Shown here: piece by piece, positions 1 through 64,000 of the stretch | Position numbering within the stretch: position 1 is the stretch's first letter | How the letters are laid out: each line of letters begins with the position of its first letter | Position numbers and translations under genes: made by a program | The notes under the pieces: generated by a model | The model's database searches: none | What the model was told of the DNA's origin: nothing | Seen by the model: only the letters and a program-made list of their open reading frames with translations | Assembly (NCBI GenBank): GCA_964460615.1 | Contig: CAYWPX010000002.1 | Span: 71,220-135,219, forward strand | DNA: 64,000 nucleotides | Direction: 5' to 3' | Source of the DNA: an uncultured Planctomycetia bacterium | Lineage (GTDB): Bacteria > Omnitrophota > Gorgyraeia > CAYWPX01

Positions 1-152
1 ACCCATACCACGGGAACCGGTGCTTCCGGGGAGATCCTTGAAACTTTCCCCCATATGAATTCATCTATCATGACATCGCCGATGACAAGAACTCTTGCTT
101 TGTCAAAATCGGAAATAATCTTTACTAATCTTGCTAAATCTAGGTTTTTCAT
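1..152 (-). CDS. hldE: D-beta-D-heptose 7-phosphate kinase (HldE/RfaE domain I) N-terminal fragment; the gene continues past the window start
   Basis: Minus-strand translation from the ATG (rc at about 150-152) reads [50 protein letters not shown]. This is the classic RfaE/HldE N-terminus ([12 protein letters not shown]..[13 protein letters not shown]). An aaagg RBS lies upstream. Confidence 0.6.
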
Positions 153-234
153 AAGTACCTTTATTAATGGGTTAGGGTTTAAGGATAAGGGGTTATGGTT
201 AAACCCTGAACCCTATTCCTTAGTCCCTATACCG

Positions 235-1179
235 TTAAAGCTTTTCCAAAATCGCCTGATACAATAATGGCATCATTATTTCGTGATGACCTCTGATCTC
301 TATGCCTCGGCCACCGCATGAAACAGGCCTTTTAACGATGTTCACATTAGGCCTGTAGTGAGATATCATATCAAAATTTACGGTTGTAAAATCCTTAACC
401 TTTTTATATAAGTTCCTCGCTGTAGTAAGAGCCTTCAAAAAAACTTCGGGCATTATGACTGAAGAGCCAAAATTAATCAATACACCGCCGCCATTTAGCC
501 CTGAAACAGTGTAAATAAGATTCTTAAAATCCTTATATGATGCCTCTCCTATAATAGCCCCATCGCTTGACGGCTGCTGGTGCACTATGTCGGTACCTAT
601 TGCTATATGTACAGTTACCGGGACTTTTTCTTTGTATCCTGTCGCTAAAATCGACAAATTTTTGTAAGGCGCCTTTGATCTATATATAGCCTCACCGACA
701 GACCTGCCTGCGCCATAACCTGATTTTCTGCCTTTTTTTAAAGCGCTATTGATAAATTCCGCTGTCTCTCTTGCCATTCCAAAACTGCCGTCTTTTATGC
801 CGTCAGAAACTTCTTCGCTGGTCTTTCCAGCCAAGCTTATCTCAGTATCGTGTATCATGCCTGCGCCATTTAAGGATACCGCCGTAATTACGCCTTTTTT
901 CATCAGATCTATAACCAAAGGAGAAAGCCCGACCTTAATAACATGGGCACCCATCATAAGAATAACTGCTTTTTTATGTTTTTTGGCCGAAACTATTGCA
1001 TCAACAACGCTCTTAAAAGAATCTGCAACAAGAAATCCGGGTAAATTCTTATAAAAATCGCTAAATTTAGCGTTCTTTTTTGATGGTTTGGCAAAACCGC
1101 CAAGGTCCACCTTGCTATGTCTAGCAAAAAGCGAATACGTGTTCACCTTGCTTAGATCAGCTTCATTATATCTGTTCAT
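235..1179 (-). CDS. conserved protein of unknown function, possibly deoxyhypusine-synthase-like Rossmann fold; sits in the heptose/LPS cluster
   Basis: 314-aa ORF with motifs MMGAHVIKVGLSP and GEASYKD and a Gly-rich NGGGVLINFG. A TTGACA-N17-TAAAAT promoter lies directly upstream. The family assignment is only a weak recollection. Confidence 0.5.
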   Translation of the reverse strand: MNRYNEADLSKVNTYSLFARHSKVDLGGFAKPSKKNAKFSDFYKNLPGFLVADSFKSVVDAIVSAKKHKKAVILMMGAHVIKVGLSPLVIDLMKKGVITAVSLNGAGMIHDTEISLAGKTSEEVSDGIKDGSFGMARETAEFINSALKKGRKSGYGAGRSVGEAIYRSKAPYKNLSILATGYKEKVPVTVHIAIGTDIVHQQPSSDGAIIGEASYKDFKNLIYTVSGLNGGGVLINFGSSVIMPEVFLKALTTARNLYKKVKDFTTVNFDMISHYRPNVNIVKRPVSCGGRGIEIRGHHEIMMPLLYQAILEKL

Positions 1180-1199
1180 AGATTCACCTTAAACATATG

Positions 1200-1228
1200 A
1201 TTTTACTATCAATTAGCGTCTATGTCAA
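1200..1228 (-). promoter_or_regulatory. sigma70-type promoter for the 235..1179 gene (TTGACA-N17-TAAAAT)
   Basis: The minus strand reads ttgacatagacgctaattgatagtaaaat about 14 nt before RBS aaggtga and the ATG at 1179. Confidence 0.5.
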
Positions 1229-1507
1229 TGATTTTAGTATTTTAGGTATATACGCCATATTAAACAGGCTTATCACAAGATTTTCTTTACCTTAACCTTT
1301 TGATTGATTATATGTAGCTTCAAGTATCTCAAACTGCATACCCTTTAAAGTAAAACCCTTCTCTTTTTTTGGAATACACCCTGAAACAGACATTATAAAC
1401 CCCCTATTATCTTGGAAATTTTTTCTCCTTATTAAAAAATCAGAGAACGGGAGCCAGAAAATAGAGAAAAAATTATTGCTATCTCTAATACAGAATGGCC
1501 AACCGCA

Positions 1508-2551
1508 TTATTTCAGCCTGTCTTTAAATTTTCCGATCGCTTCTATCAGGTCAGCCACCTCTATTACTTTGAGGCACTTAAAATCGACCGTACAATTATG
1601 CGCCAGGCAAACCTTGCAACCTGCATCTTTTTGTATAGAGATATCGTTAATCCCCGTCGGACCCCACCTTTTTGGCCCAAGCCCCGGATCAATTCTTCCG
1701 AAAATAGAGATAACAGGAGTGCCCACTGCTACGGATATATGTACCGGGCCGGAGTCATTGGATATAAAAAGCCTGCTCAATTTTAAGACCGAGGCCAACT
1801 CCATAATAGTGGTTTTACCGCTGAGATCGATGATCTTATCTTTATTTTTGGCAAATTCCATTATCTTGCCGGAGAGCTCAGCGTCGTCTTTGCCAGAAAC
1901 GACTATAACCTTAGCCTTAAAATTATCGACCAAATAATCCGCAACCCCGGCGAATCTCTCTATCGGCCATTTTTTGGATACCGAGCTCGCTCCGGGATGC
2001 AATGTGACTATTATATCCTTGTCGCCTATCCCAAGACTTTTTAGAAAAGATCTGGTTCTTGATAGGACCACATCATCTAATTTAATATAAAGGGATCTAT
2101 CGAGTGAATTTATCCCCAGCGGCTTTAACATATCCAAAACATATTGGGATTCGCTCAGGAGGCCTTTTTCTTTTTCATGGTGAATAATTTCAGTGAGGAA
2201 TATTTTGCCTTTTCTGTCATACCCGATACGCCTTGGTATGCCGGCTAAAAATGCTATTAGATGTGTCCTCATGGTGGGGTGCAGGCAAATAGCAATATCA
2301 AATTTAATTTTTTTTAAACTAAATGCGAATTTTAATGTTGATAGAAAATTTTTATGGGTACCGTTTTTGTCATAGACTATGACTTCATCCAAATAAGGAT
2401 TATTCTTTACCAGATCCGCCGCATGCGGTCCTACCATAAAAGCTAAGTAACCGGAGGGAAACTTCTCTCTCAATGCTTTTATAGCCGGCGTCGAAAGCAT
2501 TACATCGCCGATCCTGTCAAGCCTTATAAGTAGTATACGTTTTGGGTCCAT
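1508..2551 (-). CDS. glycosyltransferase family 9 (ADP-heptose:LPS heptosyltransferase family)
   Basis: N-terminus KRILLIRLDRIGDVMLSTPAIKALREKFP is the GT9 signature, and the C-terminal half is GT9-like. It ends with a Cys motif CKVCLAHNCTVDFKC. Confidence 0.85.
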   Translation of the reverse strand: MDPKRILLIRLDRIGDVMLSTPAIKALREKFPSGYLAFMVGPHAADLVKNNPYLDEVIVYDKNGTHKNFLSTLKFAFSLKKIKFDIAICLHPTMRTHLIAFLAGIPRRIGYDRKGKIFLTEIIHHEKEKGLLSESQYVLDMLKPLGINSLDRSLYIKLDDVVLSRTRSFLKSLGIGDKDIIVTLHPGASSVSKKWPIERFAGVADYLVDNFKAKVIVVSGKDDAELSGKIMEFAKNKDKIIDLSGKTTIMELASVLKLSRLFISNDSGPVHISVAVGTPVISIFGRIDPGLGPKRWGPTGINDISIQKDAGCKVCLAHNCTVDFKCLKVIEVADLIEAIGKFKDRLK

Positions 2552-2600
2552 AGTTTTTTTTAATTAAAATCTTATAAGCTCATGGCTCATGGGTCATAGC

Positions 2601-3593
2601 TCATGGAGTTTTGTTGTTACTATGAGCTATTAGCAATCTCTTCGCTGCTTCAAAAACCTCATCCGGCGTTATAAGCCTCATGCATTCATGATTATAACGG
2701 CACTGGGCCTCTTCGCAAGGTGAGCAGATAAGATCTTTCTGGATCACTACGCTATGCTCGGCAAGAGGGCCGTATTTTTTGGGATCTGTGGGGCCGAATA
2801 TTGCAATTGTCTTTGTATTGGTGGCTGAACCTATATGCAAGGGCGCGCTATCATTTGTAACTAAAAGTTTTGCTCTTTTTATGAGAGCCGTTAATTGCCT
2901 GAGCGTCGTTCTTCCGGCAAGATTGATTATCTTATAATTGCTGATATGAGCGATATCCTGAATAAATGTATTGTCACTGGCGTCCCCTACCATAATAACT
3001 ATAGACTTAAACTCTTCCATAAGCCTGTCATTCAGAACTGCAAATCCTTCCTTGGACCAGCGCTTAATATGACTTTTTGACCCGGGGCTTATAATAACAA
3101 TATTGTTGTCCGCTCCCATTTTTTTAAGAAAGCTATCTACAAACGCTTCGTCATCTTTTGAAGTATATAAAGTAAAATTGGCATTTTTTATGTCAATACC
3201 GAGATTATGCAATTTCCAGAGGTGGATATCTTTTTTATGGCGTATCCTTTCGGGAGCTTTATGTATGGGGCTTGTATAAATCTTCGAGCCTAACAATATG
3301 GGAAAAAGCGTATTCCTCAGATCTATCACCAGGTCATACTTTATTTTTCTCAGTTTTGCAACTAAACGCCTCTTCTGCATCATAGGAGTGGTCTTATCAT
3401 AAATAATTAATTTAAAAATTGCCGGGTTATCTTTAAATAACTCTTTACCGTTCGGGCCTACCATTATATCTACACGTGCTTCCGGAAAATTATTTTTAAG
3501 CGCACACAATACCGGAGTAGTGAGAACTATATCACCGATATTACTAAGTGTTATAAGAAGAATTCTTTTAATTTTAGTTTTATCTAATTCCAT
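2601..3593 (-). CDS. glycosyltransferase family 9 (heptosyltransferase family) paralog
   Basis: KRILLITLSNIGDIVLTTPVLCALKNNFP. C-terminal motif CSPCEEAQCRYNHECM. Confidence 0.85.
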   Translation of the reverse strand: MELDKTKIKRILLITLSNIGDIVLTTPVLCALKNNFPEARVDIMVGPNGKELFKDNPAIFKLIIYDKTTPMMQKRRLVAKLRKIKYDLVIDLRNTLFPILLGSKIYTSPIHKAPERIRHKKDIHLWKLHNLGIDIKNANFTLYTSKDDEAFVDSFLKKMGADNNIVIISPGSKSHIKRWSKEGFAVLNDRLMEEFKSIVIMVGDASDNTFIQDIAHISNYKIINLAGRTTLRQLTALIKRAKLLVTNDSAPLHIGSATNTKTIAIFGPTDPKKYGPLAEHSVVIQKDLICSPCEEAQCRYNHECMRLITPDEVFEAAKRLLIAHSNNKTP

Positions 3594-3596
3594 GTT

Positions 3597-4640
3597 TTAA
3601 ATCCCTGAAAGAAATTTATTCTCATCTATCTTTTTTATAACATCCTCTACGGTTATAGCTTTCATGCATTTGAAATCATCACAGCTAAAATTATAGCACG
3701 GCACTTCACAGCCGATATCCGAGCTGATAACTACCGTATTCTCTTTGCCATATGGCCCGGTAAGATCGGGTTTTGTCGGGCCAAAAAGCGCTACGGTATT
3801 CACCTTCAGGCTATTTGCTATATGCATTGGCCCTGAATCATTTGCTATAACAAGGCTCGACATTTTTAATATTGCTCCTAACTGCTTGAGATTTGTGGCT
3901 CCGGCAAGAATTACCGGTTCTGATCTCATCATGGATTCAATGTCATTAGCTAACTCAATATCTTTTCTGGCGCCGGTTATAACGATCTTTACTCCATATT
4001 TTTCAACTAATCTGTCCGAAAGTTTTGCGAAATTTTCCCGTGGCCATCTTTTGGGATCCCAATTCCCTCCCGGGTTGATAACTACAAGGGTATCTTCCTC
4101 TTTTATACCTTTTCTTCTTAAAAGGTTTTTTGCGAATTCAGCGTCATTCTTTGATATATAAAATTCATATCCCAGCCCTTTTACATCAGCACCTAAAAAA
4201 CCGGCGATCTTAAGAAAATAATCGACCTTATGGGCTGCCTCGAGAGGGGGCTCGATGATTTCAGTCAGGAACGCATTTCCCTTTATACTAGCATAGCCGA
4301 TCCTGTTTTTTATTCCCGACAAAACTGCTATAAGCCGTCTTGTAATAGAGCGATGGAGGAATATTGCCGTATCAAACTTCAAAGACCTGATCTCATTTAT
4401 CAGCTTAAGTTTTCCGAATAAGGATCTGTGTATGCCTTTTTCGTCATATATTATAAGTTTATCTACCGAAGGGTTGAGATCCAACACCTCTTTGGTCCTT
4501 GGCGCAATAAGACATGCTATGTACGCCTTGGGATAGAGATTCCTTATGGCACGGATAAATGGCGTAGAAAAAATGACATCCCCTATCCAATTGACTTCCA
4601 CAATAAGAATTCTTTTTGGGTTAATACCGGCTTTTGTCAT
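3597..4640 (-). CDS. glycosyltransferase family 9 (heptosyltransferase family) paralog
   Basis: KRILIVEVNWIGDVIFSTPFIRAIRNLYP. C-terminal motif CEVPCYNFSCDDFKCM. The ORF-track N-terminal extension to 4790 overlaps the upstream deacetylase gene, so I take the start as the internal Met (MTKAGINPKRILIV). Confidence 0.75.
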   Translation of the reverse strand: MTKAGINPKRILIVEVNWIGDVIFSTPFIRAIRNLYPKAYIACLIAPRTKEVLDLNPSVDKLIIYDEKGIHRSLFGKLKLINEIRSLKFDTAIFLHRSITRRLIAVLSGIKNRIGYASIKGNAFLTEIIEPPLEAAHKVDYFLKIAGFLGADVKGLGYEFYISKNDAEFAKNLLRRKGIKEEDTLVVINPGGNWDPKRWPRENFAKLSDRLVEKYGVKIVITGARKDIELANDIESMMRSEPVILAGATNLKQLGAILKMSSLVIANDSGPMHIANSLKVNTVALFGPTKPDLTGPYGKENTVVISSDIGCEVPCYNFSCDDFKCMKAITVEDVIKKIDENKFLSGI

Positions 4641-5451
4641 GCGAATTTTCCGTATCCCCTCGTCTGAAATTCCTGAATTTTTTCTTAATATCTTTGACGA
4701 ATGTATAGTAACCGCTGATCTCAAACCAAAAAACAATGGGGTTATCGCAATTCCTGGTAATCTTGATCCTCGGCATAGCGTAAACGTCATTTCTCTTATA
4801 TTTAAACGGAGGATTGGTGCTTACCGCTCCCATATATCCTGAATCTTCGACGATTTTTTTGACCTCATCATTCATTCTGCCCAAAGGATAGCAGAACATG
4901 TTAACCTTTGACCCGCTATTGGCCTCGATGACACTTTTTGAACCGGCTATCTCGTCGGATAAGACCGATACGTCTTTTATCATATCCAAAAACGGGTGGC
5001 TTTTGGTATGGCTGCCGAACTGGATCCTGTCTTTTGACATACGGCGGATCTCGTCCCAAGTAAGATAATTATCTTTGCCAATATAATCGGTAATAATAAA
5101 GATCGTTGCCGGGATATCATATTTTTTTAGTATGGGATAGGCATTTTTATAATTATCTTCATATCCATCGTCAAATGTAACAGCCACGACCTTGTCCGGC
5201 ATCTCTAAATTGCTTTTAATGCGCGAAATCAATTCATCAAGCGGTATAACCGAATATTCGTTATCGCGCAGGAATTTCATATGCTTTTCAAAACTCTCGG
5301 AAGAGACGAGAAGATTATCATCCCCCGGATATTCGGCTATCTGGTGATACATCATCACAGGAGGTACGTAGATGCTCCTCAGAGCAGTGCCGATGACAGC
5401 ATAAATTGCTATAACAATTACTATTATCGTAAATAATCTTTTTAATTTCAT
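4621..5451 (-). CDS. polysaccharide deacetylase (CE4/NodB domain), membrane-anchored
   Basis: N-terminal TM helix, then VAVTFDDGYEDNY...ATIFIITDYIG...HTKSHPFL, which are NodB-homology motifs. Confidence 0.8.
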   Translation of the reverse strand: MKLKRLFTIIVIVIAIYAVIGTALRSIYVPPVMMYHQIAEYPGDDNLLVSSESFEKHMKFLRDNEYSVIPLDELISRIKSNLEMPDKVVAVTFDDGYEDNYKNAYPILKKYDIPATIFIITDYIGKDNYLTWDEIRRMSKDRIQFGSHTKSHPFLDMIKDVSVLSDEIAGSKSVIEANSGSKVNMFCYPLGRMNDEVKKIVEDSGYMGAVSTNPPFKYKRNDVYAMPRIKITRNCDNPIVFWFEISGYYTFVKDIKKKFRNFRRGDTENSHDKSRY

Positions 5452-6548
5452 ATCTCTTTTATGGTGTTTTTGTAAAAAAGTTCTATTTTCTGCGCCATTA
5501 CCGTTAAGGAAAAATTAACCTTAGCAAATTCTCCCGCTTTTTGCCTGATAGCGTCAGAAAGATTTTTGTCTTTTAGTAATTTTACTAAAATTGCCTTAAT
5601 GCCCGGCTCATCCCCTGCTTCAAAAAAAAGTCCCGTTTTGTTTTCCTCGATAATATCCTTTAGGCCTCCGGTCCTTGAAGCTGCAACAGGCACACGGCTG
5701 GCCATTGCTTCAATAGCCGCCAGGCCCAAACCCTCTTTAAGGGACGGTATGACAAATACATCGAACATCGAAAGAGCTTCCCTCGTATCCTTAAGAAGCC
5801 CGAGAAAATGCACATTTTTCTTAAGGCCATTTGACTCAACAAAGCTAACCAATTCTTCCTTAAGCCTGCCCTCGCCCACTAAGACCAAAGAAGCATTCGG
5901 AAAATCCGCTAATAAACTCTTAAAAGCCCTTAAAAGATGCATCTGCCCCTTCTCTTCGGTGAAACGTCCTATCGATCCGATAACGGGGCTGCCTGTAACG
6001 TTAAACTTAGTCTTATAATCTATCTTATTTGCCCCGGCAAAATCCCGGAATCTATCTACGTCAATGCCTGTATATATCGTCTCAATGGAGCTTGGTTTTA
6101 GGCTGAATTTATCTATAAGGTCTTTTTTTACGGAATCACTGATAGCTATCGTTTTATCTCCAAAAAATTTGAACAATACTCTCCCGGCCCGTTTCTTGAA
6201 AAAACCGTGCGCAGTTGTCACATACGGAATCTTCGCGATCCTACTTGCAAAAAAAGCCGCAACCTGAGTCACTCTGGTGTTGGCATGCACTATTTCAATA
6301 TTATTCTCTTTGATTATTTTTAAGAGGCCGAATATAGACGCAAATGTCCTCGGGCTTAGCTCCGATTTTGTATTTATATCAAGCTTGATGTGACTTATCC
6401 CGGCTTCTTTTAGCTCGCACTCTAATTCTCCGCCGTAACTCGCCACTATTACAAGATTACCCCTGTTTTTAAGCATCCCGGCGAGATTTACCACATACCT
6501 CGCTATCCCGCCCGTATTTAAATGAGTTGTTGCAAAAAGTATGTTCAT
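5448..6548 (-). CDS. glycosyltransferase family 4 (GT-B, RfaG-like)
   Basis: TGGIARYVVNLA at the N-terminus and EGLGLAAIEAMASRVPVAASRTGGLKDII (E-X7-E region) typical of GT4. Confidence 0.85.
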   Translation of the reverse strand: MNILFATTHLNTGGIARYVVNLAGMLKNRGNLVIVASYGGELECELKEAGISHIKLDINTKSELSPRTFASIFGLLKIIKENNIEIVHANTRVTQVAAFFASRIAKIPYVTTAHGFFKKRAGRVLFKFFGDKTIAISDSVKKDLIDKFSLKPSSIETIYTGIDVDRFRDFAGANKIDYKTKFNVTGSPVIGSIGRFTEEKGQMHLLRAFKSLLADFPNASLVLVGEGRLKEELVSFVESNGLKKNVHFLGLLKDTREALSMFDVFVIPSLKEGLGLAAIEAMASRVPVAASRTGGLKDIIEENKTGLFFEAGDEPGIKAILVKLLKDKNLSDAIRQKAGEFAKVNFSLTVMAQKIELFYKNTIKEI

Positions 6549-6554
6549 TTAGTT

Positions 6555-8711
6555 TCAGGAATTAAAAATTGCCTGTCCGGATTCATCATTTGAGAAATTC
6601 TGGTTACGATTTTCCCGTTTTTTATTTAAATCGGTATCTATATACTCTGAAACAGCTTTCATGACCTCTTCGACTTTGATATCTTTCATACATTTATTAT
6701 TCTTGAGGCACCCGGGCTTATAACACGGGGAACAATTTATGCCGCTTCTTATGATTTTTACATTACCGGGCGCATGTCTTTTGGGATCAGTAGGCCCGAA
6801 AAGCGCCACACAAGGCACGTTCAGGCTTGAAGCCACATGCATAGGAGCGCTGTCGCTTGTGACCAGAACGCTCATTTTATTTATCAAGGCTATCAGGTCC
6901 CTCAAATCTGTTTTACCCGCTGCAATAATGGGTTTACTCTGGGTCTTGGAAGCGATCTCCTTGGCAAGGTCAATATCAAGTTTGGATCCTATTATCACAA
7001 CCCTTGTATTATATTTTTTTGCTATCTCATCACAAAATTTGGCAAAGTATTCAGCCGGCCATCTTTTGGTCTGCCATTTTGCACTGGACCCCGGGTTGAT
7101 ACCTACAAGGCATTTTTGAGTATTGAACCAGTTCTCTTTCAGGAATTTATCAGCCCATTGGTCCTGCACCTTGCCCGGCCAAAGCTCTAAACCTGGGTCT
7201 TCAAGCTTGATCCCTAACATCGATAATACCCTGAACTGATGCTCTATAGGGCCGATATCCGGAATATTATTTTTTATCTTGTTATTCAACAGGAATGACC
7301 ACTTCTTATTATCATAGCCGAATCTTTTGGGCGCAAGACTTAAGAGAGCCAACAAATGGCTCGTCCGGTTATTCTGAAGATCTATAACAATATCAAAACA
7401 ATTTTTCCTTAAATAGCTTCCGATCTTAAGTATATCCTTTATCCCTTTTTTCTCAGGATCAAATATTATCTCATCATCTATATAAGTGCATCCGGCAAGA
7501 ACCTGCCTTGACTGAAGCCCTACAAGGACTTTTATAACGGCATTAGGAAATTTTTTTCTTATAGCCCGAAGGCTGGGAACTGACAATATAACGTCCCCGA
7601 TAGCGCTTATCTTTATTACCATAATATTAAGGCTTTCGAGGGCCTCTTCATACACCTTTAGAGTGCTTTCAAGCATCTTCTTGACGCTGAAGTTATCTTC
7701 TACATTCTTCCGTCCGTTTATAGCAAGTTGTTGCGCAAGATTTTTGTCTTTTGCTATCTTCAGTATTGCTTCTGACATTCCTTTCGGGTCATTAGGGAAG
7801 CATAATAATCCGTTGATATTATTTTTAATCACATCAAGGACCCCGCCGACCCTCGTCGCAACTACAGGCACCCCTGAGGCCTGGGCCTCAATAATGGTCC
7901 TTCCGAACGCTTCGGGAGTTGTTGTGGCAGAAACAAGGACATCCATCTTAGAAAGAACCTCGGGTATATTTTCCTGAAATCCCATAAACTCTACGATAGG
8001 TTGTAACCCAAGTCTTCTTATAAGTAACTCCAGCTCCTCTTTGTATTTCAATTTATCTTTTGACGCGTCCCCCACAATCAATACCTTAAGTTTCGGAATT
8101 GCCCTTGATACCAAAGCCGCCGCCTTAATAAAATCCGTGTGCCCCTTAAGCGGCGTTATCCGCGCTATTATACCCATTGTAAATTCATTTTTATTTTTAT
8201 CTCCGGGCGAGGAAAATCTGAACTTATCAAGATCAACCCCTCTATGGATGATCCTAATCCTGTTATAAGGGACTCCGAAATCCTCTATCATATGCTTAGC
8301 AATGGGATTTGATATGGCTATGACAAATTTTCCCCATCCCATTACGTAACTAAATATATTTTTGGAATAATACCCATGCGCTGAGGTTATAAATTTCACA
8401 TTGGTAATGCGTGAAGCAAAAAATGCCGCTATTGCGGGTACCCTGCTTCTGGCGTGCACAATATCGATCCTCTCGTCTTTAATTATTTTAACGAGCTCCC
8501 GGACCATCCTGATAACAGTAAGCGGGGATTTTTTATACACGGGAAGAGTATAGTGTCTGATCCCTGAGCGATCTAAGTGGCTTGTAAGCGGCCCACCGCC
8601 TGAGACTACGATAGATTTATGTTTATTTTCGGCCAAAAATCTGGCCACATCTATAGTCCCGCGCTCAACACCGCCGTATTCCAGCTTTGGTAATATTTGA
8701 AGTATATTCAT
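6555..8711 (-). CDS. fusion protein: N-terminal GT4 glycosyltransferase plus C-terminal GT9 heptosyltransferase-family domain
   Basis: Residues 1-360 are GT4-like (YGGVERGTIDVARFL...EAFGRTIIEAQASGVPVVATRVGGVLDVI). Residues about 365-718 are GT9-like (IMVIKISAIGDVILSVPSLRAIRKKFP...). The protein ends with the same Cys motif CSPCYKPGCLKNNKCM. Confidence 0.8.
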   Translation of the reverse strand: MNILQILPKLEYGGVERGTIDVARFLAENKHKSIVVSGGGPLTSHLDRSGIRHYTLPVYKKSPLTVIRMVRELVKIIKDERIDIVHARSRVPAIAAFFASRITNVKFITSAHGYYSKNIFSYVMGWGKFVIAISNPIAKHMIEDFGVPYNRIRIIHRGVDLDKFRFSSPGDKNKNEFTMGIIARITPLKGHTDFIKAAALVSRAIPKLKVLIVGDASKDKLKYKEELELLIRRLGLQPIVEFMGFQENIPEVLSKMDVLVSATTTPEAFGRTIIEAQASGVPVVATRVGGVLDVIKNNINGLLCFPNDPKGMSEAILKIAKDKNLAQQLAINGRKNVEDNFSVKKMLESTLKVYEEALESLNIMVIKISAIGDVILSVPSLRAIRKKFPNAVIKVLVGLQSRQVLAGCTYIDDEIIFDPEKKGIKDILKIGSYLRKNCFDIVIDLQNNRTSHLLALLSLAPKRFGYDNKKWSFLLNNKIKNNIPDIGPIEHQFRVLSMLGIKLEDPGLELWPGKVQDQWADKFLKENWFNTQKCLVGINPGSSAKWQTKRWPAEYFAKFCDEIAKKYNTRVVIIGSKLDIDLAKEIASKTQSKPIIAAGKTDLRDLIALINKMSVLVTSDSAPMHVASSLNVPCVALFGPTDPKRHAPGNVKIIRSGINCSPCYKPGCLKNNKCMKDIKVEEVMKAVSEYIDTDLNKKRENRNQNFSNDESGQAIFNS

Positions 8712-8722
8712 AATTTGTTTGC

Positions 8723-8782
8723 TCTAGGGTCCAGGGTCTAGGGTTTAAGGTTTTCAGCCCTACAGCCTGGAGCCGGGAGCGA
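8723..8782 (-). repeat. tandem heptamer array CTAGGGT/CCAGGGT/CTAGGGT/TTAAGGT followed by CAGCCCT/ACAGCCT/GGAGCCG; shares the 12-mer tagggtttaagg with the 168-233 element
   Basis: Read directly in the spacer between the LpxL-ELM1 stop and the GT4-GT9 start. Confidence 0.55.
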
Positions 8783-8792
8783 TTTTAGTTTT

Positions 8793-10736
8793 TTACACAA
8801 ACCTCTCAACAGCCTTTAAGACCTTTACGTTATCATCCAAAGGCTTGAGGGTTATGATCTGCTTCAATAATTTGTCAGAAAATTCCGCTATTTTTTCAGG
8901 GCCGGTAAAAACTATGTTGCCCTCCGAACTAAGATCTTTAAGCATGGATAAATGCTTCGAGCCCGACTTTATTACTAACGGCTCGAAGACCAGGACCTTT
9001 TTCCCGCTTGATATGGCTTCAGAGACCATAGAGCTTGAATCGCCGGATACAACTATAATATCAGAAATGCCCATTATGCCGGAAAGCGCAAAATCATAAT
9101 TTTTTTCATTGGCTATGACCAAAAATTTGCAGTACTTATTACCGGTAAGCCTCTTTTTGATAGTGTCTTCCACTTCCTTAGAAGTCCTGCGCGATGTAGT
9201 CAGAAGTATCCGGGCGGAATTTTTTTCACAGAAATCCGTGACCTCATCCAATACCTTGTTGATAATTTCATTATTGATCACAAAGCTGTCGTTTGAACCG
9301 CCGATAATGACCCCCACATTGATAGAGTCCCCCGGTTGTACCAATTGAAGAATCTTATTTTTAGACTCCTCCAAAAGATCCTTTGAAATAAGATTTGTAG
9401 TACCTTTGGTAACGACAACTCTATGCGATTCTTTTACTAAGTCATGTTTTGGTATGATAAGGAGATTAAAATGCGACCTTGCCATGAATCCGGGATCCAT
9501 AGAAGCAATATTCCTGGCGTTATTATCGGATTTTGCAAATATATTTACAGGGACCATCGACGAACCTGTAGAAATAATTATATCGCCGTATGTATTGACC
9601 AAATTTTTGTAAGAATCCGCCGTTAAAGCAAATTTTAATGCGACTCTGGGAATTTTATAGAATAAGGCCATAGAAAGACAAATAAACATATTTTTTCTTA
9701 AATTATTTTTAAATTTTATATCCAACTCTTTCACCGGAGTGTCAGATACTTTATAACCTTTTTCAAACCTCAGCTTCATAATCTTTTCGGCAATGGACCT
9801 GGACTGATTGAGGTGTCCCTGCTTTCCATCGCTTAAAATTATAATAGTTTTAAGCGGGGTGGATTTCCATCTTTTATGCACCCAGAGCCACTGGTCGGGA
9901 AATCTCCTGATATATGACTCCAGGATATTTGAGTATTTGGTTAAATTTACAGACTCGTCTGCAAATTTTTTGCCGGTATTTGTGATTTCAAGGGGCTCTT
10001 CGATATATATTGTATGCTTTGGCCCCTTCTCTCTGACAATAAATGTCGGCAATATTACAGCACCCGTTGATTCTGCCAGGTTCACAACCCCGGCTGCAAA
10101 AGAAGTAGGCCTTCCGAAAAAATCAACAAATACTCCGCGCCTCCCGGCATCCTGGTCGGATAAAACCCCTATCAGCTTATTCTCCCTTAAATCCTTGAAT
10201 ATCTCTCTGGTAGCCATACCTTTTTTTACTACTTTGCAACCTTTTATCTGGCGATAGAAGTTTAATAATCCGTTTAAGGCCTTCATCTTCTGCTCTCGCG
10301 CTAGCACTGACAGAGGATAGCCTATAATGGCGCTAGTAATACTGGTTATCTCCCAGTTACCAAAATGAGCCGTTAAAAATATAACGCCTTTTTTTTTGGA
10401 AAGTGCCTTATCTATGCGATCCATATTTTTTACTTCTATATATTCGCTTACATACCTTTTATTAACTCTGGGCAGAGTAAAGACCTCCACTATCACTTGG
10501 CCGAAGTTCTGATACATCTTTTTTATCAGGCTATCAATTTCTTCCGGAGATCTTTCGCCTTTGAACGCCGCCTTCATATTGGCATAGGCAACACGCTTTC
10601 TTTTGATATTCAGGTAATATGCAAGCGTCCCGAAACATCTGCCGATAAATAACCCTGCTCTGACAGGAATTAATAAAAATACCAGGCTAAATATTAGCGC
10701 TATAAATGAGAGAATCAAGTCTGCTAAGTAAAGCAT
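8793..10736 (-). CDS. lpxL: fusion: lipid A late acyltransferase (LpxL/HtrB family) N-terminal domain plus ELM1-family (PF06258-like) C-terminal domain
   Basis: N-terminal TM, then LTAHFGNWEI (HxGNWE motif of LpxL/LpxM), ...FPDQWLWVHKRWK. The C-terminal approx. 340 aa contain GVIIGGSND, LLTTSRRTSKE and VVSGDSSSMVSEA, reminiscent of ELM1-family proteins. Confidence 0.7.
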   Translation of the reverse strand: MLYLADLILSFIALIFSLVFLLIPVRAGLFIGRCFGTLAYYLNIKRKRVAYANMKAAFKGERSPEEIDSLIKKMYQNFGQVIVEVFTLPRVNKRYVSEYIEVKNMDRIDKALSKKKGVIFLTAHFGNWEITSITSAIIGYPLSVLAREQKMKALNGLLNFYRQIKGCKVVKKGMATREIFKDLRENKLIGVLSDQDAGRRGVFVDFFGRPTSFAAGVVNLAESTGAVILPTFIVREKGPKHTIYIEEPLEITNTGKKFADESVNLTKYSNILESYIRRFPDQWLWVHKRWKSTPLKTIIILSDGKQGHLNQSRSIAEKIMKLRFEKGYKVSDTPVKELDIKFKNNLRKNMFICLSMALFYKIPRVALKFALTADSYKNLVNTYGDIIISTGSSMVPVNIFAKSDNNARNIASMDPGFMARSHFNLLIIPKHDLVKESHRVVVTKGTTNLISKDLLEESKNKILQLVQPGDSINVGVIIGGSNDSFVINNEIINKVLDEVTDFCEKNSARILLTTSRRTSKEVEDTIKKRLTGNKYCKFLVIANEKNYDFALSGIMGISDIIVVSGDSSSMVSEAISSGKKVLVFEPLVIKSGSKHLSMLKDLSSEGNIVFTGPEKIAEFSDKLLKQIITLKPLDDNVKVLKAVERFV

Positions 10737-11730
10737 CTTTCCCTTCTTTAATCTCTATATTTATTTTCAGCACAAAAATCTTAATATTCATGCTGTCAAT
10801 ATTATTAAGCTTCTTTATCTTGACAAAATCTTTTTGCGTTGTCAGGACCGCCGCATTATTAATTTTTGCTGATACAAGAATCTGCTTAAGATCCTTATCA
10901 GAATAGTTATGATGATCCATGAATCTAATATCATCTTTTATCACCCCGCCTGACTTTTCAACCATCAATCTGAAATATTCGGGGTTTGCTATTCCGGAGA
11001 CAAGGATGAAATCTTTGCCCTTCAGAAACTCATCTTTCAGTTCTACCCCCATAGAAGGGTCCAGAATAGACTCTATTTTATAATAAGATTCCGCAAATAT
11101 CGCTTTATCGTTAATTTCCTTTATATCCCTCTTAAGCGCCTCCGGATCGGCTTTAGGAAAATCGCACTTAGTGAAAACTATTATATCGGCTCTTTTAAGA
11201 GAATCTTTAGGCTCTCTTAGAACGCCTCTGGGAAATAAAAAGCTGTTTCCAAAAGAATTGAGCGCGTCTATTAGTACTATGTCCAGATCCCTTTTAAGCT
11301 TCCAGTGCTGGAAACCGTCATCCAAAAGTATTAGTTCAGCTATTTTAGCTTCACTGATAAGTTTGGCATTTTGGGACTTATTAGGGCCTATAAATACAGG
11401 GAGCCCTGTTTCCTCCTGAAGAATGAATTTTTCATCTTCTCCGTACCCCCTCGTAATTATTGCGCCTCTTCTATTTTGCCTTTTTATAAGATCGGCAAGA
11501 TATATGGTAAAAGGAGTCTTACCGGTACCTCCAAGAGTAATGTTCCCTATGCTTATAACAATTGCATCGGCTTTAAAAGCCTTTAATATGCCTATTCTAT
11601 AGCCAAACTTGATAAGATTTAAAAAAAAACCATAAAAAACCGAGATAACTCTTAAAATCAATCTGACAAAAAAAGAAAAAACTCCTTTTTTCTGATCCTG
11701 CATTACAGAATATAAATATTCTACTATCAT
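10687..11730 (-). CDS. lpxK: tetraacyldisaccharide 4'-kinase
   Basis: VISIGNITLGGTGKTPFTIYLADLIK Walker A and LpxK-like length and architecture. It sits between waaA and lpxL. Confidence 0.85.
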   Translation of the reverse strand: MIVEYLYSVMQDQKKGVFSFFVRLILRVISVFYGFFLNLIKFGYRIGILKAFKADAIVISIGNITLGGTGKTPFTIYLADLIKRQNRRGAIITRGYGEDEKFILQEETGLPVFIGPNKSQNAKLISEAKIAELILLDDGFQHWKLKRDLDIVLIDALNSFGNSFLFPRGVLREPKDSLKRADIIVFTKCDFPKADPEALKRDIKEINDKAIFAESYYKIESILDPSMGVELKDEFLKGKDFILVSGIANPEYFRLMVEKSGGVIKDDIRFMDHHNYSDKDLKQILVSAKINNAAVLTTQKDFVKIKKLNNIDSMNIKIFVLKINIEIKEGKDALLSRLDSLIYSANI

Positions 11731-11765
11731 AGTTTTATCTGCAGTCAGTTTTAATTAAGTTTCTG

Positions 11766-13061
11766 TTAAATCCTTATATTCTTATCATTCAAAAGGATCT
11801 TAATTTTAAAAATTGCATTATTACTGGCGCCGATATTCTCATCGATCAGGCTTCTGGCGCGCCTTCCGAGAGCCAGGCGCTCTTTTTCCATATTAAGCAA
11901 TCTTAAGCTGGCCAGGTAAAGATTATTTTCATCATCAACTACAATACTGGCGCTATTTTTTAGAAATAGCTCCGTAATATCCCTGAAATTAAAAACATGC
12001 CTTCCGAAAATAATCGGCTTTCCGTAAAATGCCGGTTCCAGGATATTGTGACCGCCGTGTTTAACCAGGCTTCCCCCGACAAAAGCAATGGTACTAAAAG
12101 CATACATGTCTTTAAGCACGCCTATCTTATCGATAATCAGAACGTCAAAATTGTCGGTATTTTTTAATTCCGAAAACAATTTTGTTTTCAGCTTGAAATT
12201 TTTCTCAAAAATATTTTTTATCTCAGTACACCTGTCGACATGCCTTGGAGCTATGAAAAGCACCAGATCTTTAAAATCGCCCTTCAATTTTAAAAATACT
12301 CTTGCGGCCATCTCCTCTTCGCCGTGATGCGTAGATCCGGCGATGAAAATATTTTTATACTTATCAAAATCAACCGATCCTTTATATTTGTCTTTTATTT
12401 TATCAATATCTTTTTCCAATTTTAGCGCAGAATCAAATTTAATATTACCGACCTTAAATGCGCTTTCAGGCCTGGCTCCAAGCGCCTCTACTCTGTTATA
12501 ATCAACTTCTGTCTGCATACAAAATAGATCGACTCTTTCAAACGTACCTTTAAGTATCGGCTTTAAAAATAGATACCCATTAAAAGATCTGTCCGAAATC
12601 CTCCCGTTTATAAGCGCCATGGGAATATTTCTTTTGGATAAAGTTCTTATCATGTTGGGCCATATCTCGGTATCTACGGTTATAAATAGCCTTGGGTTTA
12701 TCTTTGAAACTGCTTTTTCGGTTATAGAACTTATGTCAAAAGGAAAATATATCACTACTTCATTTTTTCTGGCCAATTTTTTGGCTACCTCTTTGCCGGT
12801 TTGCGTTACGTTTGATATAACAATTGCGGCCTCAGGAAATTCACGCCTTAAATTTTCTAAAAACGCTTCCGCTGCCGCAGTTTCTCCGACGCTAACGGCA
12901 TGAAGCCAGATAACATTTTTATCTTTGAGCATTTTTAGCTTATCATCGCTATATTCACCCAGGCGTTCTTTGAATTCACTGTCAAATTTTCGTTTTATGA
13001 TATATCCCGGAAGAAAAACCACTATCAAAAATATAAAAACAATGTTAAATAATATGTACAT
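11766..13061 (-). CDS. waaA: 3-deoxy-D-manno-octulosonic acid (Kdo) transferase
   Basis: N-terminal TM and VIWLHAVSVGETAAAEAFLENLRREFP, typical of KdtA/WaaA. 431 aa. Confidence 0.85.
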   Translation of the reverse strand: MYILFNIVFIFLIVVFLPGYIIKRKFDSEFKERLGEYSDDKLKMLKDKNVIWLHAVSVGETAAAEAFLENLRREFPEAAIVISNVTQTGKEVAKKLARKNEVVIYFPFDISSITEKAVSKINPRLFITVDTEIWPNMIRTLSKRNIPMALINGRISDRSFNGYLFLKPILKGTFERVDLFCMQTEVDYNRVEALGARPESAFKVGNIKFDSALKLEKDIDKIKDKYKGSVDFDKYKNIFIAGSTHHGEEEMAARVFLKLKGDFKDLVLFIAPRHVDRCTEIKNIFEKNFKLKTKLFSELKNTDNFDVLIIDKIGVLKDMYAFSTIAFVGGSLVKHGGHNILEPAFYGKPIIFGRHVFNFRDITELFLKNSASIVVDDENNLYLASLRLLNMEKERLALGRRARSLIDENIGASNNAIFKIKILLNDKNIRI

Positions 13062-13111
13062 TTATTATTCCTTATTATAATTTTTTGTTTACTCAGACTT
13101 TTGTGGTCTTA

Positions 13112-13135
13112 CTATGAGCAATGAGCTATGAGCTA
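13112..13135 (-). repeat. ATGAGCT-heptad array (family B): ctatgag/caatgag/ctatgag
   Basis: Direct tandem 7-mers in the xerC-waaA spacer. Related arrays occur at about 2578-2607, 44191-44222 and 55089-55113. Confidence 0.55.
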
Positions 13136-13206
13136 ATTTATTCCTTTCGCTACGCTCTAGGATGTGTTTTATCCACGCCTCGCTTAGGACTGCCGCATCA
13201 CACTCG

Positions 13207-14169
13207 CTATGCTCGTGGATGCGTCTTGTCATACACGGCTTTGAGGCCATCCATAGTAACATGAGTATAAATCTGAGTTGTTGATAGATTAAGATGCCCC
13301 AATAACTCCTGCACACTTCTGAGATCAGCCCCTCTATTGAGTAGATGCGTAGCGAATGAGTGCCTTAGGCTATGAGGCGATATCCCCTGCCTGAAACTTA
13401 AGGCCTTTATATATTTATCAAGGATCCTTCTAACTGACCTATCTGTCAGCCTTTTGCCATATTTATTCAGAAAAACAGCTGAGTTTTTTTCACCTGACAG
13501 CTTTGCTCGTTTTGAAAAATATCCCCTGATTGATTTAAGGGCCCTGTCCCCGATAGGGCTTAACCTTTCTCTTTTACCTTTGCCTCTCACCTTAAGCACG
13601 CCGCTTATAAAGTCAATGTCATTCTGATTTAAACCTACTAATTCACTTACTCTTATACCGGTAGAGTAAAGCGTCTCCAGGATCGCTTTATCTCTCAATG
13701 AGGCCTCATCATGCCTCTTAAAACGCTTTGTTGTTTGCTCCGAAGGAGCATCCGAAGGAGCATCCGAAGGAGCATCCGAAGGAGCATCCGAAGGAGCATC
13801 CAACGGGGCATCCAATAATTTTGCGATCTCTTCTTCGCTTAAAAAAACCGGCAGTTTTTTATCAAGTTTTGGAGTTGAGATCGATAAAGCCGGGTTTGAC
13901 TTCACGTGTTCTTCCCGGAAAAGGAATTTAAAAAACGACCTGATGCATGAAAGGCGCCTGGCAATTGTGCGTTTGGATAAATTTTTTGTCTTAAGGTAAG
14001 CAAGATATCTTCTAAGGACCAGATAGTCCGCTTCTTCTATGGTGATCTTCAGATCTAAAATAAATTTGTCAAAATCCTTCAGATCATCAGCATAATTGGT
14101 GATAGTATGATTTGAGGCATTCTTTTCGACTCTCAGATATAATAGATATTTATCTACAAGCCTATCCAT
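13207..14169 (-). CDS. xerC: tyrosine site-specific recombinase XerC/XerD family, with an internal (DAPS)n repeat linker
   Basis: Catalytic region HSLRHSFATHLLNRGADLRSVQELLGHLNLSTTQIYTHV. The N-terminal core-binding domain and the catalytic domain are joined by LDAPLDAPSDAPSDAPSDAPSDAPSE. Confidence 0.85.
   Translation of the reverse strand: MDRLVDKYLLYLRVEKNASNHTITNYADDLKDFDKFILDLKITIEEADYLVLRRYLAYLKTKNLSKRTIARRLSCIRSFFKFLFREEHVKSNPALSISTPKLDKKLPVFLSEEEIAKLLDAPLDAPSDAPSDAPSDAPSDAPSEQTTKRFKRHDEASLRDKAILETLYSTGIRVSELVGLNQNDIDFISGVLKVRGKGKRERLSPIGDRALKSIRGYFSKRAKLSGEKNSAVFLNKYGKRLTDRSVRRILDKYIKALSFRQGISPHSLRHSFATHLLNRGADLRSVQELLGHLNLSTTQIYTHVTMDGLKAVYDKTHPRA
13738..13813 (-). repeat. in-frame 12-bp tandem repeat (gaaggagcatcc x5 plus a variant) encoding (DAPS)n inside xerC
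   Basis: The plus strand reads ctccgaaggagcatccgaaggagcatcc... with five near-perfect 12-mers. Confidence 0.8.
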
Positions 14170-16159
14170 TAACAGTATCCTTATTGTTATTAATATCTTC
14201 GGGAAGCGTATTGGTTATGTATGTACATTTCGGATAATTGGAACATCCGTAAAAAAATCCTCTCTTAGAACGCCTCTGGACCAGCTCTCCTCCGCACTCT
14301 GGCTCGGGACATTTGACCCCCGAGGTAATGGATTTGGCATTTTTACATTCAGGAAAGCCGGAGCAGCTTAAAAATTTTCCCTTTTTGCCCCATTTCACTA
14401 CCATGGGCTTACCGCATTTTTCGCAGACCTTGTCAGTCTCAATTACCTCTTTTTTGACATCTTTCATCTCAAGTTTCGCCGCTTCGACATTATGCATAAA
14501 AGGACTATAAAAACTTTTTAACACAATGAGCCAGTCCGCCTCTCCCTCTTCGATACCGTCCAGCTCATCTTCCATTTTAGCGGTGAACTTAAGGTCAAGT
14601 ATTGTGGGAAAATGCGCTATCAATAAGTCCAGCACCAGGATCCCGAGCTCCGTCGGAGTAAAAGTACCTTTTTCTCTGCGGACATAATTCCTTAAAATTA
14701 TTGTCTGGATAATGCTGGCATAGGTACTCGGCCTGCCGATACCTTCTTCCTCCAAAGCCTTTACCAATGATGCATCATTAAAGCGTGCCGGCGGTTTGGT
14801 AAATTTCTGATATGGCAAAAGTTTTACAAGATCCAGTATCTCATTTGGGTTTAATTCAGGTAAAACCTTATTCTTTTCTTCAGCCTCATCCTCTTCGAGA
14901 TATACACGTAAAAATCCGTCAAATATAAGCTTTGAACCGTTGGCCTTAAATAGATATTTCCCTGCTGCTATCTCAACGCCCTGTGTCTGAAATACGGCTG
15001 GTGCCATCTGACTAGCCAGAAATCTATTCCAGATAAGCTCATAAAGTTTATATTGAGTAGGATTCAAGAACTCTTCTACTTCGCCGGGGGATTTTAACGG
15101 AAGCGTAGGCCTTATTGCCTCATGGGCTTCCTGGGCGTTCTTTTTGGATTTATACACATTGGGGGTTTCCGGATAATACATCTTGCCGAATTTTTCCAAT
15201 ACATAAGTCTTTGCTTCGTCCTGAGCATCATTAGAGATCTTGACAGAGTCGGTCCTCATGTATGTGATCAAGGCAATGCTACCTTTATCGCCCATCTCAA
15301 CGCCCTCGTAAAGCTCCTGGGCAATCTTCATTGTCTTATAAGACGGAAATCCAAGTTTATTAAATGCATCCTGCTGAAGTTTGCTGGTAGTAAAAGGCGG
15401 GAGAGGATTTCTTTTTTTCTTCGATTCCTTGATATCTTTAACTATATAATTCTCTTTGGAAAGTTCATCAAGGATACGGTCTGCATTATCCTTATTAGTT
15501 ATCTCGAATTTCTCGCCGTTAATCTTGTCAAGTCTTGCAATAAATTCTAAAGACCCCTCTACTCTTTTCTTGAGTACAGACTCTATCTCCCAATATTCTT
15601 TGGGTATGAAATTCTTGATATCACGTTCTCTATCCACGATCAGCCTCAGGGCAACCGACTGGACTCTCCCTGCACTAAGGCCTCTTGTAATCTTTTTCCA
15701 TAATAAAGGGCTTATACTGTACCCCACAAGTCTATCCAAAATTCGCCTTGCCTGCTGAGCGTTTACTAGGTTCATATCGATCTGGCGCGGATGTTTAAAC
15801 GCCTCTTTGACAGCCTTCTCCGTTATCTCATCGAAACTTACCCTATAGGCGTTCTCTTCAAGCCCTAAAACATTTTTTATATGCCAGGCAATCGCCTCGC
15901 CTTCTCTGTCAGGATCGGGGGCAAGGAAAACTTTTTCTTTGCCCTTGGCTCGTTTTTTTAACTCGGAGACCAGTTTTTTCCTGGTAGATATGACAATATA
16001 TTTTGGTTTAAAATTATTTTCGATATCAAGGCCCATTCTGGATTTAGGGAGGTCCGCGATATGCCCCATGGAAGACGTTACTTCAAAGTCCTTCCCCAGG
16101 AATTTTGCAAGGGTCTTTGTCTTTGCCGGTGATTCAACTATAACTAAATTTTTTGCCAT
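14162..16159 (-). CDS. topA: DNA topoisomerase I
   Basis: MAKNLVIVESPAKTKTLAKFLGKDFEVTSSMGHIADLP (Toprim) and C-terminal C4 zinc ribbons (CEKCGKPM...CSGFPEC...CPEPECGG). Confidence 0.9.
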   Translation of the reverse strand: MAKNLVIVESPAKTKTLAKFLGKDFEVTSSMGHIADLPKSRMGLDIENNFKPKYIVISTRKKLVSELKKRAKGKEKVFLAPDPDREGEAIAWHIKNVLGLEENAYRVSFDEITEKAVKEAFKHPRQIDMNLVNAQQARRILDRLVGYSISPLLWKKITRGLSAGRVQSVALRLIVDRERDIKNFIPKEYWEIESVLKKRVEGSLEFIARLDKINGEKFEITNKDNADRILDELSKENYIVKDIKESKKKRNPLPPFTTSKLQQDAFNKLGFPSYKTMKIAQELYEGVEMGDKGSIALITYMRTDSVKISNDAQDEAKTYVLEKFGKMYYPETPNVYKSKKNAQEAHEAIRPTLPLKSPGEVEEFLNPTQYKLYELIWNRFLASQMAPAVFQTQGVEIAAGKYLFKANGSKLIFDGFLRVYLEEDEAEEKNKVLPELNPNEILDLVKLLPYQKFTKPPARFNDASLVKALEEEGIGRPSTYASIIQTIILRNYVRREKGTFTPTELGILVLDLLIAHFPTILDLKFTAKMEDELDGIEEGEADWLIVLKSFYSPFMHNVEAAKLEMKDVKKEVIETDKVCEKCGKPMVVKWGKKGKFLSCSGFPECKNAKSITSGVKCPEPECGGELVQRRSKRGFFYGCSNYPKCTYITNTLPEDINNNKDTVNG

Positions 16160-16183
16160 TTTTTATTTTTCCTCAAGTGGAGT

Positions 16184-17293
16184 TTAGTTTAAAATATATT
16201 TTTTGCCGGGAAGTTCTTTAATAAGTCTTTTTAACTGCAGCTTAACCAATACTCCCGAAGTTTGATTAACATTCAGATTCGATCTGGAAACAATTTCATC
16301 TATATGTAAAGGCTCGTCTTTATCAAGAACCTTATAAACATCGTTTTCGGCTTTATCCAGTTGTGGAGCCGGATTTTTTTTAATTACAGTACCGCTATTT
16401 TTCAAATAATTTGAGATCTTATCCGTAAATTCCATCAGGATATCATCTCCGTTCTCAACTAACTTCGCCCCTTCTTTAATAAGCGCATGCGTTCCCTGGC
16501 TTGTAAGAGAATCCACCTTGCCCGGCATTGCAAAGACTTCCCTGTTTTCATTAAGAGCAAAATCTGCCGTTATCAAAGCTCCCGAGCGCTTCGCAGCCTC
16601 AACTACTAAAACCCCCATACTGAGGCCGCTTATGATGCGGTTCCTCTTCGGAAAATTTATCTTGTCAGGAGGTGAGCTTATCGGACACTCTGATATTATG
16701 CATCCGTTACCTGCTATTATTTTTTCGGCAATATCCGTGTTTTCGGGAGGATATATTTTAGCCAGGCCGTTCCCCAAAACCGCTATTGTCCTGCCGCCGG
16801 AGGCCTTCAACGCTCCTTTATGCGCAGCAGTATCAATCCCCCTGGCAAGGCCGCTCACAATCGTCAAGCCCTTGGAGGCCAATTCAAATGATATATCCTC
16901 CGCACTCCTAAGGCCATAGATAGATGCACGCCTTGATCCTACAACCGCCAAAGAGATATTATCGCTATCCGCAAGCTCGCCTTTTACATAAAAGTATAAC
17001 GGAGCATCATAAATACTTTTCAGGTTCTCGGGATAATTCTTATCAAAGATACTTATTATTTTTATATTATGGATCCTTGCAAGGTCAAATTCTTTTTTTA
17101 TGTCAAAATCTTTCTCTGCTTTTTTTATGCTGGCTGCGATATTACTGCTTATGCCTTCAATTTGGGCTAATTCATTCTCTCTGGCCTCTAAAACATCCTG
17201 GGGTTTTTTAAATACCTCCAAAAGCCTTTTAATCTTCACAGGGCCAAGGCCGTTAACCGAATTTAAAAACATCAAACCTTCAAGATCTTCCAA
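16184..17293 (-). CDS. dprA: DNA processing protein DprA (Smf)
   Basis: LAVVGSRRASIYGLRSAEDISFELASKGLTIVSGLARGIDTAAHKGAL, the DprA Rossmann core, plus an N-terminal SAM-like and a C-terminal winged-helix extension. Confidence 0.85.
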   Translation of the reverse strand: MEDLEGLMFLNSVNGLGPVKIKRLLEVFKKPQDVLEARENELAQIEGISSNIAASIKKAEKDFDIKKEFDLARIHNIKIISIFDKNYPENLKSIYDAPLYFYVKGELADSDNISLAVVGSRRASIYGLRSAEDISFELASKGLTIVSGLARGIDTAAHKGALKASGGRTIAVLGNGLAKIYPPENTDIAEKIIAGNGCIISECPISSPPDKINFPKRNRIISGLSMGVLVVEAAKRSGALITADFALNENREVFAMPGKVDSLTSQGTHALIKEGAKLVENGDDILMEFTDKISNYLKNSGTVIKKNPAPQLDKAENDVYKVLDKDEPLHIDEIVSRSNLNVNQTSGVLVKLQLKRLIKELPGKKYILN

Positions 17294-17307
17294 AAATAAA
17301 CCCTTTT

Positions 17308-17829
17308 TTATTTTCTTAGCTTCCCGATCTCATCCTGATAAATACAAAGTACCTTCTCCGCAACATCCGAAGTGCCTATATCCGACGTATCTATTTTTAT
17401 AGGAATCTTCTTATAATATGATGACCTGATATTTAATATTTCCTTTATCTTCCCGAGTTTATCATTTACTTCCAATAAAGGCCTGTTTGAATCATTCTTA
17501 ACCCTCTCCAGAATAACTTCGGGAGTTGCTTCAAGAAGTATCAATAAGCCGTTCTTTTTCAGATTTGATATATTTTCATCATCAAGGATCACTCCTCCGC
17601 CCGTATCAACAACAACGCTATCCATCCCGGACACATCCTTTACCACTTCTTTTTCAACTTTGCGGAAATACTCTTCCTTATCTTCTTCAAAGATCCTCTT
17701 TATGGTCCTCTTCTCGCGCTTAACGATCTCTTCGTCAGTGCTGACATAGTCCATCCTGAGAAGATTTGCTACGATCTTCGCCGTTACGGTCTTTCCGGCA
17801 CCCATAAAACCAAAAAATACTATATTCAT
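17308..17829 (-). CDS. aroK: shikimate kinase
   Basis: MNIVFFGFMGAGKTVTAKIVANLL P-loop; 173 aa. Confidence 0.85.
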   Translation of the reverse strand: MNIVFFGFMGAGKTVTAKIVANLLRMDYVSTDEEIVKREKRTIKRIFEEDKEEYFRKVEKEVVKDVSGMDSVVVDTGGGVILDDENISNLKKNGLLILLEATPEVILERVKNDSNRPLLEVNDKLGKIKEILNIRSSYYKKIPIKIDTSDIGTSDVAEKVLCIYQDEIGKLRK

Positions 17830-17832
17830 TTT

Positions 17833-18957
17833 TTAGAATTTCTTTAGAGCTTTGAGATATCCTTCATAATTCCTCTTTAGCTCTATTCTTGAATCTGAAC
17901 CGAATTTTTCAAGCATTGCGCTTGCGATCTCAAGCGCAACAACATTTTTGGCTACCAGAGATGCCGCACTAACAGCTACAACATCGCTTCTTTCGACAGA
18001 GGCAACATGTTTAGCTTTGTTTTTTATGTTAACGCTATTTAATGGTTTTCTTAAAGTTGCGATCGGCTTCATAGCCGCTCTTACAATAACCTCCTGACCG
18101 TTACTTATCCCCCCTTCAATGCCGCCGGCATTATTTGATGGTCTTGTAAAACCGCAATTTTTGGAATAAATTATTTCATCATGTACCTTTGACCCGGGGT
18201 TCTTTGCCACGGCGAAACCCATCCCTATCTCAACACCTTTGATTGCCTGGATTGACATAATAGCTCCTGCAATTTTGGCATCAAGTTTTCTATCAGGTTC
18301 GACATGAGAACCAAGCCCCGGAGGCAGGCCCTTTACCCTTATTTCAAAAATCCCGCCAAGCGTATCCCCTTCGGCCCCGACCTCATCAATCAGTTTTTCC
18401 ATCCTCTTTGAGGCATCTAGATCGGCACACAGAAGGCTCGATCTTTTTGACAATTCTTTTATTCTATCAAATGAAAGCTTCCTCGTATCGGCCTCAACGG
18501 GCCCGATCGATACAACATGGCTCACCAGCTCAATATTAAACTCTTTCAAAAAAATCTGCCCTATAGCTCCTATAGCGACCCTTGAAGCAGTCTCTCTGGC
18601 GCTTGAACGCTCTAGTATATCCCTTACCTCATAAGTCCCGAATTTTAGGGCACCGGCAAGATCGGCATGCCCCGGCCTTGGATTTAAAACTGCCGGCAAG
18701 GAATTTATCTTGAAATCTTTATTTTTTATTAATACAGCTATAGGGCTGCCGAGTGTCATGGAATGCCTCAACCCGGAAAGTATTATTACGGAATCTTTCT
18801 CTATGGACATTCTTTTTCCGCGCCCGTATCCGGACTGACGAAGCCTCAATTCTTGATTTATAAACTCAGTATTTATTTTAAATCCGTATGGCATACCTTC
18901 GATGATCGCCACGAGACCCTCTCCATGCGATTCACCCGCAGTTAAAAATCTAAGCAT
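17833..18957 (-). CDS. aroC: chorismate synthase
   Basis: MLRFLTAGESHGEGLVAIIEGMP and ...GRHDP-like core. 374 aa. Confidence 0.9.
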   Translation of the reverse strand: MLRFLTAGESHGEGLVAIIEGMPYGFKINTEFINQELRLRQSGYGRGKRMSIEKDSVIILSGLRHSMTLGSPIAVLIKNKDFKINSLPAVLNPRPGHADLAGALKFGTYEVRDILERSSARETASRVAIGAIGQIFLKEFNIELVSHVVSIGPVEADTRKLSFDRIKELSKRSSLLCADLDASKRMEKLIDEVGAEGDTLGGIFEIRVKGLPPGLGSHVEPDRKLDAKIAGAIMSIQAIKGVEIGMGFAVAKNPGSKVHDEIIYSKNCGFTRPSNNAGGIEGGISNGQEVIVRAAMKPIATLRKPLNSVNIKNKAKHVASVERSDVVAVSAASLVAKNVVALEIASAMLEKFGSDSRIELKRNYEGYLKALKKF

Positions 18958-19004
18958 AATTATACCCCTTTCGGTTTACGGTATTAGGTTATCGTCTGCC
19001 TTCC

Positions 19005-19030
19005 TGCCCTACGGCTTTGCTGTAGGGCAG
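19005..19030 (-). promoter_or_regulatory. 9-bp-stem hairpin (ctgccctac...gtagggcag) in the pilD-aroC spacer, next to a GGT-phase heptamer array
   Basis: Seen directly. No U-tract follows on the transcript strand, so its role is unclear. Confidence 0.35.
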
Positions 19031-19045
19031 GCGAACCGTTAACCA

Positions 19046-19879
19046 TTAAAATATAAACAAACTTAGGATCTTATCCCCGAAAAATATCGACACAAGCGCT
19101 GCCATTGATAAAAACGGCCCATAAGGAATAACATGGTCCTTATTTTTCAACAATACAATAATCCCCACCACCGAACCAAAGAACGGAGCAATAAAAAATG
19201 TGAGAAGTGCTTTCTGCCATCCGATTATCGAGCCGATCATTGCCATAAATTTCACATCTCCGCCGCCCATGGCCTCTTTGCGGAAAATCAATCTGCCAAA
19301 TACTCCGGTAAGATAAATACTCCCTCCCCCGGCAACTGCGCCTAAAAGAGAATTTATAATGGAATATTTCATTGACTGAACACCGTGTAGGTGCGGGTAG
19401 ATTAGACTTATTATTAATCCTATAACCAACCCCCCCAAGGTAATCTCATCGGGAATTATCTGATGCTCAATATCAATAAAACTCGATACAATAAGCGCCC
19501 CTATCAACGCTGCGAATATAAGAAATTCAATACTCGGCCCGTAAACCGAAAAAATCGCTACAAAAAGAAGCGCTGTCAATAATTCTACAAGAAAATATCT
19601 GTAGGAAATATGGCTATTGCATTTTCTACACTTGGACCTAAGAATAAAAATGCTTACAAGCGGCAGATTATCAAACCATTTTATTTTCGAATTACAATAC
19701 GGACAATGTGAATTCGGAAATACAATAGACTCGTTCCTTGGCATCCTATATATGCATACATTCAAAAAACTCCCTACCACAGCCCCCAGAATAAATACAA
19801 ACGGATAAAAAATCACCGGAACAGGCCCCGAAGCCCATGCCGGACAATTACTAAACGAGATTATTTTGTATGGCATCAA
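19046..19879 (-). CDS. pilD: type IV prepilin leader peptidase (A24 family)
   Basis: CPYCNSKIKWFDNLP...CRKCNSHI zinc motif, then a multi-TM region and GGGDVKFMAMIGSIIG. Confidence 0.85.
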   Translation of the reverse strand: MMPYKIISFSNCPAWASGPVPVIFYPFVFILGAVVGSFLNVCIYRMPRNESIVFPNSHCPYCNSKIKWFDNLPLVSIFILRSKCRKCNSHISYRYFLVELLTALLFVAIFSVYGPSIEFLIFAALIGALIVSSFIDIEHQIIPDEITLGGLVIGLIISLIYPHLHGVQSMKYSIINSLLGAVAGGGSIYLTGVFGRLIFRKEAMGGGDVKFMAMIGSIIGWQKALLTFFIAPFFGSVVGIIVLLKNKDHVIPYGPFLSMAALVSIFFGDKILSLFIF

Positions 19880-19906
19880 ATTATATTCTAACCTTTCTTA
19901 AGCCGG

Positions 19907-20761
19907 TTATTTTTTAATGGCCCTATTAAGAGCGTTCTTCATTATATCCACCGGAGCCTTCAAACCAGTCCAGATCTCAAATGCCTTTACACCCTGCCTC
20001 AATAACATCCCGAGGCCGTTTGAATATCTTAATTTATTTTTTATTGCGGATTTTATAAGTTTGGTCTTAAGAGGATTGTAGATACAGTCATATACCGCCA
20101 GATTTTTATGAAGCCATCTTTTATCAACCAGCTCTGTGTCCTTGTCATGCATCCCGCATGGACTGGCGTTAACCAGAAGATCTGAATTAAGTATGAGTTC
20201 TCCGAGCGCGGTTTTATCAAATTTTACGGCGAATACCTCACATCTGGTTTTTGCAGAAAGCTCTTTTGCTAAAACCAGCGCTTTTTTTGAATCAAGATCC
20301 GTAAAAATAATTCTTTTCGCACCGGCTAAAGCCAGCGAAAAAGATATTGCCCTTGCCGCTCCTCCGGCTCCGAAAATAAAGACCGATTTACCTTTGGGGT
20401 TAAATTTAAGGTCCGCTTTTAAAGAATCTATAAAACCAAGCCCGTCGGTATTATATCCTATCATTAGATCATCCTTCACCAGGACCGTATTTACGGCCCC
20501 TATAAACTTCGCCTCGGGGGAAAGTTTATCGAGGTACTTTATGATATTCTCTTTGTGCGGGATCGTAACATTAAAACCTTTTACCCCTATAGACTTGAGG
20601 CCGGATATTGCGTCATGTAAATTCTCCGGTTTCACCTCGAACGGAAAGTACACGCCATTCACACCAAGCTTACTGAAAGCGCTATTATGCATGTTAGGTG
20701 AAAATGTATGCTTAACCGGAAACCCTATTAAACCAAAAACGGATGTCTGGCCATTTATCAT
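19907..20761 (-). CDS. aroE: shikimate dehydrogenase
   Basis: [22 protein letters not shown]...[13 protein letters not shown]. 284 aa. Confidence 0.85.
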
Positions 20762-22293
20762 AGAATAACCCTGGTCTTTTTTTCCAGCATATATATCTTA
20801 TTTATCGCGTTCAGATAGGCTTTCACACTGGCCTCTATAATGTCAGTTGATGCCGCCCTGCCGCTGATTATCCTGTTCTTATACTCAAGTTTCAGTATTA
20901 CTTCTCCGAGAGCATCTTTGCCCCTGGATATCGATTTTATTGAATAATCCAAAAGCCTCGCCTTTATGGAGGTTATCTTTTCTATGGCTTTATAACAAGC
21001 ATCTACCGGCCCGTCGCCTTTTGAAATAGCTTTTACAACTTTCCCTTTTTTGGAAACCTTTACTTCAGCCTGAGGTTCGATCTGACTGCCGCTTGATACA
21101 AAAAAGTAATCGAGTTTAAATATTTCCGGAGTTTCAACAGATTCATCCTCGATCAAAGCAATAAGATCTTCGTCAAAGACCTCTTTTTTCTTATCGGCAA
21201 GAAGTTTGAATTTGACAAAAAACAACTTATCGATCTCTTTTTCATTAAAACTGTAACCGAGTTTTTTTAATCTTTCGGAAAACGCATGCCTGCCGGAATG
21301 TTTACCAAGTACAAGCCTTGAATCGGCCTTCGTAAGCCCTATATCGACAGGGTTTATAATCTCATAGGTCGTGCGCTTTTTCATAACGCCGTCCTGATGA
21401 ATACCTGATTCATGGCTAAATGCGTTGCCGCCCACAATCGCTTTATTTGGCTGCACCGGTATGCCCGTAAGTTTCGATACCAATCGGCTTGTCGCAATGA
21501 TCTCTTTTGTATTAATAGCAGTCTCTACGTTAAAGAGATCTCTGCGGGTCTTTAAGATCATCACTATCTCTTCCATCGAGGCATTACCTGCTCGTTCGCC
21601 TATGCCATTGATCGTGCACTCGACCTGACGGGCGCCGTTTTTTATCGCAGCCAAAGAATTACTTACGCCAAGCCCGAGGTCGTTATGGCAATGTACGCTG
21701 ATAACAGCTTTTTCAATATTAGGAACATTGTTCTTTATATCATTGATCAAAGAACCGTATTCATTCGGTACGGCATAGCCTACAGTGTCAGGAATATTCA
21801 CAGTTGTTGCTCCTGCCTTTATTACGGTTTCAATGACCTTAAAAAGAAACTCTCTTTCGGTCCTTGAAGCATCCTCCGGAGAAAACTCCACATCATACGT
21901 TTTCTTTTTGGCCAAACGAACCGCCCAATCCGCCAAGCGCAAAATCTCCTCTTCGGCTTTTTTGAGCTTGTACTTCATATGGATCTTAGACGTCGCCAGA
22001 AAAACATGGATCCTGGGATGTTTGGAATATTTAATGGCATCGTAACATGTAACTATATCTTTTTCGATAGCTCTGGCTAATCCGCAGATAATAGGCCCTT
22101 TGATTTTTTTTGCGATCTCTTTCACCGAATCAAAATCACCCTTACTTGAAACCGGAAAACCGGCTTCAATAGCATCTACGCCTAACCTAACAAGCTGATT
22201 TGCTATTTCAATTTTCTGCTTGTCGGTCATAGAAGCGCCCGGTGACTGCTCACCATCGCGAAGTGTAGTGTCGAATATAATTATCTTTTCCAT
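20758..22293 (-). CDS. leuA: 2-isopropylmalate synthase
   Basis: [19 protein letters not shown]...[21 protein letters not shown]. 511 aa with a LeuA dimerisation C-terminus. Confidence 0.9.
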
Positions 22294-22408
22294 AATTCAC
22301 CTTAGAAATCAGATAACAGAATTCAGAAATCAGAAAAAATCATCTTTTATCCCTGCCTGCCGGCAGGCAGGTATTCTCTGTTTTCTGTCATCTGTCTTCT
22401 GTCATCTA
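22294..22408 (-). promoter_or_regulatory. nested palindromic spacer between ilvC and leuA: five AGAAATC-type heptamers, a perfect 20-bp GC palindrome, then four TCTGTCA-type heptamers
   Basis: The plus strand reads gaaatca|gataaca|gaattca|gaaatca|gaaaaaa ... cctgcctgccggcaggcagg ... tctgttt|tctgtca|tctgtct|tctgtca. On the transcript strand a U-rich run follows the hairpin about 12 nt later. Confidence 0.5.
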
Positions 22409-23401
22409 TTAATGTTTCATCCAAGGCATCATTTCCCTTAGATCTCTTCCAACTTTTTCTATCGGGTGATTATCCTGTTCTTTTAATATCTTGTTGAAAT
22501 TCGGTCTGCCCATTTCATTTTCTTTTATCCATTCACGGGCAAATTTTCCTTTTTGTATCTCTTTAAGGATTTTTTTCATTTCTTTTCTTGTTTTTTCAGT
22601 AATTATTCTCTTACCCCTGGTAATATCTCCATAACAAGCAGTGTTGGAAACGCTTCTTCTCATCCCCGAAATTCCTTTTTCCTGAATAAGGTCCGTAATA
22701 AGTTTCAGTTCGTGAAGAACTTCGAAATATGCTATCTCGGGCTGATATCCTGCCTCCAAAAGCGTATCAAAACCTGCCATGATCAATTCCGATGCCCCGC
22801 CGCACAGTACCGCCTGTTCTCCGAATAGATCCGTCTCTGTCTCTTCTTTAAATGTCGTTTCTATGACACCTGCTTTTGTTGCTCCTATCCCTTTAGCATA
22901 TGCGAGCGCTAGCTTAAGAGCGTTACCCGATGCATCCTGATAGATCGCTACCAGGCTCGGAACGCCTTTTCCCTCTTCGTACATACGCCTTACAAGAGCG
23001 CCCGGGCCTTTTGGAGCAATCATGAAAACATCGACTTTCTTCGGAGGCCTTATCTGTTTAAAGTGAATATTAAACCCATGTGAAAATACAAGGGATTTCC
23101 CTTTTTTCAGGTTCTTTTTTATAGCATCATTATAAACCTTTGCCTGGACATGGTCCTGAGTAAGGATCTGGATGATATCCGCTTTCTTTGCAGCTTCTTC
23201 GACAGTCAGAACCTCAAAGCCGTCCTTTTTTGCCAAATCGTAATTTGGGGTGTTCGGCAGTTCGCTGACGACAACATTAAGCCCGCTATCTCTTAAGCAT
23301 AAGCTCTGCCCGCGCCCCTGGATACCATATCCGATGATCGCGATCGTCTTATCTTTTAGGATACCGAGATCCGCATCTTTGTCATAATAAATTTTTGCCA
23401 T
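22409..23401 (-). CDS. ilvC: ketol-acid reductoisomerase
   Basis: [28 protein letters not shown] (NADP Rossmann) and 330 aa class I KARI. Confidence 0.9.
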
Positions 23402-23729
23402 TTCATTTCCTCCTTAGATGAGTCCCCCAAAGTAATTTCGGGGGCGAATCATCCCGACGAATGTGATAAAATTATCGAGCATTTAGCGCAGTTATGCTAA
23501 ATGCGCAGAAAATTTTATCACTTCTTATAAGTCGGGACACTATTATTCATTATCTATTTTTTTACTCTACCGCAGAGCAAAAGCTATTCCTTATTCAATC
23601 TCAATTGCAATCTCTAAATTCTTCCGCATTGGGAAGAATTTGCCCCAACGAGTATGCTAAAATTATCGAGAGCACTTAGCACTTTAGTGCTAGTGCTAAG
23701 GGAATTTTAGCATATGTCACGAGTTGGGG
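23402..23729 (-). repeat. 328-bp structured spacer carrying two diverged copies of an approx. 90-bp nested-hairpin element (shared 12-mer aaaattatcgag), plus two smaller hairpins
   Basis: Element 1 is about 23447-23541: atcccgac / gtgataaaatt / gcatttagc..gctaaatgc / aattttatcac / gtcgggac. Element 2 is about 23641-23728: ccccaac / gctaaaatt / agcact..agtgct / aattttagc / gttgggg. There is also aattcttccgcattgggaagaatt and cccccaaagtaatttcggggg next to the ilvC RBS. Confidence 0.55.
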
Positions 23730-24203
23730 TTACTCAATTTCTATCGCAATCTTCCCGGTTCTTGTCATATCCTTAACTCTATAAGGCTTAAGATGGTCGA
23801 GAAGCTTAACAACATTCTCATTCGTACCGACAAATTCCACTAATGCATGCTTTGAATCATGGTGCAATACATTAGCCTTGTTTTTTTCTAAAAGCGCAAG
23901 GACTTTCGATTTTACTTTATCGCCAAATTCGACCTTGAATAAAAGAAGTTCCCTGTCTATGTAGTCTTTCTTGGTAAAATCTTTTATACTTATAACATCA
24001 ATAAGTTTACCAAGCTGCTTTTTAACCTGTTCGAGTATCTTGTCATCTCCTTTGACCACAATCGTCATTTTGGAAATGGTCGGATCCTCTGTTTCGCCTA
24101 CAGCCAATGAGTCTATATTGTAGCCACGGGCGCTGAATAACCCAGATATTCTGGCCAAGACTCCTGACTTATTTTCTACCAGTACTGATATTGTGTGCCG
24201 CAT
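23730..24203 (-). CDS. ilvN: acetolactate synthase small (regulatory) subunit
   Basis: MRHTISVLVENKSGVLARISGLFSARGYNIDSLAV is the ACT domain of IlvH/IlvN. 157 aa. Confidence 0.85.
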   Translation of the reverse strand: MRHTISVLVENKSGVLARISGLFSARGYNIDSLAVGETEDPTISKMTIVVKGDDKILEQVKKQLGKLIDVISIKDFTKKDYIDRELLLFKVEFGDKVKSKVLALLEKNKANVLHHDSKHALVEFVGTNENVVKLLDHLKPYRVKDMTRTGKIAIEIE

Positions 24204-24294
24204 GATTTATTTAAACTCCGATTCGTACTTCGTCGTTCGTACTTCGTATATCGTTTCTTTTCGATGTACTATGTACGAAATACGATGTACTGCT
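24204..24294 (-). repeat. GTAC-rich tandem-heptamer element (family A copy 1) directly upstream of ilvN
   Basis: ttcgtac|ttcgtcg|ttcgtac|ttcgtat ... cgatgta|ctatgta|cgaaata|cgatgta. Confidence 0.55.
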
Positions 24295-25965
24295 TTACGC
24301 TAACGAATTAATCATCTTATTAATCGCCTGACCGGCCGGAACCATCGGAAAAACATTCTCTTCTTCCTCAACGACAAATTCCACCACAACCGTATTTGGA
24401 GTGTTTATAGCTTTCTCCAAAGCAGGCCTGACATCTTCTTTCTTTGCAACTCTAATGCCTACCGCGCCATAGGCCTCAGCCAGTTTTACAAAATCAGGAT
24501 TTTCTAAACGCACCTGAGAATATCTTCTCTTATAAAATAATTCCTGCCATTGTCTGACCATACCTAAGTAAGAATTATTAAGTATGATTATTTTGACTGG
24601 AATCTTATTAAATACCGCTGTTGCCAATTCCTGAATATTCATCTGAATAGAACCATCCCCGGCTATATCAAAAACAAGCCTCTCAGGACACCCTATCTGG
24701 GCGCCAATCGCGGCCGGAAACCCGAATCCCATTGTCCCAAGGCCGCCACTCGATAGAAAAGTTCTCGGTTCTTTATATTTAAAAAACTGGGCAGCCCACA
24801 TCTGGCTCTGGCCGACTTCAGTGACTATGATACAATCGCCTTTAGTGACCCTGTAAAGCTCCTCGATAACATACTGCGGTTTGATCTTTTTTGAATGTTC
24901 CGCATACACCAAAGGAAACTCTTTTTTCCATTCATTGATCTTAAACAGCCAATTTCCCGAATCACACGGGGAAACGATTTTATTTAATTCGGTTAAAATA
25001 CTCTTTGCATCACCGACGATCGGAATATGCACAGGCACATTTTTACTGACCGACGACGGATCAATATCGATATGGATAATATTGGCATGGGGGGCGAACT
25101 CATCGATCTTACCTGTAACCCTGTCGTCAAATCTTGCACCAATTGCAATGATCAAATCCGACTCCATTATAGCGTGATTCGCATAGGCCGTACCATGCAT
25201 ACCGAGCATCCCCAAAGACAACTCATGCTCCCCGGGAAATGCCCCCATAGCCATCAAAGTCGTAGTAACGGGCGCTTTTACTTTTTCGGCGAATTCCTTT
25301 ACTTCTTGGGAGGCATCGGCAATAATAGCTCCTCCTCCGACATAAATAATCGGGCGTTTGGAATTTGCTATTGCTTTTGCGGCTTTTTTTATCTGTCCCG
25401 GATGCCCTATATAAGTAGGCTTGTACCCCCTAATGGACGCTTCAGCCGGATAATGATACTCGGTCTCCTGGAGCTGAATATCACTCGGGAGATCTATAAG
25501 TACCGGCCCCGGACGGCCAGTGCGGGCAATATGAAATGCCTCTTTAATTATTTGAGACAGGTCTTCAATATTTTTAACTAAATAATTATGTTTTGTAATA
25601 GGACGCGTGATACCGGTTATATCGGCTTCCTGAAAAGCATCGTTTCCGATCAAAAATGTTTTTACCTGGCCTGTGATAGCAACCATCGGTATCGAATCCA
25701 TATACGCCGTCGCAATCCCCGTAACCAAATTTGTGGCACCCGGGCCTGATGTAGCAATACAGACTCCGACCTTTCCTGTGGCTCTGGCAAAACCATCCGC
25801 AGCATGCGCTGCTGCCTGTTCATGGCGGGTAAGCATAAAATTTAAACCGCCATCATATAAAGCATCAAAAAGAGGAAGGACCTGCCCTCCGGGGTAGCCA
25901 AAAACTATCTGCACTCCTTCTTTTTTTAAACTCTCAACAACTATTCTTGCTCCTGATAATTTCAT
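24295..25965 (-). CDS. ilvB: acetolactate synthase large subunit (thiamine-diphosphate enzyme)
   Basis: [27 protein letters not shown]...[15 protein letters not shown]. 556 aa. Confidence 0.9.
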
Positions 25966-26059
25966 TTAAAACCTCGCTTAAGCACTGCGTATTAAGTACG
26001 GCGTACGGCGCAAAAAACTTATTTTTCGCGATACGCTGTACACAATACGCTATACTGCT
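25966..26059 (-). repeat. GTAC-rich tandem-heptamer element (family A copy 2) directly upstream of ilvB
   Basis: gtacggcgtacggcgc ... cgcgata|cgctgta|cacaata|cgctata. Confidence 0.55.
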
Positions 26060-27712
26060 TTATTTGAACACTGCTCCTTCATCAGCTGACTGGACATGCT
26101 CGGAATATCTAACAAGGTATCCTTCGGTCACTTTCGGTTTTGGCTCCACCCACTTTGCCAAACGCGATTTAATTTCAGCTGCAGTCAATTTTATATCAAT
26201 GCTTCTTTTTGGTATATCGATCGAGATCTCATCTCCGTCTTTTACTATAGCTATAGGTCCGCCTGCCGCCGCCTCAGGCGATACATGGCCGATGCACGGC
26301 CCCCTGGTCCCGCCGGAAAATCTCCCGTCGGTGATAAGCGCTACGCTCTCTCCCAAACCCATACCCATAATAGCAGATGTTGCCGCAAGCATCTCTCTCA
26401 TCCCCGGGCCGCCTTTTGGGCCTTCGTATCTTATAACAACTACAGTACCTTCGGTTATCTTTTTATTCATGATGGCTTCCATTGCAGCCTCTTCCGAATC
26501 AAAAACCTTGGCAACGCCTGTAAATTTTTCCATCGCCTTTGATACGGCAGACTGTTTTACAATAGCACCATTCGGAGCGAGATTACCGAAAAGCACGGCG
26601 ATCCCGCCTTCTTTATGATAGGCATTATCCAATGGTCTTATAACGTCGTCGTCATCAACCCTTGCTTCGCGGGCTATCTGGGATATTTTTTTACCGCTAA
26701 CTGTATCAACATCATTAAGTTTTGATTGCAATCTTTTTATAACAGCGGGTATCCCCCCTGCATATTCAAGGTCTTCCATAAAATGTTCTCCGCCCGGGCG
26801 GATATTACTTATATGAGGTACGGATTTTGATATCTTATCGATCTCTTTTAAAGATAGCGGTATACCAAGCTCATTAGCAAGAGCTTTTATATGCAATACC
26901 GTGTTCGACGAGCCGCCAAGCGCCATATCTATAACTATGGCATTTTCAATAGCCTTTTTAGTCATTATTGATCGCGGAAGAATATTTTTCTTTACGAGCT
27001 GTACTACCCTTTCGCCGCTTGCGTAAGAGATCCTGTCTTTTTTTGCCAGTACCGCTAGAGCAGTCGCACATCCGGGCATGGACATACCCATCGCCTCCGT
27101 AACGCAAGACATGGTATTGGCCGTGTAAAGTCCCTGACAAGAACCAAAGCCCGGGCAAGCGCAGACCTCAAGCTCATTCAACTCTTCCTGATTTATTTCA
27201 CCGCTTTTAAATTGTCCTATCGCTTCAAACGTATCATGCACCAGATCAAGCCTTCGGCCTTTATATCTGCCGGTGATCATAGGGCCTGCGGTTACAATAA
27301 CCGTCGGAATATTAATCCTGGCGGTTGCCATAAGCATCCCGGGAGTGATCTTGTCGCAATTTGTCAAACAGACCAATCCGTCAAAAGAATGGGCTTTAAC
27401 AATAGTCTCTACCATGTCAGCTATCAATTCTCTCGACGGAAGAGAATATCTCATCCCCGCGTGGCCCATCGCAATCCCGTCGCAAATCCCGGGAACTCCG
27501 AAGAAAAACGGTACTCCTCCGGCTGCAATAATACCTCTTTCAATAAATCTTTCCAAGCGTTTCATCCCTATATGGCCGGGTATAATGTCATTAACAGTGG
27601 TCGCTACAGCGATAAAGGGTTTTCCCATATCGCTTTTTGAAAGTCCTGTTGCATAAAGAAGCGCCCTGTGCGGCACCCTCTCGACTCCGCGCTTGATTTT
27701 ATCTGATCTCAT
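26060..27712 (-). CDS. ilvD: dihydroxy-acid dehydratase
   Basis: [20 protein letters not shown] and [17 protein letters not shown] (Fe-S cluster Cys) as in IlvD. 550 aa. Confidence 0.9.
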
Positions 27713-27792
27713 ATAATCATCCTTTTAGTAATTCATCCTAAATATTGCCAAAGTTTTTTGGCATTTTTAAGGTAATACGCATAAATTTTTTG

Positions 27793-28488
27793 TTACCTTT
27801 TAGCTTCAATACCCTGAACCCACAACGCTATATTGGGCAAACCTGAAGGCATAAAGTCACTACTCCCAAACCATCTTACCGAAGCATCGCCCCACAGAAC
27901 ATTAAAACCTGTTTCGTGATTTTTCCTGTTAACATAATTCGGACAATCAACCGATATTATTTTATTCTTCACGCTCTCAAGGCTAAACGGCGGATCCGAA
28001 AAATTTGCCGGCCTTGCAACTGTCAGATAAGTACTTGTACAAGCGATATTATTGGTCATATTGTCGGGATTATAGCTGGCAGTGCCTTTCGCCCAATTAG
28101 CAGACGGACAAAAAAATACATCCGGGTCTTCCAAATACCTTGGGAACAAAGAGCCTATACTTGTCGTCTGCCCGCCAGCTGTCATTAAATTGGCGTTAAA
28201 AGTATACCCTGCAAAAAGATTTCTTGGCAATGGGGTAAAACCGTTGTTGTCATCGGCATATAGTTGCAAAGCCAGGCCTATTTGTCTGAAGTTGTTTGAA
28301 CAAAGGGCCCTTTTGCCCGATTCTTTAACTTTATTAATGGCCGGTAGTAATATTCCGGCCAAAATACCTGTTATAGCAATTACTACCAAAAGTTCTATTA
28401 AAGTAAACCCCTTCTTTTTGTATAAGTGTCCGGGGTTAGCAGTATTATCAAAAACGCATCCTAGGCTAATTATATTAATTTTTGTCAT
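27793..28488 (-). CDS. prepilin-type N-terminal cleavage/methylation domain protein with DUF1559-like C-terminus (PVC-type pseudopilin)
   Basis: KKKGFTLIELLVVIAITGILAGILLPAI is a class III signal. The C-terminus NVLWGDASVRWF resembles the DUF1559 H-X-DG-like tail. The leader is unusually long if the ATG at 28488 is used. Confidence 0.7.
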   Translation of the reverse strand: MTKINIISLGCVFDNTANPGHLYKKKGFTLIELLVVIAITGILAGILLPAINKVKESGKRALCSNNFRQIGLALQLYADDNNGFTPLPRNLFAGYTFNANLMTAGGQTTSIGSLFPRYLEDPDVFFCPSANWAKGTASYNPDNMTNNIACTSTYLTVARPANFSDPPFSLESVKNKIISVDCPNYVNRKNHETGFNVLWGDASVRWFGSSDFMPSGLPNIALWVQGIEAKR

Positions 28489-28537
28489 TTTATAGCCTTT
28501 TTTGGAAAATTTTAGCCTATTTTATTTAAATATTGTA

Positions 28538-28565
28538 ATTATATCATAAAGCCCCTGTTTGTCAA
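28538..28565 (-). promoter_or_regulatory. sigma70-type promoter with extended -10 (TTGACA-N16-TGaTATAAT) for the pilin-like gene
   Basis: The minus strand reads ttgacaaacaggggctttatgatataat. An inverted repeat ttgtcaattaaataaaatgacaa lies just upstream as a possible operator. Confidence 0.45.
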
Positions 28566-28650
28566 TTAAATAAAATGACAAAATATGAGTAATTTTCCTT
28601 TAATTTTGAGGAATTTTTATATATAATAAAGATATTAGGAGGGTTTATAC

Positions 28651-29781
28651 CTATTTGCTATAACTTCTTGGTACGCGGTCAGTTATGGAGCATACTATCT
28701 CATAAGGAATAGTTGCGGATAATTTGGCCAGCTCATCAATAGTTATAATATCCTTACCCTGCTTGCCTATTAATACCACTTCATCCCCAATTTGCACTTC
28801 TTTTATGTGGCCGACATCTATCATGGTCTGATCCATAGTTACCTTCCCTATCACCTTAGCGCGCTTTCCTCGGACCAGAACTTCCGCTTTATTTGAAAGG
28901 ATCCTGCCATAACCATCGGCATATCCTATGGGTAGCGTAGCAACCTTTGTAGGTTTTTGGGTAATATATGTCCTTCCATAACTAATCGATCTTCCGGCAG
29001 GGGTATCTTTTAAAAAAACAATTTTAGTTTTTAAGCTCATTGCCGGCTTCAGCTTTACAATATTGACAAAATGCCTTTTTGGATACATTCCATAAATAAT
29101 GATCCCGGGCCTGACCAGATTAAAATGCGATCTGGGTATATCTATTACGCCAATGCTATTGGCAACGTGCTTTAGCGGAATATCTATACCGATCTGCGCT
29201 GACTCATTTATTATCTCCTCAAAAGACTCCAATTGATAATTTGTAAAAAAATTGTCATGCCCGGCGCTTGCAAAATGAGTATAAATACCTTCGAGAACAA
29301 TGGAAGAAGTTTTGGAAATTGTCCTGATAAATCCGACTGCCTCCCTATGCCAAACACCGATCCTGCCCATCCCGGTATCTATTTTTATATGGGCCTTGGC
29401 CTTTTTTTTAAGGTTCAGGGAAACCTTGTCAATAAGCGGGATAAGATCGTCATTCCCAAGAGTGATGGTAATGTCATTCTCCACCATCGGGCGGATCTCT
29501 TCTTTTGTCACGCATCCAAGAACCAGTATAGGGGTCCTGATATTATTTCTTCTTAAATTTAAAGCCTCATCAACAGTAGCAACGCCAAAATAATCCACAT
29601 CTATGCCGGAAAGCGTTTTGGCCACTTCGAGGATACCATGGCCATAGGCATTGGCTTTTACCACAGCCATTACCTTGGTCTTACTCCCGACGAGTTTTTT
29701 TATTTCGCTATAATTGTATTTCACTGCCCCCAGATCTATCTCCGCGCATGTGGGACGGTGAAAAAATGGTTTCTTATTCAT
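28651..29781 (-). CDS. alr: alanine racemase
   Basis: VMAVVKANAYGHG (the PLP-lysine motif AVVKANAYGHG). 376 aa. Confidence 0.85.
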   Translation of the reverse strand: MNKKPFFHRPTCAEIDLGAVKYNYSEIKKLVGSKTKVMAVVKANAYGHGILEVAKTLSGIDVDYFGVATVDEALNLRRNNIRTPILVLGCVTKEEIRPMVENDITITLGNDDLIPLIDKVSLNLKKKAKAHIKIDTGMGRIGVWHREAVGFIRTISKTSSIVLEGIYTHFASAGHDNFFTNYQLESFEEIINESAQIGIDIPLKHVANSIGVIDIPRSHFNLVRPGIIIYGMYPKRHFVNIVKLKPAMSLKTKIVFLKDTPAGRSISYGRTYITQKPTKVATLPIGYADGYGRILSNKAEVLVRGKRAKVIGKVTMDQTMIDVGHIKEVQIGDEVVLIGKQGKDIITIDELAKLSATIPYEIVCSITDRVPRSYSK

Positions 29782-29895
29782 GAATACCTTTTAAAAATGC
29801 TTCTGGCTGCTGGCTACAAATTATTGGCCTGCGGCTATTTTTATAAATATATCACAAAATCCTTTATAATCAAATGACTAATAATCTTCTTATAA
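29782..29895 (-). repeat. spacer with a GGC-phase tandem heptamer array (ttctggc|tgctggc|tacaaat|tattggc|ctgcggc) and a candidate promoter (TTGATT-N16-TGaTATATT) for alr
   Basis: Read directly. The minus strand reads ttgattataaaggattttgtgatatatt. Confidence 0.35.
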
Positions 29896-30591
29896 TTATG
29901 GCTTAGATTTTTTTTCAAAGCCTCTTACACTGCAAAATTTGTGATATATATAAAGAGGTTCGAGCTTAAAAATATCCTCAAATTCCCTCTCTTTAATTTT
30001 TTTGAACCCGAGTTTCGCTATATTGCCAAGTTCCGGATAAAAGAATTCCGGTTCTGCAAAATTACTACCTATAAATTTTGACTCTATCTCATCCTTATAA
30101 ATACCCACTCCGTCCCCGACAAAAATCGCAGGACGTTTTAGTTTTTTTAATAACTCATCTATGGATAAGAGCATGTATTTGGAAATTCTGGCTAATTCGG
30201 ATCTTTTGTATCTATAAACCGCCGAATATACCATGCCTTTTTTTGCGTCTATTATCGGGACAATATCTTTGTCGGTATTTTTTATATTCAGAGCTATTGA
30301 GTCAAGCGAAGTCACGCTTACAACTTTTTTCCCCGTCACATAACTCAAACCTTTGACCAGCACCACCCCTATCCTGAGGCCGGTAAATGACCCAGGGCCT
30401 ATAACTATGACAATACTATCCATATCGGCTAATTTTAAACGGGCTTTTTTTAGAACTTTTTCTATAAAAACAATGATATCCCTTGAATGATTTAACTCTT
30501 CGGAAGAGATCATTTTAGAGACTACTTTATCATTTTTACTTATTGCAACCTGAAGTTTCTTTGAAGAAGTATCGATTAATAATAGATACAT
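29896..30591 (-). CDS. tsaB: tRNA t6A biosynthesis protein TsaB (YeaZ)
   Basis: MYLLLIDTSSKKLQVAI...GPGSFTGLRIGV, the YeaZ signature. Confidence 0.8.
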   Translation of the reverse strand: MYLLLIDTSSKKLQVAISKNDKVVSKMISSEELNHSRDIIVFIEKVLKKARLKLADMDSIVIVIGPGSFTGLRIGVVLVKGLSYVTGKKVVSVTSLDSIALNIKNTDKDIVPIIDAKKGMVYSAVYRYKRSELARISKYMLLSIDELLKKLKRPAIFVGDGVGIYKDEIESKFIGSNFAEPEFFYPELGNIAKLGFKKIKEREFEDIFKLEPLYIYHKFCSVRGFEKKSKP

Positions 30592-30621
30592 ATTTTTGCC
30601 TCTTGCCTGAAGCCTAAAGCT

Positions 30622-30649
30622 CTAATAGGTGCCGATAGGCACCTATTAG
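30622..30649 (-). promoter_or_regulatory. perfect 12-bp-stem hairpin ctaataggtgcc-gata-ggcacctattag overlapping the tsaE stop codon
   Basis: Seen directly. No U-tract follows. Confidence 0.4.
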
Positions 30650-31101
30650 AATAGCTTCTTTACGATTCTTTTATACCTATCCCCAAAGGGGATAAATTTG
30701 ATTCTTCTTTTATTATCACCGGCAACTTTAAACTCTATCCTCAGATGTTCTTCGGGAATAAGATCGGGCGCTTTATCGGCCCATTCCATTGCAGTCACTC
30801 CGTTACCAAAAAAATATTCGCTTGCGCCGATATCTTCGAGCGATTTCTCGTCATTTAAGCGGTATATGTCAAAGTGATAAAGATTCAGCCTTCCTTTGTA
30901 CTCTTTTACAATCACAAATGTAGGGCTATTCACATATCTATGGTCTATGCCTAACCCTTTTGCTAACCCCTTCACAAAAACCGTTTTTCCTGAACCAAGG
31001 TCCCCGACAAGCGCAAGAAAATCACCTTTTTTAAGATTTTTGCCGAGTGAGCAGGCAAATTTTTTTGTTTCGTCTATATTTATTGTGATCAGCTCATTCA
31101 T
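30646..31101 (-). CDS. tsaE: tRNA t6A biosynthesis ATPase TsaE (YjeE)
   Basis: LALVGDLGSGKTVFVKGLAKGLG P-loop and SPTFVIVKEY. 151 aa. Confidence 0.8.
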   Translation of the reverse strand: MNELITINIDETKKFACSLGKNLKKGDFLALVGDLGSGKTVFVKGLAKGLGIDHRYVNSPTFVIVKEYKGRLNLYHFDIYRLNDEKSLEDIGASEYFFGNGVTAMEWADKAPDLIPEEHLRIEFKVAGDNKRRIKFIPFGDRYKRIVKKLF

Positions 31102-31104
31102 ATT

Positions 31105-32022
31105 TTAAAAATGCGTAAATCCGGTCTTAGTTAAAGGCACAATCATGCCGTCTCTATTTATCAGCTTATAGCCGAAACTTTTTGGCATTATTTTACCGAC
31201 AGGGGTTATGTTTAGTTTTGAATATTTCTTAAAATTTTTTATTATCTCTAGCGCATTGACTTCATTGACAGTGAAGAGGAGCTCGAAATCTTCTCCGTCA
31301 CAAAGGGCATCTTCCACTGATCCGGCGTCTCTTGACACCGGGATAAGGGCCTCGCTTATAGCCGCGCCCACCGAACTTTCATCAAGTATTCTCCTGAGGT
31401 CTCCTGCCAGGCCGTCGGATATATCCATCATAGAATTGATTTGAAACTTTTTTACCAGTATCCTTGACTCATCCAGCCTAGGCGTGAAACTCAGATGTTT
31501 TTCTTTTATTGAACCTCCGAGAAAACCTGTAACAAAAATAATATCACCTACTCTTGCAGTGCTTCTTAAAACTAATTCATCTTTATTGACCTCACCTATC
31601 ATAGACACATCCAGCACCAACTTGTCTGATCTTACCGTATCGCCGCCTACGATATTTACATCAAACTTTTTTGCCAAAGCCTTTATCCCCATGTAAATTT
31701 TTTCTATATCTTTTACTTTAAGTTTCCCGGGGATCCCTGCTGAAACTACCGCCCACTTCGGAATCCCACCCATTGCGGCGATATCACTAATGGAGCATCC
31801 GAGAGCCTTATGGCCGATCTTTTCAAATGATGCGGACTTCAGCCTAAAATGCACATCCTCAATAAGCATGTCGCAAGTAAAAAGAAGGTGCTTTTTGGAA
31901 TTCCCGAATTTTAAAACCGCCGTATCGTCCCCGATCCCGCGTATTACGGATCTATCGGTCCCGGTTAAGGACCTGATCTTATTTATGAGATTAAACTCGC
32001 CGAAATTCTTTACCAGCTTCAT
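31105..32022 (-). CDS. thiL: thiamine-monophosphate kinase
   Basis: GIGDDTAVLKF...DMLIEDVHF is the N-terminus of the AIR-synthase-related fold typical of ThiL. 305 aa. Confidence 0.75.
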   Translation of the reverse strand: MKLVKNFGEFNLINKIRSLTGTDRSVIRGIGDDTAVLKFGNSKKHLLFTCDMLIEDVHFRLKSASFEKIGHKALGCSISDIAAMGGIPKWAVVSAGIPGKLKVKDIEKIYMGIKALAKKFDVNIVGGDTVRSDKLVLDVSMIGEVNKDELVLRSTARVGDIIFVTGFLGGSIKEKHLSFTPRLDESRILVKKFQINSMMDISDGLAGDLRRILDESSVGAAISEALIPVSRDAGSVEDALCDGEDFELLFTVNEVNALEIIKNFKKYSKLNITPVGKIMPKSFGYKLINRDGMIVPLTKTGFTHF

Positions 32023-33074
32023 TATTTTACTAACCTTTCAAGTGATCTGTCCAAAGGATTTTCGAATATGCCCTCTTCGGTAATTATTGCTTTTATCAAA
32101 TTATGCGGCGTAACATCAAATGCCGGATTATACGCCTTCATATTTTTCGGGGCGATCCTAAGTCCGAAAATTTCCGTAACCTCTTTATGGGACCTTTCTT
32201 CTATCGGTATAGAAGTGCCGTCTTTTAAACTTAGATCAAAAGTAGATATCGGAGCAACTACATAAAAAGGGATCTTGTGATAATTAGCTAAAACCGCTAA
32301 ACTGTAAGTTCCTACTTTATTGGCAGTATCGCCATTACGGGCTATTCTGTCGGCGCCGACAAATATCTTATCGATTTTGCCTTTTGCCATAAGTGAGGCA
32401 GCCATATTATCGCAGATAAGCGTAGCGTCGACGCCCTCTTTGGTAAGTTCCCAGGCAGTAAGCCTGGCCCCCTGAAGAAGCGGCCTTGTTTCATCAACAA
32501 AGACCTTTATTTTTTTGCCGTCGTGATGCGCCTTCGAAATTAGCCCGAGTGCCGTGCCAAAATCCGCAGTTGCCAATGCCCCGGCATTACAGTGAGTAAG
32601 TATTGAATCTCCCGACTTGATCAGACCGGAGCCGTTCTGGGCCATCTTTCTACAGATATGCTTGTCCTCATTAAATATTTTTATCGCTTCATGTAAAAGA
32701 ATATGCTTTAAAGCGCTTATATCATCGGTTTTGTTTTCCAGGGCAACCGTCTTCATCCTATCAAGCGCCCAAAAAAGATTAACCGCGGTGGGTCTTGATA
32801 TTTTCAGATACTGAATAACCTTCTCGAGGTCCTTTTCAAATGCTGCAAAATTTTTTGCTTTGGAGTTTTGGGTCCCTATTACCACCCCAAAAGCCCCCGC
32901 TATGCCTATAGCCGGTGCGCCGCGCACTTTAAGTTTTTTTATGGCATCCCACAAAGTATTCAAATCATCCGTAGTCACTTTGACAAATTTTTCGGGAAGC
33001 ATTGTCTGGTCTATGAACCGGATCTTTGCATATCGTTTTTTTGTTAACACCAATTCTATCGTTGGTAAAGACAT
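32022..33074 (-). CDS. mtnA: S-methyl-5-thioribose-1-phosphate isomerase (eIF-2B alpha/beta/delta family)
   Basis: VRGAPAIGIAGAFGVVIG...THCNAGALATADFGTALG, the MtnA/e2B2 signature. 350 aa. Confidence 0.8.
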   Translation of the reverse strand: MSLPTIELVLTKKRYAKIRFIDQTMLPEKFVKVTTDDLNTLWDAIKKLKVRGAPAIGIAGAFGVVIGTQNSKAKNFAAFEKDLEKVIQYLKISRPTAVNLFWALDRMKTVALENKTDDISALKHILLHEAIKIFNEDKHICRKMAQNGSGLIKSGDSILTHCNAGALATADFGTALGLISKAHHDGKKIKVFVDETRPLLQGARLTAWELTKEGVDATLICDNMAASLMAKGKIDKIFVGADRIARNGDTANKVGTYSLAVLANYHKIPFYVVAPISTFDLSLKDGTSIPIEERSHKEVTEIFGLRIAPKNMKAYNPAFDVTPHNLIKAIITEEGIFENPLDRSLERLVK

Positions 33075-33075
33075 T

Positions 33076-34167
33076 TTACCCCCAAACTATTTTTGCCATT
33101 AAATTCCGTTTTATCTTTACGGCTTTACTTGGACAAAACTCATGACAACATAAGCACAGTATGCATTTATTATGGTCTATATTGTGTTTTTCGTCAATAG
33201 CGTTAACAGGACAGCTATTTTTGCATATGTTGCATTTTGTGCAGATTGATCTATCAACATAAGGCTTAAATTTGCAGTATTTAAATATTGGTTTTAAGAG
33301 CGGTTTCAGAATACTCTGGGAAATGAACGGTAATTTATAATCGCTTTTTTTGAAAGCGCCTATACCGTCGCCCGTTATCTCAATATCTTTAATTTCACCT
33401 ATCCCGACCTGTCTAGAGTGTGCAAGCCTTGTAGTCAGCACATCAAAGCTATTTATCCCGATGATTTTGGCCATCACCGCATCAAGGCTGACACCATCGT
33501 TTGAGACAGCGATCAAATCAAGGTTCCTCAAAGGCCCGTTATTCGGCCCGTCGCCCTCCATACAGGTTACGGCATCCAATACCACCAGATCCGGCAATCT
33601 TGCCGAATAGACATCGACCAGAAAATTACAAAATCCTGCCAGCGTCGGATATATCCCGTGGCTTTGAGGCTTGTAAAGCCCCGGCACCAGCCCGAAACTA
33701 TTCTTTACTCCTGCTGTAATAGTAGTGACTGTATGGGTCTTAAATTTTGGTACCGAGACAAGGTAATCGCATTCAAATAGCTTACTCGCTAACGGTATGC
33801 CATTTACCTTTCTGATCTTATCAAATCTGACCAGCTCCACGCCCTCTTCTATGCAAATTTTTTTTGTAAGTGTTTTTTCAAAAACTTCTTCAGTATTTTT
33901 CCCATAACCTCCGGGGCTGTCGCCTACATAGATCTTATTATTATTTTTTTTAAAGACCCTTATTACGGACCTTAAAACCTCGGGATGCGTTGTTACATGC
34001 TCTTCGGGCACCTTAGCAGATAATAGGTTCGGTTTTATCAAAACCTTACTGCCCGGTTTTAAAGCGCTATCCCACCCGGGCATATTCTTAAGCGCTTTTA
34101 ATAGCGCACTTTCGATATTTGCCGGATCATAATCAGGGCAGAACTGAAGGGATACCTTTGATTCCAT
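33076..34167 (-). CDS. DUF362 domain protein with C-terminal 2x[4Fe-4S] ferredoxin domain
   Basis: KVLIKPNLL...GDSPGG is DUF362-like. The C-terminus CTKCNICKNSCPVNAI ... CILCLCCHEFCP gives two CxxCxxCxxxCP motifs. Confidence 0.7.
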   Translation of the reverse strand: MESKVSLQFCPDYDPANIESALLKALKNMPGWDSALKPGSKVLIKPNLLSAKVPEEHVTTHPEVLRSVIRVFKKNNNKIYVGDSPGGYGKNTEEVFEKTLTKKICIEEGVELVRFDKIRKVNGIPLASKLFECDYLVSVPKFKTHTVTTITAGVKNSFGLVPGLYKPQSHGIYPTLAGFCNFLVDVYSARLPDLVVLDAVTCMEGDGPNNGPLRNLDLIAVSNDGVSLDAVMAKIIGINSFDVLTTRLAHSRQVGIGEIKDIEITGDGIGAFKKSDYKLPFISQSILKPLLKPIFKYCKFKPYVDRSICTKCNICKNSCPVNAIDEKHNIDHNKCILCLCCHEFCPSKAVKIKRNLMAKIVWG

Positions 34168-34185
34168 ATTAAAAATTGATCCTTA

Positions 34186-35229
34186 TTATAAAAGAGTTTT
34201 AAACACAAAAACAAAATAAAGCATGACGCTATTATGTATCATATGAACAAGTATTGAGTAGGTAAGGCTTTTTGTTCTTTCGTAAATATATATCAATAAA
34301 ATTCCCAGTATCAAAATAGGCAGAAACGCTGCCACATTCCCGTGTAAAAGCGCAAAAAATACTGATGTTATCATTACTCCCCAAAAAATCCCCAGGCGGT
34401 TCTTTAAGGCCGGGTACATAAACCCCCTGAAAAAAATTTCTTCGACGATCGGGCCTATGATGCAGGCAAATATACCTAGAAATATCAAAAAGAATGTATC
34501 ATTTTCCTTAAGGAAGATCCCGAGTATCTCCTGAGGCTCAGGTTCAAAATTAAATTTATCTGCAACAAAAACCACTACCAATAGAGCAATAACAAATAGA
34601 GGTGCTGCTTGGATATATTTGGCAACCGATAAAACTGAATTCTTAAAGAAATTGTTGAATCTTATACCCAAAAGTGACAGGTCTATTTTTTTAACACCAC
34701 CAAAAACAAAATATAAAATCAAAATCATTATCATTATTTCGTTGAAAGCAGCATTAAAGAGCAGCCTTAGGTTATCTATTTTATCTAATTGCGGGAATAT
34801 CTTTACTAACCCGATCTCAATAACGCTTAAAATGTAAAGAAAAAAAGTAAAAAGAATGATAACCTTACAGACATCCCATACTGACCAGCTGATCTCAAAC
34901 TTGGTTTTTAGCGAATCAAATAAGCGCTTCAAATTTAACTTAAACAGAGTTAAAATATTTAAGAAGATCCCGGTAAGTACTACAAAAATTATCAAAAGAC
35001 TTACCGCTGTCATTTTAGCCAAAAGCACAGGATCTTTTAAGAGATTGGCCCTTGCAATTTCTTCTAACGAACTTACCTCTTTTGCTATATCTGAAGATTT
35101 TTGTTTTACTAAATCGGTTGTCGAAACTGATAATAATAGCGCTATATTAAAGAAAGCTATGAAGCACAGGAGATAAAAATACATGCTTTCTTTATTTATA
35201 AATTCTCTTATCTTTAGTATTGAAATCAT
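34186..35229 (-). CDS. CPBP family intramembrane metalloprotease (CAAX protease-like)
   Basis: Multi-TM protein. The C-terminus GPIVEEIFFRGF ... FALLHG matches the CPBP motifs EExxxR and FxxxH. Confidence 0.7.
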   Translation of the reverse strand: MISILKIREFINKESMYFYLLCFIAFFNIALLLSVSTTDLVKQKSSDIAKEVSSLEEIARANLLKDPVLLAKMTAVSLLIIFVVLTGIFLNILTLFKLNLKRLFDSLKTKFEISWSVWDVCKVIILFTFFLYILSVIEIGLVKIFPQLDKIDNLRLLFNAAFNEIMIMILILYFVFGGVKKIDLSLLGIRFNNFFKNSVLSVAKYIQAAPLFVIALLVVVFVADKFNFEPEPQEILGIFLKENDTFFLIFLGIFACIIGPIVEEIFFRGFMYPALKNRLGIFWGVMITSVFFALLHGNVAAFLPILILGILLIYIYERTKSLTYSILVHMIHNSVMLYFVFVFKTLL

Positions 35230-35355
35230 TTATCCGTTCTTCGTACGGGGTACGGCGTCGTGCGTGTTAAAAAATTAGTTATTATTTATATTTATTTTCA
35301 CGCCGTACACAATACGTTATACGCCGTACTTTTTTGTTAAGAGCCATGATCACAA
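35230..35355 (-). repeat. GTAC-rich tandem-heptamer element (family A copy 3) with an AT-rich core, directly upstream of the CPBP gene
   Basis: ttatccgttcttcgtacggggtacggcgtcgtg ... AT-rich 40 nt ... cgccgta|cacaata|cgttata|cgccgta. Confidence 0.55.
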
Positions 35356-36735
35356 TTACCCAACCACTCCGAGCTGCCTGAACCTGAAATTTACTTTTAA
35401 TTCGTCTTTGGCTATCGATTCGCATCTTTTAACGTCTACTCCCGGTAGATCTAAGCACGTAGCTTCAACCTCAATACCGGCATCGCGGCAATCACGGATA
35501 AATTTTTTGACCGCTTCATAGGTTTCATCGCCAAATGCAGGAAAGCAGAACTTATTATAAAGCTCCTTTGTATCAGCGTTAAGGCTTACAGATGCCCTGT
35601 CAATCAATCCTGCCAGGTCCTTCACAATATTTTTCTTATTTATAAGGTCTCCCTGCCCGTTTGTCACTAGCCTTATTTTAGAACCTGATTTTTTTAAAGA
35701 CTCGGCGATCTCTATAAGGACATCGAGCCTGGTAGTCGGCTCGCCATAACCGCAAAAAACAATTTCTTTATATTTGCCGGGATTTTTAATGCTACTAAGG
35801 ACATCTTCGGCGCTAGGCTCATTATCAAGCCACAGGCTGTGGCCTTTGACGAACTTTGAGGTATTCCTTATGCAAAAATCGCAGTTATTTGTGCATTGGT
35901 TTGTAATATTCAAATACAGTGAATCGCGTATCTCATAAGAGTAGACATTTTCACTCTCTTTTATCCCGAGGCTGAACAACTGATTTGCATTATGGGTTGT
36001 GATCCTTGCAATATCGGATTCGCTTAATTTTTTTAATTCCGCCAGAAGCTTTATTAGGCTTATTAGGTTGGCAGGCTCATTCCTCTTCCCCCTCAAATTC
36101 TCGGGGGCAAGGTACGGCGCATCCGTCTCAAGGCACATCTTTTCAATCGGAACAAGCTTAGAAAGATCTCTAAGGTTCTGGGCCTTTTTATACGTTACAT
36201 TCGAGGTGAACGATATGTATAACCCAAGCTCAAGGCACTCTTTCAGGGACTGCTCATCTCCTGAAAAGCAGTGCATAACGCCCTTGATGGGCAGTGATTT
36301 ATATTTTTTTAATATCTCCAGAGTATCGCCGAAGGCTTCCCTTGAGTGAATTACGATCGGAAGGTCATATTTATTCGATAGTTCCAGCTGTTTAATAAAG
36401 ATCTCGATCTGCTTATCCTTAGGAGAGAGATTTCTGTAATAATCTAATCCTATCTCCCCTATCGCAACGACCTTTTTATTATTCTTTATCAGCCACTCTA
36501 AAGTATCATAATCCTCGCTTTTCACATCTTTTGCTTCATGAGGATGAATGCCGACCGTCGCAAAAATAAACTCATATTCATTAGCTAGTGCGCATGAACG
36601 CTTGCTTCCTTCAACAGAACTTCCTACATTAATAATATATTCCACCCCGGAAGACTTCGCCTTATTAATAGCTTCGGGCCTGTCGTGATCAAAATCCTTG
36701 AAATCAAGGTGGCAATGGGTATCTACAATAATCAT
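35356..36735 (-). CDS. tatD: fusion: TatD-family metal-dependent hydrolase (N-terminal) plus radical SAM domain (C-terminal)
   Basis: MIIVDTHCHLDF...IGEIGLDYY...PIVIHSREA...ETDAPYL is TatD. The C-terminal approx. 200 aa carry CTNNCDFC (Cx3Cx2C). Confidence 0.75.
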   Translation of the reverse strand: MIIVDTHCHLDFKDFDHDRPEAINKAKSSGVEYIINVGSSVEGSKRSCALANEYEFIFATVGIHPHEAKDVKSEDYDTLEWLIKNNKKVVAIGEIGLDYYRNLSPKDKQIEIFIKQLELSNKYDLPIVIHSREAFGDTLEILKKYKSLPIKGVMHCFSGDEQSLKECLELGLYISFTSNVTYKKAQNLRDLSKLVPIEKMCLETDAPYLAPENLRGKRNEPANLISLIKLLAELKKLSESDIARITTHNANQLFSLGIKESENVYSYEIRDSLYLNITNQCTNNCDFCIRNTSKFVKGHSLWLDNEPSAEDVLSSIKNPGKYKEIVFCGYGEPTTRLDVLIEIAESLKKSGSKIRLVTNGQGDLINKKNIVKDLAGLIDRASVSLNADTKELYNKFCFPAFGDETYEAVKKFIRDCRDAGIEVEATCLDLPGVDVKRCESIAKDELKVNFRFRQLGVVG

Positions 36736-36737
36736 CT

Positions 36738-38291
36738 TTAGACCTTTATACGGGGAAACAGCGGAGGAATCTTCTTCAGTTTCGTATCTGGTTTCAAAAA
36801 ATCCGTCACAAATTTTTCAAAATCCGTTTTTGCCGGATCAAAAGCCACATTAAGCGATTCTAATATCTTAATAGAGGTCTTTGGCATAAAAGGATATAAA
36901 AAAGCCCCTACCAATCTAAGGGACTCCAAAAGTGAATAGATGACATCTTTGAGTTCTTCTATCTTATTCTCTTTTGAAAGTTTCCACGGGGCCTTTTCTT
37001 CAATAAATTTGTTCGCCCTGTTCACCGCTTTCCAGATCACCGCCAATGCTTCGCTGAAATTAAGATCTTTTATTAAAATTTCTAACTGAGGCGGTATCTT
37101 TAACGCCTCTTTTACCAATTCAAGCTCTTTTGGATCTTTTGTTCCGGGTACAATCCCGCCAAAATATTTTTCTGCCATAGTGACGGTCCTATTTAGTAAA
37201 TTCCCAAGGTCATTGGCCAGATCCGAATCAAACCTTTCAATAAAAGCATCCTCGCTAAAGGACCCATCCAGTCCGAAAGTAACTTCTCGAAGCAAAAAAT
37301 ACCTTAAGGGGTCTTCCCCTCCGTAATTTTCTATGTAATAATTCGGGTCCACCACATTGCCGCGGGATTTTGACATCTTCTCGCCCTTTATCACCCACCA
37401 TCCGTGGGCAAATACGGATTTTGGCATCGCAAGGTCCATCGCCTTCAGCATGATCGGCCAATAGACCGCATGGTGCCTTATTATATCCTTTGCCATAAGA
37501 TGCAGGTCCGCAGGCCAGTACTTATTAAATTTTTCGTTATTTTTTAAATACCCGCTTCCTGTTAGATAATTGATAAGCGCGTCAAACCAGACATAGACAA
37601 CATAATTATTATCAAAAGGCAACTCTATACCCCAACTAAGCCTCGACTTCGGCCTCGAGATACAAAGATCGTTCAACGGGTTCTCAAGAAATGACATTAT
37701 CTCGTTCTTTCTGGATACCGGCCTAATAAAATCAGGGTTATCGTTGATATATTTTTTAAGCCACCCGACATAACTTGAAAGTTTAAAAAAATAGTTCTCC
37801 TCGTCGATCCGCTCAATGGGCCTATGGCAATCTGGACAGAGATTATCTTTTACCTGGGAATCTATAAAGAATCCTTCGCACGGCTTACAGAACCATCCCT
37901 GGTACCTGCCTTTATAGATGTCGCCTTTTTTATAAAGAGCATTCAGTATCTCCTTAACTACAAACTCATGATCGGCATCAGTAGTCCTGATAAAATAATC
38001 ATAGCTTATATTCATATCCTCCCAGAGTTTTTTAAATCTGGGAAGGATCTTATCGACAAATAACTTCTCTTCGCCCTTTTTAAGGCCGTCTTTTAGAGTA
38101 GACTCCTCTATCTTTTCTCCATGCTCATCGGTACCGGTAAGGAAAAACACATCATATCCTTTAAGCCTGTAAAATCTCGCCAAAACATCGCAGGCTACCT
38201 GAGTATAGGAATGGCCTATGTGAGGGGAGCCATTAATATAATAAATAGGAGTTGTCAGATAAAATTTATTTTTCATGCTTCTTATCCTCAT
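36738..38291 (-). CDS. metG: methionyl-tRNA synthetase (short form)
   Basis: PIYYINGSPHIGHSYTQVACD (HIGH), KMSKSRGN (KMSKS) and a zinc knuckle CPDCHRPI. Confidence 0.9.
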   Translation of the reverse strand: MRIRSMKNKFYLTTPIYYINGSPHIGHSYTQVACDVLARFYRLKGYDVFFLTGTDEHGEKIEESTLKDGLKKGEEKLFVDKILPRFKKLWEDMNISYDYFIRTTDADHEFVVKEILNALYKKGDIYKGRYQGWFCKPCEGFFIDSQVKDNLCPDCHRPIERIDEENYFFKLSSYVGWLKKYINDNPDFIRPVSRKNEIMSFLENPLNDLCISRPKSRLSWGIELPFDNNYVVYVWFDALINYLTGSGYLKNNEKFNKYWPADLHLMAKDIIRHHAVYWPIMLKAMDLAMPKSVFAHGWWVIKGEKMSKSRGNVVDPNYYIENYGGEDPLRYFLLREVTFGLDGSFSEDAFIERFDSDLANDLGNLLNRTVTMAEKYFGGIVPGTKDPKELELVKEALKIPPQLEILIKDLNFSEALAVIWKAVNRANKFIEEKAPWKLSKENKIEELKDVIYSLLESLRLVGAFLYPFMPKTSIKILESLNVAFDPAKTDFEKFVTDFLKPDTKLKKIPPLFPRIKV

Positions 38292-39075
38292 GACATGGCC
38301 ATTTTACCTCTATCTGCCTGCCGTCCTCGGTTTCAACAAGGACTTTCCTGGTTATAGCATTAATGCTCAGGACCTTCCCGGCAACATCTTTGACCTTTAT
38401 TTTCTCGCCTTCCTTCGGCAAGTCTTTCATAAGATGCTTATAGGCTTCATACTCATATCCAAGGCAGCACATAAGCCTGCCGCATACACCTGATATCTTC
38501 TGAGGGTTAAGAGGCAGGTTCTGCTCTTTCGCCATTTTGATAGTTACCGGTTCAAAATCTTTCAGGAACCTGGCGCAGCACAATTGCCTGCCGCAATGCC
38601 CGTATCCTCCGAGAAGCTTCGCCTCATCGCGCACACCTATCTGCTTCAGTTCGATCCTGGCTTTCAAGTTTGTGGCAAGATCCTTTACTAAGTCCCTAAA
38701 ATCCACTCTGCCCTCAGCCGTGAAATAAAAAACTATTTTTGAACGGTCAAACGAATACTCGGCATCGATCATCTTCATATCAAGGCCGCGTTCCTGGATC
38801 TTCTTCTGACAAAGTTCAAAGGCTTCGCGGGCGTTTTTTTTGTTCTTTTCTATCTGTGATTTATCATGCGTGGTTGCTATCCGGATAATTTTCCTGAGCG
38901 GCTCTTCAACATCCGCGTCAAGTATGACCTCAGGGTCGGAGACCGCTTGCCCATAATCAACCCCTCTATCCGATTCCACTATGCAATATTCGCCAATAGC
39001 AGGCCTAAAGCTGGATGTGGAGAAATAGCTTACCTTCCCCGCTTCCCGCATTCTTATTTGGATGACTTCATACAT
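38266..39075 (-). CDS. yaaT: PSP1 C-terminal domain protein (YaaT/RicT-like)
   Basis: GHCGRQLCCARFL...VCGRLMCCLGYE Cys-rich PSP1 motifs. The classic position downstream of holB-tmk is preserved. Confidence 0.75.
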   Translation of the reverse strand: MYEVIQIRMREAGKVSYFSTSSFRPAIGEYCIVESDRGVDYGQAVSDPEVILDADVEEPLRKIIRIATTHDKSQIEKNKKNAREAFELCQKKIQERGLDMKMIDAEYSFDRSKIVFYFTAEGRVDFRDLVKDLATNLKARIELKQIGVRDEAKLLGGYGHCGRQLCCARFLKDFEPVTIKMAKEQNLPLNPQKISGVCGRLMCCLGYEYEAYKHLMKDLPKEGEKIKVKDVAGKVLSINAITRKVLVETEDGRQIEVKWPCHEDKKHEK

Positions 39076-40034
39076 ATATCTTCTATCTCCATTTTTAAAA
39101 CACTCATGGAAAGCTTAGTGTTTGCGTTTAAACTAATTAAATTTGACGCCCTGTCCAGCTGTTCAAGCACCTTTACAAGGTCCTCAACACTAAAGTAATT
39201 TGATTCATTTAAGATCTCCTCAATTCTATCGCTATTGGTCAGCATATTGTCTAAACCGATCTTAGCCATCAGTATATCCCTGTACCAGAATGAAAGAACC
39301 TCTATGATCTCGAATGCCTCAACCTTTGATTCGCCGAAATCATCATACAATTTGATATTATTCTTGAACTTATCTATAATCGCATTCTTTTTAGTAAGAA
39401 GATCTTCGATATCTTTTAAATTATCAAGATCCTTGAGCGATCCTTTAGAATAATTTGCCACAAACCCTGCTTTAAATTCAAAAATACCGAATTTTTCGAT
39501 AAGTATGCTTTTCACGAAATCTCTTGTTAGATTTGAAAAGTTCATCACTTCGCACCTTGAATAGATCGTAGGTATTATTTTCGATTTGTCGTGCGCTATC
39601 AAAATAATGACAGAATCCTCCGGAGGCTCTTCAAGTGTCTTAAGAAAAGAATTGGCCGCATCGAGAGTCATCCTGGAGGCATCCTCAACGATAAAAACCT
39701 TTTTTCTGGCTTCAAAGGGCTTAAGAAAAATGATATTCTGGAGATTCTTCATATCCTCGATCTTAAAAGTCCCGCCTTCTCCGGTCCCTTTTGCAAAGAC
39801 CACATCAGGCGATTGATCAGCCTCGATCTTTTGGCAATTTATACAATTGGAGCATGAGTCATTATCTTTAATATCAAGACAATTTAAAAGAAGAGCAAAA
39901 TTTTTGGCAGTCAAAGTTTTACCGACCCCCTGGCTTCCTACAAATAGATAGGCATGGTGTATCCTCTGGGACGATATAGCATCTTTTAATACCTTAACAA
40001 TCCTATCCTGGCCTTTAATATCGTTGAATGACAT
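39054..40034 (-). CDS. holB: DNA polymerase III delta' subunit
   Basis: HAYLFVGSQGVGKTLTAKNFALLLNC (AAA+ Walker A) with Cys cluster CSNCINC. Confidence 0.8.
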   Translation of the reverse strand: MSFNDIKGQDRIVKVLKDAISSQRIHHAYLFVGSQGVGKTLTAKNFALLLNCLDIKDNDSCSNCINCQKIEADQSPDVVFAKGTGEGGTFKIEDMKNLQNIIFLKPFEARKKVFIVEDASRMTLDAANSFLKTLEEPPEDSVIILIAHDKSKIIPTIYSRCEVMNFSNLTRDFVKSILIEKFGIFEFKAGFVANYSKGSLKDLDNLKDIEDLLTKKNAIIDKFKNNIKLYDDFGESKVEAFEIIEVLSFWYRDILMAKIGLDNMLTNSDRIEEILNESNYFSVEDLVKVLEQLDRASNLISLNANTKLSMSVLKMEIEDICMKSSK

Positions 40035-40689
40035 TCTCTACTATCCTTTGAATATGATCCTGAGTATCTGACATCTTTTCCATCACCTTAACAAGTTTTA
40101 TTCTCTTTGGATTTAATTTTTGAAGCTTTAGATATCCGGCCCTCACCTTTTTATGGAAATCCAAACCCTTCCTTTCCATGCGGTCGTGTTCACCTTTGAT
40201 CCGCGACCTTTTTAACCCTTCTTCAGCATCAATATCGAGAAGTATCGTAAGGTCGGGCTTAAAGCCTTTTAAATACGATTTTTCTATTTTTTTTATAAGA
40301 TCTAAGCTTATTTTGCCGGCCAAAGACTGGTAGACGTGGGTCGCATCATTAAATCTGTCAGAAATAACAATAAATTTTTTCTTGAGTGCCGGCTTAATGA
40401 TCTCATCTACTATCTGGGCCCTGGCGGCTTCAAAGAGAAATAACTCACTAAAATCTGCCATTCCTTTATTTCCAGGATCGAGAAGGATCTCTCTTATCTT
40501 CTTGCCGATATATGTCCCGCCGGGTTCATATGTATGCAAAACATGATACCCCTCTTCTTCCAAAAACTCTGTCAGAAGTTTAGACTGCGTTGATTTCCCG
40601 CAGCCTTCAGGCCCTTCAAAAGTAATAAACAGGCCTTTTTTTAAAGTTTTTTTCTCCATTTTATTTCCTTCGAAGCTCGCTAGTTCCAT
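40015..40689 (-). CDS. tmk: thymidylate kinase
   Basis: GLFITFEGPEGCGKSTQSKLL P-loop and DRF-like region. 224 aa. Confidence 0.85.
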   Translation of the reverse strand: MELASFEGNKMEKKTLKKGLFITFEGPEGCGKSTQSKLLTEFLEEEGYHVLHTYEPGGTYIGKKIREILLDPGNKGMADFSELFLFEAARAQIVDEIIKPALKKKFIVISDRFNDATHVYQSLAGKISLDLIKKIEKSYLKGFKPDLTILLDIDAEEGLKRSRIKGEHDRMERKGLDFHKKVRAGYLKLQKLNPKRIKLVKVMEKMSDTQDHIQRIVENVIQRY

Positions 40690-42139
40690 CTTTCTTGTCT
40701 AACACTATATATCCTTTATTATCCAATTCTTTTCTTATAATATCGGCTTCTTGATATCTTTTCTCTTTCTTTAATGCTTCCCTCTCAACTTTTTTTTCTT
40801 CGGCCCATTTTTGTAGTTTTTCATAATCAACAATAACTTCTTTGTAACCACTATCAGTGTCCCACCTTGAAAAATCTTTATCAGGGCTGATTGAATCCGG
40901 AGCTAATCCAAATACATTTGTCATTTTAAGAAAAAGGTTTGCGGCATAATTAAGCTTAGATGCATTGATATTTTTAGTGTCATTAACCAATAATGAATAA
41001 CAATACGATTTCATTTTCTCTAAAACGCCTAAGGCTTTTGGAGTGTTAAAATTATCATCCATTGCCTCTTCAAAATCTAATTTATAATTATCTATTTCTT
41101 TCTTAATTTCACTTTCAAGATCCATGGGTTTATTTTCCCATAAAGATTTATATGAAAATAAATAAATAAAACTTTTGTAACGCTTTTTCTCTTCTTCCAT
41201 TATTTGAATAGAATAATCTATGGGATTAGAATAATGCGTTTGAAGAAAAAATATTTTTAAAACATCGGGATGGAATTTTTCTAAAATCTTCTTTATCGTT
41301 ATAAAATTCCCCAGAGACTTGGCCATCTTCTCTTTATTAATCGTTAATAGGCCGTTATGTATCCAGTATCTTGCGAATTTTTTCCCCGCACCCTCAGACT
41401 GTGCGACTTCATTTTCATGATGAGGGAAAATAAGGTCTATCCCGCCGCCGTGAATATCAAACTCATCTCCAAGTAGATCAGAACTCATGCATGAACACTC
41501 TATATGCCAGCCGGGCCTACCTTTACCCCACGGGCTATCCCAGGATGGTTCATTCTCTTTTGCGCTCTTCCACAACGCAAAATCCATGGGCTCTAACTTA
41601 TTCTCTCCCGGATGAACTCTCGCCCCGCTTTCCATAGCATCGAGGCTTTGATTAGACAGTTTACCGTAATTTTTTGCTTTCTTTATGTCAAAATAGACAT
41701 CTCCTTTAGATTCATAAGCAGCCCCGCGCTCAATCAGGTTCTCAATGAACTTTATCATCCTAAGAATATATTCTGTAGCCTTTGGCTCATCTGTTGGCCT
41801 CTGAATCCCTAATGAGTCCATATCCTTATGATAAGAATCGAGGTATTTCTCGGCGACTTTTTTAAACGAGCTATTCAGGTCTTCCCCCGGAAATTCTTTT
41901 TTTGCCTTATCAATGATCTTATCGTCAACATCGGTGACATTTCTTACAAATTTAACATTATAACCTTTATAACTAAGATAGCGTCTGATAACATCAAATA
42001 TATAGGCGGATCTTGCGTGCCCTATATGAGGCTCATCATAGACAGTAGGGCCGCAGACATACATTTTAATATTCGGATTATCTATCGGCGTAAAAATATC
42101 CTTGGAACGAGTGAGGGAATTATATATCTTTATCGGCAT
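40661..42139 (-). CDS. cysS: cysteinyl-tRNA synthetase
   Basis: MYVCGPTVYDEPHIGHARS (HIGH), KMAKSLGN (KMSKS). 492 aa. Confidence 0.9.
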   Translation of the reverse strand: MPIKIYNSLTRSKDIFTPIDNPNIKMYVCGPTVYDEPHIGHARSAYIFDVIRRYLSYKGYNVKFVRNVTDVDDKIIDKAKKEFPGEDLNSSFKKVAEKYLDSYHKDMDSLGIQRPTDEPKATEYILRMIKFIENLIERGAAYESKGDVYFDIKKAKNYGKLSNQSLDAMESGARVHPGENKLEPMDFALWKSAKENEPSWDSPWGKGRPGWHIECSCMSSDLLGDEFDIHGGGIDLIFPHHENEVAQSEGAGKKFARYWIHNGLLTINKEKMAKSLGNFITIKKILEKFHPDVLKIFFLQTHYSNPIDYSIQIMEEEKKRYKSFIYLFSYKSLWENKPMDLESEIKKEIDNYKLDFEEAMDDNFNTPKALGVLEKMKSYCYSLLVNDTKNINASKLNYAANLFLKMTNVFGLAPDSISPDKDFSRWDTDSGYKEVIVDYEKLQKWAEEKKVEREALKKEKRYQEADIIRKELDNKGYIVLDKKDGTSELRRK

Positions 42140-42145
42140 GTGAAT

Positions 42146-42838
42146 TTATTTCTTTTCGAGCTTATTGAGCCTGCCCTCTAATTCTTCGATGATCTGCATC
42201 ACAGGGTCAAGCACATGAATATGATTGAGGCTTATGTCCAGTTTTTTCCCATCCTGTTTTGTAATCCTCCCGGGAACGCCAACTACGGTAGAATTGTGAG
42301 GAACATTTTTTAACACAACTGCATTTGCTCCTATATATGAATTATTGCCAATGGTGATATTTCCGAGAATTTTTGCGCCTGCGCCTATTACGACATTATT
42401 TCCGATATTCGGATGTCGCTTGCCTTTTTCTAACCCCGTCCCACCAAGAGTCACCTCCTGATACAAAAGCACATCATCGCCTATAACTGACGTCTCACCT
42501 ATAACTACACCCATCCCGTGATCGATAAAAAATCTTTTTCCTATTGTTGCCCCGGGGTGAATTTCAATTCCTGTAAAAAATCTTCCGAGTTGGGAAAGAA
42601 ACCTCGGGAAAAAAGGAATTTTTAGTTTCCAGAGAAAATTAGCCATCCTGTGATAGATAAGTGCATGAAGCCCGGAATATGTAAGGATTATCTCTACGGA
42701 GCTCTTTGCAGCAGGGTCCCTTTTAAAGATAGTCTTTATCTCTTCATTAAAAACTATCCTTATTATAAGAAACTTGATAAGGCCTATCAGAATAAGTACA
42801 GCTAGTATCATTAAGAATATTTCCATGATTGTCTCCAA
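42146..42838 (-). CDS. cysE: serine O-acetyltransferase
   Basis: Left-handed beta-helix hexapeptide repeats [34 protein letters not shown]. The start codon is uncertain (TTG in the track, or the internal ATG of MEIF...). Confidence 0.8.
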
Positions 42839-42924
42839 AACCCAATGTTACAGGTTACAGATCACATGCCACAGTTATTAGATCTTAATGCAACCTATGA
42901 CTTGCGGCTTGTAACATTTTTAAT

Positions 42925-43392
42925 TTATTCTAAAAGTGCCACAGCGTAGCTGGCTATTCCCTCGGCCCTTCCAATTGACCCGAGCCGCTCAGCAGTCGTG
43001 GCTTTTATATTTATTTTTTCTGTTTCGATATTTAATGCATTTGCAATGTTTGAGATCATCTTATCTTTAAAGGGCTCGATTTTTGGTTCCTGAGCCAGCA
43101 CTACACAATCGATATTGCTTATTTTAAATTTTCTGTCAAGAAGCATCTTATTCACTTCTTTAAGAAGCTCCAAACTTGAGATATCCTTATAAGTAATATC
43201 ATTATTTGGAAAATGCTTGCCGATATCATTCAGCCCCGCCGCCCCTAAAAGCGAGTCGCATATAGCATGGACCAAAGCGTCTGCATCCGAATGCCCTTCC
43301 AGCCCCTTAATGTAGGGTATCTCTACTCCACCGAGTATAAGCTTTCTACCCTCAACAAAAGCGTGTATGTCATAACCCATTCCGACCCGCAT
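42925..43392 (-). CDS. ispF: 2-C-methyl-D-erythritol 2,4-cyclodiphosphate synthase
   Basis: MRVGMGYDIHAF...GHSDADALVHAICDSLLGA. 155 aa. Confidence 0.9.
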   Translation of the reverse strand: MRVGMGYDIHAFVEGRKLILGGVEIPYIKGLEGHSDADALVHAICDSLLGAAGLNDIGKHFPNNDITYKDISSLELLKEVNKMLLDRKFKISNIDCVVLAQEPKIEPFKDKMISNIANALNIETEKINIKATTAERLGSIGRAEGIASYAVALLE

Positions 43393-43426
43393 CGCCTAAC
43401 CTCTCCTCACCCCGAAATTCAAATAT

Positions 43427-44146
43427 CTAATTTCTGATGATCTTAGATCTCAGGATAGCTTCACCCATCACAACATCTTCAGGGGTAGTTATTTTGATAT
43501 TCTCCCATGAGCCTTCGACTATTTTCACTCTCTTGCCCAAATTTTCAACGCATGAAGCATCATCTGTAAAAATTTTCTTTGATACTGAGGCTTTGCTATA
43601 CGCCTTTAGGATCAACCCGGCCTGAAAACTCTGGGGGGTCTGTGCATCCCATAAGAATTTCCTATCCGGCGTTTCGATAACATTTAGATTTTTATCAACT
43701 TTTTTAATAGTATTTTTAGTCTTAACCGCTACACACGAAGCCCCGAACTTTTTAGCCGCTTCAATCGACCTGGCTAAGATATCTTTCTTAAGAAATGGCC
43801 TGGCTGAATCATGGATTACTATTATGCCGACTTTTTTGCTATTTATCATTTTAAGGGCGTTATAGACAGAGTCAAACCGCTCTTTGCCCCCGCTGACTAA
43901 CCTGGTTTTTTTGAACCCAAATCTCTTTAGTATATTTATTGTACAATACTTAACATCATCTTTATGCACAGCGCAGATTATTTCATTAATTAAGGGTGAT
44001 TTTTCAAACACGCTGAGAGTATAATAAAGCATCGGTTTACCGCAAAGCTTGATATATGGCTTTCTTATTTTAGAATAAAGCCTTTTACCCATCCCTCCGG
44101 CGGGAATTATTGCGCAAATTTTTAAAGAACTGTTTTTTTTAACCAT
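43427..44146 (-). CDS. ispD: 2-C-methyl-D-erythritol 4-phosphate cytidylyltransferase
   Basis: ICAIIPAGGMGKRL...VLIHDSARPF-like motif (VIHDSARPFL). Confidence 0.85.
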   Translation of the reverse strand: MVKKNSSLKICAIIPAGGMGKRLYSKIRKPYIKLCGKPMLYYTLSVFEKSPLINEIICAVHKDDVKYCTINILKRFGFKKTRLVSGGKERFDSVYNALKMINSKKVGIIVIHDSARPFLKKDILARSIEAAKKFGASCVAVKTKNTIKKVDKNLNVIETPDRKFLWDAQTPQSFQAGLILKAYSKASVSKKIFTDDASCVENLGKRVKIVEGSWENIKITTPEDVVMGEAILRSKIIRN

Positions 44147-44190
44147 TATTGTTTTAATATTTAGTTATTTGTAATTTATTTTTAGCTTTT

Positions 44191-44222
44191 CCCATGAGCT
44201 TAGAGCCATGAGCCAAGAGCTA
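44191..44222 (-). repeat. ATGAGC-heptad array (family B copy 3): cccatgag|cttagag|ccatgag|ccaagag
   Basis: Read in the yacL-ispD spacer. Confidence 0.5.
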
Positions 44223-45248
44223 TTTTTTCCTTCCCTGTCCTTCCTCAAGTTTTGCAAATATCATCCTGCCGGCTGATGTCTGGAGAACACTGGTCACTAA
44301 AACCTTTAGATTCTGTCCAATAAGATGTCTTGAATTATCCACCACTACCATTGTTCCGTCATCAAGATACGCAACTCCCTGGTTATACTCTTTGCCTTCT
44401 TTTGTAATCCTTACTTCCATAAGCTCGCCCGGAAGTACCACCGGCTTAAGCGCATTGGCTAAATCATTTATATTTAAAACCGGCACTTTCTGAAGCTCGG
44501 CTATTTTATTAAGGTTGTAATCGTTTGTTAATACCTTAGCTCCCAGAAATTCCGCCAGCTTTATTATCTTGGCGTCAACATCTGTTATATCCGGAAAGTC
44601 TTCCTCGTGTATCTTTACATCCATCTTTGTGCTTTTCTGGATCTTATTTAATATATCCAATCCGCGTCTTCCGCGGTTTCTCTTGAGGGTATCCTGGGAA
44701 TCCGCTATCTGCTGAAGCTCCCTAAGGACAAACCTGGGGATTATCAATCTTCCTTCAATAAATTTTGTTTCGAAGATATCGGCTATTCTCCCATCTATGA
44801 TCACGGATGTATCCAGAATAATTATGTCTTCTTTCTGGTCCTGCCTGGCAAATTTTACATAGGGGATTATTATATTAAATTCATCCTTACCGCGCATTGA
44901 GATCACCATGCCTAAATAACAAAAAACCGTTATAAAAACTATCTGAAGCGACGCATACATCTTTGCATCCATCGGAATAAGCCTGAGAATTATAGAAAGA
45001 AGCCATGCCATGAAAAACCCGAACACTAAGCCAAACAAAGCCGCAGAAAGGTTTCGTATGGATGCGCGCCTTAATACAACTTCTAATAAAATTATGCCCA
45101 GCCCCGCTACAAAACCAAAAGCGCTACCGGCGATCGCCCATTCAAATGAAAAATTCCCGAATAAAGACCCGATATAATAACCGACTATCGTACTTACAAG
45201 CGCAAAAAATATTCTTAAAAATATTAGTGTCATACGCCAGCTCCTCAA
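44220..45248 (-). CDS. yacL: PIN and TRAM domain membrane protein (YacL-like)
   Basis: N-terminal TM helices, then [14 protein letters not shown] (PIN) and a C-terminal TRAM-like [24 protein letters not shown]. Confidence 0.7.
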
Positions 45249-45297
45249 GTTTCTAGTTAATTATTAGTTCGTTATATTATGTAATTTCGCCCTAAGC

Positions 45298-46677
45298 CTA
45301 ACCTATTGCCAATGCTATGGCCTTTTCGATGGTATCAATATGTATAATTTCAAAGTCACCCTTGACCGACCCGCCCACGGGAAGAGAATTATTTTTTGGT
45401 ACAAAAATCCTTTTAAAACCCAGCTTGGATACCTCTTTTATCCTGGAATTAATATTATTAACCGACCTGATTTCTCCTCCAAGCCCAAGCTCACCGATAA
45501 ATGCATCTTTAGCATTAATTGCCTTATTCTTAAAGCTTGAGCTAAGCGCCATGGCGACCGCCAAGTCACTTGCCGGTTCACTAAGCCTTACACCGCCCGC
45601 AACATTGATAAAAATATCAAAACTTCCAAGATGAAACCCGCAACGTTTCTCTAAGATCGCTATAATAAGATTTAGCCTGTTGAGATCGAACCCGCTTGCC
45701 TGTCTTTTTGGGATATTGAATTTCGATTCAACCACAAGCGCCTGAACTTCTACACAAAGCGGCCTTGTCCCTTCCAGGCTTACTGTGGCAACCGATCCGC
45801 TCGTATTATTTGGACGCTCGAATAGGAAAACTTTTGAAGGGTCCTTTAGTTCATTTAAGCCGTTTTCAGCCATTTCAAAAATCCCTATCTCATTGGTAGA
45901 GCCAAAACGGTTTTTGGTTGACCTGAGAATCCTTAAACTTGATTGGGACTCCCCTTCAAAATATAACACAGTATCAACCATATGCTCTAGAACCCTCGGG
46001 CCTGCAAGAAGGCCTTCCTTTGTCACATGCCCTATAAGAAACACGGCTGCATCAAGCTTCTTTGCCAGATATATAAGTTCAGCCGCACACTCTCTTATCT
46101 GGCTTACTGAACCGGCGCTCGTTGTAAGCTCATTTTTATAAATAACCTGGATAGAATCTATTATAATAGCTTTTGGCTTAAGTTTGCTTATATATTGTAC
46201 CACCAGCTCAAGGCTCGTTTCGCTTGCCATAAATAAATTGTCATGAAAATTACCGAGTCTTTTTGCACGCAATTTTGTCTGGCTTATGGATTCTTCGCCT
46301 GAAATATAAAGAACTGTTTCCGATTTTGACAAAGAATTTGAAACCTGAAGCATCAGCGTTGACTTACCTATACCAGGGTCTCCGCCTACCAGAACCACCG
46401 ACCCTCTTACCAATCCTCCGCCGAGGACCCTGTCAAATTCATTAATGCTTGTTACGATCCTTGGTATTGCAAGCTCACTTATATCCTTAAATTGTTTAGG
46501 CCCGAGATCAAGCGCTTTATCATCGAATTTAAAAATCTGCCTTTTATTTGTAAGCTCAGGTGTCTCAAGTTCTTCAAGAAAAGAATTCCACTTTTCGCAC
46601 TCAGGGCACCTGCCTTGCCATTTGGGCGATTTATAACCGCAATCCTGGCATATAAAAATATTTTTTGTCTTTGTCAT
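45298..46677 (-). CDS. radA: DNA repair protein RadA/Sms
   Basis: CQDCGYKSPKWQGRCPEC zinc finger, GDPGIGKSTL Walker A, KNRFG motif and a Lon-like C-terminus. Confidence 0.9.
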   Translation of the reverse strand: MTKTKNIFICQDCGYKSPKWQGRCPECEKWNSFLEELETPELTNKRQIFKFDDKALDLGPKQFKDISELAIPRIVTSINEFDRVLGGGLVRGSVVLVGGDPGIGKSTLMLQVSNSLSKSETVLYISGEESISQTKLRAKRLGNFHDNLFMASETSLELVVQYISKLKPKAIIIDSIQVIYKNELTTSAGSVSQIRECAAELIYLAKKLDAAVFLIGHVTKEGLLAGPRVLEHMVDTVLYFEGESQSSLRILRSTKNRFGSTNEIGIFEMAENGLNELKDPSKVFLFERPNNTSGSVATVSLEGTRPLCVEVQALVVESKFNIPKRQASGFDLNRLNLIIAILEKRCGFHLGSFDIFINVAGGVRLSEPASDLAVAMALSSSFKNKAINAKDAFIGELGLGGEIRSVNNINSRIKEVSKLGFKRIFVPKNNSLPVGGSVKGDFEIIHIDTIEKAIALAIG

Positions 46678-47408
46678 TAAAAATTCTTTTTAGGGCCCTT
46701 GGTGCTCTTTTTATCTTTTACAGTATCTTCTTTCTTCTCTTTAAATAGCAATTTCCACGGGCTTTCTTTTATCTCTTGTGAAAAATCCTTGAAGTTGTTA
46801 TATACCGTATCATCCGTAAGGAATTTTCCTATAGTACCTTGACCGCTATTTAGTCTTGTAAGAAACGTATCTATCTCATTATACATTTTATCATCGGAAA
46901 TAAGCTTTCCCATTGTACCTTGACCGCTACTCATCTTCCCGATGATGCTCTTTACATCCGTCACGATTGTTTTAAGTTCACTGGTAACCTCTTCCATTGT
47001 AACCGGGTCCTGCCCTACGAGATAGTCGCCCTCTTTAAGAAACTCCTCGGTTTTGCCGGGAAATACCTCGACATATTTTTCTCCAAGAAGCCCCAAGGTA
47101 TTTATTGTAGCCTTGGCGTCTTTTTCTAATTTTACGCTTTTATCTATTTTAAGCCCGAGTTCGACTTTTGAGCGCTTTGAAGCCTCATCGTAATACACCC
47201 CAAGGTTCTCAACCTCTCCCACAGTTACACCGCAGAGCCTGACCGGGGCAGTATGGCCTATACCGCTGGCAAAATTAAGCGCAAGCTTTATACGATAATA
47301 TGATTTAAAAAACTTGATGTCCCCGATAGAAAAAACTATCAGAAATAACAATGTAAAACCTATAAAAATAAAAATCCCGACCTTAAGCTCGATTGATTGC
47401 TCTCTCAT
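46677..47408 (-). CDS. mlaD: MCE/MlaD-family periplasmic substrate-binding protein
   Basis: N-terminal TM plus MCE domain (GHTAPVRLCGVTVGEV). Adjacent to mlaF/mlaE. Confidence 0.75.
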   Translation of the reverse strand: MREQSIELKVGIFIFIGFTLLFLIVFSIGDIKFFKSYYRIKLALNFASGIGHTAPVRLCGVTVGEVENLGVYYDEASKRSKVELGLKIDKSVKLEKDAKATINTLGLLGEKYVEVFPGKTEEFLKEGDYLVGQDPVTMEEVTSELKTIVTDVKSIIGKMSSGQGTMGKLISDDKMYNEIDTFLTRLNSGQGTIGKFLTDDTVYNNFKDFSQEIKESPWKLLFKEKKEDTVKDKKSTKGPKKNF

Positions 47409-47458
47409 TATTTCCCTCCTAAAATAAATTCTGTCTTTTTACCGTATGATTAAAATGA

Positions 47459-48226
47459 TCAACTTATATTATCTGTACCGCCGTGTTCGGTGATCGGCCC
47501 GATCGCAGCCCCGGTTATAAACTGCCTTATGATCGGACTTGTGGTATTCTTTATTTCATCAGGGGTACCAAAACCGATAATCTTCCCATGATAGAGCATA
47601 GCTATCTTATCCGCTATTTTATACGCACTTGTCATATCATGAGTAACAACAATGGATGTCATATTCAATTTTTTCTTAATATCTATAATAAGATCGTTTA
47701 TTGCATCCGCCATAATAGGGTCAAGGCCTGTTGTCGGTTCATCGTAAAGTATTATCTTCGGATTAACGCAGATCGCCCTGGCAAGCCCCACTCTTTTTCT
47801 CATGCCTCCGGAAAGCTCTGCCGGCTTAAGATGCTCTATACCGTTTAAGCCAACCATATTAAGGCACTCTGAAATTCTTTTTTCGATCTGGGATTTGGGA
47901 AGGTCCGAATGCTCATATAAGGCAAAACCAACGTTTTCTCCGACTGTAAGTGAATCAAAAAGGGCAGCCCCCTGAAAAAGCATGCCAAACTGCATCCTGA
48001 AATCCCTCAGTTCTTTTCCTTCTAATCTATCAATATCAACGCCTTCTATTATAACCTGTCCGGAAGTCGGCCTTAGAATCCCTACTACGTGCTTCAACAG
48101 AACGCTTTTACCGCAACCGGAACGCCCGATTATAACGAGCGTTTTGCCGCTCGCGATATTCAGATTAAGATTATCCAGGACAAGATTGCCGTTAAAATAT
48201 TTTGTTAAATTTACTATTTCAATCAT
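47459..48226 (-). CDS. mlaF: ABC transporter ATP-binding protein MlaF-like
   Basis: GRSGCGKSVLLK, LSGGMRKRVGLARA, ILYDEPTTGLD. Confidence 0.85.
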   Translation of the reverse strand: MIEIVNLTKYFNGNLVLDNLNLNIASGKTLVIIGRSGCGKSVLLKHVVGILRPTSGQVIIEGVDIDRLEGKELRDFRMQFGMLFQGAALFDSLTVGENVGFALYEHSDLPKSQIEKRISECLNMVGLNGIEHLKPAELSGGMRKRVGLARAICVNPKIILYDEPTTGLDPIMADAINDLIIDIKKKLNMTSIVVTHDMTSAYKIADKIAMLYHGKIIGFGTPDEIKNTTSPIIRQFITGAAIGPITEHGGTDNIS

Positions 48227-48323
48227 TATTTATCCGTTCTGCGTACGGTGTACAACGTACTGCGTGATGTAAAAATTATTTATTTTTTACGCCGTACGAA
48301 ATACGACATACGATGTACTGCTT
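48227..48323 (-). repeat. GTAC-rich tandem-heptamer element (family A copy 4) directly upstream of mlaF
   Basis: tatttatccgttctgcgtacggtgtacaacgtactgcgtg ... tacgccgtacgaaatacgacatacgatgtactgc. It shares its first approx. 22 nt with copy 3. Confidence 0.55.
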
Positions 48324-49130
48324 TTAGAATGCAAAATAGAAAAACGCGGTGAACAGACAGTCCGCCGCTATTATAAGTATAAAACTTGTAACTACTGATA
48401 AGGTAGTTGCCTTGCCTACTCCCTCTGCCCCGCCCTCTGTTCGCATACCTTCAAAGCAAGAGATAGTGCAGATGATGATACCAAAAGAAAAAGATTTTAT
48501 TAGACCGGTCACTAAGTCCTTATATTTGAGCGGATCCCATGTCATCTTTAGATACATATGATGGCTGATGTTCAATTTATAGACACCTACCAGATATCCC
48601 CCTATTATTCCGATAAAATCGGCATACACAGTAAGTAGCGGAAGCATTATTATAAGGGCTAAAAACCGCGGCACCACAAGGTATTTGATCGGATTTGTCG
48701 CAAGAGTTTCAAGGGCATCTATCTGTTCGGTAACTTTCATTGTCCCGAGTTCAGCGGTAATCGACGCTCCTACCCTTCCGGCAACGACTAAAGCTGTCAG
48801 TACCGGGCCGAGCTCTCTCGTCATGGATAAAGCAACTAAAGACGCAATATACATCTCCGCATTAAGCTGCTTCATCTGATAGGCGCTCTGCAAAGCCAGC
48901 ACTATGCCGGTAAAAAGGCTCGTAAGAAAAACTATAGGGAGACTGTCCACTCCGATCTTTGACATCTGGTCAAAAATAGGTCGCTTTTTAACAGGCGGGA
49001 TAAAGACCCAGAATACCGTCTGAACAAATAATATCGACGCGCCGCCTACATAGGTAAGGAAAAAAAGAGTATTTTTACCTATGCTTATAAACCAATTTCT
49101 AAGGCTTTCCATCATTTTGCGTAGTTTCAT
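48324..49130 (-). CDS. mlaE: ABC transporter permease MlaE-like
   Basis: Multi-TM permease with LTALVVAGRVGASITAELGTMKVTEQIDALE, the MlaE signature. Confidence 0.85.
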   Translation of the reverse strand: MKLRKMMESLRNWFISIGKNTLFFLTYVGGASILFVQTVFWVFIPPVKKRPIFDQMSKIGVDSLPIVFLTSLFTGIVLALQSAYQMKQLNAEMYIASLVALSMTRELGPVLTALVVAGRVGASITAELGTMKVTEQIDALETLATNPIKYLVVPRFLALIIMLPLLTVYADFIGIIGGYLVGVYKLNISHHMYLKMTWDPLKYKDLVTGLIKSFSFGIIICTISCFEGMRTEGGAEGVGKATTLSVVTSFILIIAADCLFTAFFYFAF

Positions 49131-49149
49131 CTGTTATCTTTGCCCTTTT

Positions 49150-50958
49150 TTAAAATTTAACCTTATGTTCCATGCCGATAAACTCTTCATTCTGGCCCTT
49201 CAGCTTCATTATCAGATTATCCTCTGATTTCACCTTATATTTAAACTCAACTTCGCTTCTTTTGGTCTCAGGGTTTTCATTATCATTATCCCGCCTGGTC
49301 CAGGTTTTAAGATTGATGTCAAAATCCTTGCCTACCTGTTTTGATAGGCTTACCTCGTCCTTTTCATTACGCTTTGCGATGTCCCAGCCGTCAAAAACAA
49401 TCGTGTTGTTATCAGTTGTCACCTGCAGGTTTTCCAAAAAACTGCTTTTCCCGATCTTGTTTGTATCTAAAAACCCGCTCAAAAGCAGATAGCCATTTTT
49501 TACTTTTATCCTTGAGTCCTCTATCTTAAGTATCGAATCTCTCCCGGTGAGGCTGGTGGTCATTTTTTCAAAATCAACATTCCCTATTGTACCACTATTC
49601 ACCTCGATCCGGCCTTTTGAGATATTCTCCTTTAAGTTGCCCTTGATTTCAAATTTGGCATTAAGGATCCCCGTAATACCCGCTCTTTCAGATGCCGGGA
49701 AAAGTTGCAAAAATTTTACAAGGTCCAGCTTATTTATTGAAAATGCCAGTTGCCCATTATAGGGTTTTTTATTATCAATAAACCCTGAGAAGCTGAACTC
49801 ATCTGTCAGATCAAGATTTTTAACTTCAAATCTGTCTTTATTGATAATAGCCTCTCCGGTCAATTTTCCATAAGGCTTATAATTTACAATGAGCTCATCG
49901 GATGCTAATTTTATCGAAATATCACGCTCGATATTCGAAGAACAAAAAACCCTGGTTACAAAATCAAAATTCCCTACTTTGCAGTGGTCAATCCTGGCAT
50001 CATAAAAAACTTCGGGGAATCCTGAGAAATCAACCGCTAAATCAATGTCACCTTCAAACAATTTAATATCAAAATTAGAAACAAGCTCTTTTAGGTCAAA
50101 TTGGCCGCTTAATAACCGCTTACTATCAATGTCAACGTTATATATATTTAAAAACTGATTATCAATGAAATATTCAACATCAAATTTTGTCAAAAGATCG
50201 TTGAATATCACGGTATTCCCGCTTACCAATATCGACCTGGTATCTCCTGCAATATCAATAAAACCGTTAAAATCATTATTCTTTATAAGCCCTGACATTG
50301 TAAGCTCCGGGCCAAAAAAAACATTTCTGATCCTGCCGCTTAATATCGTCTCTGTATCAAAAAATCTGCCTTTGACCTTATCTAGGATTATATCCTTATT
50401 ATCAAAGATTATATTCCCGTTCAAATTATTCAGGACGTATTTCCCTTCGGAGTTTAAAATAGCTCCGTCCGAAACAAATATGCCAAGCGGCTTATGCCAA
50501 AGTATATATTCAGGAAATTTAGTTAAAAATATTTTTGCCAGATCAAGTTTATCAAAATTTTGCTTATAAAAACTATCTTGAAGATCCTTCACTAAATACA
50601 GCCTTGGCCCATCAATCTCGATATGGCTCAGGACATCATAATTCTTCAAAAATATATCCCAGATCTTATAATTAAATGTAAGGGTTTTTATCTCAAGGAT
50701 ATTTTCCAGCTTATTATTGGATACCTTTGAAACCCTGATATCTCTTATCCCGATGTCCCGGGCAAATCCGCCTTCAATATCGCCGATCTTTACTATAAGA
50801 CCTGTATTTTTTGAAACTACCGTTTCAATAGTAATAAGAAAATTGCTTATCAGCGTATCTTTTTTTGCGTCAAAATATAGAAAAGCTTGCGCTAACAAAA
50901 CTACCAGTAGCATTGTAAGCAAAATAAGCCTTCTATTTTTGCCATGCCGGTTACGCAT
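49150..50958 (-). CDS. large membrane-anchored beta-rich protein, possibly AsmA/TamB-like
   Basis: N-terminal signal-anchor (LILLTMLLVVLLAQAF), then an approx. 570-aa repetitive segment with alternating hydrophobic residues. No catalytic motif recognised. Sits next to the Mla genes. Confidence 0.4.
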   Translation of the reverse strand: MRNRHGKNRRLILLTMLLVVLLAQAFLYFDAKKDTLISNFLITIETVVSKNTGLIVKIGDIEGGFARDIGIRDIRVSKVSNNKLENILEIKTLTFNYKIWDIFLKNYDVLSHIEIDGPRLYLVKDLQDSFYKQNFDKLDLAKIFLTKFPEYILWHKPLGIFVSDGAILNSEGKYVLNNLNGNIIFDNKDIILDKVKGRFFDTETILSGRIRNVFFGPELTMSGLIKNNDFNGFIDIAGDTRSILVSGNTVIFNDLLTKFDVEYFIDNQFLNIYNVDIDSKRLLSGQFDLKELVSNFDIKLFEGDIDLAVDFSGFPEVFYDARIDHCKVGNFDFVTRVFCSSNIERDISIKLASDELIVNYKPYGKLTGEAIINKDRFEVKNLDLTDEFSFSGFIDNKKPYNGQLAFSINKLDLVKFLQLFPASERAGITGILNAKFEIKGNLKENISKGRIEVNSGTIGNVDFEKMTTSLTGRDSILKIEDSRIKVKNGYLLLSGFLDTNKIGKSSFLENLQVTTDNNTIVFDGWDIAKRNEKDEVSLSKQVGKDFDINLKTWTRRDNDNENPETKRSEVEFKYKVKSEDNLIMKLKGQNEEFIGMEHKVKF

Positions 50959-51001
50959 ATTGAATCCAATTCTAAAAATAAATTAGCCAAACAAACTATT
51001 A

Positions 51002-53419
51002 CTATTCAAAAACCAATTTACTATCTTTAACAGTAGCTTTTACAACCTGATTTTCTTTAAACTTACCGCTTATTATCTCTTCTGCAAGAGGGTCTTCGAT
51101 ATACCTCTGAATTGTCCTTTTAAGCGGCCTGGCTCCGAAAACAACGTCGAAACCTTTTTCTATCAGGAATTCTTTTGCTTCGATGGTCATTTCGAGCTCA
51201 ATATTTTGTTCTTTAAGCCTACCCATGACTTCATCAAGCTCTATATCAACTATTTTCAAAAGGTCTTCTTTCTCCAAAGGCTTAAAAACAATGATATCGT
51301 CAATTCTGTTCAAAAATTCCGGCTTAAAGGTCTTTTTGATCTCTTCAAGGATCCTTGTTTTCATATCCTGATAGGTGACATCCGATTTGGCCTGCACAAA
51401 CCCTAATGATCCTTGTTTTCTGAGCATCTCTGCGCCGATATTGGATGTCATCAGAATGATAGTATTCTTAAAATCAACTTTTCTCCCGAATGAGTCTGTA
51501 AGGCGTCCTTCTTCGAATACCTGCAATAAGATATTAAAAACATCGGGGTGCGCCTTTTCAATCTCATCAAGTATAATTACCGAATAAGGCCTGCGCCTTA
51601 CTTTTTCAGTGAGCTGTCCGCCCTCTTCATACCCGACATATCCCGGAGGAGCTCCGACAAGCCTTGAAACATTGAACTTTTCCATGTATTCAGACATATC
51701 TATCTGAATGACTGCATTCTCATCGCCGAACATATATTCGGCAAGGACTTTGCCCAAAAGCGTTTTTCCTACACCCGTCGGCCCCAAAAATATAAATGAA
51801 CCAATGGGCCTTTTTGGGTCTTTTATCCCGGAACGCGATCGCCTGACAGCATGTGCAATAGCGCTTATCGCCTCTTTCTGCCCAACAACCTTCTTCGTGA
51901 GGCCTTCCTCCATCTTAAGGAATTTTTCAGTCTCTTTTTCTTCCAACCTCAGAAGAGGGATACCTGTGATCTTGGAAACAATAGTAGCTATGTCATCGGC
52001 AGTTACTTTTGGATAAGACTCTGCTTTGGACTCTTTCCAGTCTTTCTTAATCTTTTCAAGTTTCTCTTTAGCTTTTCTTTCTTTATCCCTAAAAGTCGCG
52101 GCCTTTTCAAAATCCTGGCCTTTAACGGCGGATTCCTTCTCTTTTTTGAACTCTTTTATCTCATCCTCAACTTTTTTTAGATCCGGCGGGGCAACCATAG
52201 TATTAAGCCTTGCCCTTGAACCTGCTTCGTCTATTAGGTCTATTGCCTTATCCGGCAAAAACCTGCCGCTGATGTACCTGTCGGAAAGTTTTGCCGCAGC
52301 CTCTACCGCTTCATCGAGAAACTTCACCCTGTGATGAGCCTCGTATTTATCCCTTAAGCCTTTTAATATCTCAACTGTTTCCAAGACGCTCGGCGGCTCG
52401 ACCATGATCGTCTGGAATCTTCTTTCCAAAGCAGCGTCTTTTTCAATATGCTTTCTGTATTCATCAAGTGTTGTCGCGCCTATACATTGTATTTCGCCTC
52501 TTGAAAGAGCCGGCTTTAGGATATTTGAAGCATCTATCGCCCCTTCAGCCCCGCCTGCTCCTACGAGAGTATGGAGCTCATCAATAAATACAATGATATT
52601 CTCGGAACGCTTTATCTCGTCCATTACAGTCTTTATTCTTTCTTCAAACTGTCCTCTGTATTTTGTCCCTGCGACCATCAAAGCAAGATCAAGCACTATC
52701 ACTCTTTTATCTTTAAGGACTTCGGGAATATCTCCCACTACTATTTTCTGCGCCAGGCCTTCAACGATCGCGGTCTTTCCTACGCCGGCCTCGCCTAAAA
52801 GTACGGGATTATTTTTTGTCCGCCTTGAAAGGATTTGGATAACTCTTTCGATCTCATTTTTTCTGTTCACTACCGGGTCAAGCTTATCCTGCCTTGCTAA
52901 AGCTGTCAGGTCCCTTCCGAATGCATCGAGTGCCGGAGTCTTTGCCTTCTGTTGTTTTGGTGGAGCGCCGAAACCCGGTGTAGCCGATCCGAGTAACTGC
53001 ATAACTTCATTTCTTACTTTATCGAGGTCCAGGCCAAGATTTATCAAAACCTGCGCAGCAACACCCTCGCCTTCGCGTATAAGCCCAAGAAGGATATGCT
53101 CAGTGCCGATATAATTATGCCCCATGGATTCCGCTTCATCCATGGCCAGTTCAATAGCCTTCTTGGCTTTAGGATTAAAAGGAATATCGCCTGAAACAAC
53201 TGTAGTGGGCCCGGGTTGAACGACTTTTTCTATTTCCATCCTTATTTTTTCAGGGTCTAATCCGACTCCGACCAAAACCGCAGCAGCAACACCTTCGCCC
53301 TCTCGTATAAGCCCAAGAAGGATATGCTCAGTCCCGATATAATCATGATTAAACCTTTTGGCTTCCTCTTTTGCCAATAATATTACTTTACGAGCTCGCT
53401 CTGTAAATCTATTGAACAT
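51002..53419 (-). CDS. clpC: ATP-dependent Clp protease ATP-binding subunit ClpC
   Basis: Duplicated Clp_N repeat (YIGTEHILLGLIREGEGVAA x2), two AAA+ modules (GEAGVGKTAIVEGLA; GPTGVGKTLLGKVLA) and a UVR-like coiled coil between them. Confidence 0.9.
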   Translation of the reverse strand: MFNRFTERARKVILLAKEEAKRFNHDYIGTEHILLGLIREGEGVAAAVLVGVGLDPEKIRMEIEKVVQPGPTTVVSGDIPFNPKAKKAIELAMDEAESMGHNYIGTEHILLGLIREGEGVAAQVLINLGLDLDKVRNEVMQLLGSATPGFGAPPKQQKAKTPALDAFGRDLTALARQDKLDPVVNRKNEIERVIQILSRRTKNNPVLLGEAGVGKTAIVEGLAQKIVVGDIPEVLKDKRVIVLDLALMVAGTKYRGQFEERIKTVMDEIKRSENIIVFIDELHTLVGAGGAEGAIDASNILKPALSRGEIQCIGATTLDEYRKHIEKDAALERRFQTIMVEPPSVLETVEILKGLRDKYEAHHRVKFLDEAVEAAAKLSDRYISGRFLPDKAIDLIDEAGSRARLNTMVAPPDLKKVEDEIKEFKKEKESAVKGQDFEKAATFRDKERKAKEKLEKIKKDWKESKAESYPKVTADDIATIVSKITGIPLLRLEEKETEKFLKMEEGLTKKVVGQKEAISAIAHAVRRSRSGIKDPKRPIGSFIFLGPTGVGKTLLGKVLAEYMFGDENAVIQIDMSEYMEKFNVSRLVGAPPGYVGYEEGGQLTEKVRRRPYSVIILDEIEKAHPDVFNILLQVFEEGRLTDSFGRKVDFKNTIILMTSNIGAEMLRKQGSLGFVQAKSDVTYQDMKTRILEEIKKTFKPEFLNRIDDIIVFKPLEKEDLLKIVDIELDEVMGRLKEQNIELEMTIEAKEFLIEKGFDVVFGARPLKRTIQRYIEDPLAEEIISGKFKENQVVKATVKDSKLVFE

Positions 53420-53514
53420 TTATTGCCTCCGTGTAATTCAGATGACAGAAGTCAGAAAACAGAAATCAGATTTTTTTCTGTCTTCTGACCTCTTTTTTCT
53501 ATTTTCTTTCTTTA
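53420..53514 (-). promoter_or_regulatory. 5' spacer of clpC carrying a CAGAA-phase heptamer array and hairpin (gtcagaaaacag...ctgtcttctgac), related in words to the ilvC-leuA spacer
   Basis: cagatga|cagaagt|cagaaaa|cagaaat|cagattt then ttttctgtcttctgac. It shares gatgacagaag with 22294-22408. Confidence 0.45.
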
Positions 53515-54561
53515 TTATTTCAATTTTTCTCTTATTAGATCAGATCTTTTAACATCCCTCTCTACAGAGGATAATATCTTTCCTTCCAATTTCTGCAGAT
53601 GAGCAGGCTGAGAAAGTATTAAAATCTCATTTATCATTTTAAGGTCGATATTTTTCGTAAGCTCCATATCAACCCCCAATTTCACATCCGATAACAATCT
53701 TACGGCCTCTTCGCTCGTTATGATCCTGGCGCTTTTTAAAGTGCCATACGCACGAAAGATCCTATCAGAGATAAGTTCCCGGCTTTTTGTAAAAAGTATA
53801 TCCCTTGCACTTTTTTCCCTGACGATTATCTGTTTCACTATCTTTTCAAGATTATCTATTACATCGCTTTCAGGCCTTCCCAAGGTTGACTGGTTCGACA
53901 TCTGAAAAAAGTTACCGACTGCTTCGGTCCCTTCGCCATAAAACCCTCTTACTGCAAAATTTAATTTTGCGAGAGCCTGGAAGATCTTTCCTATCTGATT
54001 AGTCATCACCAGAGCCGGCAGATGCATCATTACTGATGCTCTCATACCGGTACCGGTATTGGTAGGACATGCCGTCAGATACCCGAACTTGGAAGAAAAA
54101 GCGATGTTTAATTGAGAAGAAATTTCTGTATCTATCTTATCGATTATCTTCATTGAGTCGGACAGATTAAGCCCTGACTGCATAGCTTGCAGCCTCAGGT
54201 GGTCCTCTTCATTTATCATCAAAGATATTGTTTCGCGGTCGTCGATTAAAAGTGCCTTGCCGTCACCTTTTACGGCATGCTCTCTGGAAATCAAATGCCG
54301 TTCTACTAAGAATATCCTGTCAAGGTCACTTAGATTATTCATGTACAAAAAAAGTGAATTTTTCGGAAAAGAAGATTTTTCTACGGCCTTCTTGACCGCA
54401 TCCAAAATCTCTTCGAGTTTCTTCTTAGAGGCCCAGTTCGGAAAAGGCAACTTGTCCAGATTGCGTGCCAGCCTGACCCTTGAAGACAGCACTATATCCA
54501 CATTAGGGCCGGTCCCCTTGAGCCATTCTCCTGTTGAATAAAGCAATTCATCCAGTTTCAT
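53515..54561 (-). CDS. mcsB: protein arginine kinase McsB (ATP:guanido phosphotransferase)
   Basis: TACPTNTGTGMRASVMMHLPAL is the phosphagen-kinase active-site signature. 348 aa. Confidence 0.85.
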   Translation of the reverse strand: MKLDELLYSTGEWLKGTGPNVDIVLSSRVRLARNLDKLPFPNWASKKKLEEILDAVKKAVEKSSFPKNSLFLYMNNLSDLDRIFLVERHLISREHAVKGDGKALLIDDRETISLMINEEDHLRLQAMQSGLNLSDSMKIIDKIDTEISSQLNIAFSSKFGYLTACPTNTGTGMRASVMMHLPALVMTNQIGKIFQALAKLNFAVRGFYGEGTEAVGNFFQMSNQSTLGRPESDVIDNLEKIVKQIIVREKSARDILFTKSRELISDRIFRAYGTLKSARIITSEEAVRLLSDVKLGVDMELTKNIDLKMINEILILSQPAHLQKLEGKILSSVERDVKRSDLIREKLK

Positions 54562-54572
54562 TATCAGATATC

Positions 54573-55061
54573 CTATTTTTTCTCAAGCTCTTTTATCAGA
54601 TCGCGCAGTTTTGCCGCCTCTTCAAATTCTTCTTTCTCAATCGCCACTCTAAGCTTTTTCTTCAACTCCTCGATATCCAGTTCTGACTTGACTGTTTTTG
54701 GTAGCATCGCCGGCACCTTTCCTAAATGTTGGCTTGATCCGTGTATTCTTTTTAACAAAGGGTCCAGATTTTTCTTGAAGGATGTATAACATTCACTGCA
54801 TCCGAGCCTGCCTGTCTTTTTAAAATCTCTGTAAGTCATGTTGCAATTTTTGCATTTTATTGCAAGCTCTTCTCCTTTTTCTATCTGCGTCCCAAAATCC
54901 GCTAAACCTGCCAGCAAATCCGCCAGCCCGAAGTGGTCTTCCATCTCCGAGCCCTTCTTAATTGCGCACTCCTCACAAAGATGCAGCTTCGTGATCTGAT
55001 CATTTATTATTTCGGTCAGATGTACCGTTGCTTCATTTTTACCGCAAATATTGCACAGCAT
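54573..55061 (-). CDS. mcsA: McsA-like protein with zinc fingers and a UVR motif
   Basis: CNICGKNEATVHLTEI...CEEC, a second CKNC...CSEC, and C-terminal EEFEEAAKLRDLIKELE (UVR). Confidence 0.75.
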   Translation of the reverse strand: MLCNICGKNEATVHLTEIINDQITKLHLCEECAIKKGSEMEDHFGLADLLAGLADFGTQIEKGEELAIKCKNCNMTYRDFKKTGRLGCSECYTSFKKNLDPLLKRIHGSSQHLGKVPAMLPKTVKSELDIEELKKKLRVAIEKEEFEEAAKLRDLIKELEKK

Positions 55062-55088
55062 AATTACTACCCCTTTTTAGCCCATCAA

Positions 55089-55113
55089 CTATGAGCTATG
55101 AACCATGAGCTGA
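55089..55113 (-). repeat. ATGAGC-heptad array (family B copy 4) upstream of mcsA: ctatgag|ctatgaa|ccatgag|ctga
   Basis: Read 25-45 nt upstream of the mcsA start, where a CtsR-type operator would sit in Firmicutes. Confidence 0.5.
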
Positions 55114-55116
55114 TAA

Positions 55117-55758
55117 TTATTTATTATTAAGCTTTTTTGATCTCAGATCGCTTGTAAGCTCGTCTATCTCCTGCAGTTGTTCAGTCAGTTTTTCAATATT
55201 TACATTATCTTTTTTAAGGTCCGACATGACTAAGCTTATTTTATCTTTTACCTGATCGATAACCCTCAGGTCCTGATACATCTTATCGCGAAGCGAATGG
55301 ACCATATGATTGAATGCCCCCGCCATCTCTTTAAGCTGATCTTTTTTTCTTATCTGGACCGTCTGAAGCTCGTTATCGACTCCAACGAGATTGATAAATT
55401 TTGTCAACCTAAAAAGAGGGCCTGCTATCCTATGAGATGAATATATCCCGACAAAGAGCAATAGTATACCCATAAATAGCGCCGCCAAGATGATTTTTAT
55501 AACAAATGAATTCTCTATTGATTTTATATATTCTTTTGATAAGGCATTGTCGCCGACCATTCTATAGAAAAGCTCTAAATACTCCTTATTTAGGTACCAA
55601 AGCGCAAACCCAAATATCAATGTTATCAGAGTAACATGCAAAATCAACTGGCCGCTATAAGCAAGCTGGAGCGGCTTATTTACCAGATATTGCGTACGTT
55701 TATAATTTTTTTTCGCCATCTTTCCCTCCGATTTTTGTAAAAACAAGCGATTAAGCAA
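55117..55758 (-). CDS. membrane protein with HAMP domain
   Basis: Two TM helices flank a periplasmic segment, then IAGPLFRLTKFINLVG...LKEMAGAFNHMVHSL (HAMP-like) and a coiled coil. Confidence 0.5.
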   Translation of the reverse strand: MLNRLFLQKSEGKMAKKNYKRTQYLVNKPLQLAYSGQLILHVTLITLIFGFALWYLNKEYLELFYRMVGDNALSKEYIKSIENSFVIKIILAALFMGILLLFVGIYSSHRIAGPLFRLTKFINLVGVDNELQTVQIRKKDQLKEMAGAFNHMVHSLRDKMYQDLRVIDQVKDKISLVMSDLKKDNVNIEKLTEQLQEIDELTSDLRSKKLNNK

Positions 55759-55832
55759 TTATGCTATTATGCGATTAGGTATTTTTTACCTAATTACCCA
55801 ATCACATAATCGCCCAATCGCTGATTTTTTAC
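55759..55832 (-). terminator. long imperfect nested palindrome (GCGATTA-type 8-mers x4, inner 8-bp hairpin attaggta-ttttt-tacctaat, inverse arm), followed on the transcript strand by UGUUUUUAC; candidate ilvE terminator
   Basis: The plus strand reads gcgattaa|gcaattat|gctattat|gcgattag gtatttttt acctaatt ... taatcgcccaatcgc. Confidence 0.35.
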
Positions 55833-56708
55833 TTAATACTTCACGCCTTCTTTTTTTGTAAGCTTTTTGAATTCCTGTATCAAGAACAATGTCTTCTCTC
55901 CGGGTTTTCCGCTGCCGATTATCCTGCCGTCAAGCTTGACCACCGGGATAACCTCTGCGGCAGTACCTGTAAGAAAACACTCATCTGCATTAAAAATATC
56001 GTGCCTCGATAACACCGCCTCTTTAAATGAAACTTCTTTTGTGGATTTAGCGATATCTATGACTGCATTTCTGGTTATTCCGCACAATGCGCCCATATAA
56101 GAAGGAGGTGTAGTAAGTGCGCCATTTTTAATGATAAAAATATTATCACCCGAGCACTCTACGACATATCCTGCGTTATTCAGCATAATACATTCTTCGC
56201 AACCCGCTTTAACAGCTTCAATCTTTGCCATGATATTATTTAGATAATTAAGAGATTTTATCTGAGGATTAAGCGCCTCCGGGATATTGCGCCTTGTGGC
56301 GACAGTCACCAATTCCAAGCCTTCTTTATATAATTTTTCAGGATAGAGAGTGATCTTATCCGTTATGATAATTATTGTGGCTTTAGAACATTTTCTCGGA
56401 TCGAGCCCAAGGTCCCCTTTGCCTCTCGTAACGACAAGTCTGATATAAGCGTCCGTGAGATTGTTTATTTTAAGCGTTGCAACAACAGCCTCGATCATCT
56501 CTTTTTTTGAAATAGGGATTTCAAGCATTATCGACCTGGCGGATTCATAAAGCCTATCTATATGCTCCTTAAGCTTAAAAACAAGGCTGTCGTATGACCT
56601 TATTCCCTCAAAAACACCGTCACCATAGAGAAGCCCGTGGTCAAATACAGATATCTTTGCATCATCCTTTTCATAATACTGCCCGTCGATATAAATTTTT
56701 AGTCCCAT
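55833..56708 (-). CDS. ilvE: branched-chain amino acid aminotransferase (class IV PLP enzyme)
   Basis: VFDHGLLYGDGVFEGIRSY...TRRNIPEALNPQIKSLNYLNNIMAKIEA...ECFLTGTAAEV. Confidence 0.85.
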   Translation of the reverse strand: MGLKIYIDGQYYEKDDAKISVFDHGLLYGDGVFEGIRSYDSLVFKLKEHIDRLYESARSIMLEIPISKKEMIEAVVATLKINNLTDAYIRLVVTRGKGDLGLDPRKCSKATIIIITDKITLYPEKLYKEGLELVTVATRRNIPEALNPQIKSLNYLNNIMAKIEAVKAGCEECIMLNNAGYVVECSGDNIFIIKNGALTTPPSYMGALCGITRNAVIDIAKSTKEVSFKEAVLSRHDIFNADECFLTGTAAEVIPVVKLDGRIIGSGKPGEKTLFLIQEFKKLTKKEGVKY

Positions 56709-56825
56709 AATTACCTCTTATCCCGTACTTCGCCCATCGTATTTCGTACATTGTTTTTTAAAATTATTATTTTAATTTTTTCAATATACGATATACGAAG
56801 TACAATGTACTGTTTTTTTAAAGTA
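56709..56825 (-). repeat. GTAC-rich tandem-heptamer element (family A copy 5) with an AT-rich core, directly upstream of ilvE
   Basis: ccgtact|tcgccca|tcgtatt|tcgtaca ... AT-rich ... atatacg|atatacg|aagtaca|atgtact. Confidence 0.55.
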
Positions 56826-57518
56826 CTATATCAATACTCCGTCTTTTATATTCAGAATCCTGTCAGAAACCTTTGATAGATCTTTATTATGAGTCACTAT
56901 TATGAAAGTCGTTCTATCAATTTTATTTATCTCTTTTAATAGGCCAAATACCTCTTCACTGGTCTTAGAATCAAGATTTCCGGTCGGCTCATCACAAAAA
57001 ACAATATCCGGCTTATTCAATAATGCCCTTGCTATGGCTACCCTCTGTTGTTCTCCACCGGAAAGTTCTTTTGGCCTGTGCGTTAATCTTTTTTCGAGAC
57101 CTACAAGTTTCAAGGCCTTATGCGCATCTATCCTGCAATCTTTTAAAGAGCTCTGAAAATTTTTATTAATGAGCCGCGTTATCATAACGTTCTCTAATGC
57201 GTTTAGTTCGTTCAGGAGATGGTAGAACTGAAACACAAAACCCATCCTCTTATTACGTAATGCACTTTTGGCCTTATCAGAGAGATGTTTTAGATTTTTT
57301 CCGTCAAATAAAACCATACCGCTCGTCGGCTCATCGATCCCGCCTAGTATATGGAGAAGAGTCGACTTACCGGCTCCTGACGGGCCTACTATAGAAACAA
57401 ACTCTCCGGTCTTAATTTCAAGGTCTATATCTTTGATGACATGAAGGGATTTTTTCCCTTCAAAAAATTTTTTGTTAAGTCCTTTAGCGATTATTATACT
57501 ATTCATATCTAAGGGCAT
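56826..57518 (-). CDS. lolD: ABC transporter ATP-binding protein, LolD-like
   Basis: GPSGAGKSTLLHILGG, LSGGEQQRVAIARAL, VFCDEPTGNLD. Paired with an FtsX-like permease. Confidence 0.8.
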   Translation of the reverse strand: MPLDMNSIIIAKGLNKKFFEGKKSLHVIKDIDLEIKTGEFVSIVGPSGAGKSTLLHILGGIDEPTSGMVLFDGKNLKHLSDKAKSALRNKRMGFVFQFYHLLNELNALENVMITRLINKNFQSSLKDCRIDAHKALKLVGLEKRLTHRPKELSGGEQQRVAIARALLNKPDIVFCDEPTGNLDSKTSEEVFGLLKEINKIDRTTFIIVTHNKDLSKVSDRILNIKDGVLI

Positions 57519-58680
57519 CGGTTATGTTTAAACTTGCAGCTTTATATGCCGGATAAATAGTCGCTAAAAAAGTAATAACTATACTCGAAATCGCTATCGC
57601 CAGTACATCGGACTGGATAATAAGAACCGGTATCTTATCAATATAATAAATATCTTTCGGTATATCTACAAACTGGTATTTTTTAAGGACATTGGCCAAT
57701 AATATCCCCAGACCTACCCCGAGCCCAGTGCCCCCCAATCCTATCAATGTCCCGTTTAAGGCAAATATTGCCATTATGCTTCTTTTGGTAGCGCCGATAG
57801 CCCTTAATATCCCTATGTCTTTCGTCTTTTCCATCACTGTCATAATAAGCGATGTAGCAATATTTAGGGCAGCAACAATAACTATGAGGGTCAGTATAAC
57901 AAACATCGTAAGCTTCTCCAGCTTTAGAGCGCTGAAAAAACTCTTATTTGATTCCATCCACGTCCTGATCGTATAGTCATAACCAAGTATGGCTGCAATG
58001 TTATTTTTGACTTCTTCGGGGCTGAACCTGTCTTTTATCTTTATCTCAAACCCTCCGACAAGATCCCCGAGATTTAGTATACGCCTGGCATCCGGTATAT
58101 TGATAAAAACAATATTTGCATCGTAGTCATACATACCTGAATTAAAAAAAGCGGCTATTTTAAAGTCATAACTCTTATTTGTAACCGGAGAAACCAGCGA
58201 TATTGTACTGGATATATTCGCCCCGAATTTTTTCGCCAGCTCCGAACCCATGATAACTTCGCCCTCGGAAAGCCTGAATTCACCCTTGGTTATATATTTT
58301 TTTAGCGATGTGGTGTTCTTCTCAACGTCGATATCTATCCCCCTTATTATTACCCCGGCAGTCTTGGCATTATTCACCAAAAGTGCCTGTGCATTCACAA
58401 AAGGGGCAACGCTTTCAATTCCATTTACCCTAACCAGTTCTTCTGATAACGAAACATAGTCAGAGATCCCGGCCTCTTTCTCTACCAATATCTCGGAATT
58501 GAACCCGATTATTTTTTCCTTGAGCTCATTATCAAATCCGCTCATAACCGCAAGTACTACTATGAGTGCTGCGACTCCGATTGTTATGCCGGCTACGGAG
58601 ATCAGGCTTATAACAGAGATCAATGCATGCTTTTTTTTAGCAGTCAAAAATTTAAAGCTTAGAAATAATTCCCAGATCAT
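57499..58680 (-). CDS. lolC: lipoprotein-releasing system permease LolC/E-like (FtsX family)
   Basis: N-terminal TM, a large periplasmic MacB-like domain and three C-terminal TM helices (FtsX). Confidence 0.8.
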   Translation of the reverse strand: MIWELFLSFKFLTAKKKHALISVISLISVAGITIGVAALIVVLAVMSGFDNELKEKIIGFNSEILVEKEAGISDYVSLSEELVRVNGIESVAPFVNAQALLVNNAKTAGVIIRGIDIDVEKNTTSLKKYITKGEFRLSEGEVIMGSELAKKFGANISSTISLVSPVTNKSYDFKIAAFFNSGMYDYDANIVFINIPDARRILNLGDLVGGFEIKIKDRFSPEEVKNNIAAILGYDYTIRTWMESNKSFFSALKLEKLTMFVILTLIVIVAALNIATSLIMTVMEKTKDIGILRAIGATKRSIMAIFALNGTLIGLGGTGLGVGLGILLANVLKKYQFVDIPKDIYYIDKIPVLIIQSDVLAIAISSIVITFLATIYPAYKAASLNITDALRYE

Positions 58681-58700
58681 AATTTGGTTAATGGTTGTTA

Positions 58701-59148
58701 GTGAATTGTGAATAGTTAAAAAATAAATTGTTACAATAATTTAATTAAAGTCATGGTCATTCTATTTATCTTTTCAATCTTTTCCAATAACTCGCTTAAT
58801 TTCTGATTTGCTAAATAATTTAACTTGTTAGATATTATTAATTGCGTTTCAAGTTCGGCGCTACTTGACAAAGTAATAAATAGAAATTGCTTGAATTCTT
58901 TGTTATGGTGCCTCATAAATCCTTCTGCAATATTCGAAGGCACCGAAATACTAGATCGTCTTATTTGATTAACTAACCCATAAAGCTCGTGACTTGGAAA
59001 TTCTTTTGTAATTTTATATATTTCTTCAACTAACTCTATGCCTTCCTGCCAAATCCTTAAGTTCTTGAAATTCTTTATTTTTTTTCCATTCACTATTCAC
59101 GTTTTTTGGTTTTATTACAATTCACCAACTACTATTCACTATTCACGG
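58701..59148 (-). mobile_element. candidate small cassette: four-helix-bundle IVS-family gene bracketed by inverted GTGAAT-heptamer repeats
   Basis: Left end, plus strand: gtgaattgtgaatagtt (about 58701-58717). Right end, minus strand: gtgaattgtaat, gtgaatagtgaatgg (overlapping the GTG start) and gtgaatagtgaatag (last codons of lysS). Confidence 0.3.
58731..59093 (-). CDS. four-helix-bundle protein of the 23S rRNA intervening-sequence (IVS) protein family (Avd-like fold)
   Basis: NLRIWQEGIELVEEIYKITKEFPSHELYGLVNQIRRSSISVPSNIAEGF matches the IVS-protein signature (W-Q-x-A..L....Y..FP..E.Y.L..Q.RR...S...NIAEG). The apparent start is GTG. Confidence 0.75.
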   Translation of the reverse strand: MNGKKIKNFKNLRIWQEGIELVEEIYKITKEFPSHELYGLVNQIRRSSISVPSNIAEGFMRHHNKEFKQFLFITLSSSAELETQLIISNKLNYLANQKLSELLEKIEKINRMTMTLIKLL

Positions 59149-60571
59149 TTTTTAGTTGAGGAAATAAGATAACATCTCTTATTGAATCTGCACCGGTAAA
59201 AACCATGGCAATTCTGTCAATACCTATGCCAAGCCCGCCCGCAGGGGGCATGCCGTATTCAAGTGCTCTTACAAAATCCATATCAATTCTCTCTTTTTTG
59301 CCCTGGACTTCGGCTAAGAACCTTTCATACTGCTCAATTGGGTCATTGAGTTCTGAATAGGCATTTGCCACTTCAATACCGCCTATAAAAAGCTCGAATC
59401 TTTCAGAAATTTTCGGATTGCCGGGCTTATTTTTAGCTAAAGGGCAGAGCTCGCTGAACATCTCTGTCACAAAAACCGGATGCGCTTCGGCCTTCGGTTC
59501 AATCAGTTCGGCTATGATATTTAATAGCTGGGTCTTGCTGAGATCTTTTCCTTCTACCTCGACGCCATGGCTTTTCAGTTTCGGTATCCACTCTTTTACA
59601 TCGTCATCGGGTAAAATCCCGAATGTATCTTTCATAAGATCGGTAAAAGAGACCTTCTTAAAAACCGAAAAATCAACGGTCTTACCCATGAATTCAAACT
59701 GAAGTTTCCCAAAAATCTCTTTAGCTGTATTTGTCAAAAGCTCTTCGGTGAGACGGATCATCTCGTCGCAGTCTGCATAAGCGGTATAGACCTCTAACAT
59801 TGTAAATTCAGGATTGTGCCTGATAGAGATCCCTTCGTTTCTGAAGGATCTGTTTAATTCGTAGACCCTTTCAAAACCGCCTACCAGAAGCTTTTTCAAA
59901 TATAGCTCTGGAGCTATCCTTAAAAAAAGGTCCATATCCAAAGCCTCATGATGAGTAATAAAAGGCTTTCCGGCAGCTCCTCCGGCTATGGGGTGCATCA
60001 TTGGGGTCTCTACCTCCATGTAACCCTTGGAATCCAGATATCCCCTTATACTTTTAATTATCCTGCTCCTGTCATAGAAAGCCTTTTTCACATTATCATT
60101 CACTATCAAGTCTACATACCTCTGACGGTATCTCGTCTCAACATCTTTAAGGCCGTGCCATTTTTCAGGTAAAGGCCTAAGGCTTTTTGAAAGGATCGTA
60201 AAGTTATTAACCTTGATTGTAAGTTCACCGGTCCTGGTCTTAAATATTTCTCCTTTAACGCCGATAATATCGCCTATATCAAGCTTGCTTACCAAATCAT
60301 ACTGTTCAGAGCCTACAATATCCTCTTTAAAATAAAGCTGCAACTTGCCGGTCTCATCCCTTAGATCCATAAAAGTACTTTTGCCGTGATTCCGCATAGC
60401 CATAATACGGCCTGCGGCTACGGATGGCTTCCCTTCAGAGTATGTATCTACCAGCTCTTTTACCTGATTATGGTCAAAACGCCTGCCATAAGGCTCTATA
60501 TTTCTGGCTTTTATGGCCTCAAGCTTATTAAGGCGCTCCCTTATTAATTCGTTGGAATCCTGTATTTCCAT
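59132..60571 (-). CDS. lysS: lysyl-tRNA synthetase (class II)
   Basis: N-terminal OB anticodon-binding domain, class II motifs FRNEGIS..HNPEFTMLE and GGLGIGIDRIAM. Confidence 0.9.
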   Translation of the reverse strand: MEIQDSNELIRERLNKLEAIKARNIEPYGRRFDHNQVKELVDTYSEGKPSVAAGRIMAMRNHGKSTFMDLRDETGKLQLYFKEDIVGSEQYDLVSKLDIGDIIGVKGEIFKTRTGELTIKVNNFTILSKSLRPLPEKWHGLKDVETRYRQRYVDLIVNDNVKKAFYDRSRIIKSIRGYLDSKGYMEVETPMMHPIAGGAAGKPFITHHEALDMDLFLRIAPELYLKKLLVGGFERVYELNRSFRNEGISIRHNPEFTMLEVYTAYADCDEMIRLTEELLTNTAKEIFGKLQFEFMGKTVDFSVFKKVSFTDLMKDTFGILPDDDVKEWIPKLKSHGVEVEGKDLSKTQLLNIIAELIEPKAEAHPVFVTEMFSELCPLAKNKPGNPKISERFELFIGGIEVANAYSELNDPIEQYERFLAEVQGKKERIDMDFVRALEYGMPPAGGLGIGIDRIAMVFTGADSIRDVILFPQLKTVNSE

Positions 60572-60630
60572 AATTGCCCTCTAAACCAAATTTTTGTATA
60601 TATCTATATTATCATAAAACTTAGATTATA

Positions 60631-60659
60631 ATTATATCTTAACACTACCCCCGTGTCAA
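60631..60659 (-). promoter_or_regulatory. consensus sigma70 promoter (TTGACA-N17-TATAAT) for lysS
   Basis: The minus strand reads ttgacacgggggtagtgttaagatataat about 55 nt upstream of the lysS ATG, with RBS agaggg. Confidence 0.55.
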
Positions 60660-60754
60660 TGGATAATCATCTATAAACATCTGAATATTGATTTTGATAA
60701 AACCTAATACAAAAAAAAGAATAAATGGAGAAATTTAAAGAAGATTTAATAAAG

Positions 60755-62305
60755 TTAGGAAGTTCTGTTCAAATTTAACTGTTTATTGGGCTTAAACAGC
60801 CAGAAAAAACTAAAAATCGAAAATATCGCGCACAATAAAGCATAAATATCTCCGAAGGACCTATAGAATGACCATTCCCTAGAAATAGTTATTTCGGCGG
60901 TTTTATAACCCTCTATAAAAATCTCTTTGCCGAGGCTATTTTCCACCTTGGCAAATATTGCTCCCCTGGGATCAATAAAACACGAGAGCCCTGTATTTGC
61001 CGCCCTTACAACATTGACTCGATTCTCTACCGCTCTAAACACAGAGGCCTGCGCATGCTGATAAGGCGCAGATGTATCGCCAAACCATGCATCATTTGTT
61101 ATATTTATGATAAAATCGGCTCCATTTCTTACAAATCCATTGACCAATTCAGGGAATATATCCTCAAAACAAATAGTAACTCCGAAATCAATACCTTCTT
61201 TAAGGTTGAATATGGTATATTTTGTCCCGGGTGAATATTCCCCGACGGGATTCGGAATAAGTTCGCGTATAAAATACAAATTTGTCTCCAGAGGTATATA
61301 CTCTCCGAAAGGCACTAAATGCTGTTTACTGTACTTATCCAATACTTGACCCTTCGATTGTAAAATAACGCTATTGTAAATTTTTTCAAAATAATCCCCG
61401 AATGTAATTGTGGGGCTTCCGATAAGAAGTGGCATCGAAAGTTCATTGGACAAATCTTTTACGGCTTCATGGATATCTTTGTCGTCCTCCAAAAATCCCG
61501 GCACAGAAGTCTCGGGCCATACGATCAGTTCCGGGTTATCGCGGCTGGCTTCTTTGGTCAAGATAATATGCTTATCGAGGATTAATTTTCTGGTTTCAGG
61601 GGTGTTGGACCAATACCAGTTGAGCGGGATATTCCCCTGAATTACAGAAAGTCTGACTTTTGGGCCTTCCGGCTTTTCCCAAAGCCTAAAAAATCCATAT
61701 CCCAAAACTATTATGAGTACAATACCTGTAAAAATATAAGCGCTTTTTAAATGAGCCCAGGATCTTTTTTTATCTATAAATCTGTTTTTTACCAATATAA
61801 AAATCAGGTAATTAACCATTACAACCAAGCCGGAAACCATATATACCCCGCCTATATCGGCTATCTGGATAATTGGCAGTGTAAGATACTGCGAATACCC
61901 TAAAAGCGCCCAGCTTATGCCGGTAAGTACATAGTTTCTGGTTATTTCTAAACCGACCCAAAAGGCCGAAACCACGACTAAAGACAGCAATTCATTTTTG
62001 TCCGGAAGCAAAAATATTTTTTTGAGCACATAACCAAATACCAAGAAGTACAATCCGCCATAAAAAAATACAAAATACAATAAAGGCGTAACCTTATAAA
62101 TCCAGTAACATGTTAGACCAAAAAATAGAACACCTGATATATATGAGATAAACAACGCATTTTTTATAGACCTGGAATAAAAGACCGCTATCATAAGAGG
62201 GACCAGGCCCAAAAAGGCAAGAAATTCCAAATTTGCGTTTGGGAAACTCAATGTAAGCAGGATACTGCTAAAAATAGCTAAAAGAATTTGATATATAGTT
62301 TTCAT
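60755..62305 (-). CDS. lnt: apolipoprotein N-acyltransferase
   Basis: Eight-TM N-terminal region plus a C-terminal CN-hydrolase domain (VRLSVIQGNIP...WPETSVP...ICFEDIFPEL). Confidence 0.85.
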   Translation of the reverse strand: MKTIYQILLAIFSSILLTLSFPNANLEFLAFLGLVPLMIAVFYSRSIKNALFISYISGVLFFGLTCYWIYKVTPLLYFVFFYGGLYFLVFGYVLKKIFLLPDKNELLSLVVVSAFWVGLEITRNYVLTGISWALLGYSQYLTLPIIQIADIGGVYMVSGLVVMVNYLIFILVKNRFIDKKRSWAHLKSAYIFTGIVLIIVLGYGFFRLWEKPEGPKVRLSVIQGNIPLNWYWSNTPETRKLILDKHIILTKEASRDNPELIVWPETSVPGFLEDDKDIHEAVKDLSNELSMPLLIGSPTITFGDYFEKIYNSVILQSKGQVLDKYSKQHLVPFGEYIPLETNLYFIRELIPNPVGEYSPGTKYTIFNLKEGIDFGVTICFEDIFPELVNGFVRNGADFIINITNDAWFGDTSAPYQHAQASVFRAVENRVNVVRAANTGLSCFIDPRGAIFAKVENSLGKEIFIEGYKTAEITISREWSFYRSFGDIYALLCAIFSIFSFFWLFKPNKQLNLNRTS

Positions 62306-62370
62306 TCTTATGATTAGTTCTTTTGCCCTTTTCTATTCAACATTCTGTCGCACCATTCACTATTAACTAT

Positions 62371-64000
62371 CTACTGATTTATCCCGCAGCATTTTTTATA
62401 TTTTTTACCGCTGCCGCACGGACAAGGATCGTTCCTGCCTACTTTGGGAAACTCTCTTTTAAAGGGTTCCGCTTTCTCCTCAACAAGATCTTCCCCGTTT
62501 TGAAGCGCATTTTGAGCTTGCGTTTTCGGCAGATCTTTTATTGCCGCCGCCTCGGCATGAATGAGCTTCTGTGCATTAATATTAAAAACCGGGCGCCTCT
62601 CTTCTTCTTTGACTATCTGGACCTTGAACAGCTTTTCAATTGTCTCTTCTTTTACGGAATTCTCCATCTCAGAAAACATCGAATACGCTTCTCTTTTGTA
62701 TTCTATTAGAGGGTCCACCTGGCCATAGGCACGGAACCCTATCCATTCCCTCAGTTCATCCATATTCCTCAGATGCCTCTTCCACCAGGTGTCTATGGTC
62801 TGGAGCATTATGTATTTTTCTATCATTCTCATTCTCTCGGAATTGATAAAATTCTCTTTATCCTCATAAAGATGTTTTAATCTTTCAAGGATCTCATCTT
62901 CTATCTGAACGCGCCTGAGATTTTCAAAATCAATATCCGATATATCAAGCATTAATTTATTTCTTGCCCAGGTGATAAACACTTTTGTATCCCAGTCTTT
63001 AGGATGAATATCCTCTTTTAGGCATTGATCCATCTCGTCCAGTATAACTTCCTCTGCCATATTAAAAATTTCACTTTTAATGTCTATATCAAAGAGGACT
63101 TTCCTCCTGTAGTTGTAGACTTCCTTTCGCTGAACGTTCATTATATTGTCATACTCTATCAAATGTTTCCTTATCGAAAAATTGTGTTCTTCCACTCTTT
63201 TTTGCGCCGTCTCGATCGCCCGCGAAAGCATATTATGTTCGATCGGCATACCCTCTTCCCACTGAAAAAAATTCATTACTTTGGCGATCCTGTCAGAAGC
63301 AAATAACCTCATAAGGTCATCTTCCAGAGAAATAAAAAACCTGCTCGAGCCCGGATCTCCCTGCCTGCCTGCCCTGCCTCTTAACTGGTTGTCTATTCGT
63401 CTTGATTCATGGCGTTCTGTGCCTATAACATGCAAACCGCCCAGTTCAGTCACCCCTTCACCGAGAACTATATCGGTACCGCGGCCTGCCATATTCGTTG
63501 ATATGGTAACGCTGAATTTCTGCCCGGCCTTAGAAATTATTTCAGCTTCTTTTTCATGATACCTGGCATTTAAGACATTATGAGGGACTTCGTATCTTCT
63601 TAATAAACGGCTGAGTTTTTCTGATTTTTCTATTGTTACGGTCCCAACGAGAACTGGCCTTCCTACCTTATACAACTCTACGATCTCCCGACAAACGGCA
63701 TTATATTTTTCCCCCTCAGTCTTAAATATCAGATCATGATTTTCTGATCTTTTTAAAGGTTTATTGGTAGGGATTGCAATACTATCAAGGCTGTAAATTT
63801 TCTTAAATTCCTGCGCCTCGGTCATGGCGGTCCCTGTCATGCCGCTTAATTTCTCGTACATCCTGAAATAATTCTGGAAAGTTATGGTAGCGAGCGTCTG
63901 GGACTCTTTTTCAATAGTAACACTCTCTTTTGCTTCCAATGCCTCATGTATACCGTCTGAAAAACGCCTCCCCGGCATCATACGGCCGGTAAATTCGTCC
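62371..64000 (-). CDS. secA: preprotein translocase ATPase SecA, C-terminal approx. 540 aa (N-terminus beyond the window end)
   Basis: Helicase motor 2 region ([13 protein letters not shown]), helical scaffold/wing and the C-terminal zinc motif [14 protein letters not shown]. Confidence 0.9.

Follow-up and report, generated by a model that had tools for sequence, protein, structure and literature searches.

The stretch of DNA analyzed here (the window, 64,000 nucleotides of Candidatus Omnitrophota) contains spacers in which imperfect 7-nt units are repeated head to tail, and all the window elements described below lie on the minus strand. The repeated words form families: GTAY+3 is found in five window spacers, GCTCAT in four, GTGAATA in three, and TCTG+3 and ACCCT in two each. 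Hairpins of the GTAC family lie between ilvB and ilvN (24222..24291; GTACATC GTATTTC GTACATA GTACATC, a loop, and ACGATAT ACGAAGT ACGAACG ACGAAGT, delimited by sequence, fold and junction comparison), between ilvD and ilvB (25976..26058; MFE -36.3), at 35243..35330 (30-nt A/T loop) and 48240..48319, both assigned by sequence and family alignment, and at 56724..56812 (28-nt A/T loop, MFE -30.4, 38 pairs). The five elements align in register, and two of them (35243-35330 and 48227-48323) have the non-periodic 3' flank GTACG.AGAACGGATAA in common. The TCTG family includes a nested element between ilvC and leuA (22304..22407; MFE -42.1; invariant TCTG core), whose outer heptamer arms AGATGAC AGAAGAC AGATGAC AGAAAAC (22374-22407) and TTTCTGA TTTCTGA ATTCTGT TATCTGA (22304-22336) enclose a perfect GC hairpin (22352-22371), and a hairpin at 53439..53493 in which TCTGATT TCTGTTT TCTGACT TCTGTCA pairs with GAGGTCAGAAGACAGAAA (19 consecutive pairs, MFE -31.1).

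The ACCCT family is represented by a gene-less ACCCT/GGGTT-type hairpin recognized by sequence and fold (173..229), which folds on both strands, and by a second hairpin (8721..8780; score 14, MFE -27.2) with the 3' arm AAACCTT AAACCCT AGACCCT GGACCCT. Arrays of the GCTCAT family occur at 2578..2597 (ATGACCC ATGAGCC ATGAGC, solo; tract score 10.5), 13114..13135 (TAGCTCA TAGCTCA TTGCTCA, solo; score 12.5), 44191..44219 (immediately 3' of a stop codon; lag-7 score 7.5) and 55089..55108 (score 8). Further arrays are GCCGCAG GCCAATA .. GCCAGCA GCCAGAA (29800..29835; weak, lag-7 score 7.5), GCTTTAG GCTTCAG GCAAGAG (30596..30620; score 8), which adjoins a separate perfect hairpin, and TGTGATC TGTAACC TGTAAC (42847..42866), read from the sequence within an imperfect hairpin.

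One element carries a gene. [quoted passage not shown] The 3' arm (58701..58716; sense ..CTATTCACAATTCAC..) is 94% complementary to 59131-59146, and the 5' arm region (59088..59148) holds two copies of AAC.AAAAA.CGTGAATAGTGAAT (direct repeat, 92% identity), the proximal one contributing the GTG with which the PF05635 gene starts and the distal one (59132-59148) the last codons and stop codon of lysS. As judged from its dN/dS of 0.05-0.14 vs homologues, the ORF is under strong purifying selection. A solo GTGAATA-like array (62351..62370; ATAGTTA ATAGTGA ATGGTG, score 8) shares ATAGTGAATGG with the 5' arm of the cassette, and no decayed PF05635 remnants are found in any other window spacer.

The periodicity that the initial annotation had read in the spacers is genuine, non-coding and tied to hairpins. 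Autocorrelation over 30 spacers (3199 bp) gives a lag-7 identity of 0.382 vs 0.284 in dinucleotide shuffles (z=11.9), with z=6.4 at lag 14, z=5.4 at lag 21 and |z| <=3.1 at the remaining lags; coding DNA of the window shows no lag-7 signal (0.252), a lag-7 tract being scored in no more than 3 of its 579 100-bp chunks. Among the 28 spacers of at least 40 bp, such a tract occurs in 13 (score >=8) to 17 (score >=7), against a mean of 0.23-0.46 of 28 after shuffling, while tracts at other lags are seen in 0-3 spacers. The quoted heptamer strings all lie where the initial annotation placed them, and the long nested hairpins it described from arrays followed by their inverse are recovered as imperfect stems of 18-38 bp in about 10 spacers (22304-22407 being nested). 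The statement that almost every spacer longer than about 40 bp carries arrays was exaggerated, the real share being about half to 60%, and the notion of a different word in each spacer fails because the words group into recurring families (five or more). Nor is the pattern organism-specific: strong intergenic lag-7 signals appear patchily, in some Omnitrophota relatives though not in others, and also at loci with the labels Nitrospinae, Nitrospiraceae, Desulfotomaculum, Deltaproteobacteria and Firestonebacteria. In 2.03 Mb from many phyla, lag 7 accounts for 205 short-period tracts (155 of them intergenic), compared with 90 for lag 6, 70 for lag 8 and 148 for lag 9. The organism-wide extent suggested by the initial annotation goes beyond the 64 kb covered here, the one further contig located for the source organism being 100% identical to a portion of the window.

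Each unit consists of a conserved core of 3-6 nt and a freely varying linker. In the GTAC family GTA is invariant in 20/20 units and all 34 substitutions fall at positions 4-7 (P<2e-7); TCTG is invariant in 14/14 units of its family (P about 6e-4), and 81 of 126 columns of the cassette arms are invariant vs 63.8 expected (P<1e-4). Unit length is 7 nt, occasionally 8. The elements themselves follow a usual order in about 10 spacers, namely stop codon, array, A/T loop, inverse array and Shine-Dalgarno (SD) sequence; gene-less ones measure about 60-115 nt, with a short A/T loop or a GC hairpin between the arms, and a few are solo arms. Typical elements are wedged into intra-operon junctions that are otherwise tight. 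Perfect sigma-70 promoter matches occur in two spacers, both array-free, and in none of the array spacers, which supports the location of the elements inside operons. This anatomy is directly observed, as is the scattering of word families across the window. Since comparison of the arms reveals no element-specific compensatory covariation and folds of both strands no consistent G-U excess on the sense strand, RNA-level selection on the stems is undemonstrated.

The gene-bearing arrangement recurs across phyla. Twenty distinct PF05635 loci from six or more phyla (Omnitrophota, Planctomycetota, Cyanobacteriota, Bacteroidota, Gemmatimonadota, Alphaproteobacteria) were compared with 75 control genes, 24 of these outside the window. 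Arrays are present on both flanks of 14/20 PF05635 loci vs 5/75 control genes (Fisher p=1.5e-8; 0/24 among controls outside the window), 19/20 PF05635 loci have at least one array-bearing flank, and the two flanks are inverted relative to each other (median score 15.75 vs 8.0, p=8e-8), with the exception of a Pseudanabaena cassette whose arrays are direct. The association of array and inverse array with PF05635 genes extends to a true rRNA IVS, the Azospirillum copy, which lies inside an LSU rRNA gene. The homologues of 69-78% identity, which occupy four different sites, all have GTGAATN / NATTCAC, even though their synonymous sites are saturated (pS 0.63-0.85; dN/dS 0.05-0.14), and four orthologues at groEL|dnaJ retain a GCGT/ACGC core; comparison of these homologues shows the word to be co-inherited with the PF05635 protein lineage across insertion sites.

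Gene-less copies are far more numerous. About 15 relatives have an ilvB|ilvN junction of -4, -1 or +1 nt, whereas seven others (L002, L006, L090, L097, L102, L105, L018) have 50-180 nt of array and inverse array there, with a distinct word in each; an array-bracketed PF05635 gene occupies the same junction in L103 and ilvD|ilvB in L124. Elements have thus been gained repeatedly and independently at one junction in separate lineages. Of 161 ilvB-anchored loci, 41 have arrays and only 2 include a PF05635 gene, and >95% of the arrays at the loci sampled lack a gene. In the sister-genome MAG JBDRAM01 a PF05635 cassette (L184) and gene-less hairpins (L002) use identical units (ATTTCGC, ATATCGC, GCGACAT, ACGACAT). 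For 4/5 window word families a cognate PF05635 gene was not found; that gene-less hairpins descend from cassettes is suggested by shared architecture, site type and this one word match within a genome.

With slightly better than even confidence, we interpret the 7-nt arrays as the arms of small, mostly gene-less stem-loop insertions of the same kind as 23S rRNA IVSs. The full-length form would comprise array, PF05635 four-helix-bundle gene and inverse array, and the gene-less majority array, short A/T loop or GC hairpin, and inverse array; each genome would harbor a few word families, every one scattered over several sites. Within transcription units the copies would sit after a stop codon and ahead of the following SD sequence, at junctions overlapping or near-zero in relatives. 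By analogy with rRNA IVSs the elements are probably processed as RNA: transcribed arms would pair into a long imperfect duplex cut by host RNase III, the insert would be excised and stem stubs would stay on the flanking cistrons, which would account for tolerated insertions in operons and in rRNA. Arms may lengthen or shorten by whole units through slippage and, more speculatively, a pentameric PF05635 protein could recognize the repeated cores. Causality might also run in reverse, with PF05635 genes lodging preferentially in already existing heptamer hairpins.

A purely mutational origin, in which replication slippage inherently favors 7-nt units, arrays arise and decay in situ in dispensable spacers, inverse copies stem from hairpin-templated (quasipalindrome) copying, and PF05635 is incidental to a process with neither mobile unit nor function, is unlikely. 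Lag 7 is indeed the commonest short-period tract in the 2.03 Mb, genomes differ in the word at the same junction, 8-nt versions are known (L105, an ilvB|ilvN spacer, and L170, a PF05635 locus), unit number varies between the window cassette and its same-site orthologue L172 as it does among Coxiella strains (PMC4990558), and a published proposal invokes slippage of the polymerase across a roughly 7-nt contact. Against such a process stand the recurrence of one word at five sites, aligned in register and with non-periodic ends in common, a core spared by substitutions, a word that stays with its protein lineage at different insertion sites and despite saturated synonymous positions, and the association of arrays with one gene family (p about 1e-8).

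It is more doubtful still that the arrays are mRNA platforms for a general single-strand nucleic-acid-binding protein (e.g., one cold-shock protein per heptamer) that tunes translation or stability of the adjoining cistrons, like the post-transcriptional network suggested for TAACTGA repeats. The idea of one CspB per heptamer is discussed in PMC4679880, and it fits arrays placed inside operons from stop codon to next SD, core-plus-linker units resembling binding-site arrays, and the GCTCAT solo arrays, 4/4 of which share one orientation relative to transcription. However, at least 5 unrelated words in one 64-kb window argue against a single sequence-specific binder, strand asymmetry is not consistent, the arrays are dispensable for expression because many relatives have no spacer at the same junctions, and the inverse arrays and the PF05635 link are left unexplained. 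Ordinary intrinsic terminators or attenuators, or REP/BIME-type palindromes mobilized by a RAYT transposase, are very improbable: intergenic imperfect palindromes in co-directional spacers do recall them, and intergenic stem-loops stabilizing upstream cistrons are well known (PMC4423207), but the stems have no U tract 3' of them in the ~10 hairpin spacers, no hairpin scored as a sense-strand terminator, hairpins occur within operons that are obligate (ilvB-ilvN, for instance), the 56 window proteins include no Y1/RAYT transposase, and REPs are not made of 7-nt tandem units.

The insertion reading places the elements beside several known systems, among them the 23S rRNA IVSs with an S23p ORF (Coxiella burnetii, Leptospira, Xanthomonas), which the precedents offered by the initial annotation (direct-repeat operators and slippage tracts) miss. 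The window cassette shares with them the PF05635 ORF family, an ORF within terminal inverted repeats able to form a long stem, heptameric repeats adjoining the ORF start (variable in number upstream of the S23p ORF in Coxiella, PMC4990558; also seen here in the Azospirillum IVS), and the coexistence of ORF-bearing and ORF-less forms. The window elements differ in that they occupy mRNA operon junctions instead of rRNA helices, are mostly gene-less and combine several word families. The Coxiella ORF is reportedly decaying and probably untranslated (PMC4990558), whereas that of the window evolves under strong purifying selection, and RNase III cleavage of the terminal inverted repeats is reported for the Coxiella IVS (PMC4990558) and predicted for the window elements.

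The architecture is not undescribed, as had been claimed. Heptanucleotide repeats are reported to outnumber every other class of long SSR in most prokaryotic genomes; they are over-represented in the intergenic DNA of Xanthomonas and Nostoc, sometimes as inverted pairs, and Calothrix and Beggiatoaceae have words of their own (PMC4679880, PMC4692102). These heptameric SSRs (STRR in Calothrix/Nostoc, GGGAATC in Xanthomonas, GGGGAYT in Nostoc, TAACTGA in Beggiatoaceae and cyanobacteria) resemble the window arrays as intergenic tandem 7-nt units with one word at many loci, occasional inverted pairs and a patchy phylogenetic distribution suggesting horizontal spread. The window arrays are instead short (3-5 units) and imperfect, mostly paired with an inverse array into a hairpin, and of several words per genome vs one dominant word. 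PF05635 and IVSs are unmentioned in the published accounts examined; on plasmids, PF05635 homologues occur chiefly in Nostoc, Calothrix and other cyanobacteria related to these.

REP/BIME elements and MITE-like stem-loop families are likewise imperfect palindromes about 100 nt long, scattered through co-directional intergenic spacers, and among them a gene-less majority may relate to a rarer gene-bearing form. The elements described here have no RAYT or other transposase, their arms are tandem heptamers, no target-site duplication was identified, and the gene carried encodes a four-helix-bundle Avd-like protein and no recombinase. Avd itself, from diversity-generating retroelements, is related through PF05635 homology (discussed in PMC10053308; weak DivGenRetAVD match) and also forms a pentameric four-helix-bundle barrel; it differs in genomic context, the PF05635 loci examined having no reverse transcriptase, template repeat or variable repeat nearby.

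The operon junctions of this Omnitrophota genome are populated by heptamer-armed elements, mostly gene-less, that resemble the intervening sequences (IVS) of 23S rRNA. The strings quoted in the initial annotation as imperfect head-to-tail heptamers were all found where it placed them, and their 7-nt periodicity is genuine: base identity at an offset of 7 nt (lag 7) amounts to 0.382 in 30 spacers (3199 bp) vs. 0.284 in dinucleotide shuffles (z = 11.9), with harmonics at lag 14 (z = 6.4) and lag 21 (z = 5.4) and unremarkable values at other lags. Coding DNA is unlike the spacers, as had been proposed, having merely a weak period of 3 (3 of 579 coding chunks score); in the autocorrelation analysis the intergenic lag-7 excess in the window holds over both the shuffled and the coding background. 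The claim that almost every spacer is built in this way was too broad, as lag-7 tracts occur in 13-17 of the 28 spacers of at least 40 bp (shuffles give 0.2-0.5 such spacers, and other lags mark 0-3 spacers) and the rest have none. Nor does each spacer have a different word, i.e., 7-nt unit sequence; the words form families, named here by their cores, which within these 64 kb recur in five (GTAC), four (GCTCAT), three (GTGAATA), two (TCTG), and two (ACCCT) spacers.

Read in the sense of the mRNA, the commonest order is a stop codon, a 5′ arm, an A/T-rich loop of 8-30 nt, a 3′ arm made of the inverse array, and an SD sequence with a start codon. The 5′ arm begins 1-26 nt past the stop codon and contains 3-5 heptamers, arms of 4-5 units being typical; gene-less elements fold with 18-38 pairs, and solo arrays (single arms) are also present in the window. 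The arrays are neither long nor near-perfect, consisting of 3-5 imperfect units; long perfect arrays were seen only outside the window (e.g., in the comparison loci L077, L167, and L184). The element at 22304-22407 has a perfect GC hairpin (22352-22371) at its loop position, related in sequence to a second GC-rich hairpin at 18975-19003 (CCTGCCTGCCGGCAGGCAGG and CCTGCCCTACAGCAAAGCCGTAGGGCAGG, respectively), and a comparable GC hairpin occurs in the ilvB|ilvN element of another Omnitrophota locus (L006). A hairpin element of another type, not built of heptamers, occurs twice in the ilvN|ilvC spacer (23402-23729, 328 nt). The copies, ~85 nt each and located 191 nt apart, share CCCGACGAATGTGATAAAATTATCGAG (85% identity over 27 nt), fold into long stems and have no Rfam match.

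Five GTAC-type elements align in register from a common AGCAGTAC directly past the stop codon and two of them also have a common non-periodic 3′ flank; therefore, they are copies of one family and not separate slippage events. When their 5′-arm units are pooled (n = 20), G, T, and A never vary, and the four remaining positions take up all 34 substitutions (P < 2e-7). The TCTG family has the same invariant-core pattern, and in the arms of cassettes (array and inverse array bracketing a gene of the PF05635 family) substitutions are strongly concentrated at particular unit positions. Significance for this core-plus-linker organization was reached only in cassette arms and with families pooled, single window arrays giving P = 0.34. 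Units of 8 nt were found in an Omnitrophota-like locus (L105, 7666-7800; AAGATTCT / TAATCTTC) and on the flanks of a Gemmatirosa locus (L170; GGCAGGAG / CTCCTGCC), hence period 7 is strongly preferred and not absolute.

Among known classes of intergenic hairpins, intrinsic terminators are ruled out since the 3′ arms are followed by an SD sequence and start codon instead of U runs, no heptamer hairpin is found among the minus-strand terminator-like sites of the window, and the hairpins sit within normally co-transcribed units such as ilvB-ilvN. REP/BIME elements are short palindromes with a conserved head motif and an associated RAYT protein, and neither a Y1 (RAYT) nor any other transposase domain occurs among the 56 window proteins. 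MITEs are defined by terminal inverted repeats, a target-site duplication and a cognate autonomous element with a transposase; in the window inverted arms are present, no target-site duplication was recognised, and the only gene-bearing relative encodes a non-recombinase protein.

The 56 long ORFs of the window all lie on the minus strand; GC content is ~40%, GC skew is negative throughout and cumulative skew is monotonic. A one-strand run of 56 genes over 64 kb represents an unusually strong strand bias for a diderm bacterium. The genes are those of diderm housekeeping and include lipid A and LPS-core enzymes, the Mla system, an ilv-leu-aro cluster, aminoacyl-tRNA synthetases, ClpC, and SecA, while Rfam returned 0 matches over the window (no rRNA and no known RNA family). 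Scans anchored on IlvB place the window within Candidatus Omnitrophota, the closest species representative having 75% IlvB identity and metagenome contigs being no closer; a single other contig with the same IlvN was found, and as it matches the window at 100% identity it offers no close-strain variation. The only two perfect 12/12 sigma-70 matches on the gene strand (TTGACA-16/17-TATAAT, minus strand, 28538-28565 and 60631-60659; one with an extended TG) are located in long array-free spacers and are probably the true operon starts of the one-strand run. ORFs 3597-4790 and 4621-5451 overlap as listed by 170 nt (4621-4790), and the downstream glycosyltransferase gene probably has an internal start.

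The GTGAATA-type units at 58701 and 59091-59148 bracket a 120-codon gene (58731-59093), forming a cassette between lysS and an ftsX-like gene. Its product is a four-helix-bundle protein of the PF05635 / TIGR02436 family ("23S rRNA intervening-sequence protein"), homologous to the DGR protein Avd, with scores of 130.9 bits for Pfam (cut-off 33.8), 123 bits for TIGR02436 (cut-off 24), and 1.4e-20 for 2GSC; the closest solved structure is that of Xanthomonas campestris XCC0516. The arms at 58701-58716 and 59131-59146 are inverted copies (94% complementary), and the proximal 5′ unit provides the GTG start of the gene. On the other side, the duplicated distal unit (59132-59148) makes up the end of lysS, namely its last codons and TAG stop (..GTG AAT AGT GAA TAG). 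In the orthologous cassette at the same site in another genome (L172) lysS ends ahead of the array; the insertion thus remodelled the C-terminus of a housekeeping gene product.

The L172 homologue has 78% identity with the window protein and lies at the same lysS|ftsX junction; this cassette was therefore inherited vertically. Homologues with 69-72% identity are located at three further sites (the mutL|miaA junction, a position following a dockerin-like gene, and a tRNA cluster), and all of these, together with L172 and the window, have GTGAATN upstream and NATTCAC downstream. Synonymous sites of these genes are saturated (pS 0.63-0.85) and dN/dS is 0.05-0.14, values that argue for a functional protein and for retention of the non-coding word beyond neutral expectation. 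At 55-62% protein identity the word changes (ATATCGC, TCGTGAC, GCGTACN), and in four groEL|dnaJ orthologues from Planctomycetota the GCGT/ACGC core is kept as the linkers drift. The word is thus inherited with the gene and the cores are constrained. Across phyla word similarity is not above chance (9 matches vs. ~5.6 expected). No unit-number polymorphism was found among near-identical cassette copies, which differ by only 0-5 SNPs and give this comparison no power.

Gene-less and gene-bearing forms have a common architecture and the same kind of site, and the ilvB|ilvN junction holds one or the other form depending on the genome. In the metagenome-assembled genome JBDRAM01 the cassette flanks (L184) consist of ATTTCGC/ATATCGC and ~23 units of GCGACAT/ACGACAT, and the gene-less hairpins of its ilv spacers (L002) are built of the same units. 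The PF05635 ORF is absent from the gene-less hairpins, and that no decayed remnant of it exists in any other window spacer counts against a simple origin of these hairpins as deleted cassettes. Cognate PF05635 paralogues for the other four families of the window were not found; the lack of a GTAC-type paralogue on the window's own contig among 120 of 4,265 matches listed is uninformative.

The ilvB|ilvN junction is an overlap or abutment (-4, -1, or +1 nt) in ~15 relatives, whereas in the window and in L002, L006, L090, L097, L102, L105 (with 8-nt units), and L018 it is filled by 50-180 nt, nearly all of it array and inverse array. Spacer comparison with relatives, suggested at the outset, thus finds the architecture recurring at this junction and the word differing in every genome. 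The empty junctions and the different words elsewhere indicate that the elements are dispensable additions, gained repeatedly. Strong intergenic lag-7 and lag-14 peaks are present in some IlvB-anchored Omnitrophota loci (L002, L006, L007, L009, L018, L022), not in others. Loci labelled as Nitrospinae, Nitrospiraceae, Desulfotomaculum, Deltaproteobacteria, Proteobacteria, or Firestonebacteria have comparable peaks; intergenic regions were defined in all these loci by a crude gene caller. In 2.03 Mb of loci no other short period gives as many tracts as lag 7, for which 155 of 205 tracts are intergenic.

Descriptions of intergenic heptamer repeats go back to about 1990. According to two papers, heptanucleotide repeats are the most abundant class of long SSRs in most prokaryotic genomes and are enriched between the genes of Xanthomonas and Nostoc, at times as inverted pairs; Calothrix, Microcystis, and Beggiatoaceae have words of their own, and the function and origin of the repeats have no accepted answer (PMC4679880, PMC4692102). 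Given these publications and the lag-7 peaks in other phyla, the architecture is neither undescribed nor organism-specific, contrary to what had been supposed.

One search returned 4,265 PF05635 homologues at E <= 1e-5. PF05635 genes bracketed by an array and its inverse lie exactly at ilvB|ilvN (L103) and ilvD|ilvB (L124) of other genomes, and tblastn against plasmids retrieved 41 records with homologues, mostly from Nostoc, Calothrix, and other cyanobacteria. Ten taxonomically spread plasmid matches were picked blind to their flanks. Short-period arrays lie on either side of the gene in nine of them, and in at least seven the downstream array inverts the upstream one. The Nostoc edaphicum cassette reads AGTAGGG x8 | TCCCTAC x5, and other array-flanked loci include Anabaena 90, Geminocystis, Stanieria, Riemerella, and Gemmatirosa (8-mers). 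Arrays on both flanks were found in 14 of 20 distinct cassettes vs. 5 of 75 other genes of the same loci (p = 1.5e-8), and the inverted match between flanks is far better in the 20 cassettes than in control genes (p = 8e-8). An Azospirillum copy (L171), the only one placed in an LSU rRNA gene, is a bona fide IVS. Arrays and inverse arrays are, then, the borders of a unit able to carry a PF05635 gene, which occurs at many unrelated junctions and in rRNA.

The cassette of the N. edaphicum plasmid (L163) is located between the RNR beta and alpha genes and that of a Calothrix plasmid (L166) between secretion-system genes; in each case the two neighbours are functionally linked and the cassette is on the strand opposite to theirs. 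Cassettes therefore need not face the same way as the host operon, although they commonly do. For co-directional spacers the raw preference is 144 of 149, but with a per-locus control it is marginal (P ~0.04). In plasmids of Pseudanabaena (L167) and Anabaena sp. 90 (L168) a PF05635 gene with long heptamer arrays lies between cas6 and cas4, and the L168 CRISPR-cas locus additionally has type I-D cas1d.

In rRNA, RNase III cuts the stem that the terminal inverted repeats of an IVS form, and the ribosome is unharmed; excision by this enzyme is known in Coxiella, Salmonella, and Leptospira, and in the Coxiella IVS a variable number of heptameric repeats adjoins the start codon of the S23p (PF05635) ORF, and cleavage occurs at the first of these repeats (PMC4990558). 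By analogy, the arms (18-38 bp) would pair in operon transcripts and be processed in the same way, which would make operon insertions tolerable. Arms probably change by whole units, as between the window and L172 and among Coxiella strains, and it may be speculated that a pentameric PF05635 protein reads the repeated cores. In the GTAC family, a direct comparison of arms found no element-specific compensation: each pairs with its own partner hardly better than with others (10.8 vs. 9.8 of 16; 30 of 120 permutations at least as good). Sense and antisense folding energies and G-U counts, considered as indicators of the strand of action, are inconsistent among elements, with no consistent sense G-U excess. 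As compensatory changes and a G-U excess were both lacking, selection on RNA stems is not demonstrated.

More generally, PF05635 and intergenic heptamer repeats may belong to one module. In its full form, which we consider tentative and rather unlikely, the two are halves of a single widespread, horizontally mobile module, in which a homopentamer reads its own 7-nt word with one core per subunit, arrays are self-excising RNA stems suited to life in operons and rRNA genes, and gene-less arrays are orphan sites. If true, the module would explain the cyanobacterial STRR, Xanthomonas GGGAATC, and Beggiatoa TAACTGA repeats, and PF05635 would gain a first function. This very large family has a solved structure and, to our knowledge, no established role outside DGRs, and linking it with heptamer repeats makes both open questions experimentally concrete. 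The elements would divide operon transcripts, and they change gene ends (the last codons and stop of lysS) and enlarge "intergenic" DNA. A published screen for CRISPR association lists "23S rRNA IVP" among linked domains; a tendency to settle between operon genes could by itself generate links of this kind in the absence of any functional tie, and may explain why PF05635 genes are called "associated" with CRISPR-Cas and similar systems.

In the literature searched, heptameric repeats next to an S23p ORF are noted in the Coxiella paper alone (PMC4990558), and the two dedicated heptamer-repeat papers mention neither PF05635 nor IVS (PMC4679880, PMC4692102). With the S23p-encoding IVS the window elements share stem-forming terminal inverted repeats and, at 58731-59093 only, a PF05635 ORF, but they lie between protein-coding genes and not in a 23S rRNA helix. 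With the heptameric STRR-type SSRs they share head-to-tail 7-nt units, enrichment in non-coding DNA and recurrence of a word within one genome, whereas their arrays comprise 3-5 imperfect units rather than long near-perfect tracts.

Follow-up and report, generated by a model that had tools for sequence, protein, structure and literature searches.

The question raised by this locus is what a cluster of four cysteines (Cys4) at the C-terminal end of four neighbouring GT9 glycosyltransferase domains signifies, and what glycan these enzymes build. The window, by which we mean the whole stretch of 64,000 nucleotides that was analysed, carries the four domains near one edge. The explanation that we favour, and as a whole consider probable, is that the region would be the lipid A/inner-core part of a lipopolysaccharide (LPS) biosynthesis cluster, ordinary in kind, from a Candidatus Omnitrophota genome, and that such a tail, as judged from sequence, would be the usual state of GT9 outside the enterobacterial WaaC/WaaF/WaaQ. 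The features concerned are as follows.

1..152, minus strand: heptose-7-phosphate kinase (RfaE domain I), first 50 codons, cut by the window edge (translation)
235..1179, minus strand: GSU2086-family protein, between the heptose kinase and the GT9 cluster (NF052581, 421 bits)
1508..2551, minus strand: GT9 paralog w1, 347 aa (PF01075, 111 bits)
2601..3593, minus strand: GT9 paralog w2, 330 aa (PF01075, 122 bits)
3597..4640, minus strand: GT9 paralog w3, 347 aa from the likely start M51 (PF01075, 129 bits; TIGR02195, 161 bits)
4621..5451, minus strand: polysaccharide deacetylase (PF01522, NCBIfam)
5448..6548, minus strand: GT4 glycosyltransferase (PF00534 and PF13439)
6555..8711, minus strand: GT4-GT9 fusion w4, 718 aa (PF00534, 134 bits; PF01075, 129 bits)
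8793..10736, minus strand: LpxL-type lipid A acyltransferase fused to an ELM1-like (PF06258) domain (profile matches)
10687..11730, minus strand: LpxK, tetraacyldisaccharide-1-P 4'-kinase (PF02606, 250 bits)
11766..13061, minus strand: WaaA/KdtA Kdo transferase (PF04413, 196 bits)

The four GT9 domains that a sequence-only reading had placed in 1508-8711 were borne out, all on the minus strand and with 111-129 bits against PF01075, for which the gathering cut-off is 22 bits. The open reading frame of w3 runs over 3597-4790; its true start is likely M51 at 4640, because homology starts at about residue 58 of the long frame and because that frame would run 170 nt into the deacetylase gene upstream of it. 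The GT9 half of w4 covers approximately residues 362-690. In the alignments, G15-D16, K193, W195, D266-S267 and H271 were invariant in the four paralogs, and G15-D16, K193, D266-S267 and H271 were also invariant across 98 homologues. These motifs align with GD13, K192 and D261 of WaaC, of which D13, K192 and D261 are catalytic or ADP-heptose-binding residues. By alignment, the catalytic signatures are intact in all four domains. The AF2 model, made for w1 alone, had a pLDDT of 97.1 and a pTM of 0.94, with block means of 93-98 pLDDT in the tail, and Foldseek aligned it with 3TOV, WaaF and WaaC at TM scores of 0.88, 0.79 and 0.74. The predicted structure of w1 is a GT-B fold with two Rossmann-like lobes, like the solved GT9 structures.

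On the minus strand the genes are ordered waaA, lpxK, lpxL-ELM1, GT4-GT9, GT4, deacetylase and three GT9 genes. After this run comes a second, separate unit with the GSU2086-family gene, the heptose-7-phosphate kinase gene and kdsB; a gap of 329 nt and the GSU2086-family gene, whose product had zero matches in Pfam, lie between the GT9 genes and the kinase. On contig L025 the same kinase gene scored 382 bits against TIGR02198 (cut-off 345), and the ORF next to it matches kdsB. The name hldE given earlier to the kinase has to be corrected: the window holds no bifunctional gene, and what is visible is 50 codons of a stand-alone heptose kinase. The nearest homologues of the GT9 proteins were annotated as proteins of Omnitrophota/Omnitrophica MAGs, and w1 was 100% identical to an NCBI protein. 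The GT4-GT9 fusion also occurs in the Omnitrophota locus L002 and in P0026/P0118.

The paralogs are not products of a recent amplification, a possibility that had been raised earlier. They share 30-37% identity among themselves and 51-55% with their counterparts in L002, another Omnitrophota genome, in which reciprocal best hits gave 1:1 orthologues of all four genes. On these sequence comparisons, the four genes are anciently diverged paralogs. Against TIGR02195 (heptosyltransferase II; curated cut-off 134.6 bits), w1, w2, w3 and w4 scored 135.3, 144.9, 161.2 and 160.5 bits, compared to 454-484 for true RfaF. For heptosyltransferase I (TIGR02193/WaaC) the best scores of w1-w4 were 75-90 bits, below the cut-off of 185.3. 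Because all four lie near the cut-off of the former model and none matches heptosyltransferase I, assignment as TIGR02195 equivalogs is unreliable; the four paralogs cannot all be heptosyltransferase II equivalogs.

We suggest that the four enzymes would most likely extend Kdo-lipid A step by step with sugars derived from ADP-heptose, or with related ones. One gene of the heptose pathway, the heptose-7-phosphate kinase, was seen, and the ADP-heptose donor is thus putative. Four GT9 copies had been taken earlier as a sign of an unusually heptose-rich or non-LPS glycan. They do not imply one: the cluster is set among waaA, lpxK, lpxL, kdsB and the heptose kinase gene, the proteins lack the N-terminal domain of TibC (discussed below), and three to four GT9 genes are present in several other genomes and plasmids. 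It is conceivable that some of the four enzymes use another donor, or a protein or other glycolipid acceptor. CAZy GT9 includes non-heptose transferases too, the scores for heptosyltransferase II are close to the cut-off, those for heptosyltransferase I reach at most 90 of the 185 bits required, and a single heptose-pathway gene is visible. However, the genes form an operon-like series together with waaA, lpxK, lpxL and kdsB, none of the window proteins matched PF21129 (the TibC-type N-terminal domain) or TIGR04414, and the residues that align with the ADP-heptose-binding motifs of WaaC are conserved. We therefore consider a non-heptose or non-LPS role unlikely, and prefer heptose addition to the LPS core.

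The tail itself follows the consensus C-x2/3-C-x4-C-x4/5-C-[LM]-[KR]-x-I-x4-[VL]. The knuckles, with their coordinates checked, are these.

1574-1618, minus strand: w1 Cys4 knuckle, CKVCLAHNCTVDFKC
2682-2726, minus strand: w2 Cys4 knuckle, CSPCEEAQCRYNHEC
3666-3710, minus strand: w3 Cys4 knuckle, C-x3-C variant, CEVPCYNFSCDDFKC
6690-6734, minus strand: w4 Cys4 knuckle, CSPCYKPGCLKNNKC

The four tail strings recorded by the sequence-only reading are exact. Its pattern was right in that all four proteins have the four cysteines and wrong for the third protein, in which the first pair is C-x3-C and not C-x2-C. The cysteines form invariant columns in the four-way alignment, and in the alignment of 98 sequences they were conserved, in order, in 98/98, 98/98, 95/98 and 98/98. 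Each stand-alone GT9 protein has five cysteines in total, four of them inside 15 residues. Because cysteine makes up about 1.0% of the residues in the window's long ORFs, such a cluster is not a matter of chance.

In samples that were all seeded from the window proteins, and in which the heptosyltransferase II-like part of GT9 is over-represented, the tail was present in all of the 120 closest database homologues (retrieved with a tail-less profile, A2), in 162 of 187 GT9 domains (87%) from the best 149 of 78,678 representatives, in 29 of 36 complete GT9 ORFs from 24 genome loci, and in 8 of 10 named isolates, including Neisseria gonorrhoeae and Aeromonas caviae. The representatives are clusters at 50% identity, and 78,678 is the family size at E<=1e-3. 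The labels of the loci represent about ten phyla or groups (Planctomycetes, Clostridia, Nitrospirae, Desulfobacteraceae, Bacteroidetes, Cloacimonadota, Chlorobi, Ignavibacteria and others). The proteins of N. gonorrhoeae, with the tail CSPCFKRECPLGHTDC, and of A. caviae scored 454 and 484 bits on TIGR02195. The tail is thus in substance common to GT9, though not literally to every member: the cysteines are absent from about 13-20% of the sampled domains. E. coli WaaC and WaaF are also without them in the alignment, as had been stated earlier. The sampled domains that lack them presumably still function, and therefore the Cys4 site is dispensable in some lineages. When the four cysteines were replaced by alanine in silico, the PF01075 score fell from 121.7 to 114.0 for w2 (-7.7 bits) and from 111.4 to 106.7 for w1, and the TIGR02195 score of w2 fell from 144.9 to 132.8 (-12.1 bits); overall, the penalty against Pfam GT9 and TIGR02195 was 5–12 bits. 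Because the scores are lowered, we conclude that both profiles expect these cysteines. The models for HepI (TIGR02193), HepIII and RfaQ had zero preference for cysteine at the tail columns.

A clue to the role of the tail comes from TibC, which itself matches PF01075 with 39 bits (cut-off 22) as well as PF21129 and TIGR04414. In TibC, Cys339, Cys342, Cys358 and Cys370 coordinate Fe(III), not Zn, and iron binding, dodecamer assembly and activity are all lost if any single one of the four is mutated (PMC4358343). The distance from this iron finger to the active site is about 20 A; structural integrity depends on the finger, which serves assembly. The authors of that study likened the site to rubredoxin and found no sign of electron transfer (PMC4358343). 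Foldseek aligned the w1 model with TibC at TM 0.58-0.62 (E 5e-10), and hhalign of our alignment A3 with TibC gave a probability of 81% and an E-value of 1.2e-5. The latter paired C312 and C315 of w1 with C339 and C342 of TibC, and C326 with C370, and in the flank it aligned FKCLKVIEVADL with FECTRLITGAQV. The third TibC cysteine, C358, belongs to an insertion of 16 residues and shares no column with a cysteine of the window tail. The tail alone matched TibC weakly, at 5.5 bits, and 6 of 2000 composition-preserving shuffles scored as high. The alignments suggest that the window tail is the probable equivalent of the Fe(III) iron finger of TibC, of which the knuckle appears to be a compact counterpart. 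In the predicted structure, the tail is a short knuckle that follows the last beta-strand of the C-terminal Rossmann lobe and precedes the C-terminal helix. Its four thiolates would most likely hold one metal ion, either Zn2+ or Fe, in tetrahedral geometry. Such a metal would staple the loop, so that the C-lobe and the way in which the C-terminal helix is anchored would be stabilised, its part being structural and not catalytic. A putative structural metal site is our best reading of the Cys4 tail. The earlier proposal of a structural zinc or redox module is reasonable as far as a structural metal (Zn or Fe) is concerned, given the probable homology with TibC, and fails where it made the module specific to these paralogs.

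It might be supposed that the cysteines form a redox-active iron centre or an iron-sulfur cluster (rubredoxin-like 1Fe-0S or [4Fe-4S]) which couples core-oligosaccharide synthesis to the iron or redox status. Omnitrophota and many other carriers of the tail are anaerobes rich in Fe-S proteins, which would suit such a role, and the knuckles resemble metal knuckles of the C-x2-C / C-P-x-x-H type. However, glycosyl transfer from ADP-heptose requires no redox chemistry according to the established GT-B mechanism, and functional enzymes, E. coli WaaF among them, have repeatedly lost the cysteines, which speaks for a structural role that can be replaced. TibC bears on both sides, with Fe(III) rather than Zn at a probably homologous, rubredoxin-likened site, but with a finger remote from the active site that serves assembly and shows no sign of electron transfer (PMC4358343). 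We regard a redox function as quite improbable. Two disulfides, or metal-free hydrophobic packing, seem less credible still: the spacing is close enough for disulfides and in some lineages ordinary residues replace the cysteines in a loop of equal length, but GT9 enzymes of this kind work on the cytoplasmic side of the inner membrane, a reducing compartment, and all four cysteines are conserved jointly, as is characteristic of a tetrahedral metal site. TibC is the only solved structure with four cysteines at this position, and there they coordinate a metal (PMC4358343). The idea that the tail is a zinc or redox module specific to the four paralogs and marks an unusual heptose-rich or non-LPS glycan can hardly be maintained and is largely refuted by the distribution in sequence samples, since the invariance of the cysteines in the paralogs, their absence from E. 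coli WaaC/WaaF and 3TOV and the nearby heptose kinase gene are set against a tail found in most sampled GT9 of many phyla (including heptosyltransferase II scorers), Pfam and TIGR02195 models that reward the cysteines, old paralogs whose cluster is kept in another Omnitrophota genome, and lipid A/Kdo genes as neighbours.

A broader idea is one that we consider possible but rather doubtful: within GT9 the compact Cys4 knuckle may be ancestral, and it may truly bind a metal, possibly iron of the rubredoxin type. If this is true, most LPS heptosyltransferase II-type enzymes, among them those of Neisseria, Aeromonas and Burkholderia, would be metalloproteins that have gone unrecognised, with the E. 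coli model enzymes as the exceptions, and the 'unique' iron finger of TibC would be an elaborated form of a common module. In the literature searched, we found no paper stating this idea for GT9.

Among known systems, the non-enterobacterial WaaF/RfaF enzymes (N. gonorrhoeae, A. caviae) resemble the window GT9 proteins in Pfam family, length and catalytic motifs and share the C-terminal Cys4 tail, for example CSPCFKRECPLGHTDCLNRL. In comparison, identity is only about 25%, the window proteins reach 135-161 bits on TIGR02195, barely over the cut-off, against 454-484 for true RfaF, and one of the four paralogs is fused to GT4. E. coli WaaF (1PSW) and WaaC (2GT1/2H1H/6DFE) and Veillonella parvula 3TOV have the GT-B fold and the Asp/Lys/Asp motifs in common with the window proteins. 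Unlike the latter, these solved structures have zero cysteines in the tail loop, WaaF and 3TOV having a loop of equal length with other residues in their place, and because of this the putative metal knuckle of typical GT9 is without an experimental structure. TibC/AAH (BAHT, TIGR04414, 4RAP/4RB4) differs in its N-terminal beta-barrel (PF21129), beta-hairpin thumb, dodecamer and protein acceptor, none of which belongs to the window proteins, and in its loops (C-x2-C-x15-C-x11-C, compared to C-x2-C-x4-C-x5-C in the window). Like the window proteins, it has a GT9-family C-lobe with Cys4 between the last strand and the C-terminal helix, and three of the four cysteines and the following x-R/K-x-I-T-x3-V motif align.

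The window contains four GT9 domains that share a C-terminal four-cysteine motif (C-x2/3-C-x4-C-x4/5-C-[LM]-[KR]-x-I-x4-[VL], here called the Cys4 tail or knuckle), and this observation is real. All four matched the GT9 family model PF01075 at 111-129 bits (Pfam cut-off 22), and their catalytic motifs are intact. The genes, with an adjacent GSU2086-family gene, are located as follows.

235-1179, minus strand: GSU2086-family protein (NF052581, 421 bits; no Pfam match), flanked by the GT9 cluster on one side and by the heptose kinase and kdsB on the other
1508-2551, minus strand: GT9 protein w1, 347 aa; Cys motif at 1574-1618
2601-3593, minus strand: GT9 protein w2, 330 aa; Cys motif at 2682-2726
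3597-4790, likely start M51 at 4640, minus strand: GT9 protein w3, 347 aa; Cys motif at 3666-3710
6555-8711, minus strand: GT4-GT9 fusion w4, 718 aa, with the GT4 domain N-terminal; Cys motif at 6690-6734

M51 is the likely start of w3 because homology in the long ORF begins only near residue 58 and the long form overlaps the upstream gene by 170 nt. The four tails quoted in the sequence-only reading were exact and could be mapped to window coordinates, and their cysteines occupy four invariant columns in a four-way alignment of w1-w4. The C-x2-C spacing claimed there held for the other tails but not for w3, which has C-x3-C. Cysteine makes up about 1.0% of the residues in the long ORFs of the window, and each stand-alone GT9 protein has five cysteines, four of them within 15 residues; this clustering is not due to chance. 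All four proteins barely exceed the cut-off of the heptosyltransferase II (HepII) equivalog model TIGR02195, and none is HepI-like.

The tail had been proposed to be specific to these paralogs. This was not borne out, as five independent lines of evidence place it widely in GT9, to which it is in substance common. To avoid circularity in testing its distribution, a profile (A2) was made from tail-less versions of the four domains. The closest 120 homologues of this profile in a collection of 5.8 billion proteins, mostly annotated as Omnitrophota with some Elusimicrobia, all had four cysteines at the tail site (120/120); the spacing was compact in 116 and longer (C-x2-C-x7-C-x6-C) in three Elusimicrobia, and one sequence was truncated. 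A locus scan with one genome per species gave 24 loci, with record titles of Planctomycetes, Clostridia, Nitrospirae, Desulfobacteraceae, Bacteroidetes, Cloacimonadota, Chlorobi, Ignavibacteria, Kapaibacteria, Elusimicrobia and others. By our own count from the tails, 29 of the 36 complete GT9 ORFs in these loci had a Cys4 tail at the corresponding position. Among 1.84 billion cluster representatives searched exhaustively with HMMER, 78,678 were GT9 relatives at E<=1e-3, and the motif was present in 162 of 187 GT9 domains (87%) of the best 149 of these representatives, one per 50%-identity cluster.

Eight of ten named isolates had the tail: Neisseria gonorrhoeae (CSPCFKRECPLGHTDCLNRL), Aeromonas caviae, Fusobacterium vincentii, Paraburkholderia sprentiae (waaF), Burkholderia sp. 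RPE67, Cupriavidus sp. EM10, Parabacteroides distasonis and Mesorhizobium ciceri. The two without it were Azospirillum brasilense and an RfaQ-like protein of Proteus mirabilis. MAFFT mis-anchored the raw ORFs of Paraburkholderia, Cupriavidus, Parabacteroides, Mesorhizobium and Proteus, and HMM-anchored tails were used for these. On the HepII model (cut-off 134.6), the proteins of N. gonorrhoeae and A. caviae scored 454 and 484 bits, respectively. When the four cysteines were changed to alanine in silico, the PF01075 score of w2 fell from 121.7 to 114.0 and that of w1, whose alignment was then truncated, from 111.4 to 106.7, and the TIGR02195 score of w2 fell from 144.9 to 132.8; the HepI, HepIII, RfaQ, enterobacterial RfaF and RfaC models were indifferent to the change. 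As the sequence-only reading said, WaaC and WaaF of E. coli do not have these cysteines. In WaaF (1PSW) and the Veillonella GT9 protein 3TOV, a loop of equal length was aligned, in which other residues occupy the sites of the cysteines. The textbook E. coli enzymes are the exceptions, and the Cys4 tail is a trait of the GT9 family.

A recent duplication of the four GT9 genes was rejected. Identity among their domains is 30-37%, whereas each of w1-w4 has a reciprocal best hit at 51-55% among the four GT9 genes of a locus in another Omnitrophota genome (L002), in which the gene order and the GT4-GT9 fusion are the same as in the window. By these comparisons, the duplications are old and the cluster is conserved. 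The fusion (6555-8711, minus strand) was also present at L002:1-1960 and among the database hits (P0026, P0118), which suggests one polypeptide for two consecutive core glycosylation steps. In related genomes, genes like w2 and w1 are often joined, giving a protein of some 670-690 aa with two GT9 domains in tandem (33 of the 149 best representatives; P0002-P0021, P0121-P0146), and each half usually keeps its own Cys4 tail.

The same-strand neighbours encode WaaA, LpxK, an LpxL-ELM1-like fusion, a GT4 protein and a polysaccharide deacetylase. Beyond a 329-nt gap lie the GSU2086-family gene and then a heptose-7-phosphate kinase gene; on a matching 3-kb contig this kinase matched TIGR02198 at 382 bits, with kdsB as the next gene. 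Because of the WaaA, LpxK and LpxL neighbours, together with the kinase and kdsB, the setting is plainly the LPS inner core. The proposed hldE neighbour was only partly right, in that a heptose-7-phosphate kinase is present but is a stand-alone kinase with only its first 50 codons in the window. The gap (1180-1507), upstream of the GSU2086-family gene, contains a TTGACA-N17-TAAAAT-like promoter, which points to a separate transcription unit. An unusually heptose-rich or non-LPS glycan had also been proposed. It is unsupported, since the neighbours are those of the LPS inner core, features of the TibC type are absent, and some other loci or replicons also have three or four GT9 genes. E. coli has three GT9 genes. 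The window thus has a conventional cluster for the LPS inner core, from an uncultured member of the Omnitrophota, and for the window itself the flagged motif, being a family trait, means little.

Some other features of the window were observed. One protein (8793-10736, minus strand) combines an LpxL-type lipid A acyltransferase (PF03279) with an ELM1-like/DUF1022 domain (PF06258, 147 bits), and such a fusion inside a lipid A/core operon is unusual. Short odd repeats, CCCTAGACCCTGGACCCTAGAG and ATGACCCATGAGCCATGAGC, occur just upstream of the starts of w4 and w1 (8712-8792 and 2552-2600, minus strand). A XerC/XerD-like tyrosine recombinase (13207-14169, minus strand) has a five-fold tandem 'DAPS' insertion in mid-protein (LDAPLDAPSDAPSDAPSDAPSDAPSEQ). 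Across 1-64000, the minus strand carries all genuine-looking ORFs of at least 150 aa, and each 2-kb bin has a negative GC skew; this co-orientation over 64 kb is extreme.

An AlphaFold2 model of w1, made from a 98-sequence alignment, had a pLDDT of 97.1 and a pTM of 0.94, with block-mean pLDDT of 93-98 in the tail. In this model the last strand (304-307) is followed by a loop holding Cys312 and Cys315, Cys320 comes after a one-turn helix, and Cys326 is inside a short helix (325-328) immediately ahead of the C-terminal helix (332-340). We infer metal binding, and the knuckle would most likely be a structural metal staple, with Zn or Fe, for the loop ahead of the C-terminal helix. The Foldseek neighbours of the model were 3TOV (TM 0.88), WaaF (0.79), WaaC (0.74), plant PnsB1 and then TibC, an autotransporter heptosyltransferase (4RAP/4RB4; TM 0.58-0.62, E 5e-10). 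PnsB1, a chloroplast NDH subunit (PDB 7EU3/7WFF/9GRX) with a GT9 profile match (E 5e-9) and a GT9 fold (TM 0.67), derives from GT9 and has been recruited to a photosynthetic complex.

TibC is the sole solved GT9-type enzyme with four cysteines at the knuckle position. In its iron finger, some 20 A away from the active site, Fe(III) is coordinated tetrahedrally by Cys339, 342, 358 and 370; if any single one of these cysteines is mutated, TibC no longer binds iron, assembles as a dodecamer or is active (PMC4358343). The authors termed the finger unique, with WaaC as their only comparison (PMC4358343). In our literature search this was the only relevant paper, and none was found on the compact motif or on a Zn/Fe site in LPS heptosyltransferases. 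PDB sequence searches with a single protein or a profile missed TibC even at E<=10; the link came through Foldseek and hhalign, with the tibC sequence taken from the H10407 chromosome. TibC passes PF01075 at 39 bits. The 98-sequence profile aligned with TibC over 155 columns (probability 81%, E 1.2e-5), placing C312/C315 of w1 on C339/C342 and C326 on C370, and the flanking motif agrees (FKCLKVIEVADL and FECTRLITGAQV; ECMRLITPDEV in w2). C358 of TibC is in a 16-residue insertion outside the aligned columns. A tail-only HMM scored 5.5 bits against TibC, a level that 6 of 2000 composition-preserving shuffles also attained. Because this score is weak, we rate the homology of the Cys4 knuckle and the TibC finger as probable, not proven, and do not claim it from sequence alone. 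We rejected a protein glycosylation system of the BAHT type; the window proteins are without the TibC N-terminal domain (PF21129) and a TIGR04414 match, so protein heptosylation is unsupported here. The current picture of LPS heptosyltransferase structure and mechanism rests on E. coli WaaC and WaaF, both without a knuckle that is present in most of the sampled GT9 domains. If the knuckle binds metal, as its probable counterpart in TibC does, this would be relevant to enzyme stability, to heterologous expression and to the design of inhibitors for WaaF-type enzymes in pathogens. Only one point is of wider interest: GT9 has a widespread but structurally uncharacterised Cys4 knuckle, which probably corresponds to the iron finger of TibC.

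Follow-up and report, generated by a model that had tools for sequence, protein, structure and literature searches.

A predicted bifunctional protein joining an LpxL-like acyltransferase to a KdoT-like (ELM1/GtrOC1 family) GT-B glycosyltransferase in the lipid A and core operon of an uncultured member of the Omnitrophota

The 64 kb stretch of DNA analysed here (the window, to which all positions refer) includes a single ORF of 647 aa on the minus strand (8793–10736), which starts with an ATG at 10736 and ends with a stop codon at 8793–8795. As noted in the first-pass annotation, it lies directly downstream of waaA and lpxK in the same orientation. The waaA gene (11766–13061) encodes a Kdo transferase of family GT30 (PF04413, E value 5e-58; NF004388, 330 bits), and lpxK (10687–11730) encodes the tetraacyldisaccharide 4'-kinase (PF02606, E value 3.7e-74; TIGR00682, 182 bits with a cut-off of 92) and overlaps the start of the 647 aa ORF by 50 nt at its 3' end. 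The next gene downstream (6555–8711), also on the minus strand, encodes a 718 aa fusion of a GT4 and a GT9 (heptosyltransferase II-like) glycosyltransferase, and is followed by the remainder of a conserved core-oligosaccharide cluster (1508–6548, minus strand) made up of a GT4 gene (5448–6548), a polysaccharide deacetylase gene (4621–5451) and three GT9 genes (3597–4790, 2601–3593 and 1508–2551), giving two GT4 and four GT9 domains in the operon. The order waaA – lpxK – [lpxL~ELM1] – [GT4~GT9] – GT4 – (deacetylase) – GT9 x3, where the tilde denotes fusion, is found across the phylum and is retained in approximately 68 species-level genomes. None of kdsA, kdsB or kdkA, which might have indicated the number of Kdo residues, was found within the 64 kb window.

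The first-pass annotation had proposed that the ORF joins an LpxL-like acyltransferase to an ELM1-family domain in one polypeptide, and the Pfam profiles bear this out. Residues 9–291 (9864–10712) match positions 15–294 of the 295 in PF03279 (Lip_A_acyltrans; E value 3.2e-56, 191 bits with a cut-off of 22.3), and residues 307–610 match PF06258 (Mito_fiss_Elm1; E value 7.3e-43, 147 bits with a cut-off of 27), the complete second domain extending from residue 298 to residue 647 (8796–9845) on the combined evidence of Pfam, hhalign, BLASTP and AlphaFold2 (AF2) modelling. Both halves are members of enzyme families that are already known. The motifs quoted previously, namely HFGNWE (residues 124–129), GVIIGGS, LLTTSRRTSKE and GDSSSMVSEA, are all present. 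The proposed transmembrane anchor also stands, as 19-residue Kyte–Doolittle windows scoring above 1.6 are confined to residues 1–36 (10629–10736), where helices were modelled at residues 2–22 and 25–42, and this lone strongly hydrophobic stretch fits a single N-terminal anchor. The domains meet at the sequence HKRWKSTPLKT (residues 287–297; 9846–9878), as located from the alignment of homologues, the genome loci, the alignment with LpxM and the model. The LpxL fold runs up to KRWKS and is followed by a connector of 4–5 residues before the first strand of the GT-B fold begins at residue 298; the LpxM alignment stops at residue 292 and the modelled strand occupies E298–302. The full-length model has a pLDDT of 88 and a pTM of 0.82.

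A concern raised earlier was that a frameshift at around position 9830 had artificially joined two genes. However, both halves lie in one stop-free frame in all 67 genome loci that hold both, and the linker is the same length as that in the window in 66 of the 67. The best 120 database homologues (42–63 % identical, approximately 647 aa) all carry both domains, and more than 120 independent proteins of the same length and architecture were drawn from NCBI, JGI, ENA and Logan assemblies. The closest relative, P0002, is 63 % identical, and the GTDB representatives are all ≤46 % identical. In an alignment of 27 sequences, the junction (HKRWKST...DGxxGHxNQ) is invariant in both sequence and length although the homologues are just 31–63 % identical elsewhere. 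Hence, an assembly or frameshift artefact merging two genes can be set aside with near certainty.

The N-terminal domain shares a full-length PF03279 match, an N-terminal anchor and an HX4E dyad with Escherichia coli LpxL and Acinetobacter baumannii LpxM, and differs from both in bearing a 350 aa glycosyltransferase directly on its C-terminus. It is approximately 22 % identical to LpxM. The catalytic dyad, H124 and E129 within HFGNWE (10350–10367), aligns with H122 and E127 of A. baumannii LpxM (HFGTWE), the position of E129 being occupied by Ala in the chain of the LpxM E127A mutant (5KNK), and the motif is invariant in the 27 homologues. Foldseek matched this half to LpxM (5KN7/5KNK; E value approximately 5e-13, TM score 0.68–0.69 normalised to the target) and to PatA. 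None of the 17 NCBIfam models examined reached its cut-off, so that no equivalog score was obtained for LpxL, LpxM or LpxP; the best match, NF006270 (lipid A lauroyl acyltransferase), scored 180 bits against an equivalog cut-off of 248. Judged by sequence, the domain is a family member to which no specific orthologue or specificity can be assigned, and its predicted activity is the acyl-ACP-dependent secondary acylation of Kdo-lipid IVA.

Modelled alone, the C-terminal domain adopts a GT-B fold (AF2, pLDDT 92.9) with the alternating strand–helix pattern in two halves, and all of its top Foldseek matches are GT-B enzymes. The first-pass annotation described ELM1 as a domain of unknown function, which is out of date for bacteria. 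KdoT of A. baumannii (A1S_2903, also GtrOC1) has been purified and assayed, and it was not until 2024–25 that it came to be seen as a second type of Kdo transferase; it is a CMP-Kdo:Kdo2-lipid IVA transferase that adds a third Kdo (KdoIII), prefers Kdo2-lipid IVA over hexa-acylated lipid A, and is unable to start Kdo addition on lipid IVA (PMC10936431, PMC12856342). The second arginine of its SRRT motif, R180, is needed for activity and the first, R179, is dispensable; mutagenesis revealed no single essential catalytic base (PMC10936431, PMC12856342). Its authors reported homologues in Acinetobacter and Rickettsia only, the Rickettsia homologue partially complementing a kdoT deletion (PMC10936431, PMC12856342).

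The KdoT sequence used for comparison was taken from an A. baumannii chromosome listed under a wrong label in a plasmid collection, and was authenticated from its location, following ilvE, and from an exact fit to the published residue numbering. KdoT itself matches PF06258 with 203 bits. When the domain in the window was compared with it, hhalign gave a probability of 99.4 % (E value 1.8e-21, 252 columns) and BLASTP gave 27 % identity over 291 columns (E value 6e-20). At 75 bits, this pair scores above KdoT and an alphaproteobacterial member of the family (24 % identity, 58 bits), and by sequence the domain is no farther from KdoT than KdoT is from that member. The two proteins have in common the PF06258 family, the GT-B fold and the motifs SDGKxGH, PxHD, GGS, TTSRRT and DSxSMxxEA, and both are encoded together with core-oligosaccharide glycosyltransferases, including a GT4 enzyme, and a polysaccharide deacetylase. 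They differ in that KdoT is a free-standing peripheral membrane protein of 296 aa encoded beside ilvE, whereas the domain studied here is 350 aa long, includes an insertion of approximately 45 aa, is encoded beside waaA and lpxK, and forms the C-terminal half of the 647 aa fusion with LpxL rather than a separate protein of approximately 300 aa.

Every residue of KdoT studied so far is retained. D303 and H308 of the N-terminal loop motif DGKQGH (9813–9830) correspond to D8 and H13 of KdoT, and H431–D432 (9441–9446) correspond to H109–D110; these four residues and S515–T518, which form the SRRT motif (S515, R516, R517, T518; 9183–9194), are invariant in the 27 fused homologues. R517, the equivalent of R180 in the alignments, is also invariant in all of the unfused relatives examined and in KdoT, while R516, the equivalent of R179, is replaced by Leu in P0249, a pattern that mirrors the published mutagenesis. 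The motif SGDSSSMVSEA (9015–9047), a conserved loop-plus-helix element in the C-terminal Rossmann half, is presumed from the GT-B fold to form the nucleotide-sugar binding site, and S567, S569, M570 and E573 are invariant in both of the alignments examined, KdoT included.

The Pfam family is named for Arabidopsis ELM1, a mitochondrial fission factor that acts in eukaryotes as an adaptor for the dynamin-related protein DRP3A, is not known to be an enzyme, and is uninformative for function in bacteria. By analogy with its recruitment of a dynamin-related protein, the ELM1 domain might be a non-catalytic adaptor, membrane-binding or substrate-presenting module serving the acyltransferase, and the failure of KdoT mutagenesis to single out a catalytic base would be in keeping with such a role. 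Nevertheless, we consider it very unlikely, because the donor-site motifs SRRT, GGS and SxSMxSEA as well as DGxxGH and HD are invariant in the fused family, the bacterial homologue KdoT is active when purified, and the ELM1 domain is also retained as an unfused protein encoded immediately before core glycosyltransferase genes.

Membership of PF06258 does not fix the donor, since the family also takes in the A. baumannii outer-core glycosyltransferases GtrOC14, GtrOC19 and GtrOC22, which presumably use other donors. The domain could thus be an active inner-core GT-B enzyme that adds a hexose, hexuronic acid, N-acetylhexosamine or heptose to Kdo or lipid A. The nearest solved folds found by Foldseek all belong to users of UDP-sugars, and the identity of 27 % to KdoT, the subfamily-specific insertion of approximately 45 aa and the long branch count against assignment as KdoT; a neighbour-joining tree placed the Omnitrophota ELM1 domains in their own long-branched subfamily, though this tree had no support values and is a hint only. 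Against a different donor, the only biochemically defined member of the family uses CMP-Kdo, and all members of the fused family have the SRRT arginine with which KdoT positions CMP-Kdo. In addition, the gene is flanked by the Kdo/lipid A genes on one side and the core glycosyltransferase genes on the other, and hexose- and heptose-type additions are already covered by the two GT4 and four GT9 domains of the operon. On balance, we regard another donor as unlikely, and infer by analogy with KdoT that the domain would use CMP-Kdo as donor and Kdo2-lipid IVA as acceptor. WaaA (KdtA) presumably shares the CMP-Kdo donor, the class of lipid acceptor and the GT-B fold, but belongs to PF04413 (GT30) rather than PF06258. 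Because KdoT cannot start on lipid IVA, the ELM1 domain would be expected to extend the product of WaaA and not to replace it. Within the scope of the 64 kb window, a role as a substitute for LpxB or WaaA was rejected, as waaA is present upstream and KdoT is inactive on lipid IVA.

Taken together, these results point to a probable bifunctional enzyme anchored in the inner membrane, with roles in late lipid A synthesis and inner-core assembly; it would acylate Kdo-lipid IVA and attach a further inner-core sugar, for which Kdo is the best candidate. LpxK would yield lipid IVA and WaaA would attach the first Kdo residue or residues, after which the LpxL domain would acylate Kdo-lipid IVA with a secondary chain drawn from acyl-ACP. 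A further sugar would then be placed on the Kdo region by the KdoT-like domain; CMP-Kdo, positioned by R517, is the most probable donor, and the added residue would be the site on which the products of the downstream GT4 and heptosyltransferase genes act. The fusion itself would tether an otherwise anchorless glycosyltransferase to the membrane beside an enzyme that shares its lipid substrate, and would set a 1:1 stoichiometry of the two activities. The first-pass annotation had inferred that LpxL and the ELM1 domain share a Kdo-lipid A intermediate as substrate, and the published biochemistry of KdoT supports this but lowers its novelty.

The physical fusion is real, yet it is not the only form in which the ELM1 domain occurs in the Omnitrophota, where it is also found fused to LpxK or unfused, and it is in this, and in the additional WaaA–LpxK and GT4–GT9 fusions of the operon, that the new part of the observation lies. 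LpxK–ELM1 fusions form 36 clusters (e.g. P0139, P0186 and P0285) in other members of the phylum, and have the same KdoT-like domain and motifs and the same slot ahead of the GT4–GT9, GT4 and GT9 genes, but the lipid A 4'-kinase takes the place of the acyltransferase at their N-terminus. No lpxL was found in their flanks. In a related genome, an unfused ELM1 gene precedes the same GT4–GT9 cluster, so that the GT4–GT9 gene holds its position next to unfused ELM1 as well as next to the LpxK–ELM1 fusion. The 262 aa product of the gene that precedes the unfused paralogue P0249 was considered as a diverged LpxL and rejected. In the literature, we found no mention of LpxL–ELM1 or LpxK–ELM1 fusions, or of lipid A in the Omnitrophota. 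The LpxK–ELM1 proteins are annotated in databases as tetraacyldisaccharide 4'-kinase alone.

Because membrane-anchored LpxK also serves as the partner of ELM1, tethering and co-localisation appear to matter more than any specific catalytic interplay between LpxL and the glycosyltransferase. Fusion of several neighbouring genes of this operon in the Omnitrophota (WaaA–LpxK, LpxK–ELM1, LpxL–ELM1 and GT4–GT9 fusions all occur across lineages) raises the question of whether genome compaction rather than functional coupling is reflected, and the fusion could be a mechanistically meaningless by-product of this process in small genomes, with the domains acting independently as separate LpxL and KdoT proteins do elsewhere. 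The unfused ELM1 genes of related genomes and the 50 nt overlap with lpxK are consistent with this explanation, which is compatible with both enzymatic assignments and contests only the coupling. However, every fusion partner is a membrane-anchored enzyme of the same pathway, the junction is strictly conserved among otherwise divergent homologues, and the pTM of the two-domain model hints at a fixed arrangement of the domains. We consider compaction alone possible though doubtful, and regard any coupling between the two sites as putative. A stronger version, which we regard as quite improbable, is that the two sites of the protein are obligatorily coupled and together define a non-canonical route to an acylated inner core. 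WaaA of the Omnitrophota would then add the first Kdo only, the KdoT-like domain would add the Kdo that the LpxL domain recognises (or the order would be reversed), and the lipid would be handed between the active sites without release from the enzyme; the LpxK–ELM1, WaaA–LpxK and GT4–GT9 fusions would be what is left of a physical assembly line for the late Raetz pathway and core in this phylum.

The known chemistry of LPS synthesis is unchanged by this locus. In current annotations, one of the two activities goes unnoticed, as the proteins are entered as "mitochondrial fission ELM1 family protein", "KDO2-lipid IV(A) lauroyltransferase" or "tetraacyldisaccharide 4'-kinase". The predicted bifunctional enzyme extends the close functional analogues of KdoT to an uncultured phylum of the PVC group, and the LpxL and LpxK fusions serve as independent, Rosetta-stone-type genomic evidence that the family works on intermediates derived from lipid IVA. 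The fusion also provides, in one natural polypeptide, a means of studying the order of Kdo extension and secondary acylation and any coupling between them.

The fused gene is a single ORF of 647 codons on the minus strand, extending from an ATG at 10736, preceded by the Shine-Dalgarno-like sequence GAAGGG, to a stop codon at 8793-8795. The Pfam domains PF03279 (Lip_A_acyltrans; residues 9-291, E 3.2e-56) and PF06258 (Mito_fiss_Elm1; residues 307-610, E 7.3e-43) both score far over the curated cut-offs, and residues 1-36 form the sole strongly hydrophobic segment of the protein. Directly upstream is lpxK (10687-11730, minus strand; TIGR00682 over cut-off), which shares its last 50 nt with the beginning of the fusion and is preceded by waaA (11766-13061) on the same strand. 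The first-pass annotation had placed an LpxL-like enzyme and ELM1 in one ORF downstream of lpxK and waaA, and this was borne out in every particular by Pfam, NCBIfam and the ORF coordinates. Downstream lie a gene for a 718 aa GT4~GT9 fusion (6555-8711, minus strand; ~ denotes a gene fusion) with a heptosyltransferase II-like GT9 half, then genes for a GT4, a polysaccharide deacetylase and three heptosyltransferase-like GT9 proteins. The GT4 half of the 718 aa protein may be a counterpart of Acinetobacter baumannii GnaT/LpsB.

The window (1-64000) is tiled by 55 ORFs of 110 aa or more, every one of them on the minus strand, and GC skew is negative in each 2-kb bin. In an XerC/XerD-type tyrosine recombinase (13207-14169, minus strand), a tandem peptide repeat, DAPLDAPSDAPSDAPSDAPSDAPSE, separates the SAM-like domain from the catalytic domain. 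Elsewhere on the minus strand, one 459 aa ORF (35356-36735) unites a full TatD_DNase domain (residues 4-255) and a Radical_SAM domain (residues 276-441), and a UVR-domain protein (McsA-like), an ATP:guanido phosphotransferase (McsB-like) and ClpC (51002-55061) make up a Gram-positive-style protein quality control trio. No Pfam match at E <= 1e-3 was found for the minus-strand ORFs at 235-1179 (314 aa) and 49150-50958 (602 aa).

It had been considered that a frameshift error might have joined two genes artificially. This is refuted, as a single stop-free frame crosses both halves in all 67 loci that hold both, and the junction, HKRWKST-P...DGxxGHxNQ, is invariant in an alignment of 27 fused sequences. 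The linker has the same length as in the window protein in 66 of the 67, and the connector is about 5 residues, the alignment to LpxM stopping at 292 and the first GT-B strand starting from 298. In a collection of 5.8 billion proteins, the best 120 relatives, drawn from NCBI, JGI, ENA and Logan assemblies, are all approximately 647 aa, share 42-63 % identity with the window protein and contain both Pfam domains, and every named one is from Candidatus Omnitrophota. A scan of GTDB species-representative genomes found the fused gene at 68 loci, in Omnitrophota including Ca. Aadella and Ca. Tantalella and in MAGs loosely tagged "uncultured Planctomycetia" or "bacterium"; at 11 outgroup loci (Acidobacteriota, Bacteroidota and others) only the LpxL half was matched. 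The gene order dprA-topA-xerC-waaA-lpxK-[lpxL~ELM1]-[GT4~GT9]-GT4-(deacetylase)-GT9-GT9-GT9 is phylum-wide. These comparisons show the LpxL~ELM1 fusion to be genuine and ancient.

Every one of the best NCBIfam matches of the N-terminal half is to a lipid A late acyltransferase model, with a score below the equivalog cut-off in each case (best 180 bits vs 248), and sequence and fold searches matched this half to A. baumannii LpxM (5KN7/5KNK) and mycobacterial PatA. H124 and E129, both invariant in the 27 sequences, are the catalytic dyad, because HFGNWE of the fusion aligns with HFGTWE of LpxM and the deposited chain of the E127A mutant has Ala exactly opposite E129.

The premise that ELM1 is a domain of unknown function is outdated. 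GtrOC1, encoded by the conserved gene that opens the outer-core locus of A. baumannii beside ilvE, was listed as a Mito_fiss_Elm1 member and predicted glycosyltransferase, and other outer-core glycosyltransferases of this species belong to the same Pfam family (Kenyon and Hall 2014, PMC4172580). Deletion of this gene, A1S_2903, truncates the LOS to Kdo2-lipid A (2024, PMC10936431). The purified product, renamed KdoT, was shown in December 2025 to be a Kdo transferase with CMP-Kdo as donor and Kdo2-lipid IVA as acceptor. It is inactive on lipid IVA and prefers a tetra-acylated to a hexa-acylated acceptor. Activity requires R180 in the invariant motif SRRT; R179 is dispensable, as is each of the candidate bases D8, H13, H109 and D110 when tested singly, and the deletion was partly complemented by a Rickettsia homologue (PMC12856342).

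A KdoT sequence was obtained by tblastn of the window C-terminal domain against a plasmid collection, which returned mislabelled A. baumannii chromosomes. CP040041.1 and three other 'plasmid' records (0.56-4.1 Mb) are chromosomal, because ilvE and the OC locus are present; in them KdoT is annotated as 'nucleoside-diphosphate sugar epimerase' or not at all. The matched gene (296 aa) directly follows ilvE and precedes genes for a glycosyltransferase, a polysaccharide deacetylase and a GT2, and D8, H13, H109, D110 and S178-R179-R180-T181 of its product agree exactly with the published KdoT numbering. The window ELM1 domain and KdoT share 27 % identity over 291 columns (BLASTP, E 6e-20), and the 27-sequence profile matches KdoT with an hhalign probability of 99.4 % (E 1.8e-21). 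The window domain resembles KdoT (75 bits) no less than KdoT resembles an alphaproteobacterial member from Tistrella (58 bits). The fused alignment shows no variation at the equivalents of the studied residues (D303, H308, H431, D432 and S515-R516-R517-T518). Fused, unfused and KdoT sequences all keep the equivalent of R180, and that of R179 is Leu in one unfused paralogue, a pattern in agreement with the KdoT mutagenesis. The domain is predicted with confidence to adopt a GT-B fold (pLDDT 92.9); structure searches found no solved structure of any ELM1-family protein. Unlike KdoT, the Omnitrophota domains contain an insertion of approximately 45 aa, and they lie on a long branch. The ELM1 half is predicted to be a KdoT-like glycosyltransferase; in view of the outer-core glycosyltransferases in the same Pfam family, the insertion and the long branch, its donor sugar is only inferred. 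The insertion (fusion residues ~340-385, about 9580-9720; columns 345-385 of the alignment) includes a Cys/His-rich consensus, WRCHGxMxCMKxCL, in most fused homologues, which could be a metal-binding site; its Cys/His residues are absent from the window protein and the homologue P0002.

With the C-terminal domain as query, 1,978 representatives of 50 % identity clusters were retrieved at E <= 1e-3, 204 of them at E <= 1e-30. Among the best 149 matches, the window's own protein left out, 94 carry 250 or more residues ahead of the ELM1 domain, 22 have a partial N-terminus, 22 start with the domain and 11 are fragments. Some of the short proteins are truncated where their contigs end and others are genuinely unfused, such as P0261, encoded on a 479-kb contig right before genes for GT4~GT9, GT4 and three GT9 proteins, and the Omnitrophota paralogue P0249 (L082:7001-8110, GCA_030698625.1), which has SLRT in place of SRRT and unrelated neighbours (radical SAM/SPASM, ResB-like). 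Proteins of ~700-740 aa are LpxK~ELM1 fusions (PF02606+PF06258), annotated merely as 'tetraacyldisaccharide 4'-kinase'. There are 36 such clusters among the matches listed, all named ones from Omnitrophota and one on a 1.55-Mb contig. They include P0139 (L086:1784-3940) and P0186 (L087:3438-5543), and two of the fusions share 40 % identity across the junction. The LpxK~ELM1 genes occupy the same operon slot as lpxL~ELM1, no lpxL was seen in the flanks of the loci examined, and GT4~GT9 is kept right after the ELM1 gene in LpxL-fused, LpxK-fused and unfused genomes. Nine Omnitrophota WaaA~LpxK fusions (PF04413+PF02606, 757-817 aa; P0313, P0315, P0319, P0320, P0322, P0324, P0326, P0338 and P0350) are also among the matches listed, and in an odd 879 aa protein, P0307, LpxK is combined with a poly(A) polymerase/CCA-adding-type domain and an HD domain. 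A crude neighbour-joining tree of ELM1 domains, built without support values, places most unfused forms near the root and the LpxK-fused forms within the LpxL-fused, where they make up two or more groups; these placements are suggestive only.

The LpxL and ELM1/GtrOC1 families are both already known, and NCBI already uses the name "ELM1/GtrOC1 family putative glycosyltransferase" for these proteins. Full-text literature searches turned up no account of lipid A biosynthesis in Omnitrophota, nor of a fusion of ELM1 to either LpxL or LpxK. The ELM1 domain is constantly followed by a core glycosyltransferase cluster and preceded by a lipid A enzyme with a membrane anchor. These associations fit a glycosyltransferase of the inner core with Kdo-lipid IVA as its substrate, as it is for LpxL-type enzymes. 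True substrate channelling between the halves is possible, given a predicted model (pTM 0.82) and the invariant short linker. The readiness with which this phylum fuses adjacent operon genes tempers any stronger claim. Membrane tethering, co-localisation and fixed stoichiometry fit as the main gain of the fusion.

Follow-up and report, generated by a model that had tools for sequence, protein, structure and literature searches.

Palindromic two-hairpin modules and displaced gene ends in the ilvN-ilvC spacer of an ilv gene run

The ilvN-ilvC spacer and its anatomy

The window, which is the whole 64-kb stretch of DNA that was analysed, carries ilv and leu genes on the minus strand, and within them ilvN and ilvC are separated by a spacer of 328 nt (23402-23729), exactly as originally described. 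The modules treated below lie in this spacer, inside the ilvB-ilvN-ilvC-leuA gene run, in fixed orientation. The genes, in transcript order, are:

26060-27712, minus: ilvD (NCBIfam)
24295-25965, minus: ilvB (NCBIfam)
23730-24203, minus: ilvN, acetolactate synthase small subunit (NCBIfam NF008864, 1e-56; ORF list)
23399-23415, minus: ilvC start region, with the Shine-Dalgarno sequence AAGGAGG at 23408-23415 and the ATG at 23399-23401
22409-23401, minus: ilvC, ketol-acid reductoisomerase (NCBIfam NF004017, 1e-162)
20758-22293, minus: leuA (NCBIfam)

The named homologues of IlvN (62-68% identity) and IlvC (82-85% identity) are from Candidatus Omnitrophota, to which the organism itself probably belongs. 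Loci of related metagenomic lineages used for comparison are designated by L-numbers, and L120 is the Logan assembly of run SRR12487046, an independent assembly that is identical over a 401-nt stretch covering all of the spacer. Genes for DprA, a pilin-like protein and a prepilin peptidase lie a few kb from the spacer. P0124, called as an 'IlvC' of 440 aa, is chimeric and does not represent an extended leader.

The spacer proved strongly structured when folded, with z-scores against shuffled sequence of -8.3 for the transcript strand and -8.6 for the opposite strand, and all of the stems named in the original prediction are present. Folding of sense and antisense strands was compared over 30 inserts and spacers and showed no bias (16 versus 14 cases, Wilcoxon p=0.55). 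Since the two strands fold equally well, thermodynamics gives no sign of RNA-specific selection, and nothing ties the stems to RNA over DNA. Most intergenic spacers of the window and of its relatives contain one long imperfect hairpin each, often with arms built from tandem units of about 7 nt; the ilvN-ilvC spacer is therefore an extreme example of a genome-wide property rather than a unique device. From the end of ilvN toward ilvC, it is composed as follows:

23730-23752, minus: A1, the last 23 nt of ilvN, ending in the functional TAA
23643-23729, minus: E2, a hairpin-A module (z -6.5; 70.8 bits with the covariance model CM R1 described below)
23643-23649/23722-23728, minus: outer stem of E2
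23653-23664/23703-23714, minus: middle stem of E2, 12 bp
23675-23683/23692-23700, minus: inner stem of E2
23616-23641, minus: H3, a 10-bp hairpin with arms 100% complementary, the B half of the E2 unit
23591-23613, minus: A2, a displaced second ilvN 3' end, AGATTGCAATTGAGATTGAATAA, coding IAIEIE and a stop (repeat search)
23560-23582, minus: H4, a small hairpin between A2 and A3, UUUUGCUCUG-CGG-UAGAGUAAAA (folding)
23543-23558, minus: A3, tentatively a degenerate third copy of the ilvN end, AATAGATAATGAATAA (81%; 13/16 identical to A2)
23452-23537, minus: E1, a hairpin-A module (z -7.3; 73.5 bits with CM R1)
23452-23458/23531-23537, minus: outer stem of E1, TCCCGAC/GTCGGGA
23463-23473/23511-23521, minus: middle stem of E1, 11 bp
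23480-23488/23496-23504, minus: inner stem of E1
23416-23451, minus: second half of the E1 unit, comprising the linker UGAUUCG, H5 and ACUCAUCU; the layout recurs in L217, L170, L132 and L129
23424-23444, minus: H5, a GC hairpin (folding)

On the mRNA, A1 reads ...AAG ATT GCG ATA GAA ATT GAG TAA, and E2 begins at the first base past this TAA. Within E2, the outer stem CCCCAAC/GTTGGGG is followed by an asymmetric internal loop and the A/T-rich middle stem, and an extra hairpin is nested in the apical loop. H3 is the hairpin that had been placed between the two elements; its 3' arm, GGAAGAATTT, appears on reading the sequence to resemble ilvN coding sequence just upstream of A1 (GGGAAGATT). Behind it, A2 reads AG ATT GCA ATT GAG ATT GAA TAA and differs from A1 by four mismatches, every one at a third codon position. 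The displaced copies of the ilvN 3' end had been overlooked by the original prediction. H5, already recognised as a GC hairpin near the ilvC ribosome-binding site, is lengthened by pairing of the linker GAUGA with UCAUC and lies between E1 and the Shine-Dalgarno sequence, the distance between these two being about 36 nt rather than the 30 nt first estimated.

The 12-mer by which E1 and E2 had been recognised as copies of one module is present in both, but is really part of a 27-nt arm that is 85% identical between them (23453-23479 and 23644-23670) and for which 0 chance matches are expected in the window. The two elements are indeed diverged copies of one module; at about 66% overall identity, however, they do not represent a recent tandem duplication. 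Each forms the first half of a two-hairpin unit (E1+H5 and E2+H3). CUCGAU is an invariant unpaired sequence in E1 and E2, as is GAU before the 3' middle arm in the module alignment, and the tails behind hairpin A in the window contain 3-4 U per 8 nt. A mobile-promoter role was considered for a weak TTAGCA-18-GATAAT site in E1 and rejected, as such sites occur in the region at chance frequency (14 versus 12.4 expected).

A module family with compensatory stem evolution

Motif searches of the loci fetched with the IlvN alignment identified a homologous module, ATTCCGACTTATAAACAATGTAAAAATTATCAAAGATAATTTTTACATATTCGTCGGAAT, directly behind the ilvC stop codon in L132/L135, which are identical loci from two samples, and another within the ilvN-ilvC spacer of L126. 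The L126 and L132 modules have no inner hairpin, which indicates that the inner hairpin of E1 and E2 is a nested addition to the apical loop. E1, E2, L132/L135 and L126 align across the entire hairpin, pairing holds in 97% of the cells of this four-sequence alignment, and both sides change in 9 of the 18 pairs, a compensatory count reached by 0 of 500 shuffles (slid controls gave 0-2). In hairpin A of the family, a G+C outer stem (CCCRAC/GTYGGG) is separated by an asymmetric internal loop from an A/T-rich middle stem (TAAAATT/AATTTTA). The apical loop is insertion-tolerant, the apical region accommodating a nested insertion of 28-30 nt.

A covariance model built from this alignment (CM R1) scored the family copies at 70-85 bits in sense and 20-35 bits in antisense, which shows that all of them are oriented alike with respect to transcription. 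Searched against the window and 84 loci (384 kb), and then against 57 kb and 44 kb of relatives (~485 kb), CM R1 returned only the copies on which it was trained. Module copies number two in the 64-kb window, with homologues in L126 and L132/L135 and no more found in the ~485 kb of related DNA. Identity between lineages is 0.56-0.71 for the element and 0.60-0.72 for coding genes, and because the two are alike, long-term purifying selection fits as well as mobility does. In DNA whose sampling was heavily biased toward ilv loci, the family was found solely at ilv gene junctions, behind ilvN or ilvC, in sense orientation and in several probable Omnitrophota lineages.

Local alignment of the whole spacer with 17 related spacers gave as its sole match the ilvN-end copy in L124; the homology of the modules emerged only from motif and structure searches. 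The pattern TAAAATTATCGAGN{20,45}AATTTTA, which is too loose, returned 119 loci from a genome collection, all of them chance (best local score against the elements, 24). The 27-nt 3' arm gave 0 matches in the JGI metagenome collection and a shorter form gave 0 in a viral collection, and the count of the TCCCGA/TCGGGA motif in the window is unremarkable, its occurrences being scattered across coding DNA. No transposase or dedicated recombinase was seen near the module copies.

The full unit runs from hairpin A through an (A)ATTC linker to hairpin B and ends in CTCAT(T), and the linker pairs with the CTCAT motif to make the base of hairpin B. This layout and pairing are seen in the window, L217, L170, L132 and L129 (for L129 the linker pairing was read off its insert sequence). 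The pairing covaries, being GAUGA/UCAUC in the window, AUAAAU/AUUUAU in L132 and L129, UUAAU/AUUAA in L170 and CAAU/AUUG in L217. The idea of an RNase E-type single-stranded AU-rich linker is weakened, as the folds pair the linker with the CTCAT motif. L217, the closest IlvC relative (89%), carries its module of the same layout before the ilvC ribosome-binding site, and the distance from the end of the unit to the ilvC Shine-Dalgarno sequence is 5-7 nt in the window, L170 and L217; in L129 and L132, a displaced ilvC end follows the unit immediately. When both a 7-nt perfectly complementary outer stem and the linker were required, the search of 418 kb of heavily ilv-biased DNA found members only at ilvN-ilvC (window, L152, L170) or ilvC-leuA (L132, L162) junctions, all in sense.

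Most orthologous spacers contain no module. The syntenic ilvN-ilvC spacers of L121 (75 nt), L123 (13 nt), L213 (82 nt), L216 (18 nt) and L211 (15 nt) are unstructured and without it (L121 IlvN, 76% identity; L213 IlvC, 88%; L216 IlvC, 87%), but related modules do occur in the spacers of L217, L170 and L126. Among 58 JGI loci with a measurable ilvN-ilvC spacer, 31 have spacers of 10-25 nt, and the median is 23 nt. Homologous spacers without the nested stems, which the original prediction had named as evidence against itself, were thus found in most relatives.

Insertion scars at gene ends

The A2 duplication has a z-score of 5.7 against shuffles; among the window's 28 gene ends followed by a usable spacer, it is the sole such case. 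In a scan of 729 ORF ends from the window and loci L121-L205, with reversed sequence as control, 13 duplications scored at least 24 (1 in the control) and 7 scored at least 28 (0 in the control); about 3 of the 13 are not clean gene-end cases, these being a spurious plus-strand ORF and two borderline matches in the window. The clean cases are duplications of the ilvN end in the window and L124, of the ilvC end in L145, L129, L132/L135 and L162, of the ilvB end in L156 and L185, and of the end of a gene without an assigned name in L196. Duplicated ends of ilvB, ilvN or ilvC around hairpin inserts were found in eight other related metagenomic lineages. In L124, the closest IlvN relative (81%), the ilvN-end duplication encloses a different insert of 27 nt, the 5' part of which repeats the beginning of copy 2 in inverted form, and the structure has a 54-nt period.

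The duplications are 18-30 nt long (474 nt in L209) and the inserts are non-coding, of 27-139 nt. Copy 2 mostly abuts or overlaps the next start codon, as TAATG in L156 and TAA-GAT-ATG in L145, so that it keeps the initiation region of that gene while copy 1 closes the upstream reading frame. Codon differences between copies 1 and 2 are synonymous in 23 of 28 cases, including AGA/CGT (Arg) and CTG/TTG (Leu), and non-synonymous in 5, and 24 of 31 nucleotide differences fall at third positions. Random substitution would give 14% synonymous changes, and the observed count was reached in 0 of 20,000 simulations. From this allele-like divergence, one of the two copies at each gene end would have evolved as coding sequence in a different lineage. 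On a larger scale, L209/L207 have two ilvN alleles, which are 88% identical in nucleotide sequence and differ synonymously in 35 codons and non-synonymously in 13; they flank a 3.1-kb island, which holds a HEAT-repeat protein and an AbiEii pair and no integrase; this arrangement was found in three samples. Of the features of an element that replaces a gene's 3' end, allele-like direct repeats of the target gene's 3' end are present; no integrase lies between the repeats, and only L209, with its 3.1-kb island, has cargo there. E1 has no matching repeat on its downstream side.

Function and origin of the modules

The original prediction had suggested, among other readings, a riboswitch- or attenuator-like leader for ilvC. 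Rfam returned 0 matches for the whole window at gathering score, and for the spacer at E<=10 only matches with E 0.9-9 to miRNA, snoRNA and lncRNA models, far under their cut-offs; the T-box was absent from the results at both thresholds. The terminator scan found no terminator-like site in 23402-23729, a canonical-terminator layout being seen only in L207/L209 (GAUUUUUC). With respect to an ilv-type leader-peptide attenuator, the sole in-frame mini-ORF is the displaced ilvN end (MRKNLEIAIEIE and a stop), which has no Shine-Dalgarno sequence and has its AUG in the H3 loop, so that there is no credible leader peptide; the original prediction had likewise found no Ile/Val/Leu-rich one. These results give no support to the idea that ilvC is preceded by a conserved riboswitch or attenuator. 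More generally, a duplicated cis-regulatory structured RNA for ilvC, whether a protein- or metabolite-binding leader or an attenuator, is unlikely. Such an RNA would account for the fixed sense orientation of every copy, the compensatory stem changes, the invariant unpaired nucleotides (GAU; CUCGAU) and the 5-7 nt between the unit end and the Shine-Dalgarno sequence of ilvC in the window, L170 and L217, and since all members so far flank ilvC in one orientation, in several lineages, an ilvC-linked function is conceivable; the sampling, however, is skewed to ilv loci. The module is also missing from five syntenic relatives and is located behind ilvC, before leuA, in others, its apical region takes a nested insertion of 28-30 nt and its sense strand folds no better than its antisense strand, all of which, together with the empty Rfam and terminator searches and the properties of the mini-ORF, argue against this reading.

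Similar elements are known from other bacteria. REP/BIME sequences of enterobacteria and REPINs of Pseudomonas are imperfect palindromes between co-directional operon genes, co-transcribed with them, which show compensatory changes and often form stacked arrays, and REP/BIME act as mRNA 3' stabilisers or weak terminators. The spacer modules share with REP and REPIN the imperfect palindromes between co-directional operon genes, the stacking and the compensatory changes. REPs, however, are about 35 nt long, occur in hundreds of copies with a conserved GTAG head and a RAYT transposase, and are not known to duplicate gene ends, whereas the spacer modules are 85-130 nt long, nested, few in the available DNA and flanked by gene-end copies of 18-30 nt; no RAYT transposase is among the annotated neighbours, and size, sequence and copy number are not those of REP/BIME. 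The Correia elements of Neisseria and the RUP and BOX elements of pneumococcus are likewise small, non-coding, hairpin-forming insertions near gene ends, and alter operon transcription, processing and termination, but their terminal repeats are defined, their target duplication is short (TA or another) and each genome has at least 100 copies; none of this was seen for the spacer modules. Integron attC sites also resemble the modules in being imperfect hairpins, placed directly behind a gene in fixed orientation, in which an unpaired spacer lies between outer and inner boxes and the apical structure is variable. In the modules, unlike attC, the conserved part is the inner A/T stem and not the RYYYAAC/GTTRRRY core, no integron integrase or cassette array is present, and the neighbours are housekeeping genes in conserved synteny; judged by core sequence, E2 comes near attC, and E1 and L132, with GAC/GTC, do not. 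A search of the literature on Omnitrophota palindromic repeats, and on combinations of REP, target duplication and stop codon, found nothing relevant. The modules are best read as a new variant that resembles REP/Correia-like intergenic repeats.

We put at roughly 60% the probability that the spacer was built up from palindromic modules, no fewer than two and probably three, inserted serially behind the ilvN stop codon. E2+H3, on this reading the newest, and E1+H5 are diverged members of one two-hairpin family. Each module would have landed right behind the functional stop, leaving on its downstream side a spare copy of the final 16-23 nt of ilvN (A2 and, in a more decayed state, A3), and each new arrival would have displaced older material toward ilvC. 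The unit would end a few nucleotides before the ribosome-binding site of the next gene or before the displaced end of the upstream gene, and selection would keep only those products that preserve the upstream stop and the downstream translation start. Against serial insertion stand the weakness of A3, the small number of copies, the position of all members so far beside ilvC in a single orientation and the transposase or recombinase not seen near them. As to the route, since the paired gene ends diverge from each other as coding alleles would, we favour a scenario in which the modules came from diverged relatives along with the gene end of the donor, one junction being made by recombination anchored in the conserved upstream gene and the other illegitimately; that the same module occurs with different gene ends, with no integrase between the repeats, favours such an illegitimate joint as well. 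In homology-facilitated illegitimate recombination during natural transformation, foreign DNA is imported through one homologous anchor and a microhomology joint (PMC6382021). A process of this kind would explain the allele-like copy 1, and the DprA, pilin-like protein and prepilin peptidase genes are nearby. A regular 18-30-nt duplication ending at a stop, however, is not known from it, and so narrow a range of lengths is no obvious outcome of such joints. A structure-specific recombinase, or a transposase making a long staggered cut, is possible as an alternative mover.

The mobile-element reading had also been anticipated, in that a duplicated MITE was among the original suggestions. It stood insofar as homologues occur in other lineages, insertion scars are present and E1 can be aligned with E2 over its full length, with stem changes that compensate each other, but not as regards a short fixed target duplication, a related transposase or the copy number (2 in 64 kb), so that the earlier interpretation as a whole is supported in part. 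A classical non-autonomous transposon of MITE, REP or PATE type, moved by a transposase in trans and with the gene-end copies as its target-site duplication, is accordingly improbable: the 7-bp outer stems (TCCCGAC/GTCGGGA, CCCCAAC/GTTGGGG) are terminal inverted repeats, E2+H3 is flanked by direct repeats and homologous copies lie at differing junctions in differing genomes, but the duplications, of 18-30 nt and in L209 of 474 nt, are long and not of one length, their nearly exclusively synonymous differences are unlike the decay of a target duplication after insertion, E1 lacks a downstream repeat, copies are few (none elsewhere in ~485 kb) and no transposase was seen near any of them. There is comparably little to recommend miniature site-specific integrative elements whose hairpin is a recombinase substrate, as in attC or the folded CTX attP, and which carry a replacement gene 3' end. 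Although the outer stem of E2 is near the attC cores RYYYAAC/GTTRRRY, those of E1 and L132 (GAC/GTC) lack the GTT crossover triplet, and although tyrosine recombinase genes are present in syntenic contigs, the recombinase beside topA looks like a housekeeping Xer type. Insertion exactly at the stop codon would suit such an element, but one hairpin module with different gene ends (ilvN, ilvC) is not explained by a fixed att core, no integrase lies between the repeats and the inserts are as small as 27 nt. A precedent is prophage e14 in icd, where the functional end of the gene is separated by the insert from a displaced C-terminal fragment (icd/icdC) with mainly synonymous or conservative differences, so that direct repeats of the target gene's end show the same allele-like synonymous divergence (PMC13626634). 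The e14 prophage, however, is 15 kb long with its own integrase, and inserts of the spacer type are gene-less and of 27-139 nt, only the 3.1-kb island of L209 nearing that scale.

A purely local origin, in which slipped tandem duplication of the junction was followed by template-switch (fold-back) synthesis that grew the palindromes with no mobility, is very unlikely. The inverted start of copy 2 in the L124 insert, the resemblance of the H3 3' arm to ilvN coding sequence and the many spacer hairpins with arms of 7-nt tandem units, which suggest in-situ repeat expansion, are consistent with it; but E1 is clearly homologous to L132/L135 and L126 (IlvN identity just 57-60%), where the junction is a different one, and synonymous-only divergence of the copies is unexpected from in-situ duplication. 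Concatenation of strain variants at a palindrome by the assembler can be given almost no credence: the assemblies are metagenomic and the gene-end copies differ as strain alleles would, but two assemblies agree base for base over the 401-nt stretch with the whole spacer, the 54-nt period of L124 was judged spannable by one short read, the L209-type structure comes from three separate samples and L132 equals L135 in two. Serial insertion is the preferred reading over all of these. A far broader proposal is doubtful, namely that Omnitrophota harbour undescribed, tiny, gene-less mobile hairpins which integrate precisely behind the stops of tightly coupled genes, carry or create a replacement for the last 18-30 nt, are moved by a structure-specific recombinase or by transformation-linked recombination, and have converted overlapping junctions to hairpin-separated ones phylum-wide.

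The modules most likely act as passive, co-transcribed intercistronic stem-loops that replace a tight or overlapping junction and uncouple translation of the genes on its two sides. Like REP and Correia elements, they may in addition change the stability of mRNA segments or terminate part of the transcripts; they would not be ligand sensors. For the ilvN-ilvC locus, the results take away a riboswitch candidate and offer instead a series of insertions, datable relative to one another, behind a single stop codon. The recurrence in eight other lineages of a hairpin insert with allele-like end copies, the second of which preserves the start signals of the following gene, suggests that intergenic structure is gained frequently, and in a way so far undescribed, in an uncultured phylum; extensive recombination with diverged relatives may be a further cause of the gene-end signature. 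Should the modules influence the processing or stability of mRNA, they would provide a movable means of uncoupling the expression of genes within an operon.

Gene-end duplications around hairpins

In L124, the related locus with the closest IlvN relative (81%), the end of ilvN is present twice (L124:835-915), as 27-nt copies with two synonymous differences on either side of a 27-nt insert. The 5′ part of this insert is the start of the second repeat, inverted, and the pair forms a hairpin. The 3′ ends of ilvC or ilvB are duplicated around one or two hairpins in six relatives, and a gene 3′ end is likewise duplicated in L196. In most of these cases the second copy reaches up to, or into, the start codon that follows.

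Gene-end duplications with hairpins in related loci
L145:3960-4075, ilvC end
L129:3690-3840, ilvC end
L132:1545-1710, ilvC end
L162:3950-4065, ilvC end
L156:2415-2505, ilvB end
L185:2340-2500, ilvB end
L196:1555-1665, gene end

Within the window, the end of gene 59132-60571 (AACTAAAAACCGTGAATAGTGAAT) recurs 20 nt downstream with two mismatches (about 59088-59135), and the second copy overlaps the start of the next ORF; this may be either a further short duplication of a gene end or a tandem repetition of GTGAATA. The scan for duplicated gene ends also returned, via a spurious plus-strand ORF, two direct copies of a 30-nt sequence that differ at one position and lie 198 nt apart (53085-53114 and about 53313-53342). 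Both lie within a minus-strand gene (51002-53419) and suggest that its 805-aa product is internally repetitive. The 440-aa ‘IlvC’ entry P0124 of the protein collection was rejected as a chimera in which the central part of the enzyme is present twice; it comes from a 1.5-kb contig and is probably an artefact of assembly.

Two ilvN alleles around an island

In L209 and L207, a 3.1-kb island coding for a HEAT-repeat protein, an unknown protein and AbiEii lies between two ilvN alleles (L209:55-4135, L207:80-4135), the upstream copy in L207 being truncated by the contig start. The alleles share 88% nucleotide identity, with 42 of the 56 differences at third positions. A further pair of unknown protein and AbiEii genes is found between aroK and dprA (L207:10604-11973).

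Palindromes and hairpins in other spacers

A family of nested palindromes, different from the E1 and E2 hairpin modules of the window's ilvN-ilvC spacer and bounded by the outer arms CGTCATTGCGAG.../...CTCGCAATGACG, recurs in at least two spacers of L207, and a third holds the related variant GTCATTCTGAGCA... In one copy, several further hairpins are nested inside, and the MFE is -129.8 kcal/mol over 274 nt. The motif GGTCGCTCGGGA(C/T) forms the hairpin closure in two unrelated L207 spacers, and in that between ilvN and ilvC it is followed by GAUUUUUC, terminator-like.

Palindrome- and motif-bearing spacers in L207
5225-5331, 8546-8819, 9810-9859, nested palindrome family and related variant
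4136-4207, GGTCGCTCGGGA(C/T), ilvN-ilvC
13429-13633, GGTCGCTCGGGA(C/T), dprA-topA

In the window, all large ORFs are carried by the minus strand, GC skew is uniformly negative throughout, and an Rfam search of the whole 64 kb found no family at gathering score. Nearly all spacers between co-directional genes contain a single long hairpin, imperfectly paired and with a loop rich in A/T, and their fold z-scores against mononucleotide shuffles run from -2.2 to -9.4.

Hairpin-bearing spacers in the window
8712-8792
18958-19045
22294-22408
24204-24294
25966-26059
35230-35355
48227-48323
53420-53514
55759-55832
56709-56825

The arms of these hairpins are built from units of roughly 7 nt repeated in tandem (GTACATC/GTATTTC..., CAGAAGA/CAGATGA..., ACCCTAG/ACCCTGG...), a style also seen in the related contigs L140, L173, L175, L178, L139, L203 and L216.
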